From positions 1-32,000 of the forward strand of contig NZ_LWLG01000012.1 in the NCBI RefSeq assembly GCF_001652585.1: a stretch of 32,000 nucleotides of DNA, read 5' to 3'. Below the pieces are notes generated by a model. It was not told the DNA's origin. It was given only the letters and a program-made list of their open reading frames with translations, and did no database searches. The DNA is from Thermosulfurimonas dismutans. GTDB lineage: Bacteria > Desulfobacterota > Thermodesulfobacteria > Thermodesulfobacteriales > Thermodesulfobacteriaceae. Below are positions 1 through 32,000 of the stretch, one piece after another. Position numbers and translations under genes: made by a program. Every line of letters begins with the position of its first letter. Position 1 is the stretch's first letter.

Positions 1-22
1 CTATTTTATCGAGCTAAATCTC

Positions 23-98
<76 letters not shown>

Positions 99-115
99 TC
101 CTTAAACTCTACAAG

Positions 116-188
116 AGCGGGAGACGGGACTCGAACCCGCAACCCTCAGCTTGGAAGGCTGATGCTCTACCACTTGAGCTACTCCCGC
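116..188 (-). tRNA. tRNA-Gly (anticodon UCC)
   Basis: Reverse complement GCGGGAGTAGCTCAAGTGGTAGAGC... has acceptor GCGGGAG/CTCCCGC, anticodon loop CTTCCAA and T-arm GCGGGTTCGAGTCCCGT. It is 73 nt; no CCA is encoded. Confidence 0.9.
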
Positions 189-207
189 TCCCTCATTCAA
201 CAAAAAG

Positions 208-289
208 TGGAGGGGGGAGGATTCGAACCTCCGAAGGCTGAGCCATCGGGTTTACAGCCCGACCCCTTTGACCACTCGGGAACCCCTCC
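208..289 (-). tRNA. tRNA-Tyr (anticodon GUA), long variable arm
   Basis: Reverse complement GGAGGGGTTCCCGAGTGGTCAAAGGGG... has anticodon stem TCGGG/CCCGA with loop CTGTAAA, a long variable arm and T-arm GGAGGTTCGAATCCTCC. Acceptor GGAGGGG/CCCCTCC. It is 82 nt without CCA. Confidence 0.9.
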
Positions 290-292
290 ATC

Positions 293-322
293 AAAAAAGC
301 AGGTCTGACCCTTCAGACCTGC
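293..322 (-). terminator. Rho-independent terminator of the qmo operon
   Basis: Perfect 10-bp stem GCAGGTCTGA (299-308) / TCAGACCTGC (313-322) with a 4-nt loop. An A6 run at 293-298 gives a T6 tract downstream on the minus strand. It lies 48 nt after the qmoC stop. Confidence 0.75.
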
Positions 323-369
323 TCCTTAATTATAATAGAAACCTTTGGGGTGTCAAGAATATCAAAAGA

Positions 370-1641
370 CTAACTATTTCCTTCGGCCTTAGTCTCCTCA
401 GAAGATTCTTCCTGAGAGGCCTCCTCCGGAGCCTCCTCTTTAACTTCCTCCTGAGGCGAAGCCTCTTCTTTCACCTCCAGGGCAGCCATCTGAGCCCTCA
501 CGTCTTTGACGTAAAGATCAAACACATAGGCCGTGGTCCGGTAAATGAGATGCGCAAACTTGGAGTAAGGGATACTCAAAAAGAGCATGAAAACCGCTAT
601 CAGATGAAGGGCGTACATACCGGGATAAAAGGCGTTGTGAACCAGCCTCAAAATCTCCGTAAGGAGACCAGTAACACCCACCGCCAAAATAAGATAAATG
701 AGAAACCAATCCTGATAACTGCTGCTAAGCTTGCCCTCAGCCGAGGCCCGGCTCCGATTGGCTATCAGACTGATTACTCCATAGAGCAAGAGAATGGCCC
801 CAATATTGGCCAAAATCTTAATAGGGTTATAAAGAGGCCAGGGAGTATGGAAGCCGAACACATCGGCTGCGATAAAAACCACACCCGTAACAAACGCCAG
901 GATAATAAAGGACCAAAGGAGCATCCGGTGACCATTAAAACGCCACTGGTTAGCCCCACAATCCCGGAACCGGGAATGGGCTAAAATCTCCTTGATCGCC
1001 GGGACTAAATAGATCTTCAGAATACCCCACAGGCTCTTTTGATAAGCCGCCGGGATATTTACATTCTGGCACATACCATTCCACATCCGATTTATTCCTA
1101 TACCCGCCATCACCACCACAAACGCTGCCAGAGGAACAAAAATAGCATCTACCATCAAAACCCTTCTCACTGACTCATGAACGTCCAGCGATAGCACCGG
1201 AATCAGATCTAGGCTGAAGATACCGGGAATACCCCCAAAGAAGAAAGAAAAAGAGAGAAAAACAAAAAAGAAAGCGATCAAAAAGATTATAGGAAGTCCC
1301 CAGGGCTTGTTATAAAAGGTCCAAAGGAACTTAAACTCCGAGAGCTCCCGCACGGCCATATTCCGCAGGGCCCCCAAGACATCTCCAGGCTTTGCTCCCC
1401 GGGGACAATAAACTGTACAGTCCCCACACTGGTGACACAGCCAAATACTAGGATCCGAAAGGAGACGCTCCTTGAGTCCCCACTGTCCCATGAGCATCTG
1501 CTTCCGAGGGAAAGGCATCTCGTCCTGAGACAGGGGGCAAACCGTGGCACAGGTTGCGCACTGATAACACTTCTTGACCGTATCCCCACCAGCCGACTGA
1601 ATTTCTTCTACAATTCTTACATCGGGCTCTATACGGGCCAT
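370..1641 (-). CDS. qmoC: Quinone-interacting membrane-bound oxidoreductase subunit C (HdrC-like 2x[4Fe-4S] N-domain fused to an HdrE/NarI-like multi-TM domain)
   Basis: 423-aa ORF. N-terminus has CYQCATCATVCP and CHQCGDCTVYCP ferredoxin-type Cys motifs, followed by several hydrophobic helices. SD TAAGGAGGT lies upstream of the ATG. It sits immediately downstream of qmoA/qmoB and aprBA. Confidence 0.85.
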   Translation of the reverse strand: MARIEPDVRIVEEIQSAGGDTVKKCYQCATCATVCPLSQDEMPFPRKQMLMGQWGLKERLLSDPSIWLCHQCGDCTVYCPRGAKPGDVLGALRNMAVRELSEFKFLWTFYNKPWGLPIIFLIAFFFVFLSFSFFFGGIPGIFSLDLIPVLSLDVHESVRRVLMVDAIFVPLAAFVVVMAGIGINRMWNGMCQNVNIPAAYQKSLWGILKIYLVPAIKEILAHSRFRDCGANQWRFNGHRMLLWSFIILAFVTGVVFIAADVFGFHTPWPLYNPIKILANIGAILLLYGVISLIANRSRASAEGKLSSSYQDWFLIYLILAVGVTGLLTEILRLVHNAFYPGMYALHLIAVFMLFLSIPYSKFAHLIYRTTAYVFDLYVKDVRAQMAALEVKEEASPQEEVKEEAPEEASQEESSEETKAEGNS

Positions 1642-1652
1642 ATTCTACCTCC

Positions 1653-3851
1653 TTACCATCCCTTAAATGGGCTTTCTCCAAATTCCTGAAGCATGGCCAC
1701 AAAGTCACCCAAAATCTGAGGTATCCTCTCAACCTCGTCAATAGCCACGATCTCAATCTTAACCCGCTCGTTCTCAAGGGCTAGCTGCTGCAAGGTTTCG
1801 GCTACATTTTCCATCCGTCGATTGGCAAGCTCACTACCCTTAATGAAATGACACTGATAATTCTCACCGAACTTACAACCCAGCAGGATGATACCATCAT
1901 AACCACTGCTCATGGCGTCCTTGATAAACGACACATTCACCGCTCCCAGACAACGCACCGGAATCACCCGAATAGCTACCGGGATATTTAGACGCTTGTA
2001 AGCCGCCATATCCAGGGCCGGAAGGGCATCGTTTTCACACACCAGTGCCAGGACCCGATAGAGCCCGTAATCCGGCTCCGGCATCTCACAGGCCTTGATC
2101 ATCTGGGTAACCATGTCAATGCTGTAGTCTTTGAAGTTGATGATTCGCTGCGGACAGGCTCCGAAACAGGTTCCACAACGGCGACAACGGGTTGGATTGG
2201 GCATGGGAGTACCATCTTCCGTCTCATCTAGGGCCCCAAAAGGACACTCCTCCGTACACCGCTTACACTGGGTACACATCTTGAGATCCCATTCCGGATA
2301 GGCGAAATCCCACGTCCGCGGATGAACCGCATGCCCCATTTCAATAGCCTTGAGGCACTGAAGGGCCTTCAATGCCGCTCCAGTAGCGTCCTCCATGGCC
2401 TGAAAAACAGTCATGGGCTGGTGAACCGCTCCCGCAGCATAAATACCCGTACGCCGCGTCTCATAAGGGAAACAAATGTAGTTAGAATCTGCAAAACCGT
2501 AAAAGAGTTCTAGTTCCGGAAAACCAGCTCCCTGTCGATACTCAAGTGGAATAATAGGATCATCGGCCGTAGCCGGAACCATACCGGTAGCCAACACCAC
2601 CATATCTACCGGAATCTCAAGCTCCTCACCAAGGAGGGTCTGATCTACCTTCACCAACAATTTCCCTTCTTCCTCGCTGATCTCTTTAATTTCCCCCTTG
2701 GTAAGGAAAATTCCAGGATCATCCTGCATAGCTTTATAGAAATTCTCATAAATACCCGCTGTCCGCATATCTTTATAAATAATAAAAGCCTTAGCCTCTG
2801 GATCAGTCTCCCGAATATACTTCGCCTGCTTGAGAGAAACCATACAACAAACCGACGAACAATAGGCTAGATGATTCTCGTCGCGCTGCCCAGCACACTG
2901 CACAAAAAGGACACTTTTTACCGGGGCCCCATCCGAACGGCGTTTGAGCTCTCCTTTAGCGCACATTTCTTCGAATTCCACATTGGTGACCACATCCGCA
3001 AACTTTCCATATCCCAACTCTTCAAGTTTGGAAGCATCATAAGGTTTCCAACCAGCAGCCACCACAATGGCGCCTATCTTAATCTCCTCCTCGCTTCCTC
3101 CCTTCTTGATGGTCACCCTAAAAAGCCCCGGAGCCCCCTTAATGCTGGTCACTTGAGAACCGGTATACACCGTTATGTTCTCATTATTTTGAACTTCCGA
3201 GATTAGCCGATCCGTCACCGGCTCGGAAAGCCCATCAAAAGGAGCCTCGGCCTTGATCTGGGCCTTCATCTTGGCCACAAAGCCACCCAGTTCATTCTCC
3301 TTTTCCACAATGATGGCCTGATGACCAGCTTTGGCCACTTCCAGAGCCGCGGTCATACCGGCTACCCCACCACCAATCACCAATACGGTCTTCGAAATCT
3401 CTTCCTCAGGCTGATAAGGGACCGGAGCCTGGGAGTTCATGAGCTTAGCTACGCCCATACGGACGTAATCTTTAGCCAGAGACATCAACTCATCTTTAAA
3501 AGTAGTCCCTTCGGCAACTTCCTTGGAATCATCCACCTCTTCCTCGCCTTCATCCGGTACAGGGAAACGACTCCAGACCACCCCTTCCCGCAGGCTTACT
3601 CGCTCGACTCTTACATTCCCAAAGTTAAAAACATCATAGTTCACCCGCGGAGAGCAGGCGCAAATGGCCACACCATCAAGCTCTTCGTTTTTGATGGTTT
3701 CACCAATAAAAGCCACCCCTTCCTTACTACAGAGGAATTCCTTTGAGACCGCGACCGCCGCTCCCTGATCTTTAGCCGCGGCTTCCAAATCTCCCACTTC
3801 AAGCCGATCCCCTATATTACAAGAGGTACAAATAAAAGCCCCTATCTTCAT
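1653..3851 (-). CDS. qmoB: Qmo complex subunit B (HdrA-like flavoprotein with ferredoxin insert and MvhD-like C-terminal domain)
   Basis: 732-aa ORF. FAD dinucleotide fold VLVIGGGVAGMTAALEVAKAG; CTQCKRCTEECPFG and CRRCGTCFGACP [4Fe-4S] motifs; C-terminal MvhD-like segment (LVCENDA...RCLGAVN...LLGCKFGENYQCHF). There is a 3-nt gap after qmoA. Confidence 0.9.
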   Translation of the reverse strand: MKIGAFICTSCNIGDRLEVGDLEAAAKDQGAAVAVSKEFLCSKEGVAFIGETIKNEELDGVAICACSPRVNYDVFNFGNVRVERVSLREGVVWSRFPVPDEGEEEVDDSKEVAEGTTFKDELMSLAKDYVRMGVAKLMNSQAPVPYQPEEEISKTVLVIGGGVAGMTAALEVAKAGHQAIIVEKENELGGFVAKMKAQIKAEAPFDGLSEPVTDRLISEVQNNENITVYTGSQVTSIKGAPGLFRVTIKKGGSEEEIKIGAIVVAAGWKPYDASKLEELGYGKFADVVTNVEFEEMCAKGELKRRSDGAPVKSVLFVQCAGQRDENHLAYCSSVCCMVSLKQAKYIRETDPEAKAFIIYKDMRTAGIYENFYKAMQDDPGIFLTKGEIKEISEEEGKLLVKVDQTLLGEELEIPVDMVVLATGMVPATADDPIIPLEYRQGAGFPELELFYGFADSNYICFPYETRRTGIYAAGAVHQPMTVFQAMEDATGAALKALQCLKAIEMGHAVHPRTWDFAYPEWDLKMCTQCKRCTEECPFGALDETEDGTPMPNPTRCRRCGTCFGACPQRIINFKDYSIDMVTQMIKACEMPEPDYGLYRVLALVCENDALPALDMAAYKRLNIPVAIRVIPVRCLGAVNVSFIKDAMSSGYDGIILLGCKFGENYQCHFIKGSELANRRMENVAETLQQLALENERVKIEIVAIDEVERIPQILGDFVAMLQEFGESPFKGW

Positions 3852-3854
3852 GGA

Positions 3855-5096
3855 TTACCCCCTTACAATAGTCTGAATAGCTTTCAAGGCTGCGGCCGTA
3901 GCCGTCTCGTTGGAGGTCATCACGTCCAGTGGCATCCGGGCGCAGCCACAAGCATACATGCCATCCGAAATCTTCACAAATCCGTTTTCATCCACCGCTA
4001 CCCCGGGCACACCTTCCACCGCCAGCGAAGGCTGCATACCTAGAGCTAACACCACCATATTCACCCGTTGATTGACTCGTTTTCCGGAAATAGCGTCTTC
4101 AGCCGTAACAATCAAGTCTTTGGTCTCAGGATCCTCTTCGATTTTGGCCACTTTCCCTTTAATAAAATTGATCCGAGCCTCCTCCTGAGCCCGACGCAAA
4201 AACTTCTCATATCGTCCCGGAGTACGAATGTCTATATAAAAGAAATAGATATTTGTCTCCGAGTCCTGCTCTGCAAGATAAAGACTCTGCTTTAGAGAAG
4301 CCAAACAGCAGATATAAGAGCAATAGGGAAGGTGATTTTCATCCCTTGAGCCGGCACACTGTACAAAGGCCACAGTCTTGGGTTCGGTTTGATCGGAGGG
4401 TCTAAGAATCTTGCCTCCCGTGGGGCCCGTAGGTGAAGCCAGGCGTTCCATTTCCATATTAGTAATCACGTTAGCGAAACGCCCATAGCCCAAGTTGTCG
4501 AGTTTAGTGGCATCATATGGCTTCCAACCCGTGGCCCAAATGATGGCCCCGACTTCAAGCTCAACCGTTTCAGGCTGCATATCAGGCTCAATGGCATTAT
4601 ATTTGCAGGCCGCCATAATACGATCCAGATCGCCGTCCGCCAGTGCCGACTTATCAAGCACGTAACGCAGAGGAAAGGCCATGGGACTAGGCAGATAAAT
4701 AGCCTTGGTCTTAGTCAGGCCAAAATCAAAGTCGCTTACCCTCTCTCCCTGACAGACCTTTTCACATTCTCCACAGGCCGTACAATTCTCATTGACGTAT
4801 CGAGGAGCTATCTCCACCGTAACCTTGTAATTACCCGGCCCCCCGGAAATGTTTTTTATATTGGCCATAGTGTAAACCGTAATCCGAGGATTGGTCTTTA
4901 TGCGACGATAATTCATTTCCAGACCACAGGTAGGGGGGCAAAGCTTCGGAAAATAATAACGAAGCTGTGCCACACGACCTCCCAAAGAAGGCTGCTTTTC
5001 GACCAAATACACGTCATATTCCATCTCGGCTGCTTCCACAGCCGCCGTAATACCACTTATCCCTCCTCCGACCACCAAAATCTTATCGTAAGCCAT
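3855..5096 (-). CDS. qmoA: Qmo complex subunit A (HdrA-like FAD protein)
   Basis: 413-aa ORF. N-terminal ILVVGGGISGITAAVEAAE...LVEKQPSLGGR FAD fold; CTACGECEKVC cluster motif; paralogous to the N-terminal half of qmoB; position within apr-qmo synteny. Confidence 0.9.
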   Translation of the reverse strand: MAYDKILVVGGGISGITAAVEAAEMEYDVYLVEKQPSLGGRVAQLRYYFPKLCPPTCGLEMNYRRIKTNPRITVYTMANIKNISGGPGNYKVTVEIAPRYVNENCTACGECEKVCQGERVSDFDFGLTKTKAIYLPSPMAFPLRYVLDKSALADGDLDRIMAACKYNAIEPDMQPETVELEVGAIIWATGWKPYDATKLDNLGYGRFANVITNMEMERLASPTGPTGGKILRPSDQTEPKTVAFVQCAGSRDENHLPYCSYICCLASLKQSLYLAEQDSETNIYFFYIDIRTPGRYEKFLRRAQEEARINFIKGKVAKIEEDPETKDLIVTAEDAISGKRVNQRVNMVVLALGMQPSLAVEGVPGVAVDENGFVKISDGMYACGCARMPLDVMTSNETATAAALKAIQTIVRG

Positions 5097-5176
5097 AACT
5101 TCCTCCTCCCGGTTTTATCACGCTTGGCTTGCACCGAAGGCCGATAAATGGCCTCCCGCCCAAACCAAGCAGGCCC

Positions 5177-5201
5177 AAAAAAGGGGGGGCTTAGCCCCCC
5201 C
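5177..5201 (-). terminator. Intra-cluster intrinsic terminator/attenuator between aprA and qmoA
   Basis: 8-bp all-G/C stem GGGGGGGC (5183-5190) / GCCCCCCC (5194-5201) with loop TTA. A6 at 5177-5182 gives a T6 tract on the minus strand. It starts 22 nt after the aprA stop codon. Confidence 0.6.
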
Positions 5202-5222
5202 TCAAATTTTCCTAAACCGCGC

Positions 5223-7223
5223 TTACGGTCCCAGAGGATCAGGAATGATCTGAATGTAGGGGAACTTCTCCATCTCCCACTCACCGGTCTCAGGATTCCA
5301 GCGAGAGAGGGTAAAGCAACGCCAGTTCTGATCATCAAGCTCAGGGAAGTCGGCCCGATAGTAGTAACCAGGATAACGAGTCTCCTCACGGAAGAGCACA
5401 TGACGGAGATGGAGCTCCGCGGTCCAGACACGGTGGATATTCTCCCAAGCCCTCATGAGCTCATGGAGGTCACGAGCCGCAGCCTTCTGCATATCCTCCT
5501 TGAGCATAGTGAGGAGCTCAAGGCCGCGCTCGAGCATGATCTTGTTGGTCTGATAGTAAGTGGCAATTCCAGCCACATACTCGTCCATAATCTTCATAAG
5601 ACGGAGCTGGATCTGACGCGGCAGGAGGTAATTGGGGTTGATCTCATAAACCGTGGTGGCGTTCTTGAACTCCTGGAAGCGATACCAAGGACCATAAATT
5701 TCTTTCTTCAGCTCCTCGGGATTCTCCTTCGGAGTGGGCTTGAAGTCCTTATTATCCAGACAGAACTTGATCATAGCCTTGGCCGCAATACGACCCTCCA
5801 CATGGGAACCAGAGGAGAACTTATGACCGCAAGCACCCACGGTGTCACCGGCAGCAAACATACCCTTGACCGTGGTCATACGGTTGTAACGACCAACGTC
5901 ATCCCAAGCCTTCCGATATTCCTCAGGCACCCAGTCTTCATCCGGACCACAGCACCAGGCACCCGCACAACCGGCGTGCGAACCGAGGAAGTAAGGCTCG
6001 GTAGGCATGATCTCGGAAGGCACCTTCTCGGGCTCAATGTTCAAGCAGGCCCAGAGACCAGCCTGAGTGACGCACATGTCAAGAAAGTCTTCCCAGGCCT
6101 CAGCCTCAAGCTTCTTGAACTCTTTCTTATCCATATTCTTCATGGACTCCTGAAGAGCCCACTCGGTGTGCATAAAGATAGGACCACGACCCTCTTTCAT
6201 CTCAATCAGCATGGCGTGGTTACGCAGACAGGTACCCACCACGGAGGCTTCGCTGTAAGGAGCGAACTTCTTGAGTTCGTCCTTATGCTTGGCAATATAG
6301 TCCTCATCGAAGGCGTTGGTAGCCCGGGCCTTAAAGAGGAGGAACCAGGCACCAACCGGACCATAACCGTCCTTAAAACGAGCGGGAACAAAACGGTTCT
6401 CCATAAGGACCAGCTTGGCACCGCTCATAGCGAACATGGCATAACCGGAACCGGGGTTCCAGACGGGATACCAAGCACGCCCCTGACCTTCACCAACAGA
6501 ACGCGGACGGAAGATGTTAACCGCACCACCAGTGGCAACCAGGGTAGCATTGGCCTTGATGATATAAACCTTGTTCTCACGAACAGAGAAACCCACACCA
6601 CCGCAGCAACGGTTGGGCTCGTTAGCATCCATGAGAGGACGAACAATGAAGACACGCTCAAGGATCACACCATTCTCACCCATCTGATCCATAGCGTTCT
6701 TGGCAGCCTCGGCCACGATGACCTTATAGGACTCACCGTTGATCATGATCTGCCAACGACCGGAACGAACCGGCTTGGCACCCCCACGAAGAGTGAGCCC
6801 CTTCGCCTTAGCCTCCGCACCATCGATAGTCTTACCATCGTCGGTAGTCTTCCAGATAGGCAGACCCCAGTCCTCAAAGCAGTGAACAGTATCATCCACG
6901 TGACGGCCAACATCGAAAGAAAGATCCTCTCTAATGATTCCCATCAGGTCGCAACGAACCATACGAACATAATCATCGGGCTTATTTTCGCCGATATAGG
7001 TATTGATAGCGGAAAGACCCATAGCCACCGCACCAGACCGCTCAAGAGCAGCCTTATCACAGAGAACAATCTTGAGACCAGCCGGCTTAGCCCAGCGGAC
7101 GGCCTCTACCGCCGCACCACAGCAGGCCATACCACCACCTACCAAAAGGATATCAGTCTCCATCTCAACGATTTCAGGCTCGGCACACTCTAAACCAGGG
7201 TTATAAGACCAAATCCTGCCCAT
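5223..7223 (-). CDS. aprA: Adenylylsulfate (APS) reductase alpha subunit
   Basis: 666-aa ORF. FAD fold DILLVGGGMACCGAAVEA and overall flavoprotein (fumarate-reductase-like) layout. It lies directly downstream of aprB. Confidence 0.95.
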   Translation of the reverse strand: MGRIWSYNPGLECAEPEIVEMETDILLVGGGMACCGAAVEAVRWAKPAGLKIVLCDKAALERSGAVAMGLSAINTYIGENKPDDYVRMVRCDLMGIIREDLSFDVGRHVDDTVHCFEDWGLPIWKTTDDGKTIDGAEAKAKGLTLRGGAKPVRSGRWQIMINGESYKVIVAEAAKNAMDQMGENGVILERVFIVRPLMDANEPNRCCGGVGFSVRENKVYIIKANATLVATGGAVNIFRPRSVGEGQGRAWYPVWNPGSGYAMFAMSGAKLVLMENRFVPARFKDGYGPVGAWFLLFKARATNAFDEDYIAKHKDELKKFAPYSEASVVGTCLRNHAMLIEMKEGRGPIFMHTEWALQESMKNMDKKEFKKLEAEAWEDFLDMCVTQAGLWACLNIEPEKVPSEIMPTEPYFLGSHAGCAGAWCCGPDEDWVPEEYRKAWDDVGRYNRMTTVKGMFAAGDTVGACGHKFSSGSHVEGRIAAKAMIKFCLDNKDFKPTPKENPEELKKEIYGPWYRFQEFKNATTVYEINPNYLLPRQIQLRLMKIMDEYVAGIATYYQTNKIMLERGLELLTMLKEDMQKAAARDLHELMRAWENIHRVWTAELHLRHVLFREETRYPGYYYRADFPELDDQNWRCFTLSRWNPETGEWEMEKFPYIQIIPDPLGP

Positions 7224-7266
7224 AATTACCCCTCCTTTCTATTTTAAATTTTTTTGATTTTTCAGT

Positions 7267-7731
7267 TTACCCCGCAAACTTAATAGCCACCGGATTTTCA
7301 GGAGTGGCAGGAGTTACACCATCGGCGATCTCCGTAAAAAGACGATTGTCACCAATAGCCGAAAGATCAGGATCAGGCTTTCCAACCGTAGGATCAGCAG
7401 AACCTTCGGGCGTAGTCCGGATAGGGAACTTAAAGCGCTTCACCACACCGTTACGGAATTTAATGGTCCACATAATGTCCGTGGTACCCCGCATAGGCTG
7501 ACAAGAAGCACCCAACGGAGAAAAGTCCGCATAGTGCCGCACCGAAATAGCACCCTGAGGACAGCTCTTAACACAGCTGTAGCACTCCCAACACTGATCC
7601 GGCTCTTGGTTATAGGCCTTCATATTCTCGGTGTCCAAAATCATGAGGTCGTTCGGGCAAATGTACATGCAAACCGTACGATCCCCTCCCTTACATCCGT
7701 CACACTTTTCAGGATTAACATAGCTCGGCAT
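7267..7731 (-). CDS. aprB: Adenylylsulfate (APS) reductase beta subunit (2x[4Fe-4S])
   Basis: 154-aa ORF beginning MPSYVNPEKCDGCKG..., with CMYICPND and CWECYSCVKSCP motifs characteristic of AprB. SD AAGGAGGTAGGG lies upstream. Confidence 0.95.
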   Translation of the reverse strand: MPSYVNPEKCDGCKGGDRTVCMYICPNDLMILDTENMKAYNQEPDQCWECYSCVKSCPQGAISVRHYADFSPLGASCQPMRGTTDIMWTIKFRNGVVKRFKFPIRTTPEGSADPTVGKPDPDLSAIGDNRLFTEIADGVTPATPENPVAIKFAG

Positions 7732-7908
7732 ACTCCCTACCTCCTTTTTTATTTTTTCTAGCCCGAGCCCCCACTATGGGAGCCTTTCAAACTCTTAATT
7801 TCCATACCTAATCCTTCCACAAGGCTCAAGTTCCATTTTTTCCGGTTAACTCCAATTTCGCATCCTTAACCTATTTCCTCTATTCCAAACACAAGCTTTC
7901 ATATCACT

Positions 7909-8268
7909 TTATTCAGTTTCAATGTCAGGCGGAGGCAGATACTCAGACTCCTTAGCCGCCATTTCCTTAATCTCGTCCACCTTAGCCAAGACCCCTTCAA
8001 CCACCTCTGGCCCCAAAGACTTCTTTTCTACTACTTGATTAAAAAGTTCCCTCATAAAGGCCACCGGGACATCGGTGATCGCTCCACGAGAGTCCACCCG
8101 GGCAGTCTCAAACTCGGCCAAAATTTTATCCTTAAGTTCCTCAGATACCTCTACCTCTAGAAGGCGGAGCTCACCACCAAACATATATTTAATATTATCT
8201 TCCAAGCCCGTACCCCTTAGCTTTGCCATCCGGCTATCATCCAAAAGGACTACCATAAAGTAGGCCAT
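7909..8268 (-). CDS. Hypothetical small acidic protein embedded between sat and aprB
   Basis: 119-aa ORF with SD GAAGGAGGG 6 nt upstream of the ATG. It starts 30 nt downstream of the sat stop, on the same strand. I recognise no family motif. Confidence 0.6.
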   Translation of the reverse strand: MAYFMVVLLDDSRMAKLRGTGLEDNIKYMFGGELRLLEVEVSEELKDKILAEFETARVDSRGAITDVPVAFMRELFNQVVEKKSLGPEVVEGVLAKVDEIKEMAAKESEYLPPPDIETE

Positions 8269-8298
8269 CTCTTTCCCTCCTTCTCGATTTTTTGAGTC

Positions 8299-9657
8299 TT
8301 AAAGGTCCTCCAGATCGACCTCGAGCTCTTTTTCCTTATTAATAACGTACTTCTCGTTACAGAACGGATAACCAAACTTCTTCCACCACTTAACCACCAC
8401 CTTATAGACCTCTGGCCGCATGATAATGCTAGGCGGCTGAACACCTTCAGCCACCATGCCGCGCAGAAAGCTTCCCGAAAGCTTCTCCCTCTTATGACCA
8501 CAAGTCTCAGAGTACGCCATCTCTTTACAAGTAGGACAGTAAGAGAACTCTCGCATATTCTGAGGACGAATCTTCAGACCATAGGGAACCTCGGTGGGCG
8601 GCGCCGGAAAACCGAAGCTCGGAATACCCTTGGTCCAAAGGATCTGAGTAGCAAACTTGTCATAATATTCACCCACGGCCGCGTGGTCACGACCAAACAT
8701 ATGATGGGTGCACCCCATATTCTGACGGATGATACCGTGGAGCAAAGACTCAAGCGGATTACCATAACGCATATCCCAGAGCACAATGCTCACAAGATGA
8801 CGTTCAGGCTTAATGTATCCACCCTTGTTGACGGCCTCGTGACCCTCGACAATAGCCTCGTCCGGATAGTCACCCCGACGCTTAACACCAATCACGGCAT
8901 TCACCAAGATACCGTGACAGGGTTCTACGTCGCCAGTAAAAGCGGCACATTTCATAAGAAACTCATGCCCCACATGAGGAACGTTACGGGTCTGATGATT
9001 AATAACCGTGCGCCAACCACGCTTATCAAATTCTTCACGAGCCTTGCGCGGCGGGAACCAGAAACGATCAAAAGGCGGTTTCAACTTGGGCTCATTGATA
9101 ATAGTATATTTTCCAGCCAAGACATAGGGCTGGTGGCTGCGATAAATCACCCATCCCGGGTGTTTTTTGTCGAACTTCTGCTGTACCACCTCAGGATTAG
9201 TCTCTGGATCACCAAAGGTCTTGTATGCCAGCTCCTCAGGGTCAATTTCATAGATCTCTTCAATATCAAGAATAGCAAAAGGCTTTCCTTTAAGGGTAAG
9301 ACAGAGACGATCTCCTACGGTAACACCAAGTTTATTAAGATCATCCTTACTGATATCGAAGACCAAAGGATAAGGGAAAATCCATTCATTAAGAAGACGC
9401 CTCTCCTTTAGAACCCTTTCCACCTCAGCCTGTTTCATAGAACCTTCGACCGGGCTAAAGAAACCATAACAGATAGACATAATCTCTCGGTAAACATTCC
9501 TAACCGGAACCCCGGTCTCATAGTGGAGGGTGGGCTTAATTTCATAAGTAGGACAGCCCTGAATCATTTTCCGGGCAACCTTTTTATCCGTAACCACCCT
9601 TTCTACCAAACGACCACCATGAGGAAGAGGCCGCTCAATAAGAAGACCTGACATCAT
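8299..9657 (-). CDS. sat: Sulfate adenylyltransferase (ATP sulfurylase)
   Basis: 452-aa ORF. HQTRNVPHVGHEFLMK matches the QTRNPxHxGH nucleotidyl-transferase motif, and GRDHAAVG is present. It sits at the head of the apr/qmo cluster. Confidence 0.95.
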   Translation of the reverse strand: MMSGLLIERPLPHGGRLVERVVTDKKVARKMIQGCPTYEIKPTLHYETGVPVRNVYREIMSICYGFFSPVEGSMKQAEVERVLKERRLLNEWIFPYPLVFDISKDDLNKLGVTVGDRLCLTLKGKPFAILDIEEIYEIDPEELAYKTFGDPETNPEVVQQKFDKKHPGWVIYRSHQPYVLAGKYTIINEPKLKPPFDRFWFPPRKAREEFDKRGWRTVINHQTRNVPHVGHEFLMKCAAFTGDVEPCHGILVNAVIGVKRRGDYPDEAIVEGHEAVNKGGYIKPERHLVSIVLWDMRYGNPLESLLHGIIRQNMGCTHHMFGRDHAAVGEYYDKFATQILWTKGIPSFGFPAPPTEVPYGLKIRPQNMREFSYCPTCKEMAYSETCGHKREKLSGSFLRGMVAEGVQPPSIIMRPEVYKVVVKWWKKFGYPFCNEKYVINKEKELEVDLEDL

Positions 9658-9802
9658 ACACCTCCTTCAGACATTATTTTGGAAACTTTATATATTCTGA
9701 ACCTTTACGGCCCAGAGCAACTATAGATTTAATCCGGTCTTTTTGTCAAGGACAAAAAAAAGTCCATATAGCAAAAAATTCAAAATTTGCTAATAAATTT
9801 CC

Positions 9803-10429
9803 ATGCAAAGAAGCTCTATCGGATTAATCCTTGCCGGAGGTAAAGCCCGAAGATTCGGGGGCGGGAAGGCCCTAGCCACCCTTAAAGGAAAACCCTTAGT
9901 CTTTTGGGTCAAAGAGGCCCTGGATCAGGTTTGTGAAGAGGTTTGGCTTTCACTGCGCTCTTTATCACAACCTGAAGCCCATTTGCAGAAATGCTTTGCA
10001 CGTACCGTCCTAGATGCTCAATCCGGAGCAGGACCTCTTTCAGGGCTTTTGGCGGCCCTCAAAAACTTAGATCAAAATAGTTATCTATTGGTAGCTTCCT
10101 GTGATCAGCCCTTATTGTGTCCTGAATTATTAAAAAACCTCAAAGCCAATTTCGAAAAAGGAAACTTCTGGGCGGTCTTCTGCATCAGTCCTGAAGGACT
10201 CCCAGAACCCTTTCCTGGAGTTTATGATCCGAAACTTGCCCCATCTCTCGAACGGTTCCTATCTTATGGCCAAAAATCCGTTCGAAAATGGCTTCAAAGC
10301 CTACCTACAGAGAAAATTCTTGGCCTTCCTTGGAAACTCTGGTACGTTTGGGACCAAAAAGGCATGAGTTTCGCGAACGTGAACTACCGGGAGGATCTCG
10401 AAAAATTAAAAAGGCATTTTTTTCTATGA
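9803..10429 (+). CDS. mobA: Molybdenum cofactor guanylyltransferase
   Basis: 208-aa ORF. N-terminal GLILAGGKARRFGG.KALATLKGKPL is the MobA-type nucleotide-binding motif, and ASCDQP is present. The stop overlaps the next start (ATGA). Confidence 0.8.
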   Translation: MQRSSIGLILAGGKARRFGGGKALATLKGKPLVFWVKEALDQVCEEVWLSLRSLSQPEAHLQKCFARTVLDAQSGAGPLSGLLAALKNLDQNSYLLVASCDQPLLCPELLKNLKANFEKGNFWAVFCISPEGLPEPFPGVYDPKLAPSLERFLSYGQKSVRKWLQSLPTEKILGLPWKLWYVWDQKGMSFANVNYREDLEKLKRHFFL

Positions 10430-11565
10430 GAAAGCCTCTTATCCTTTGTGTGGACGATGATGCCACCATCTTAGAACTCTTATGTGATTTTATTAAGGCT
10501 CTAGGATACAATACTATTGAGGCCAGAGATGGTCTGGAAGGTTTAAAACTTGCCCGTCAGTATCTTCCCGATGTGATCTTGCTGGATGTTATGATGCCAG
10601 GGCTCTCCGGCTTTGAGGTTTGCGAGAAACTCAAGAAGGATCCTAACACGGAAGATATACCGGTAGTAATGGTAACGGCCCTAGGCGAGATCGAGGATCG
10701 GGTAAAGGCCCTCGAGGTCGGAGCAGACGATTTCCTGACCAAACCAGTAGCCCTCCCGGAACTCAAGGCCCGTCTCAAATCGCTCCTTGAAGTTAAGGCC
10801 CATCGAGATCACCTCAAACGCCACAAGGAAGCCCTAGAACGAGAAGTCCAAAAGAAGACCAAAGAGTTACAAAAGGCCTTAGAGGCCCTTAAAGAAGCCC
10901 ATCGAAAAATAAAAGAACTCTCTTTAGAGGTAATCTTCAGGCTTTCAAGAGCGGCTGAATACCGTGATGAACACACCGGCGAACACATTCAGCGTATGGC
11001 TCACTATTCGGCCATTGTAGCCCGTAGATTGGGATTAAACGAAGAAGTGGTGGAAAGCATCCTTTATGCCGCTCCCCTTCACGACATCGGGAAAATTGGC
11101 ATTCCTGACGAGGTGCTCCTCAAGCCCGGCCCCCTGGATGAACGGGAATGGGAGATTATGAAAAAGCACACCGAAATCGGGGCCGAGATTTTGAAAGGCA
11201 CCAATAGCGGTTTCGTACGATTGGGCGAAATCGTGGCTCTTTATCACCATGAAAGATGGGATGGCACAGGTTATCCCCGTGGCCTAAAAGGATCTGAGAT
11301 ACCGCTTGCCGCTAGGATCGTGGCGGTAGCAGACGTATTTGATGCCGTTACCAGCGACCGCCCTTACCGCAAGGCCCTTTCCACCGAAGAAGCCTTCAAG
11401 ATCATTGAGGAAGGTATCGGGTCCCACTTCGATCCCAAAGTGGCCGAAGTCTTTCTTGAAGCCCGCGAAGAAATACTCAAAATAAAAGAAACTTTCAAGG
11501 ACAGTGAGACTCCCAAACTCTATCAATTAATAAAAAGTCTTCGAGAGAAACCTCTTAAAAAGTGA
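10426..11565 (+). CDS. Response regulator: REC domain + coiled linker + HD-GYP domain (putative c-di-GMP phosphodiesterase, RpfG family)
   Basis: Start reassigned to the ATG at 10426 (MRKPLILCVDDD...), which overlaps the mobA TGA. REC signatures: ILLDVMMPGLSG, VVMVTA, KP. HD-GYP signatures: HDIGKIGIP, HHERWDGTGYPRGL. Confidence 0.85.
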   Translation: MRKPLILCVDDDATILELLCDFIKALGYNTIEARDGLEGLKLARQYLPDVILLDVMMPGLSGFEVCEKLKKDPNTEDIPVVMVTALGEIEDRVKALEVGADDFLTKPVALPELKARLKSLLEVKAHRDHLKRHKEALEREVQKKTKELQKALEALKEAHRKIKELSLEVIFRLSRAAEYRDEHTGEHIQRMAHYSAIVARRLGLNEEVVESILYAAPLHDIGKIGIPDEVLLKPGPLDEREWEIMKKHTEIGAEILKGTNSGFVRLGEIVALYHHERWDGTGYPRGLKGSEIPLAARIVAVADVFDAVTSDRPYRKALSTEEAFKIIEEGIGSHFDPKVAEVFLEAREEILKIKETFKDSETPKLYQLIKSLREKPLKK

Positions 11566-13571
11566 AACCTAACAACAGTCTCCGGATCTTTATAGAGACC
11601 TTCGAAGACCTCTTGGAAGAGATAGAAAGTTCTCCCGGGATTTTTTATGCCCACATTTGTGAGCTCATGAAGAAACTCACCGGAGCGGATCTGGTATGGC
11701 TCGGTTTTCTTGAACCTTCAGGAGAGGTTCATCCCATCGGGTTCGCAGGGAAGTATCCATCTTACCTCAAAGGCCTGAAGATCAACATTTATGACCCGAA
11801 TCTGTCTCAAGGCCCAACCGGACAGGCCATCCTCAAAAAGACCACTATCATAGAACCACACATTCACCTCTCTAAAAGCTTTGCTCCTTGGAGGGATCGA
11901 GCCCTGCATTTCGGTTTCCGTTCTTCGGCGGCCATTCCATTGACCACCAAAGATAAAGTTTTTGGTACCCTGAACTTCTACTCCACCAAAGAGGATTTTT
12001 TCTCTCAGGAAAACCTCGATCTCCTAAAGCCCCACGTGGCCCTGGTTTCTTTGGCTCTTCGGGTCTTTGAAGTGGTAAAGAACAAAGAAAAAACCATAAA
12101 GATTCTTGAAAAGAAAATCTATCTTTCAAAAGATCAGATCCACAAAAAGGACCTCGAGATACAAAGTCTCAAAGAAAATCAAACTCGGTGGCTCGCCAAT
12201 TTAGGGCATGAATTCCGAACGCCTCTGACTTCTATATTGGGCTTTTCTGAAATGCTTCTCTCCGAAATCTTTGGACCGCTTAATGAAAAACAAAAACGTT
12301 ACCTCCAACACATTAAAACTAGTACCCAATATCTTGCGGAACTCATCGAAGAGATCCAAAAATTTGCCCGTCTTGACCGTTCCCGGAAGAGCTACTCTCC
12401 CGAGATTTTCAATCTTGGAGAATTAATAGACGGGGTAGTCTTTCTACTCTACAAGAAAATAGTCTCTCACAATGCCCTCATAGTTAAAGATTTCTCAGAT
12501 GACTTGAAGATTAAAGGAGACAGTTTTAAGACCAAAATGGTTCTTTTTAACCTCATTTCGAACGCCCTAAAATTCATTCCCCCGGGGGGAACTATAGTCT
12601 TAAAGAGTCGTTTAGAAAAAGACCTTTATGGAAGGTCTTGGATGGCTTTTGAAGTGCGAGACAATGGGCCTGGGGTAAAACCAGAAGATCTTTACCGCAT
12701 CTTTCTGCCCTGGATCCAGGGAGGAAAACTTCTCACCGAAAAGCCGGAGGGGCTCGGCTTGGGATTGGCCTTATCCAAAGAATTGATCGAGGCCCAAGGC
12801 GGAAACATCATGGCCCTGAGCCCACCGGAAGGAGGGGGCTTTTTCATCTTCTTTCTCCCCCAAGAAGCACATCCTGAAAAGAAAACATTAGAAATGTTGG
12901 TCTTTGAGCCCAGATTTGAAGTGGCCCGCAAAATGGCCCTCTATCTAACTTCTGAAGGAGTTAAGTCTACTATCTTCCCAGAAGTCGAACCTGCCCTCAA
13001 AATCCTTAAAACCCAGAAGAAAAACTGGGCTCTGGCCTTTGATCCTTGGCATTTAGGCTCGGAGGCCTTTAAAGTCTTAAAAAAACTGGACCAAGAAGGA
13101 ATTATAATTCCTCTGCTGGTCTATCGAGCCTCGGACAGAGGAGAGCTTTACTGGATCTTCGGAGCCAATTTTGCCTGTCTTGATCGACCGAGTTTCTTGT
13201 CTCTTGAAAGGGCCAAGAAATGTTATCTCTCCCTGTTTCCAATCCTGCCCTCAAAAATCTTTCTCAAAGCCAGACCCCATCTTTTTGAAGAAATCAAGCG
13301 TCTAATCTCAAGTTTAAATCTGGAAATTTATACCGATTTAAAAGAAAATTATGAACTTTCAGTCATAGATCTGGGCTTGTCACCGGAAGAGCTACAGAAC
13401 ATTTCGGGGAAGATTTCCCCTTCAAGCCCACTAGTTATCTCCTTTACAGATCCTTACCTACATCGAGAACTTGGTTCCGGTACCTTGAACGGCGAAACCT
13501 TTTCACGCGAGATCCAACGCCTAGTCCTCAACTTCGAACCGGAAATAAGCCGCACAAGCCCCCTCACTTGA
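11562..13571 (+). CDS. Cytoplasmic sensor histidine kinase (GAF - HisKA - HATPase_c - C-terminal ~230 aa with degenerate receiver-like repeats)
   Basis: GTG start overlaps the upstream TGA (GTGA). H-box ANLGHEFRTPLTSI; N/G boxes LISNALKF, RDNGPGV, GLGLGLALSKELIEAQGG. The N-terminal region is GAF-like. No obvious TM segment. Confidence 0.85.
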   Translation: MKPNNSLRIFIETFEDLLEEIESSPGIFYAHICELMKKLTGADLVWLGFLEPSGEVHPIGFAGKYPSYLKGLKINIYDPNLSQGPTGQAILKKTTIIEPHIHLSKSFAPWRDRALHFGFRSSAAIPLTTKDKVFGTLNFYSTKEDFFSQENLDLLKPHVALVSLALRVFEVVKNKEKTIKILEKKIYLSKDQIHKKDLEIQSLKENQTRWLANLGHEFRTPLTSILGFSEMLLSEIFGPLNEKQKRYLQHIKTSTQYLAELIEEIQKFARLDRSRKSYSPEIFNLGELIDGVVFLLYKKIVSHNALIVKDFSDDLKIKGDSFKTKMVLFNLISNALKFIPPGGTIVLKSRLEKDLYGRSWMAFEVRDNGPGVKPEDLYRIFLPWIQGGKLLTEKPEGLGLGLALSKELIEAQGGNIMALSPPEGGGFFIFFLPQEAHPEKKTLEMLVFEPRFEVARKMALYLTSEGVKSTIFPEVEPALKILKTQKKNWALAFDPWHLGSEAFKVLKKLDQEGIIIPLLVYRASDRGELYWIFGANFACLDRPSFLSLERAKKCYLSLFPILPSKIFLKARPHLFEEIKRLISSLNLEIYTDLKENYELSVIDLGLSPEELQNISGKISPSSPLVISFTDPYLHRELGSGTLNGETFSREIQRLVLNFEPEISRTSPLT

Positions 13572-14573
13572 GACCATGCAGGGCCCGTAAGGTTTTTCAG
13601 GAGTACAGACCCTGGCAAAAAGGGGACAGTCCGGTGGCCGGAGCTTGCCTTTAAGTATCTCCCCGCAGCGACAGGTAGGGTTTTCTTCAGCGGGCTTAAG
13701 AACGAGAGCCAAGGTTTCCTCGGCCTCAAAATCTTTGAACTCCTCCTTAAGACGGAGTTTGCTTTCCGGAATTTCGCCCAGACCTCGCCACCGCCCCTCA
13801 GCAGGGACAAAGACCTCGCGCAAGACACGCTTTCCCCACGGATTGCCTTCCGGACGAACTGCCCGCTGATATTGAACGGCTATGGTAGCCTTACCCTCGG
13901 CGATGAGTTTCAAGAGCATGAGAATGCCCTCTAATATGTCCCGGGGCTCAAAGCCCGTGATCACACCCGGGATTCCGAATTTCTGGGGAATAAATTCGTA
14001 AGGACGACTTCCGATGACGGTACTTACATGGCCGGGAAGGATAAGGCCGTCGATTTTGATTTCGGGATCGGAAAGGAGGGCCCTTAGAGCCGGGGGCATT
14101 AATCTCAGGGCCGAAAAGAAAAAGAAATTTTTGAGCCTGCGCTTATGGGCTTCAAGAACGGTCACAGCTTGGGCCGGAGCCGTAGTCTCAAACCCTACTC
14201 CAGCCAAAAGAACCTTTTGGTCAGGGTGAGTTTCGGCCAGCTCCACCGCCTCCAACGGGGAATAGATAATCTTGACCTCTCCTCCCCGGGCCCTGACCTC
14301 TTTAAGGGAAGCGCGGGTACCGGGAACTCTCAAAAGATCCCCGAAAACGGCTACCGTCACCCCCGGTTTCTCGGCTGCCTGAACAAGAAAATCAATCTCC
14401 TCTTGAGGCATTACGCAAACCGGACACCCAGGACCAGAAAGAAGGGTTAACTCCGGAGGAAAGAGACTTCTAAGGCCGAACCGAAAAATGTTTACGGTAT
14501 GGGTACCACAGACCTCCATAAGGGTCACCGGGCGGACAAGGTATTCCTGAAAAAGGGCTTTCAAGTCCTTCAT
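13521..14573 (-). CDS. hypD: [NiFe]-hydrogenase maturation protein HypD
   Basis: 350-aa ORF with MEVCGTHT, GPGCPVCV and C-terminal SSEGACAAYFRF, which are canonical HypD motifs. The ATG overlaps the upstream DUF72 stop (ATGA). Confidence 0.9.
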   Translation of the reverse strand: MKDLKALFQEYLVRPVTLMEVCGTHTVNIFRFGLRSLFPPELTLLSGPGCPVCVMPQEEIDFLVQAAEKPGVTVAVFGDLLRVPGTRASLKEVRARGGEVKIIYSPLEAVELAETHPDQKVLLAGVGFETTAPAQAVTVLEAHKRRLKNFFFFSALRLMPPALRALLSDPEIKIDGLILPGHVSTVIGSRPYEFIPQKFGIPGVITGFEPRDILEGILMLLKLIAEGKATIAVQYQRAVRPEGNPWGKRVLREVFVPAEGRWRGLGEIPESKLRLKEEFKDFEAEETLALVLKPAEENPTCRCGEILKGKLRPPDCPLFARVCTPEKPYGPCMVSSEGACAAYFRFEVED

Positions 14574-15349
14574 TCAAGGGGCCTCCGGGAAAGAGTCTTA
14601 AAAACCTCCTCGGGGAGAGCCCTTGTCGCAAATCCCAAAAGGGACTTAAGCCTTAAGGCGTTTTCCGGGGCCCATCCCAAAGAGTCATTATCAAAATAAA
14701 CATACACCTTTTGGACCGAAAAGGCCCGGATCTTTTCTGCCCAAGCGGAAAGCTCCTCTTGGGTATAACAGGAACGGTAAAGGCTCCGAGAACCGTGCAG
14801 ACGGATATAGGTGAAATCGGCGGTTATGACCTCCAAAAGCGAAGGGTAACGTCCGGCGGTATCCGAAAGACAGAGGGCTACGCCGTATCTTTCAAGTTGT
14901 CTAAGAAAGTCCCGGTTGTGAAAGCTCGAATTTCGGATCTCAAGGGTGACTGAAAAATCACGGGGAATAAGGGATAAAAATTCCTCCATCAACTCGGGCT
15001 CGTATTTGAGACTCGGGGGAAGCTGAAAGAGGATTACCCCGAGCTTAGGATAAAGCGGAGAGAGGGATTCAAAGAAACGTTCAAGGGCTTCCCCAACGGC
15101 CTTCAACCTTTTTAGGTGGGTAATGAAACGGCTGGCCTTGACCGCAAAAAGGAAGCCTTCCGGAGTCTCCTCTAACCAGCGGGCCAGGGTCTCCTTTTTG
15201 GGAGTTCCGTAAAAGGTGGAGTTGACCTCAACGGTATCAAAATATTGGCTGTAGTAAGAAAGCCATTTGCGCGTTGGAAGTTTTTTGGGATAAAAAATCC
15301 CTCGCCAGTGACGATAGTTCCATCCCGAGGTGCCGATTCTTATCTCCAT
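14570..15349 (-). CDS. DUF72 (YecE-like) family protein
   Basis: The ORF begins MEIRIGTSGWNYRHWRGIFYP, the typical DUF72 N-terminus. I prefer the ATG at 15349 (AGGGGA about 9 nt upstream) over the ORF-track start at 15373, which has no SD. Confidence 0.8.
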   Translation of the reverse strand: MEIRIGTSGWNYRHWRGIFYPKKLPTRKWLSYYSQYFDTVEVNSTFYGTPKKETLARWLEETPEGFLFAVKASRFITHLKRLKAVGEALERFFESLSPLYPKLGVILFQLPPSLKYEPELMEEFLSLIPRDFSVTLEIRNSSFHNRDFLRQLERYGVALCLSDTAGRYPSLLEVITADFTYIRLHGSRSLYRSCYTQEELSAWAEKIRAFSVQKVYVYFDNDSLGWAPENALRLKSLLGFATRALPEEVFKTLSRRPLE

Positions 15350-15414
15350 ATTGACACTTCCCCTAAAGCTCATTATAGATTTTTACGCCAAATATTTAAA
15401 AGGAGGGACTGGTC

Positions 15415-15699
15415 TTGCCGCAGCATAGATCCGCAGCAAAAGCCCTGAGGCAGAGTGAAAAGCGTCGTTTACGGAACAAGGCTATCAAAACAAGGGTCAA
15501 GACAATTACCAAAAAGTTTCTAAAAAGCCTTGAAGAAGGAGACCTGGCGAAAGCGGAGGCTACCTTCCGGGAGGCCCAGAGCCTCATTCAACGGGCGGCC
15601 TCCAAAGGCACGCTTCATTGGCGCACAGCCGCTAGAAAGATCTCGAGGCTAGCCCAAAAACTCAACGCCAAAAAGGCCAGCCTTTCAGGGCAGGCCTAA
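15415..15699 (+). CDS. rpsT: 30S ribosomal protein S20
   Basis: 94-aa ORF with a TTG start. AGGAGGG SD at 15401-15407. PQHRSAAKALRQSEKRRLRNKAIKTRVKT is the conserved S20 N-terminus. Confidence 0.9.
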   Translation: MPQHRSAAKALRQSEKRRLRNKAIKTRVKTITKKFLKSLEEGDLAKAEATFREAQSLIQRAASKGTLHWRTAARKISRLAQKLNAKKASLSGQA

Positions 15700-15707
15700 A
15701 TTTGGGT

Positions 15708-15783
15708 GGGGATGTAGCTCAGTTGGGAGAGCGCCAGAATCGCAATCTGGAGGTCGGGGGTTCGAATCCCCCCATCTCCACCA
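15708..15783 (+). tRNA. tRNA-Ala (anticodon CGC), CCA encoded; integration target
   Basis: GGGGATGTAGCTCAGTTGGGAGAGC... with the G3:U70 alanine identity pair. Anticodon stem CCAGA/TCTGG with loop ATCGCAA; T-arm GGGGGTTCGAATCCCCC; ACCA end. Confidence 0.95.
15737..15783 (+). repeat. attL core (inside the intact tRNA-Ala)
   Basis: GAATCGCAATCTGGAGGTCGGGGGTTCGAATCCCCCCATCTCCACCA is identical base-for-base to 30350-30396. Confidence 0.9.
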
Positions 15784-15831
15784 ATATTTTCAAGGGTTTC
15801 CGAGAAGCTGTCCTCTTCCTAAAATGTTTTA

Positions 15832-15849
15832 GTGTCTATAATCGTGTCT
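15832..15849 (+). repeat. 18-bp att-proximal repeat, left copy (GTGTCTATAATCGTGTCT)
   Basis: It matches 30229-30246 at 17 of 18 positions in the same orientation, and has an internal GTGTCT...GTGTCT direct half-site structure. It lies 49 nt inside attL. Confidence 0.6.
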
Positions 15850-15902
15850 CGCGTTGCATTTCTCCTTAGCTCTTCCCTTTGGTAGAGAGAGATTACATAT
15901 AG

Positions 15903-16077
15903 GCGAAAAAAGCGAAATAAGCCCTTTGATCGCCAGCTATCCCTTGAGTTTCAAGGTTTTCCGGAAATCGGCTTTTTTCGCACCTCTTGCGAAAAAAGTT
16001 TCCCGGATTGCCCGCTTTCCCTAGAGCTAAAAGGCTTTCTGGCTTTTTACTTTTTTCGCATCGGTTTTGCGAAAAAA
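15903..16077. repeat. TTTTTTCGCA decamer array, left arm (one tandem pair on the minus strand plus two inverted pairs)
   Basis: GCGAAAAAAGCGAAA at 15903-15917. Inverted pair TTTTTTCGCA (15973-15982) / TGCGAAAAAA (15988-15997). Inverted pair TTTTTTCGCA (16051-16060) / TGCGAAAAAA (16068-16077). Confidence 0.8.
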
Positions 16078-16151
16078 GTCCCCCTGAGTTAAACAGAACC
16101 GCTGGAAGTCGACATAGAAAAAGGAAAATTCAAATCTTAGACCTTAGCGGT

Positions 16152-16188
16152 AGTGGCGAGGCGGAGCTTAGGCTCCGCCTCTACCACT
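16152..16188 (-). other. Stable GC-rich hairpin immediately 3' of the 21-codon ORF
   Basis: 10-bp perfect stem GAGGCGGAGC (16158-16167) / GCTCCGCCTC (16172-16181) is extended by AGTGG/CCACT across a small internal loop. No adjacent U-tract, so it is not a canonical terminator. Confidence 0.5.
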
Positions 16189-16192
16189 TCGG

Positions 16193-16258
16193 TTAGCGGC
16201 TTTGCCGCATCGCGATGATAAATAAAGTGAACCATAATAAAATTTCAAAAAAATTCAT
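16193..16258 (-). CDS. Candidate 21-aa hydrophobic peptide (MNFFEILLWFTLFIIAMRQSR)
   Basis: Below the ORF-track size cutoff. A perfect AGGAGG lies 6 nt upstream of the ATG (plus-strand CCTCCT at 16265-16270). The peptide has a hydrophobic core and basic tail, and the stop is followed 4 nt later by a strong hairpin. Confidence 0.35.
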   Translation of the reverse strand: MNFFEILLWFTLFIIAMRQSR

Positions 16259-16414
16259 ACTATACCTCCTCTTTTCCGATTTCGAAAAGATTATGTTCGG
16301 AGTCCGAATTATTCGTTTTTTGAAACGAAAAAATTTCAGGCCGCTCGAGTGCACCCTTTCATTAAGAAAAGCGCTCCCATTTCGTTTCTGCCTAATGAAA
16401 AGATCTCTGCCTAA

Positions 16415-16816
16415 GTGGTGAAAATAGTTGACGGAGACATCCTTTGGCTAAGGACCGAGAATCAAAGGTGTTACATAAAAGTTCGGTTGATAGGTATTGA
16501 CACACCAGAAAACCGCTCCAACAAAAGGGCTAAAAAGCAAGCCAGGAACTGGCGCACATCCGTTAATGAAGTGATTAACCTTGGCAAAAAGGCTAAAACC
16601 AGATTTGTCCTTGAATTGGACGTCCAGATTCTTGACCGTTATGGCCGGGTCCTGGGTTATGTATGGCTGCCAAACGGGGAGATGCTAAATGAGAAGCTTA
16701 TCCGCGAAGGATGGGCAGTTGTTTATACCGTCCCGCCCAACGTGAAGTATGTAGATCGGCTTTTGAAGGCTCAAAGACGGGCCCGCCAAGAATCAAAAGG
16801 GTTGTGGGGCTTTTAA
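16415..16816 (+). CDS. Thermonuclease (staphylococcal-nuclease/SNase-like) family protein
   Basis: 133-aa ORF with a GTG start. VDGD...VRLIGIDTPE matches the SNase Ca-binding/catalytic D..D-T-P-E motif. DRYGRVLGYVW...NEKLIREGWA matches the SNase C-terminal core. No signal peptide is evident. Confidence 0.75.
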   Translation: MVKIVDGDILWLRTENQRCYIKVRLIGIDTPENRSNKRAKKQARNWRTSVNEVINLGKKAKTRFVLELDVQILDRYGRVLGYVWLPNGEMLNEKLIREGWAVVYTVPPNVKYVDRLLKAQRRARQESKGLWGF

Positions 16817-16817
16817 C

Positions 16818-16847
16818 AAAAAGCCCGGCACCGAGGAGGCACCGGGC
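16818..16847 (-). terminator. Possible terminator of the minus-strand small-protein operon
   Basis: 6-bp GC stem GCCCGG (16823-16828) / CCGGGC (16842-16847) with a 13-nt loop. A5 at 16818-16822 gives T5 on the minus strand. It begins 8 nt after the stop at 16855. The stem is short and the loop large. Confidence 0.35.
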
Positions 16848-16854
16848 CAGGGTA

Positions 16855-17016
16855 TTAAAACAACCTTTCTAAGACTAGAAAAAGCCCTTTGCCCACCAGG
16901 GTGGCCATGGTTGCTATCCCGAAAAGCTTGAGGTCTTCCCAAAGCTCGGTGGCCCTACCGGAAAAGCCTCTGCAAGGCAAGTTCACTTCGAGAGTCTTTT
17001 TGAAATTACCCCTCAT
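16855..17016 (-). CDS. Hypothetical 53-aa protein with C-terminal hydrophobic helix
   Basis: Internal ATG at 17016 of the 79-aa track ORF, chosen because it starts 23 nt after the upstream gene's stop (17039). MRGNFKKTLE...LFGIATMATLVGKGLFLVLERLF. A G-rich SD-like stretch lies upstream. Confidence 0.35.
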   Translation of the reverse strand: MRGNFKKTLEVNLPCRGFSGRATELWEDLKLFGIATMATLVGKGLFLVLERLF

Positions 17017-17038
17017 GCACGCGCCCCCTCTCCCTGGA

Positions 17039-17428
17039 TTACCGCAAGGGAAGGCTCGGGCTAAGCGTCCGGGCTTCCCGTAGCGCCCTCTCATCCGCTC
17101 CGTAAAGCTCTTGACCGATCACGCCCACGGCGTCCCGGATATACTCAAGCTCAAGCTCGGCATACCGAGAGAGCATAGTGAGAGCATCGGTGAGTTTGGA
17201 AAGGATGTCCCGGACGTTCAAAACGCTTGGGCAAAAGTCCCCTCTCTGGCAAGTCGGGCACTCATGCCGGTGCCTGACCTCGTGGTGGGCCACCAGGTCA
17301 AGGGCCTGAGCTATCCCCTGGAGGGCTTCCGGTAGGGATTCAAGCTCTTGGTAGGCCTCGGAGAGGATATAGTGGGCCTCATCAAGGGTCACTTCATTAA
17401 GCTTGTGGGTTTTGGTATCCTTAGCCAT
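17039..17428 (-). CDS. Hypothetical protein (129 aa, helical, His/Cys-rich centre HHEVRHRHECPTCQRGDFCP)
   Basis: ORF with SD GGAGG (ACGGAGGTGTCTAGCT-ATG). No family recognised. Confidence 0.6.
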   Translation of the reverse strand: MAKDTKTHKLNEVTLDEAHYILSEAYQELESLPEALQGIAQALDLVAHHEVRHRHECPTCQRGDFCPSVLNVRDILSKLTDALTMLSRYAELELEYIRDAVGVIGQELYGADERALREARTLSPSLPLR

Positions 17429-17507
17429 AGCTAGACACCTCCGTGGTGTTTTTCGGTGTGGGGCCAGGGAGGCAAGTTCACTCCCGTGGCCCCGGTGACT
17501 TTACCCC

Positions 17508-17882
17508 CTAGGCCTCCTCGCTTGAGGGGGCCTTTTTCTTTGCCAGCTCTCTAACGGCTTCCTCTTTGGCAAGGATCAGCTCTTCCTGGTGAGACCGCTT
17601 CAAGCTTTCCAGAGTCTTGGAGAGGTTTTCTTTCCGGTCGAAGGCGTATTGGGCCAGCACTTCGAAGAGAGAGCCGAGGCCCATAAGGGCTTGTTCACCC
17701 CAGTCTTTCACGTCCAGGTCCTTAAAGCCCTGGCCCTGAGAGAGGGAGTAAACCAGGCGGGAGAGGTAGGTCAGGGTTTCGAGGGCATGGCCTAGCTCTT
17801 CCACTTTCAGGGCCTCATCGGAAAGATCCATGGCTAGGAGATCAAAGGGGAAGTGCTCTTTCATGTTTACGGCTTGGGTCAT
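17508..17882 (-). CDS. Hypothetical protein (124 aa, predicted helical, Lys/Glu-rich tail)
   Basis: Start moved to the ATG at 17882 (MTQAVNMKEH...), which has GAGGAGG 7 nt upstream. The track start at 17912 overlaps the upstream gene and has no SD. Confidence 0.6.
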   Translation of the reverse strand: MTQAVNMKEHFPFDLLAMDLSDEALKVEELGHALETLTYLSRLVYSLSQGQGFKDLDVKDWGEQALMGLGSLFEVLAQYAFDRKENLSKTLESLKRSHQEELILAKEEAVRELAKKKAPSSEEA

Positions 17883-17899
17883 GGCTACACCTCCTCGGT

Positions 17900-18241
17900 T
17901 TAGTCTTCGCACCCGGCCCCGGAGTTAATGTCCTCCTCGTCTTCCGGGCCGGGGTTATGGGTTTTGGGCCTAAAGCTTTTTTCAAGCTTGTAACGCAGAT
18001 GGCCCAGGTCTTCGGAGATCCACATGGCATGGGTGTGGAGCACGTCCAGGATGGTAGAGAAGGTGTTTTGAACCTGTTTGGAGGCGAAAAGCAGACCCTC
18101 TTTGTCCTCCGGGTCGGCTTCGGCGACTTGTTCGGCCAACCGGGCCACGTCCGAGAGGAAGTCCAGGGCCAGGGAAAGCTCAAGAACCTCCCGGCTCCTG
18201 ATCTCTAGGGTCTTCAAGTGATCCTTAACTGTGCCGATCAT
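17900..18241 (-). CDS. Hypothetical protein (113 aa, helical, acidic C-terminal tail)
   Basis: ORF with AAGGAGG SD 6-7 nt upstream of the ATG at 18241. No family recognised. Confidence 0.6.
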   Translation of the reverse strand: MIGTVKDHLKTLEIRSREVLELSLALDFLSDVARLAEQVAEADPEDKEGLLFASKQVQNTFSTILDVLHTHAMWISEDLGHLRYKLEKSFRPKTHNPGPEDEEDINSGAGCED

Positions 18242-18262
18242 AACGCACCTCCTTGGTTTGGT

Positions 18263-18463
18263 TTATTCCAGGGAGCCAAGCTCCCGGATGTCCCCAATGG
18301 CCTGGTCTGTAATCACGTAGGCTTCACCTTCAGCCACTAACCGACGGGCCGTCTCAAGGGGCATTTGGGCCGTTACCATGATCCCGTTCCGCCAATACTG
18401 GATACGCTCCGCCTTCAACCTCATCGGGTCTCTCTTGGCTTGGCTGATAAGTTCCTTCCTCAT
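18263..18463 (-). CDS. Hypothetical protein (66 aa)
   Basis: Start moved to the ATG at 18463 (MRKELISQ...), which has GGAGGG 7 nt upstream. The track start at 18511 would lie upstream of the predicted promoter. Confidence 0.55.
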   Translation of the reverse strand: MRKELISQAKRDPMRLKAERIQYWRNGIMVTAQMPLETARRLVAEGEAYVITDQAIGDIRELGSLE

Positions 18464-18537
18464 AGGAAATCCCTCCATTTTAGGGGTTTTATCTTTTTTC
18501 GTTGCTTGCAATAAAAAGCTAGCATGTCCTTTTTAGG

Positions 18538-18566
18538 TTGTCAAGAAGCAAAAAAGATGTTATTCT
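18538..18566 (+). promoter_or_regulatory. Putative sigma70-type promoter giving a leaderless RHH mRNA
   Basis: TTGTCA (18538-18543), 17-bp spacer, TATTCT (18561-18566), then 6 nt to the ATG at 18573 with no SD. On the minus strand a consensus TTGACA (18544-18539) overlaps the same palindromic TTGTCAA. Confidence 0.35.
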
Positions 18567-18572
18567 AAGTCC

Positions 18573-18764
18573 ATGGCTAGACCAAAAGGAAAACCCAAAA
18601 GACACCTCAATACTCCGATAACCGAAGAGCTTTTGAAGGCTTTTAAGATCCTGGCCGTGGAGCAGAACCGCCGGTTAAACGACCTCCTTGAAGAGGCCAT
18701 GCGGGATCTCCTCCGCAAGTATGGCCGTCCGGTGCCAGAGGAGGGCCAGGGAGAGAAAGCGTGA
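18573..18764 (+). CDS. Ribbon-helix-helix (CopG/Arc-like) DNA-binding protein
   Basis: 63 aa. The basic N-terminus KGKPKRHLNTPITEELLKAFKILAVEQNRRLNDLLEEAMRDLL fits a beta-strand/helix/helix RHH layout. The stop overlaps the next GTG start (GTGA). Confidence 0.65.
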   Translation: MARPKGKPKRHLNTPITEELLKAFKILAVEQNRRLNDLLEEAMRDLLRKYGRPVPEEGQGEKA

Positions 18765-18991
18765 AGTTTACCCCCTACTTCACTAACAAAGTTCTTTCAA
18801 AACGGCCTTATTTGCAGGTAGAATGGATTAAACAAGTTATGGAGGCCCCTATAAAAAGAGAAGTTCAACCGGATGGCCGTATTCGGCTCTGGGGTTACAT
18901 TAAAGAGGCCGATAAATACCTCCGGGTAATTCTGGAGCCGGACGGAGAAACTGTCCACAACGCCTTTTTTGATCGGAGGTTTAAGCCATGA
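18761..18991 (+). CDS. Small conserved protein, DUF4258-like (putative toxin partner of DUF2283)
   Basis: 76 aa. The ...DGRIRLWGYIKEADKYLRVILEPDGETVHNAFFDRRF pattern resembles small proteins commonly paired with DUF2283. Family assignment is from memory, not a search. ATGA overlap with the next gene. Confidence 0.5.
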   Translation: MKFTPYFTNKVLSKRPYLQVEWIKQVMEAPIKREVQPDGRIRLWGYIKEADKYLRVILEPDGETVHNAFFDRRFKP

Positions 18992-19212
18992 AGATCACCT
19001 ACTATCCCGAAGATGATGTGATCTATATTGATCTCCAGGACAAGCCAAGCGTGGAATCCGAGGAGGTCTCCCCCGACATAGTGGTGGATTTTGACGAAGA
19101 AGGTATTCCGGTAGGAATAGAGATTTCCAACGCCAGTCAAAAAGTTCGCTTTCAGGACCTTGAGATCATAAACCTTCCTGTCTCTGGTCTCACACTCAAA
19201 AAGGCCGCTTGA
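18988..19212 (+). CDS. DUF2283 family protein (putative antitoxin-like)
   Basis: 74 aa. MKITYYPEDDVIYIDLQDKPSVESEEV...VVDFDEEGIPVGIEISNAS is the characteristic DUF2283 signature. GGAGG SD at 18975-18979. Confidence 0.8.
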   Translation: MKITYYPEDDVIYIDLQDKPSVESEEVSPDIVVDFDEEGIPVGIEISNASQKVRFQDLEIINLPVSGLTLKKAA

Positions 19213-19252
19213 TTACTCATGAAGACTAGCGGCCTGGGGGAAAGGCAGTCCC

Positions 19253-19441
19253 TTAGTGCTCGGCTAGGTATTTCAGGGCCTCTTGCCATTCAGGGGTGGA
19301 AAGCTCCTCCTCGGTGGCTTCTACCTCTTGAAGTATACGGGACCACTCCTCTTTATCGGCCTCTTCACTTCTGGTCGTAAAGGAGGCCTTAAAATAATAG
19401 GCCATGACCTGGTTTAGCTCTTCCCTGCTTATTGCCTTCAT
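19253..19441 (-). CDS. Hypothetical small acidic protein (start uncertain: 19441 or 19567)
   Basis: The 104-aa track ORF overlaps the upstream HTH gene by 77 nt. The internal ATG at 19441 (MKAISREEL...) removes the overlap but has only a weak SD. Confidence 0.4.
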   Translation of the reverse strand: MKAISREELNQVMAYYFKASFTTRSEEADKEEWSRILQEVEATEEELSTPEWQEALKYLAEH

Positions 19442-19490
19442 AGCCTCATTTTTCCCAAGCCAATGAGGGTCCGTCAAGGCTCCGAGAGTT

Positions 19491-19685
19491 TCAAGAACCG
19501 CTAGGCCCTGGCTCCTCCAGCCACCTCTTAAGCGCTGAAAGCGTAGTAACCGGCTTCTTATATCCACGCTTGGTGGGAAGCAATTTGATTGGCACTCCCC
19601 ATCGCTCCCAGTTATCCTTAAGCGTCCGCTCAGAAACCCTCAGAACCCCGGCTATCTCCTTCCAGCCCATGAGAAGGTCTTCCAT
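19491..19685 (-). CDS. Small helix-turn-helix DNA-binding protein (excisionase/regulator-like)
   Basis: MGWKEIAGVLRVSERTLKDNWERWGVPI is an HTH-like segment. The start is ambiguous (ATG 19685 or 19670; the track TTG at 19757 overlaps the upstream gene). Confidence 0.55.
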   Translation of the reverse strand: MEDLLMGWKEIAGVLRVSERTLKDNWERWGVPIKLLPTKRGYKKPVTTLSALKRWLEEPGPSGS

Positions 19686-19710
19686 GTCCCTGATTTTACC
19701 ACAACTAGGC

Positions 19711-20334
19711 CTATTTTCCGCCCTTTTTGGCTCTCCGGTTCCGAGAAGGGCACTCAAGCTTTACTTTGATCTTGCTCAAAGGACAGTTCGTTTTCTCCAG
19801 AGCCTGCAAAAACTTGAAGTAGGCGGCCTCAAACTCCTCCAGGCTCCACCTCTCATCCATCTTGGGCGTATAGGCCCCTTCCCGGGCATAGGACCGCAAG
19901 ATCTCAAATATTTCCTTCCGTAAGATCTCTCTCACCTGGGGCAGGGTGAGCTTTCGGCCTGCCAATTGTTTGGCTAGCTTAAATTCCAGGGCAATAAGCC
20001 CTTGCCGAAATTCAGCGGCCCTTTGCGCCCACTCAACCTCTACCCGGTCCCGTTCAATCAAATTCCCTTTGGTGGTCTCAAGCTCAAGGCGTTCTTTCTC
20101 TAGCTTGACCTTTTCTCGCTCGGTCCGGATCTTTTCAAGTTCTTCCGGCACCGGTTGGTGAATGTCCTCTAGGTAGTATCGCAAAAGATCCGGTAAGTAG
20201 TAAAACACCCGTCCATTTTTATCTTGCTTTCGAGCCTCGCAAGCCGAAGCCCACCGCCTTAAAGTTCTCTCAGATCGCCCAAAGAGATCTTGAAGGGCCT
20301 GGATCGAAAGGTAAAGCTCGCCGTTCTCGGTCAT
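19711..20334 (-). CDS. Phage Nu1-like small terminase subunit-like / HTH + coiled-coil protein
   Basis: 207 aa with AAAGGAGG SD. The N-terminal HTH (LSIQALQDLFGRSERTLRRWA...VFYYLPDLLRYYL) parallels lambda Nu1 (LADIFGASIRTIQNWQ...). It is followed by KLEKERLELETTKGNLIERDRVE...LAKQLAG, typical of Nu1-type TerS. Assignment made by eye only. Confidence 0.5.
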   Translation of the reverse strand: MTENGELYLSIQALQDLFGRSERTLRRWASACEARKQDKNGRVFYYLPDLLRYYLEDIHQPVPEELEKIRTEREKVKLEKERLELETTKGNLIERDRVEVEWAQRAAEFRQGLIALEFKLAKQLAGRKLTLPQVREILRKEIFEILRSYAREGAYTPKMDERWSLEEFEAAYFKFLQALEKTNCPLSKIKVKLECPSRNRRAKKGGK

Positions 20335-20521
20335 CGCAAACCTCCTTTTGGCCGTTTAGCTACAAGACTTCAAAACCTGTAAGGCTGTCTTCTCAAGGCT
20401 TTTTGGGTCTTCGCCGGGGCTTTTATAGTGTCGGCCACGGCTTCCGGCGAGTTCAAAACGCCTTTTTCGCCGCAGGGGCCGAGACCCTTGCCGCCCGCCC
20501 TCCAGAAGGACCCGCAAGGTT

Positions 20522-21139
20522 TCACGCATGGCCACCCACCGCTCTTTTCTTGTAGCCTACCAGTTTGGCGAGTAGACGATTTTCTTCCTCGGAAAGAAAC
20601 GGGCTCGGGCGGCCAGTTATCCAATGGGCCGCAACGTCTGCGTGAAGCTCCGAAAGCCAGGACTCCATCTCGCACTCCGCAAGGGTATGGCCTAAAAGGT
20701 GGTGACTAAGCTCATGCGCTAAGGCATAGGTCTTCACTTCTGGCCCAAGACCTTCCTTAATCAGGATAAGCCCGGTTTTCTCCCGCTTTGCACACTCGGT
20801 TAGCTTCCAAAAGATCTCGTCTCTCGCTAGATCTTTGTCTATCAGGTCAGGCTCAGGAGCAGGAAGATCGCCCTTCTTGAGATTCTCAATAAGCTTTCTC
20901 CGGACTATCCTTGCAGGATTTATGGTAAGAGCCAGACCATGACAAGCCTTGATAGACACCTCAAGCACCTCAAACCCGCAATTTTTCACTAAGCCCTCAA
21001 CTTCCTCAGGGGGAAGAGGAGCCTTGAAGAGCACGGGAAACTTGTAAAGAAGCGAGCCAAGAAGGGCCAGAAGGTTCTCCCAGGAAGGGTCTCGGAGATA
21101 GCGGTCTCGCATCATTAGGTAGACGGCATTTACGTTCAT
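20522..21139 (-). CDS. HExxH zinc metallopeptidase-like protein, ImmA/IrrE-like (paralog 1)
   Basis: 205 aa with ALAHELSHHLLGH ... SELHADVAAHW. The ATG overlaps the stop of the upstream paralog (ATGA). The N-terminal ~58 aa are homologous to the neighbour. Confidence 0.7.
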   Translation of the reverse strand: MNVNAVYLMMRDRYLRDPSWENLLALLGSLLYKFPVLFKAPLPPEEVEGLVKNCGFEVLEVSIKACHGLALTINPARIVRRKLIENLKKGDLPAPEPDLIDKDLARDEIFWKLTECAKREKTGLILIKEGLGPEVKTYALAHELSHHLLGHTLAECEMESWLSELHADVAAHWITGRPSPFLSEEENRLLAKLVGYKKRAVGGHA

Positions 21140-21771
21140 GGATGCACCTCTTGAGGGTCTTGGCCTTTGAGCACGACCAGGGCTTCTTTGAGGAGCTTTT
21201 CTTCCCCGGTGGTCAAAGCCTCAAGAACCAAATTTGTTTTAGAGTCAAGGCGAGGATGCGGAACACCGGAAACCCACCGGGCAAAAAGATGAGCGTGGAA
21301 CTCTGCAACCCCACGAGGCACGCTCCAGTTTTCAAGGTGTCCCAAAAAGATATGCCCAAGCTCATGGGCCAGGGTCGGAGCATATTCTTCCTCTGGGAGC
21401 TTCTCCCGCATAATGACCACCGGGCCTCCACCTCGCTCAAGGAGCTTCTTGACCCGAGAGAGCATTTCGTCTGAAAGTAAGCCCGGCTCCCTTTCGGTAA
21501 TTAAGGGCTTGTCTCTCCCGGCGATTTCACGGGGAAGATCTTGGGGGTCTCTCACCATGACCGTGAGAACCGTTGTTTGCTCCAAAGGGTAAGGCCAGAT
21601 CTCAATTCCCGCTTCTTGGGCCAGTCGCTCGATCTCCATCGGGCTCAAGGGGGCCTTCTGTAAGAGAGGGTATTTGTGGGCCAGAGCCCCCATGAGGGCC
21701 ATGGCGTTCGCTAGGGTCGGATTGGCTAAATATTGGCGTTTCATAGTGGAGTAGAGAACTTTTGGGTTCAT
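21136..21771 (-). CDS. HExxH zinc metallopeptidase-like protein, ImmA/IrrE-like (paralog 2)
   Basis: Start moved to the ATG at 21771 (MNPKVLYSTMKRQYL...), which has GGAGGAG 4 nt upstream. TLAHELGHIFLGH ... AEFHAHLFARW. Confidence 0.7.
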   Translation of the reverse strand: MNPKVLYSTMKRQYLANPTLANAMALMGALAHKYPLLQKAPLSPMEIERLAQEAGIEIWPYPLEQTTVLTVMVRDPQDLPREIAGRDKPLITEREPGLLSDEMLSRVKKLLERGGGPVVIMREKLPEEEYAPTLAHELGHIFLGHLENWSVPRGVAEFHAHLFARWVSGVPHPRLDSKTNLVLEALTTGEEKLLKEALVVLKGQDPQEVHP

Positions 21772-21814
21772 ATTTCTCCTCCCGCAAGGGCCCGGGGTGC
21801 CCGGGCCCGAAGTT

Positions 21815-22549
21815 TTACTCCGCAGGCTCAAGCCCCAGAGCCTTATCAAGGGCCTTCGTAAGGCGGTCCTCGGCCCACGAAAAGTCTACTCTGACAGTAA
21901 GAAAGCCAAGCTCTTCTCCAAAGATTTCGTCGCCATTTACTTCGGCTGTGCGTGCCTCGAACTGTCCAGGGGCCACTTCTTCAAGGAGTTCTAACTGGAG
22001 GCCAGGTCTAGCAAACGGACGGTGCAGAAGTTCCCCGAAAATCTCTTCGGGTTTCCCGTCCCGTTTGTAGCCTATCTTCTGCATACAAAGCTCCATCTGA
22101 TCGAGCCAATCGAGAGATCGGATAAAGATGGTGTGACTCCGTAGAATTTTCCGTGCAAGCTCCTGGTAGTTCCGTAGTTCCCGTTGGGCCAGGTCCATTA
22201 CTTTGTCTCGCAGGACCAGGTAAATTCCGACTCTGGCCTTCTGCGCCTCCGCTTCCTTTTCGGCTTGCCGCCTCTGAAGTTCTTTCAAGGCGAGTTCGCA
22301 TCCCTGAATCTCAAGACCGTTTTTGTCCATTTGCTTCCGCTTGGCCTCGGCCTCCTTGCGGGCGGTCTCGGGAAGCTCGCCCAGATTGATCTTGGCCAAG
22401 ATTTCACCCGCTTCCTTTTGGAGAGAAGCATTTTCCTCCTGGAGGGCCTGGATCTTCCTTTGAAGCTCCGCTATCTTGACCTGGATCTTCTCAATTTCCT
22501 TGATGGCCTTAAAATACTTGTCCCGAGCTTTTTGGACTTTGTCTCTCAT
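21815..22549 (-). CDS. Hypothetical coiled-coil protein (244 aa)
   Basis: The N-terminal ~110 aa are heptad-rich (KIQVKIAELQRKIQALQEENASLQKEAGE...AEKEAEAQKAR). The C-terminal ~130 aa look globular. SD GCAGGAGGTG upstream. Confidence 0.65.
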   Translation of the reverse strand: MRDKVQKARDKYFKAIKEIEKIQVKIAELQRKIQALQEENASLQKEAGEILAKINLGELPETARKEAEAKRKQMDKNGLEIQGCELALKELQRRQAEKEAEAQKARVGIYLVLRDKVMDLAQRELRNYQELARKILRSHTIFIRSLDWLDQMELCMQKIGYKRDGKPEEIFGELLHRPFARPGLQLELLEEVAPGQFEARTAEVNGDEIFGEELGFLTVRVDFSWAEDRLTKALDKALGLEPAE

Positions 22550-22638
22550 TTTTGCACCTCCTGCAAAGTTTTAGTGTTAAGTCAAACCCCTAACCCGAAA
22601 AGCTCAGCCCGGTGGGGTCCCGGCACTTAGGTTTTGGT

Positions 22639-24342
22639 TTAAGCAAGCGGTCCATGAGACGCACTCCTGATATTCTTCTTGAAAGCCCACTCGGCTATCG
22701 CCAGGGTTATAAGGTCCGAGGCCTCGCCTTTGGTCCTGGGCCGAGGCAAGCCCCAACGCTCGCAAAATTCGATCTGCTTCTCGGTGGGCGGATAGTTCCG
22801 CCAAGAAGCGTCCGGCTTGTAAAGGGCCGCCGCTCCTTGGTCTCGGAGCACCCCGTTAGCCACACCAAAGGCCAGCTCGATGTCCACGGGCCGAGAAGTG
22901 AGAGGCCGGATGCCTTCCCGCTCGATGAGGTAAGGCACAAAAAGCTCTTCCCGTTTGGTCTTCTTGGTCTGCCGGATGTAAAGCGTCCGGCCGTCCCCCA
23001 GGCTTGCCGCCCAACCGTATTCGCCTCTGGCCCAGTAGAAAGCCGAAGGATCGAAGACCTGCCGCTCTTCCACTCCCAGAATCTGAGAGGCCAGGCTAAG
23101 ATCTAGCTGGACGTTCTCCCGACTTCCCCTTCCTACGGCTTCCTCAAGCTCGATCCGGCGTTTGAGCTTAGAATCAAGGTCCGCAATGCTAACCAGGCTG
23201 TGGCGGCTTGAATTGTCCACCAGGTCGATCACTAGGCAGTTTTTCTTTCCGGGGTAGAGCCGAAGACCACGGCCCACCATCTGGATATAAAGGGCCTTGC
23301 TTGCCGTGGGCCGGGCCAAAAGAAGACAGTCCACCGCCGGGTCGTCAAACCCTTCGGTTAACACCTGACAGTTCGTGATGACCGGAATCTCACCTCGGGC
23401 GAAGGCCTTGAGCATAGCCCGACGCTCTTCAAGCGGAGTTTGGCCGGTCACAGTCTGAGCTTCCACACCGTAGGCCCGAAAGGTCTCGGCCAGGTCGTGG
23501 GCGTGCTTTATATCCACGCAAAAGGCTATGGTCTTGCGCCCCTCCGCCAGTTCAAGCCAGGTCTCTACGGCAAACGTATTCCGTTCCGGGGTGTTAACAG
23601 TCTGGGCCAACTGGTTGACCGCAAAGTCCCCGGCTCTATAGTCGAACCGCACCCCGGAAAGATCACACCCGGTCTTGACCGCCCTGTAGTCAATCCCACA
23701 AAGATAGCCGTCCGCTATGGCCTCAAGGACCGAATACTCGAAGACCACTTCCTTGAAGATCTCCCGGAGGCTCTCCCCGTCCCTGCGGAAAAGGGTCGCT
23801 GAGACGCCCAAGACCTTCATGGCCGGCTTAAGCTCGAGGAGCCGATCCAAGGCCATACGGTAGGTCGAGGCCGCCGCATGGTGGGCCTCGTCAATCACCA
23901 CCAGGTCAAACCCCTGGACTAAACGGTCAAGTCGACGCCATAAGGTTTGAATCGAGGCCAGGACTATGGGGCGACCTGGCTCAAACCGCTCGGCCTTGAT
24001 GACGCCCGGCTCGGGTGCCCCGGGCCACACCAGAGAAAGCTTCTCAATGGGCTGCAAGATCAGCTCATCCCGGTGGGCCACGATGAGGACACGGCCTCCG
24101 GCCTCCACTACACCCCGGGCCAGGGCCAGGAAGACGATGGTCTTTCCGCATCCGGTCGGAAGCGAGATCGCCACCGACTGCCGCCCGTCAAGGTAGGCAT
24201 CCAGAATGTGCTCAAGGGCTGTCCTTTGGTAGGGCCGCAAAGGAAGATCGCTCCGTGACCTCACCAGGGACCAGAGAAGGCCTTGACCGGAAACCTCCTC
24301 GTGCGGTAAACTAATTTTAAATCCGGTTTCAAGTTCCCTCAT
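22639..24342 (-). CDS. Superfamily-2 DEAH-box helicase (ResIII/Helicase_C type) with ~170-aa C-terminal extension
   Basis: 567 aa. Motif I SLPTGCGKT, II VVIDEAHHAA, III GVSATL, V-VI VLTEGFDDP...QMVGRGLR. The C-terminal tail contains PPTEKQIEFCERWGLP...TKGEASDLI. Confidence 0.9.
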   Translation of the reverse strand: MRELETGFKISLPHEEVSGQGLLWSLVRSRSDLPLRPYQRTALEHILDAYLDGRQSVAISLPTGCGKTIVFLALARGVVEAGGRVLIVAHRDELILQPIEKLSLVWPGAPEPGVIKAERFEPGRPIVLASIQTLWRRLDRLVQGFDLVVIDEAHHAAASTYRMALDRLLELKPAMKVLGVSATLFRRDGESLREIFKEVVFEYSVLEAIADGYLCGIDYRAVKTGCDLSGVRFDYRAGDFAVNQLAQTVNTPERNTFAVETWLELAEGRKTIAFCVDIKHAHDLAETFRAYGVEAQTVTGQTPLEERRAMLKAFARGEIPVITNCQVLTEGFDDPAVDCLLLARPTASKALYIQMVGRGLRLYPGKKNCLVIDLVDNSSRHSLVSIADLDSKLKRRIELEEAVGRGSRENVQLDLSLASQILGVEERQVFDPSAFYWARGEYGWAASLGDGRTLYIRQTKKTKREELFVPYLIEREGIRPLTSRPVDIELAFGVANGVLRDQGAAALYKPDASWRNYPPTEKQIEFCERWGLPRPRTKGEASDLITLAIAEWAFKKNIRSASHGPLA

Positions 24343-24360
24343 ATCTATTCACCAGGTGAT

Positions 24361-25404
24361 CTAGACCTCCTTGCCAATCTCCTGAAGCAAAGGCCTAATG
24401 GCCTTCAAAAACCGCCTGGCTCTCTCCTTGGCCGCTTCCCTCACCTGTCCACGACCCGAAAGCTCCGAAACTGTCCTCTTGATAAATTCTTGGGGGTTCA
24501 AAACGCTACGGCTTTTGTCTATCTGGATCGGGGCCTTGCTCGCCAAAAAGCCAAGCACCAAGGGCCTAAGCAGACTTTTGAGCTTTTCCGTTAGCTCCCT
24601 GGTTTCCTCGTCTGGGCTCTCCGAAGAGGTTTGCTCCTCACTCAAGGCCTGGGCTATACGGTTAGGCCATTCGGGACGGAGAGGGCTTTGGGTGTAGGCC
24701 GGGCACGGGGCTTTAAGCTTTCGGCACTTCCACTCATAACCGCTGATCCGCTCCTGGGCCTCCACCAGCTCGCCAAGCTTGCACCGGTGGGGATGTTCCA
24801 TACCCTCCGGGCAATCTCCGGCCTTGCGGGGATCATGAACCAGGACCACCTCCTCACCCCGAACCTCATAAATTGGCAAGTTTTGGGCCTCCGGTTCGGC
24901 TTTGAGTAGTTCGGGGAGGCTTACTCCGTGAAGCCACCAGGCCAGGGGGAAGAAGGGCTTGCCCTCGGCTAGAATGGCCGTATGCTCAAACTCGGCCACT
25001 CTCCGGGGAAGCTCCGAAGCGGGCTTTCGAGCTAGGACTTTCTTTAATGATTCATTGTCTCTTTCCGGCCAAGGGCAAGGCTTACCTCCAAACCAAGAGA
25101 TCCCCCGGTAGAACCGGATCGAGGAGGCTCCCTCTCTTGAGGCCTCCTCGGTCTTGCTTCCCCTGGTAAGATGCCGGGAAGATTTCTTCTCTCTGGCTTC
25201 TTCCTTAAGAATGGCTTTCAGGGCTTCCTTGTTTTTACGGAGCTTTTCAAGAAGCTCCTCACTCAAAGGAAAAAGTGAAGACTCGTAGATCAACCGCTCC
25301 CCTTCTACCCGCAATCGAACCCCTAAAAACCGGAGATAGGAAATAAGGGCTTTCGGCTCCTGAAAATCAAATTTCTCCACGGTAAGTGCCCTCGTCTGGG
25401 CCAA
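24361..25404 (-). CDS. Hypothetical protein with N-terminal TubC_N-like docking motif
   Basis: 347 aa. LISYLRFLGVRLRVEGERLIYESSLFPLSEELLEKLRKNKEALKAIL resembles the 'GV.L..EG..L.Y......L..EL...L...K.EL...L' motif seen at TubC N-termini and in phage/plasmid replication proteins. The remainder is unrecognised. Its 5' end overlaps the primase gene's 3' end by 38 nt. Confidence 0.6.
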   Translation of the reverse strand: MAQTRALTVEKFDFQEPKALISYLRFLGVRLRVEGERLIYESSLFPLSEELLEKLRKNKEALKAILKEEAREKKSSRHLTRGSKTEEASREGASSIRFYRGISWFGGKPCPWPERDNESLKKVLARKPASELPRRVAEFEHTAILAEGKPFFPLAWWLHGVSLPELLKAEPEAQNLPIYEVRGEEVVLVHDPRKAGDCPEGMEHPHRCKLGELVEAQERISGYEWKCRKLKAPCPAYTQSPLRPEWPNRIAQALSEEQTSSESPDEETRELTEKLKSLLRPLVLGFLASKAPIQIDKSRSVLNPQEFIKRTVSELSGRGQVREAAKERARRFLKAIRPLLQEIGKEV

Positions 25405-27529
25405 TATATTTGATGATCCTTGCCGGACGCCCGCCGGTTTTATCTTTTTCCTCCCGGATAAGCCCCAGCTCCCCGAGCCGCTGTAAGGCTTTGTTTAAAT
25501 CCTCGCCCTTAACGTGACGCCCAAGCATGTCGTGTATTTCGGAAAGACGAGCCATTTTCTTTTCTTTGAGGAATGTCAAAATCCTAGAAACCACATGCTC
25601 GCCCTTTCTGGGCAATCTCCATATAAGTTCGACGGATTTTTGGCAGTAGCGCCAGATGCTCAATGCGCTCTCCACATGCTGGAGATCGATCACTAAGCTT
25701 CCGTCCAGCGTTGCCAAACACATAGAAAGCCGTAGGACATGAGCCTCGGCTCGATTAGTTGCCTCACCTGCTAATCCTCCCCGTTCTAATGAAAGCTCAG
25801 GATAAACTTCCCGCCAAAAATCCTCGGCTCGCCTGCTAAAACGAAAAGGTTGGGGGGCTTTGTTCCGCAATTCTGAAAATCTAGCCAAAAGCGCCTCTTT
25901 GATCTCTGTTTCCACCTCTTCGGGAATTGGGGGAGGAAATGGAAGGAGTTTGGATCTCCTGACTAGCGCAATAATGAAACGGTTAAGAAAGCCGTTACAG
26001 AGATCAGTAGATCGCACCTTATCCCGAAGGTCTGAAATTGTGGTGTGCCCTAAAGTTACTAGATGAGCTTGATGTATTTCCGTCTTCTTCTTCCGCCCCA
26101 AGGTTTTAAAATGCTCCGAATCCCAAAGACACCTCAAAACACCGGAAAGAAAATTCCCTTTACGGTTAGAGATCTCAAGGAGACTCCCAAATTCTTCAAT
26201 AATTAAAAAAATTCGATTACCTTCTGGGGGAGTTTCTTCTTGGAGTTCAAAAAGATCGCTAGCGGCTTCCCCTGAGAGCAGAAAACCAGACACTTCGGTA
26301 GCTGAAAAATCGGGGAGAGGAAAAAATTCTCTCACGAGTCGTAAAGATGTCCCCTTCCGGCCTTTTCCCGTGGGACCGCAAAGTAAAACAAACAAGCGGG
26401 GAAAATGACGAGTTTTATTGATCGGGAAGTAAAACCTTAGGCCTAATTCACATCCCCAACGAGCCAGAAAAGTCAGAAGCAAGGCCACGGGGGAAGCTTC
26501 GGTGTAATCTGAAACCGCCTTTACAAAGTCCCCAGCCAATCCATAGAAGCAAGTTGGTTCCGGCTCCGGCCATGTCGGAATTAAGAGATTCTGCTCCAAA
26601 AGTTCTATTTCCTTTTGTTTGTGCTGTCTCTCCCGGTCCTCCTTGGTTTTTGCGTGCCATAGCTTGGAGATCGCTTCTTTTAGTTCCGGGAGAGGGACGT
26701 TAAAACCCTGGGCCACAGCCGGAAGAATCACCTTCAAGCGCTCTGGCCGTTTACTAATCCTTCTAAGCAGATCCACCAATGCGTGAATCAGCTCTTGGGG
26801 GGAGGCTAGCTCCCGGTAGAAAGCCCAGACTTCGGAAGCCTTTTCAAGTAGATTACATATTTCCTGTTTGGGATCTGCTACGGAAACTAGGAGATCATCT
26901 ATCCCCTTCTTTCGAGGGTCTTCTCCCCAGTCCAGCACTAAAACGTGCGCCCCGATGAGGGAGAGAAAGCCCGCGAGGGCCAATTCCTCTTGCCTGACCA
27001 TGGCATTTTCCCGGCGGTCCGGAGCATCGAAGGCAAGAAAAACTCTCCTGCCAATAAGGTGAACGCCCTTCCATTCGGGAGCCTTGGCCCACATTGAAAC
27101 CCCGCCGAGGCCGAGGACCGCAAACTCTAACTCTTCGGCATATTGGGCCAAGCAAAGGGCCTTCTTCTCTCCTTCCACAATCACAAGCGGCTTTTTCGGG
27201 CTTTTCAACCATTCAACGGGCTGATTGGGCGGAAAATAAAGGTGCACCGTGTCCCGGACGTGATTGCTGGCGGGGGAGAGATATTTCGCCCCGTTTAATG
27301 GTTCCCGCAATCGAATCCGCCCAAATGGTTCTGTGGCCAGGGGGTAAGGGATCAGGTAAGCCTCGGTCGCTTTCAAGATCGGATTACCGTTATAGCGCTC
27401 AAAGCCCAAGAGCCTTTTCAGATCCTCCGCATCCCGGACCGCCCGGATTCCGGCCTTATGGATCGTCGCCTCGGTGAGACCGGACTTTTTAAGGTCCTCA
27501 AGCGCCCAAGCAGGGAGGTCAAGTGGCAT
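25367..27529 (-). CDS. Primase/helicase-like replication protein (Toprim DUF3854-like N-domain, DUF3987-like P-loop domain, C-terminal winged helix)
   Basis: 720 aa. Toprim-like VIVEGEKKA ... FLAFDAPD ... KGIDDLL. P-loop-like LLCGPTGKGRKGTS with Walker-B-like FLIIEEF. C-terminal wHTH-like LSEIHDMLGRHVKGEDLNKALQRLGELGLIRE. The ATG overlaps the alpA-like stop (TAATG). Confidence 0.8.
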   Translation of the reverse strand: MPLDLPAWALEDLKKSGLTEATIHKAGIRAVRDAEDLKRLLGFERYNGNPILKATEAYLIPYPLATEPFGRIRLREPLNGAKYLSPASNHVRDTVHLYFPPNQPVEWLKSPKKPLVIVEGEKKALCLAQYAEELEFAVLGLGGVSMWAKAPEWKGVHLIGRRVFLAFDAPDRRENAMVRQEELALAGFLSLIGAHVLVLDWGEDPRKKGIDDLLVSVADPKQEICNLLEKASEVWAFYRELASPQELIHALVDLLRRISKRPERLKVILPAVAQGFNVPLPELKEAISKLWHAKTKEDRERQHKQKEIELLEQNLLIPTWPEPEPTCFYGLAGDFVKAVSDYTEASPVALLLTFLARWGCELGLRFYFPINKTRHFPRLFVLLCGPTGKGRKGTSLRLVREFFPLPDFSATEVSGFLLSGEAASDLFELQEETPPEGNRIFLIIEEFGSLLEISNRKGNFLSGVLRCLWDSEHFKTLGRKKKTEIHQAHLVTLGHTTISDLRDKVRSTDLCNGFLNRFIIALVRRSKLLPFPPPIPEEVETEIKEALLARFSELRNKAPQPFRFSRRAEDFWREVYPELSLERGGLAGEATNRAEAHVLRLSMCLATLDGSLVIDLQHVESALSIWRYCQKSVELIWRLPRKGEHVVSRILTFLKEKKMARLSEIHDMLGRHVKGEDLNKALQRLGELGLIREEKDKTGGRPARIIKYIGPDEGTYRGEI

Positions 27530-27744
27530 TAATTGACGCCCTCCTCGACCATTTTGAGGATGGTCTCCCCCCGTAGGAGTCGCCGTTTACCAAGTCGAAC
27601 CGTTGGAATCCGACCAGTCAAAGCCCACAGGCGAAGGGTGGACTCACCCAAACGCAGAACTTTCGCGGCCTCCCGGAAAGTGTAAAGGACATCAGGCTTA
27701 ATCTCGCTTAGAGGGATAGGATCATTAGGGCTAAAACTTTTCAT
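27529..27744 (-). CDS. AlpA/excisionase-family HTH DNA-binding protein
   Basis: 71 aa from the ATG at 27744, with AAGGAGG upstream. LYTFREAAKVLRLGESTLRLWALTGRIPTVRLGKRRLL is the MerR-superfamily/excisionase-type HTH. Confidence 0.75.
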   Translation of the reverse strand: MKSFSPNDPIPLSEIKPDVLYTFREAAKVLRLGESTLRLWALTGRIPTVRLGKRRLLRGETILKMVEEGVN

Positions 27745-27770
27745 GAAATGCACCTCCTTTCTTTATTTGC

Positions 27771-27787
27771 ATGTATTTTAAATACAT
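27771..27787. promoter_or_regulatory. 17-bp perfect palindrome (candidate operator)
   Basis: ATGTATTTTAAATACAT has 8 perfect pairs around a central T. It overlaps the -10/spacer of the predicted minus-strand promoter. Confidence 0.55.
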
Positions 27788-27803
27788 AAGTTCTTTCTGT
27801 CAA
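27775..27803 (-). promoter_or_regulatory. Putative promoter of the alpA-primase-...-helicase operon
   Basis: On the minus strand: TTGACA (27803-27798), 17-bp spacer, TAAAAT (27780-27775). This is near-consensus sigma70 geometry about 25 nt upstream of the SD. Confidence 0.5.
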
Positions 27804-27821
27804 GTCCCTACAAGACCGCTA

Positions 27822-27850
27822 TTGACTTGCAAAAATCCATTGCTTATTAT
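27822..27850 (+). promoter_or_regulatory. Putative promoter of the orf259-int operon
   Basis: TTGACT (27822-27827), 17-bp spacer, TATTAT (27845-27850). The SD GGGAGGGAGG precedes the ATG at 27886. Confidence 0.5.
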
Positions 27851-27885
27851 GACAGTATCGCTATTGAGGTTTTGGGAGGGAGGCC

Positions 27886-28665
27886 ATGCTTACAACCGTG
27901 GAGCAGCTTAAAAAAGATGCTCAAATTTCATGGAGAGCACCTAAACTTTTGAAGTTATCCATAAACTGGTGGGCAAGCCGAAGCGCAAGAAGTGAAAACG
28001 AAGAGGGAGTAGTACTGCTCAAAGAGGCTTTACTAGAAAGGGCTAAACGAGACAATCTGGTTTTTATGTTTTGGAAAGGGGAAGTTTTTGTCCAAGGAAC
28101 CGATATCGTAAATGCCTTTACCAAAAGAATATTGAGGATAACTCTAGAAGAAGCGCCTCCTAAAGACTCGGTAGAAAAGACACGTTTTGAGCTAGTATTA
28201 GCCCACCTAGAAAACGGAGGTTTCATACACTTCAAACTACCTTTTGAAAGGCTCGAAGTTTTTGGGACCTTCCATAACCAAAAAGTTGATCTCTATTCTG
28301 CGGTTCGGGAACTACCTTGGGAAAAGCGAGCTCCAGCGCTTCTTTATTTATCTCTGGATCTTTTAGGAATTGAAGCTTACAAGCTTCCCCCAAATCTTTA
28401 TGAATTCACATCTCCCTATCTTCTAGACATGAATAGCTCCACATGGGGCCTTCCTCTTGAAGGGCCTCCCCCTTATTACGATCCTCGGGCAGTTAAGGCA
28501 GTGGAATTTTCAGGATTCCCTAAATCTATGGAAGAAGTGTTCCAGACTGGTAAACCAGAAGAGCTTATCTTAGACCTTATCCGTAAGGGTAAATTCCAGG
28601 TTGTACCGTCTCGCCCATTAACACCTGAAGAAGAAGCGAGCGTTGATAACGAATTGCCTTTTTAA
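27886..28665 (+). CDS. Hypothetical protein (259 aa) upstream of and co-oriented with int
   Basis: Strong SD and a 12-nt gap to int. The region is visibly more AT-rich than flanking island genes. No motif recognised. Confidence 0.65.
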   Translation: MLTTVEQLKKDAQISWRAPKLLKLSINWWASRSARSENEEGVVLLKEALLERAKRDNLVFMFWKGEVFVQGTDIVNAFTKRILRITLEEAPPKDSVEKTRFELVLAHLENGGFIHFKLPFERLEVFGTFHNQKVDLYSAVRELPWEKRAPALLYLSLDLLGIEAYKLPPNLYEFTSPYLLDMNSSTWGLPLEGPPPYYDPRAVKAVEFSGFPKSMEEVFQTGKPEELILDLIRKGKFQVVPSRPLTPEEEASVDNELPF

Positions 28666-28677
28666 AGGAAAATCTTT

Positions 28678-29796
28678 ATGGCCATCCTTAAAGAATGCCC
28701 CGAATGTCATAAGCGGTGGGCCTTAAAACATAGGAAGTGTCCTAAATGCGGAGTCTCCTTCCGTAACCCCAGATACTACGTCCGGGTCCACGTGGGCAAC
28801 GGGCAATATGAGCTTAAGCCCGCCGGACACTCTTTAAGCGCCGCAAAAGCCCTTGAAGCCGAGATCAAAAAGCTTGTGGCCGAAAGACGTTACACTCCCT
28901 CCAAAGTCCGGGGAACGATGACCTTCTCCGAATTCTGGCGGAAACATTACTGGGACTATAGCGTCAAAGCCTGCCGTAATTCGGAGAGGTGGCTACTCCG
29001 CAAAAGCGAAATTTACGAACATCACCTTAAAAAGGTCTTCGGCAATGTCCGCTTGCGGGACATCACGGTGAAAATGATTGAAGAATACAAAGCCCGGCGG
29101 GTCTCCGAAGGAGCCAAGCCCGGAACCGTGAACTCCGAACTGGCTGTTCTAAAGCATGCCCTGGGTTATGCGGTGAAGATCGAGGAGCTAGAGAGCAATC
29201 CAGCCAAAAAGGTCTCCTTAGTGAGAGCCGAGGAAAGACCGCCCTACTTTCTTTCCGAGGAGGAAATAAAGCGTCTCCTTGAGGCTTGCTCTCCCGGTAT
29301 AAGGCCCATTGTAGCTTTTATGCTTGCCACCGGCCTGCGCCGAGAAAATGCTCTGAAACTTCGGTGGGATCAAGTGAACCTGAAAGAACGCTACCTGAGA
29401 ATTCCTGCCTCGGAATACAAGGCCCGCCGGGAGTTAATCATCCCACTTTCGGACGCCGCCCTCAAAATCCTTAAAGCTCGCCCGAGGCATATATCCTCCC
29501 CTTACGTCTTCTGGCATGGCCCAGAGGGCAAACCATACCGTGGAGATGGCTTTTATGCTTCTTTCAAAAGGGCCGTAAAAAGGGCCGGACTACCCCCGCA
29601 TGTGCGGGTCCATGATCTGCGACACACCTACGCAAGCCTCGCCATCAAAAACGGGGTGAACCCGATTATCCTTCAGCACCTACTCGGCCATCGAACCTAC
29701 CAGATGGTCTTGCGCTACGTCCACCTAGACCAGCAAACCAAGCTCCAAGAAGCCAACAAAATCATTTCCCCGGACCTCCTCGAAGAGGCCCTTTAA
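28678..29796 (+). CDS. int: Tyrosine-type site-specific integrase with N-terminal CxxC...CxxC zinc-ribbon-like motif
   Basis: 372 aa. Catalytic-domain signatures ATGLRRENALKL (Arg), HDLRHTYASLAI (H-x-x-R), LLGHRTYQMVLRYVH (His...Tyr). N-terminus CPECHKRWALKHRKCPKCG. It lies adjacent to attR. Confidence 0.92.
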   Translation: MAILKECPECHKRWALKHRKCPKCGVSFRNPRYYVRVHVGNGQYELKPAGHSLSAAKALEAEIKKLVAERRYTPSKVRGTMTFSEFWRKHYWDYSVKACRNSERWLLRKSEIYEHHLKKVFGNVRLRDITVKMIEEYKARRVSEGAKPGTVNSELAVLKHALGYAVKIEELESNPAKKVSLVRAEERPPYFLSEEEIKRLLEACSPGIRPIVAFMLATGLRRENALKLRWDQVNLKERYLRIPASEYKARRELIIPLSDAALKILKARPRHISSPYVFWHGPEGKPYRGDGFYASFKRAVKRAGLPPHVRVHDLRHTYASLAIKNGVNPIILQHLLGHRTYQMVLRYVHLDQQTKLQEANKIISPDLLEEAL

Positions 29797-29818
29797 GAGG
29801 ATCACTTTACCTACTAAC

Positions 29819-30008
29819 TTTTTTCGCACTTTTTTCGCATCGAGGGTCGATAAGCCCCAAACCATTGGCAAGCAAGGCTTTTACCAGGATTTTGATCAAA
29901 CTTTTTTCGCATTTTTTCGCAAGGGGTAGAGAAAAAAGTTATAGCCCCAATGCCTTGATAGACAAGGCTTTAAGGGAAAGCCGGGGAACTTTTTTCGCTT
30001 TTTTCGCA
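29819..30008 (+). repeat. TTTTTTCGCA decamer array, right arm (three tandem doublets spaced ~83-88 bp)
   Basis: Doublets at 29819-29839, 29902-29921 and 29990-30008, each preceded by AAC/AACT. The inter-doublet spacers share ATA(A)GCCCCAA...CAAGGCTTT. Confidence 0.8.
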
Positions 30009-30228
30009 AGCTTGTAAAAAGTAACTCTTTGAGGAAGGAAAAAAGAGAAAGCTTTCTTCTCTCCCCCTCCAAAAAGGTAAAGGGGAGGAACAGACTCTCT
30101 TCCCTTCCCTTTTGTTAAACAAGGAGGGAGTTATACCTTTCTTCTCCTACCCTATATTCTCGAAAAGTAGATAAAAAAGTAAAGATAATGTAAGCTTTGG
30201 GCTACTTGGGTTCTTCGCTTTTTCTTTG

Positions 30229-30246
30229 GTGTCTATATTCGTGTCT
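30229..30246 (+). repeat. 18-bp att-proximal repeat, right copy (GTGTCTATATTCGTGTCT)
   Basis: 17/18 match to 15832-15849. It lies about 100 nt inside attR. Confidence 0.6.
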
Positions 30247-30349
30247 AACCTCTCCAACCTTAATGTCATCCTTGATCTAAATATTCCCCTTTTCCCCTTA
30301 ATTTTGACCTCAAAAACGCTCATGACGATAATGTTTTGCTATCGTTTAG

Positions 30350-30396
30350 GAATCGCAATCTGGAGGTCGGGGGTTCGAATCCCCCCATCTCCACCA
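30350..30396 (+). repeat. attR core (orphan 3' tRNA-Ala fragment)
   Basis: 47/47 identity to 15737-15783. Upstream sequence diverges immediately (TTTAGG versus GCGCCA), so there is no 5' tRNA half here. Confidence 0.9.
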
Positions 30397-30581
30397 TTTT
30401 TTAACGATTTCTTGTATAGTTAAGAATACCAAAAACCCTAGACAGTTCGAAAACAACCCCTGAGACACTTAGAGCCTAAAGGGCTTTTCAATTTCGCATG
30501 GACAACCTCCTGTTTGGCATCTCTCCTCTCTCCGAGTCGTGGATTTGATTTCAGGAAGGCCAAAAAGCGAGGACGTTTCCA

Positions 30582-30610
30582 TTGAAACAGGTGAAAACTT
30601 TCAATAAAAT
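30582..30610 (+). promoter_or_regulatory. Putative promoter upstream of the ACT/MBL gene
   Basis: TTGAAA (30582-30587), 17-bp spacer, TAAAAT (30605-30610). This would give a leader of about 125 nt before the ATG at 30741. Confidence 0.3.
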
Positions 30611-30740
30611 GGCTGGAGACTTCCCACTAAAACCTGTGGGGACTTTCGATTGAAATACGCCCCTGGAAGGGTGTCTGTTCTGGTGCGCCTCCCCTCGCCC
30701 CACTGGGGCCGGAAATCTCCCTAAAGAGGGAGGAAACTCC

Positions 30741-32000
30741 ATGAGTGGCGCCAAGTTTTACTTTGTCGCCCGTATGCCGGACCAGCCCGGGGCCTTACAT
30801 CGAGCCGCAGAGATCGTGCGCAAGTACCAAGGCAACATCAACCGCATTCACTACGACCGGCGCATTGACCCGCACACCGTCTTTTTCGAGGTGACGCTTT
30901 CCTCAGAGGAGGACTACCGCAAGATCCGCGAAGAGCTCCAGCGTATAGGCTACCTACAGGAATCGTTGGAACCCTTGGGATTTCTTAAATTTAACGTCTA
31001 CCTCCCCAACCGTCCGGGAGCGCTCTTCGAATTTCTGAACTACGTCACCGACGCCCAGGCCAACATCGCCTTTTTGGACTTCGACGATCAGGGCCGCCAC
31101 CCAGACCGTTTGACCGTAAGCCTTACCGTAGAACGCAGCGCCATCATCGATAAGCTCTTAAACCGCCTCAAATCCCGTTATCGCCTGGAGATCCTCGAGT
31201 ACGACACCCGCGGCGACCATTTGGACAACACCGTCTTCTACCTAAAGTTCGCCCAGAGATTGCGTGAGCTCATCGGCGAAGCCGAAGATGAGTTTCTTCT
31301 GCGGTTGCTCCACGACATCAACCACATCGTCCAGGAGCTCACCAACCTCAAGCAAGACCCTCAAGAAGTCTTTCGGTGTATCCTGGCCACCGGGCAAAAA
31401 CTCAAGGAGACCACCGGCGTGGGCTTCTACGCCGACGTCCAGCACTTCGAGGTGACCGATGGGGTGCGTCTCTTCTGTTTTCAACTCCCTTTCGGAGGAA
31501 ACATCTTTGTGCTGGACACCAGGGAAGAAATGATCATGATCGACACCGGCTACGGTCTCTACCACGAAGACGTAGTGCGGCTTCTCCAGCACTACGGCCT
31601 AGGGGACCTCTCCCGACTCTCCCGGATCTTTCTCACCCATGCCGACGCCGACCACGCCGGGGCCGCGGGATTCTTCAAGGCCCCCTCCCACCTTCATCCC
31701 GGCACCAAAGAGATCATCGAGAAGGCCAACCGGGCCTACGGTTCCCGGGTAGAAGGTTCCATCCTGGAAGAGGTCTACACCAAGCTCATCAATCTCTTTT
31801 CCCACTTCACCCCGCCCCAAAAAATGGTCCTGTTCCCACAGGAGGTCTTTGGGCTTCGGAACATCTTTCCGGTGATCCAGAGTTTCCGGGTGGGGCCCTT
31901 GGAGTTTGAGGTGCTCGAAAGCCTCGGTGGGCACCTCTACGGCCAGGTCTTTTTCTTCTGTCCCGAGGTTGGTCTCCTATTTACCGGAGATAGCCTCCTG
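30741..32000 (+). CDS. ACT-domain + metallo-beta-lactamase-fold hydrolase (3'-truncated by window end)
   Basis: Open frame of 420 codons from the ATG at 30741 (SD GAGGGAGG at 30726-30733) to the window edge with no stop. It is absent from the ORF track because it is open-ended. The N-terminus has two ACT-like modules (ARMPDQPGALHRAAEIV; LPNRPGALFEFLNYV). MBL motif LTHADADHAG (HxHxDH-type). Confidence 0.8.
   Translation, partial: MSGAKFYFVARMPDQPGALHRAAEIVRKYQGNINRIHYDRRIDPHTVFFEVTLSSEEDYRKIREELQRIGYLQESLEPLGFLKFNVYLPNRPGALFEFLNYVTDAQANIAFLDFDDQGRHPDRLTVSLTVERSAIIDKLLNRLKSRYRLEILEYDTRGDHLDNTVFYLKFAQRLRELIGEAEDEFLLRLLHDINHIVQELTNLKQDPQEVFRCILATGQKLKETTGVGFYADVQHFEVTDGVRLFCFQLPFGGNIFVLDTREEMIMIDTGYGLYHEDVVRLLQHYGLGDLSRLSRIFLTHADADHAGAAGFFKAPSHLHPGTKEIIEKANRAYGSRVEGSILEEVYTKLINLFSHFTPPQKMVLFPQEVFGLRNIFPVIQSFRVGPLEFEVLESLGGHLYGQVFFFCPEVGLLFTGDSLL

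Follow-up and report, generated by a model that had tools for sequence, protein, structure and literature searches.

The 14.6-kb island described here is probably an integrated PICI-like phage satellite of Thermosulfurimonas dismutans, and it is likely still mobile. Coordinates refer to the window, that is, the whole 32-kb stretch analysed (contig NZ_LWLG01000012.1, positions 1 to 32,000). The element brings its own integrase and replication genes, and all that it has on loan from phages is a small terminase subunit (TerS), a small DNA-binding protein and a probable packaging site; it is therefore most likely a phage satellite. As no helper phage was identified, we infer its dependence on one. 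PICI-like elements as such are known, and the host lineage is what would be new about this candidate: we found no phage satellite described in the phylum of T. dismutans.

Integration, regulation and replication

The element is bracketed by a perfect direct repeat. ARAGORN places a tRNA-Ala(CGC) gene at 15708-15783 (+ strand), the 3' 47 nt of which form the attL core (15737-15783, +), and an identical copy of this 3' part, the attR core, occupies 30350-30396 (+). The match extends to 53 nt at 96%, and the two 47-bp repeats start 14,613 bp apart. Elements of this kind do insert as discrete units, since a related island, L099, lies between its own perfect 51-bp tRNA-Arg repeats, among housekeeping genes, and carries its own int, primase and arm repeats.

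Near attR is a tyrosine integrase (28678-29796, +; Pfam Phage_integrase 8.6e-32, phrog_1 7e-73), the translation of which shows an N-terminal CxxC...CxxC zinc ribbon. The 9-mer TTTTTTCGC occurs 11 times in the 32-kb window, against 0.68 copies expected by chance, and all of them lie at most 0.55 kb from an att core: five in mixed orientation at 15903-16077 (the P' side of attP) and six, arranged as three tandem pairs on the + strand, at 29819-30007 (the P side). The first cluster is a candidate set of arm-type integrase or excisionase binding sites, and the tandem pairs are likewise candidate arm-type sites.

The gene of a 259-aa protein (27886-28665, +) shares an operon with int and is transcribed divergently from alpA; the protein has no match in Pfam, PHROG, NCBIfam, PADLOC or PDB, and its AlphaFold model (pLDDT 38) is too poor to use. 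The gene occupies the place that the master repressor (Stl) has in PICIs, a correspondence of position only. Between it and alpA lies a divergent promoter region (27754-27885), where a promoter scan found two sites against 0.5 expected, one on the - strand (27803-27775, 11 of 12 consensus positions) and one on the + strand (27822-27850, 10 of 12). The region, in which the alpA -10 box and an 8-bp inverted repeat (27771-27787) overlap, is a candidate regulatory switch.

The AlpA/excisionase-like HTH_17 gene (27529-27753, -; Pfam HTH_17 1.9e-9, phrog_66) likely uses the ATG at 27744, and its stop codon shares bases with the primase start in the sequence TAATG. The 720-aa replication protein that follows (25367-27529, -) joins a Toprim-like DUF3854 domain (Pfam 2.5e-10) to a DUF3987-type C-terminal half; it matches PHROG “DNA primase” profiles (6.7e-9), and its homologues carry DUF3987 (PF13148). 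The modules proposed in the initial annotation, namely a 47-bp repeat from the 3' part of tRNA-Ala around a 14.6-kb region, a tyrosine integrase next to attR, a divergent promoter/operator switch, and an AlpA-like gene coupled to a Toprim/DUF3987-like primase-helicase, were thus all recovered.

The packaging cassette and its phage relatives

The packaging cassette is about 1 kb long and comprises a 77-nt conserved element, a full-length Nu1-type TerS and a small HTH protein. The TerS (207 aa; 19711-20334, -), annotated from the start as Nu1-like, matches phrog_57 “terminase small subunit” (1.9e-18) and is a genuine phage terminase subunit, although no large terminase adjoins it. It aligns end to end with phage proteins, and its homologues at 40-59% identity lie directly upstream of a lambda-type TerL in every neighbourhood examined (phage contigs L001, L003, L005, L008, L009, L011, L012, and L095-L098). 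This TerL is of the GpA_ATPase/GpA_nuclease type and is followed, in contigs that are long enough, by portal and capsid genes. The TerS family profile matches solved lambda-type TerS/Nu1 DNA-binding domains (PDB 6HN7_B, 5.6e-4; 1J9I, 1.6e-3) and, weakly, RppC (E = 0.017), and the AlphaFold model of TerS shows a long helix after an N-terminal winged HTH.

Adjoining TerS is the gene of the small HTH protein (64 aa; 19491-19685, -), which is 74.5% identical to L009_5833-6009 and 58% to L008_604-930. In the phages this gene sits immediately upstream of the cos-like element, and the phage copy has a weak HTH_17 match (4e-4).

The 77-nt non-coding element (20437-20513, -) lies upstream of TerS, at the same place as in phages L008 and L009, and is 90% identical to its counterpart in L009, 84% to that in L008 and 82% to that in the metagenomic island L007. 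The two phage elements are thus 84-90% identical to it, whereas the TerS proteins reach only 55-58%; the flanks are unalignable, and variants of the element track the TerS clades. Neither RNA covariation nor an Rfam match was found for it. Position and conservation alone make it a candidate cos (packaging initiation) site.

We think it unlikely that the 77-nt element serves late-operon regulation instead, for example as a target of the small HTH protein, so that the island only senses a phage through it. It does immediately precede the gene that opens the structural operon of the phages and adjoins the conserved small HTH gene in phages, and P4 and P2 offer a precedent for shared activator-dependent late promoters. 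The element is GC-rich, however, with no conserved -10/-35 seen by eye, and in some phages no more than 22-32 nt separate its end from the TerS start codon; phages with GpA-type terminases have cos exactly there (PMC9026076). Since a regulatory site would still tie the island to the phage cycle, this reading changes one step and not the overall class.

Little else than the packaging cassette appears to be common to the element and the phage loci compared. TerS is the only element protein that matches phage loci L001-L006, L008, and L009, and tblastn of the called + strand genes of L001, L005, L008, and L009 against the window, with TerS compared separately, gave a match only to the small HTH gene. 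No capsid, portal, tail, large-terminase or lysis gene was matched in the element at E <= 1e-3 (PHROGs) or 1e-2 (Pfam), as had been claimed beforehand, and profile and sequence searches found no structural-protein homology in the unassigned ORFs. The proposal of a satellite architecture lacking virion genes is supported, as both the terminase relationship of TerS and the search for structural homology favour it.

No helper phage was found. A genome scan with two short peptide patterns, a weak search in which the genome may be absent, detected no T. dismutans large terminase, and no T. dismutans TerL is among the best 120 of 3,890 TerL homologues, again a weak test. Also counting against the satellite reading, no capsid-size-redirection gene was recognised in the element, at least seven of its ORFs have no assignment, and the nearest named hosts of phages in the terminase family of its TerS are Aquificota, a different phylum. 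In favour of it, the tetranucleotide signature of phages L008 and L009 is close to that of T. dismutans DNA (r = 0.86-0.87); the Aquificota-linked phages reach 0.62-0.74.

Related islands and accessory cargo

Island L007, tRNA-integrated like L099, carries the cos-TerS-HTH arrangement and no TerL. Its TerS is 76% identical to that of the element, and a dN/dS of 0.12 (dS ~1.1) shows that the protein is under purifying selection between two islands without a large terminase. Islands L099 and L101 have 80-90% nucleotide identity to L007; missing from both are precisely TerS, the HTH gene and the right half of the 77-nt element, the left half of which is kept. Comparison with L099 shows the cassette as a cleanly gained or lost 1-kb segment. 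A backbone element can therefore persist without the cassette, and the backbone may not be an obligate satellite.

The remaining genes include accessory cargo. On the left is a staphylococcal-nuclease-like nuclease (16415-16816, +; Pfam SNase 3e-22, PADLOC SNc+LTD 1.6e-20), followed by a 129-aa protein (17039-17428, -) that has no family match in Pfam or PHROG and 60-62% identity to L007 by tblastn (dN/dS 0.44). Two overlapping ORFs on the - strand (17508-18241; 134 aa at 17508-17912 and 113 aa at 17900-18241) have no Pfam, PHROG or PADLOC match, and an 82-aa protein (18263-18511, -) is 85% identical over 67 aa to L099 11732-11932. Three + strand genes (18573-19212) form putative toxin-antitoxin-like cargo: an RHH antitoxin-like gene (18573-18764; Pfam Antitox_RHH 5e-7), a 76-aa gene (18761-18991) and a DUF2283 gene (18988-19212; Pfam 1.4e-18). 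In L007 the counterpart of the RHH gene is paired with a Fic gene, and the two RHH proteins are 71% identical. A 62-aa protein (19253-19441, -) is conserved across the island family (62% identity to L007_2278-2499, 64.5% to L099 10835-11017); its gene and the small HTH gene, both 3' of TerS on the - strand, were missing from the earlier gene list.

Beyond the cassette lies a - strand cargo block (20522-24342), supported by Pfam and PHROG matches. It encodes two M78/HExxH-like paralogues (20522-21139, 21136-21849), a protein with a coiled coil (21815-22549) and the SF2 helicase (22639-24342; ResIII + Helicase_C, phrog_16 3.8e-97). PADLOC gave helicase-only matches here, and L007 and L099 have nothing at this position. 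The neighbouring 347-aa protein (24361-25404, -; Pfam TubC_N 1.9e-6) resembles TubC_N at its N-terminus, is Cys-rich in the middle and has at its C-terminus a domain that by alignment is common to L007 and L099, where its homologue directly precedes the cos-like region; only 8 homologues of the protein occur among 1.84 billion cluster representatives. The SF2 helicase and the accessory cargo expected from the initial annotation are accordingly present, the latter as the SNase-type nuclease, the RHH antitoxin-like and DUF2283 genes and the two M78-like proteins.

With such cargo, the island could also be an integrative self-replicating element (an integrated plasmid or mobilisable island) in which cos-TerS-HTH mainly sabotages phage packaging, as a decoy or by interference, instead of serving island movement; we give this pair of proposals, taken jointly, a low probability. 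L099 and L101 keep the backbone without TerS, so the backbone is independent of the cassette, but Pfam scans found no relaxase or coupling protein for conjugation or mobilisation. The cargo is defence-like (the nuclease, the toxin-antitoxin-like genes and an SF2 helicase matching PADLOC helicase models), and known satellites block helper packaging with TerS-like proteins (PMC9026076); in known systems, however, interference and self-packaging go together. Interference alone, moreover, needs no phage-like cis element on the island DNA, and here one lies directly upstream of TerS, placed exactly as in phages.

It is very improbable that the island is what remains of a lambda-like prophage after loss of its structural genes, with int, regulators, TerS and cos as leftovers. 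In favour of this reading, an L008/L009-type phage is clearly the source of TerS, the small HTH gene and the 77-nt element, and integrase and repressor-like layouts are typical of prophages too. Against it, the att repeats are perfect, every gene is intact, the + strand genes of L001, L005, L008, and L009 revealed no TerL, portal or tail fragments, the replication module is DUF3854/DUF3987 where related phages have DnaB, DnaG or UvrD modules, L007 has kept TerS without TerL under purifying selection, and the cassette is cleanly delimited against L099.

Proposed cycle and closest known systems

As a satellite, the element would stay silent under repression of the alpA-primase operon by the 259-aa protein, the gene of which lies upstream of int, and infection or induction of a helper phage would end this repression. 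The integrase and the AlpA-like protein would excise it through the 47-bp core, and the primase-helicase would replicate the excised circle. The satellite TerS may then bind the right half of the 77-nt element and recruit the lambda-type TerL (GpA family) of the helper, which would cut at the left, cosN-like half. Helper capsids would then take up satellite DNA, probably at a cost to the helper, and the likeliest helpers would be uncultured phages of the L008/L009 type.

Among P4-like, PICI-like and cfPICI-like architectures, all initially suggested, the PICI-like gene order stands; the island is not P4-like, as homologues of sid, psu and delta are absent, and it lacks the capsid genes that a cfPICI-like element would have. 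PICIs (PMC10085698) share with it the order integrase, regulator/AlpA at a divergent promoter, primase-replicase, TerS and accessory genes, a size range that includes 14.6 kb and the absence of tail, holin and portal genes; with four of the five core functions defined for SatelliteFinder, the element corresponds to “Type B” (PMC10085698). It differs in that no capsid-morphogenesis gene was recognised and in that its proteins resemble characterised PICI proteins only in generic domains.

The cos-rpp arrangement of E. coli PICIs (EcCICFT073 type; PMC6739421, PMC9026076) likewise has a cos-like sequence directly upstream of a TerS-like winged-HTH gene, mirrors the cos-terS layout of the helper as the element does, and serves a helper terminase of the lambda/GpA type, the type found with the TerS relatives here. 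Rpp proteins, at 139-154 aa, are without the C-terminal portion by which TerS binds TerL, and therefore act as heterodimers with the helper TerS (PMC6739421, PMC9026076). The element, in contrast, encodes a full-length 207-aa TerS that aligns end to end and could thus replace the helper TerS outright, and it has the extra small HTH gene of phage origin.

Classical SaPIs also have their own TerS, which redirects the helper TerL to the island, and SaPIbov5 has only a helper-like cos and no TerS (PMC8569155, PMC6893505), comparable to L099 and L101 with part of the 77-nt element and no TerS. SaPIs and the element both arrange int, a gene at the repressor position and replication genes around a divergent promoter. 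SaPI TerS, however, is of the pac (headful) type and that of the element of the Nu1/cos type, no CpmA/B, Ccm or Ppi homologues were found in the element, and there is no sequence relationship.

P4, like the element, is inserted at a tRNA gene and encodes int, AlpA and a large primase-helicase; it also carries a helper-type cos, as the element carries a candidate cos. Both are a small fraction of the typical tailed-phage genome size, P4 being about one third the size of its helper. P4 has no TerS, whereas the element does, and the element has a primase of another family (DUF3854/DUF3987) and, in PHROG profile searches, no homologues of sid, psu, delta or epsilon.

PICMIs (PMC10803314) are small islands with int, AlpA, primase and no recognised capsid-remodelling genes, like the element, and are packaged as concatemers in full-size capsids; by analogy, the element might be packaged in the same way. 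They are minimal islands of Vibrionaceae; the element exceeds them in size, is integrated at a tRNA gene and has a TerS-cos cassette.

The host sets the element apart as well. Proteobacteria and Firmicutes account for more than 99.9% of the PICIs detected (PMC10085698), whereas the present host is thermophilic and belongs to the Thermodesulfobacteria. T. dismutans, a vent thermophile, had been called sulfate-reducing, which is slightly wrong, as it disproportionates sulfur and cannot respire sulfate (PMC4911364). It has sat and apr genes despite this inability.

The integrated element and its genes

The initial annotation proposed an element of 14.6 kb integrated at tRNA-Ala and bracketed by a perfect 47-bp repeat, and this is what we find. 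ARAGORN places tRNA-Ala(CGC) at 15708-15783, and the last 47 nt of the gene (15737-15783) are repeated without mismatch at 30350-30396, 14,613 bp downstream. The locus runs from a DUF72 gene through tRNA-Ala and the element to an ACT/MBL-fold gene. This is the signature of a tRNA-targeting integrative element: one end carries the complete tRNA gene, the other a direct repeat of the 3' part, and the integrase lies between them. L099, a related island, has this geometry at tRNA-Arg. The integrase is of the tyrosine type and lies next to attR, as proposed (28678-29796; Pfam Phage_integrase, 8.6e-32; phrog_1, 7e-73). The integrase begins (28678-28770) with a CxxC...CxxC zinc-ribbon motif, MAILKECPECHKRWALKHRKCPKCG, which is followed by the SAM-like and catalytic domains.

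The 32-kb window contains 11 copies of the 9-mer TTTTTTCGC, against 0.68 expected by chance, and every copy falls within one of two clusters (15903-16077 or 29819-30007). In the circular form the 47-bp core would have one cluster on either side, in the manner of arm-type binding sites in an attP, an arrangement that further suggests a functional recombination site. A search of IMG/VR for the att core gave no match. After the attL-side repeats, before the nuclease gene, there is also a strong GC-rich hairpin (16146-16190; GGTAGTGGCGAGGCGGAGC...GCTCCGCCTCTACCAC), and the 68-aa open reading frame at 16215-16421 has a low-complexity look and is probably not a gene.

The regulatory and replication genes are likewise recognizable. 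An AlpA-like gene (27529-27753; HTH_17, 1.9e-9) has a stop codon that overlaps the next start as TAATG, and the gene that begins there encodes a 720-aa DUF3854 protein (2.5e-10) with a PHROG "DNA primase" match (6.7e-9), in agreement with the primase-helicase suggested earlier. The closest homologue of this protein anywhere is ~32% identical, across the C-terminal half alone; no relatives were found in the genome-collection scan, and exact look-ups of two window proteins returned no record elsewhere. The divergent promoter/operator switch that had been described is visible as back-to-back promoter-like sites (11/12 and 10/12 consensus positions) between alpA and a 259-aa gene, with a perfect 8-bp inverted repeat overlapping the alpA -10. 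The 259-aa gene precedes int and, by position alone, is a candidate repressor.

The predicted SF2 helicase (phrog_16, 3.8e-97) and accessory cargo were also recovered, the latter comprising an SNase-type nuclease, an RHH antitoxin-like gene, a DUF2283 gene, and two M78-like proteins, to which PADLOC gave no system-level defence assignment. A 3.8-kb stretch at 20522-24342 (minus strand) holds two paralogous M78/HExxH-like proteins, a 244-aa coiled-coil protein, and the helicase, which has a C-terminal extension of ~190 aa; here PADLOC matched the helicase and, weakly, the coiled-coil protein to JetC, and nothing else. This stretch is extra DNA, lying exactly between the gene for a 347-aa protein and the cos-like cassette described below, at a place that is empty in L099 and in a second related island, L007, and it may be a cargo or defence hotspot. 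The 347-aa family has eight members in 1.84 billion cluster representatives, and a search of IMG/VR did not find it.

Pfam and PHROGs gave no match to capsid, portal, tail, large-terminase, or lysis families, in line with the initial annotation, which recognized no such genes. By sequence methods, the unassigned open reading frames, only three of which exceed 240 aa, showed no structural-protein homology; among them are those at 17039-17428, 17508-18241, 18263-18511, 21815-22549, 24361-25404, and 27886-28665. Two plus-strand frames, 19219-19380 and 19570-19923, are probably spurious; the conserved genes there lie on the minus strand.

The small terminase and the block upstream of it

The Nu1-like gene of the element does encode a small terminase (TerS). 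Its 207-aa product matches phrog_57, "terminase small subunit" (1.9e-18), and a homology search yielded 21 relatives, for which genomic context was read wherever the contig was of useful length. The relationship to terminases, on which the initial annotation had made its case depend, is borne out both by homologues that adjoin a large terminase (TerL) in phages and by a family profile that matches PDB structures of lambda-type TerS/Nu1 DNA-binding domains (6HN7_B, 5.6e-4; 1J9I, 1.6e-3). The match of the same profile to the PICI protein RppC is weaker (0.017). In five phage loci (L001, L003, L005, L008, and L009) the homologue is 46-59% identical and stands directly before a TerL with GpA_ATPase and GpA_nuclease domains, the called genes overlapping; a lambda-type portal follows TerL, and the longer contigs continue with a protease-capsid fusion and tail genes. 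The same adjacency of TerS and TerL recurs in two further loci (L011 and L012) and in four IMG/VR contigs (L095-L098). The alignment of the window protein with its phage counterparts runs over the full length, basic C-terminal tail included. An alignment-based AlphaFold model (pLDDT 75) predicts strand-helix-helix-hairpin-helix at residues 8-58 and a helix at 64-124, that is, a winged HTH followed by a 60-residue helix, as in the Nu1-type architecture. Foldseek searches with this model gave only non-significant winged-HTH matches, the best being a Xis/MerR-like fold (E = 0.12).

In all phage homologues examined, then, the gene lies directly upstream of a GpA-family TerL. This is not true of the window or of L007, and the missing TerL marks both as satellite-like. 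No cultured phage in GenBank carries this TerS, and the cultured TerL relatives are at most 41% identical.

Alignment of the DNA upstream of TerS brought out a non-coding block of 77 nt, GCGGGTCCTTCT...GGGTC...CCCCTGCGGCG...GGCGTTTTGAACTCGCCGGAAGCC, which in the window occupies 20437-20513 (minus strand). It has the same position in L007 and in all phages of the closer TerS clade, and the sequence on either side of it cannot be aligned. The window copy is 90% identical to that of L009 and 84% to that of L008, the adjacent TerS proteins being 55-58% identical. Two variants of the block track the two TerS clades, and the more distant phages of the family are without it, as are L095-L098, all of which are phages with an adjacent TerL. 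Phages with GpA-type terminases carry cos directly upstream of terS, a layout mirrored by the cos-rpp of Escherichia coli PICIs (PMC9026076), and on the strength of this layout we read the block as a candidate cos site. The alternative, that it acts as a structured RNA, fares poorly: the consensus fold is worth -7.7 kcal/mol, there is essentially no covariation, and Rfam holds no match. The cos-like pattern had no matches in IMG/VR; the JGI metagenomes gave 49, of which one, at metagenome locus L051, is genuine and the others are due to chance or unrelated coding sequence.

Among the proteins of the element only TerS matched the phage loci. When the called plus-strand genes of L001, L005, L008, and L009 were compared with the window by tblastn, one further shared gene was added, and no fragment of a TerL, portal, or tail gene was found. 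The added gene encodes a 64-aa HTH protein (19491-19685, minus strand) that is 74.5% identical to its counterpart in L009; in the phages this gene sits immediately ahead of the block.

Related islands that have or lack the cassette

Block, TerS, and small HTH gene recur together in L007, a 6.4-kb metagenome contig. Here they stand in the order block, TerS (76% identical to that of the window), HTH gene, and a 73-aa gene, followed by a toxin-antitoxin-like pair and a homologue of the 129-aa protein of the window; there is no TerL. Between the window and L007, TerS has a dN/dS of 0.12 at a dS of about 1.1, which indicates that the gene is maintained in this TerL-less context.

Three more loci (L099, L100, and L101) were found through a homologue of the C-terminal domain of the 347-aa protein. 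L099 is an island of 9,958 bp between housekeeping genes, bounded by perfect 51-bp repeats of the 3' end of tRNA-Arg(ACG) (4768-4818 and 14726-14776), with an integrase of its own, a primase of 884 aa, and arm-type repeats at either end. These repeats are of the GTTACAC/AAGTGTAACC type, at 5043-5430 and 14447-14524, and parallel the TTTTTTCGC clusters of the window. In nucleotides L099 is 80-90% identical to L007, but it lacks TerS, the HTH gene, and the right-hand half of the block. From this difference it follows that the packaging unit is a discrete cassette of ~1 kb, which some members of a single island family have and others do not. The left half of the 77-nt block (CGGGTCCTTCT...GGGTCCGTCCCC) is kept in both TerS-less islands, at about 10697-10760 in L099 and about 3179-3242 in L101, and the right half has diverged in both. 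Comparison of these sequences suggests a two-part site, with a left half that may be cosN-like and a right half that would be paired with TerS.

The element of the window shares its middle genes with this family, namely those for the C-terminal domain of the 347-aa protein, a 62-aa protein, an RHH protein, and an 82-aa protein (85% identical). Its integrase is 27% identical to that of the islands, and the primases are unrelated. Near their tRNA-proximal ends the islands also carry a tRNA-Ile with the rare anticodon TAT (L007, 5889-5965; L099, 14239-14313; L101, 6721-6795), a cargo tRNA that the window element does not have.

Probable satellite class, candidate helpers, and host

The core of a PICI consists of an integrase, a regulator (alpA, merR, or stl), a primase-replicase, a TerS, and a capsid-morphogenesis gene, the last of which is facultative and missing from SaPI-type PICIs; tail, holin, portal, and head-tail connector genes are "forbidden" (PMC10085698). 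In the window element the integrase lies at one end, beside attR; the regulation module is represented by the AlpA-like gene, the divergent promoters, and the inverted repeat; the DUF3854 and PHROG DNA primase matches supply a primase-replicase, as judged from those matches; and TerS is there. Neither Pfam nor PHROGs yielded a capsid-morphogenesis gene, and the element contains several small unassigned open reading frames; the same searches found no tail, holin, portal, or head-tail connector gene. With four of the five core functions and a size in the PICI range, the element matches the PICI definition in gene order and content (PMC10085698).

The architecture had been described earlier as P4-like or PICI/cfPICI-like, and of these only the PICI part stands. 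For a cfPICI, capsid, portal, protease, connector, or HNH genes would be looked for, and Pfam and PHROGs detected none. A P4-like satellite fits no better: psu, delta, sid, epsilon, and alpha had no PHROG or Pfam match, and the primase is of a different family. Within the PICIs, the cos-rpp arrangement of E. coli has a shorter Rpp, whereas the TerS of the window is full length; this TerS differs from those of SaPIs in being of the Nu1/cos type, and the TerS-less relatives L099 and L101 resemble the cos-only SaPIbov5.

What is present, then, is an element integrated at a tRNA, equipped with genes for its own recombination and replication, that carries a phage-derived cassette of TerS, HTH gene, and cis element and no recognized virion genes. 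If the element behaves as a PICI, a helper phage would lift repression at the divergent promoter, the integrase and the AlpA-like protein would excise the element, and the primase-helicase would replicate it. The island TerS would then bind the right half of the 77-nt block and recruit the GpA-type TerL of the helper, which would cut at the left half and package the island.

A broader reading, to which we give about one chance in four, is that the ~1-kb unit of cos-like site, full-length Nu1-type TerS, and HTH gene is a portable packaging cassette, taken from across the cos junction of a thermophile phage, that turns ordinary tRNA-integrating replicons into satellites. It fits the gene order: a circular phage genome with the order HTH-cos-TerS-TerL would be reduced to cos-TerS-HTH by deletion of the whole stretch that runs from TerL to the gene preceding HTH. 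Under this reading two grades of hijacking would exist side by side, one with a cos remnant only (L099 and L101) and one with cos and its own TerS (the window and L007). If the helpers were the Aquificota-linked phages that share the block, the cassette could also move DNA between phyla at hydrothermal vents.

The phages that share the block fall into two clades, L008/L009 and L001, L003, and L005, the latter assigned to Aquificota genome bins. The TerS and cis element closest to those of the window are found in L008 and L009, and the tetranucleotide signatures of these two phages correlate with Thermosulfurimonas dismutans DNA at r = 0.86-0.87, against 0.62-0.74 for the Aquificota-linked phages. 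We tentatively regard phages of the L008/L009 type as the best helper candidates. Islands and phages with the block also turn up together: island L007 and phage L003 in one metagenome (ERZ23491050), and island L101 and phage L009 in one sample series (REYS20-1). A scan of species-representative genomes for a TerL pattern, a weak test, found Aquificota, Bacillota, and other hosts and not T. dismutans; equally weak as a test, the best 120 of 3,890 TerL homologues included none from T. dismutans, the nearest named one among them being from Balnearium lithotrophicum (57%). A helper prophage with a GpA-type TerL would be expected to carry the motif GGGTCCTT...GTTTTGAACTCG.

The element offers a concrete, testable case, with a cis site at 20437-20513, a cognate TerS, and candidate helpers of the L008/L009 type, and relatives that have or lack the cassette provide a natural comparison. 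No new principle is indicated; the interest lies mainly in the host lineage, in how well the cis site is defined, and in the fact that some relatives naturally have the cassette and others do not. Confirmation would carry PICI-like molecular piracy into a deep-branching thermophilic lineage and show how a packaging module can be acquired or shed in one piece. In practical terms, the element could point to a path for horizontal transfer within vent communities and, possibly, to a DNA-delivery tool for thermophiles that resist genetic manipulation.

Catalogued satellites come nearly all from Proteobacteria and Firmicutes (PMC10085698). Our literature searches turned up no satellite described from Thermodesulfobacteria or a comparable hydrothermal-vent bacterium, in keeping with the initial annotation, and two Thermosulfurimonas genome papers make no mention of the element. 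The host is T. dismutans: TerS and the primase are 100% identical to NCBI proteins of this species, encoded on a 69-kb contig. It had been called sulfate reducing, which needs correction: T. dismutans grows by sulfur disproportionation and does not respire sulfate (PMC4911364). Despite this, the left half of the window carries sat, aprBA, and qmo-like genes, in a dissimilatory sulfur gene cluster (370-9657) of qmo/hdr-like oxidoreductases, aprA (5223-7223), aprB (7267-7731), a DUF6955 gene (7909-8268), and ATP sulfurylase (8299-9657), all on the minus strand. Together with the tRNA-Thr/Gly/Tyr cluster at the window start (23-289), these are ordinary host genes outside the element.
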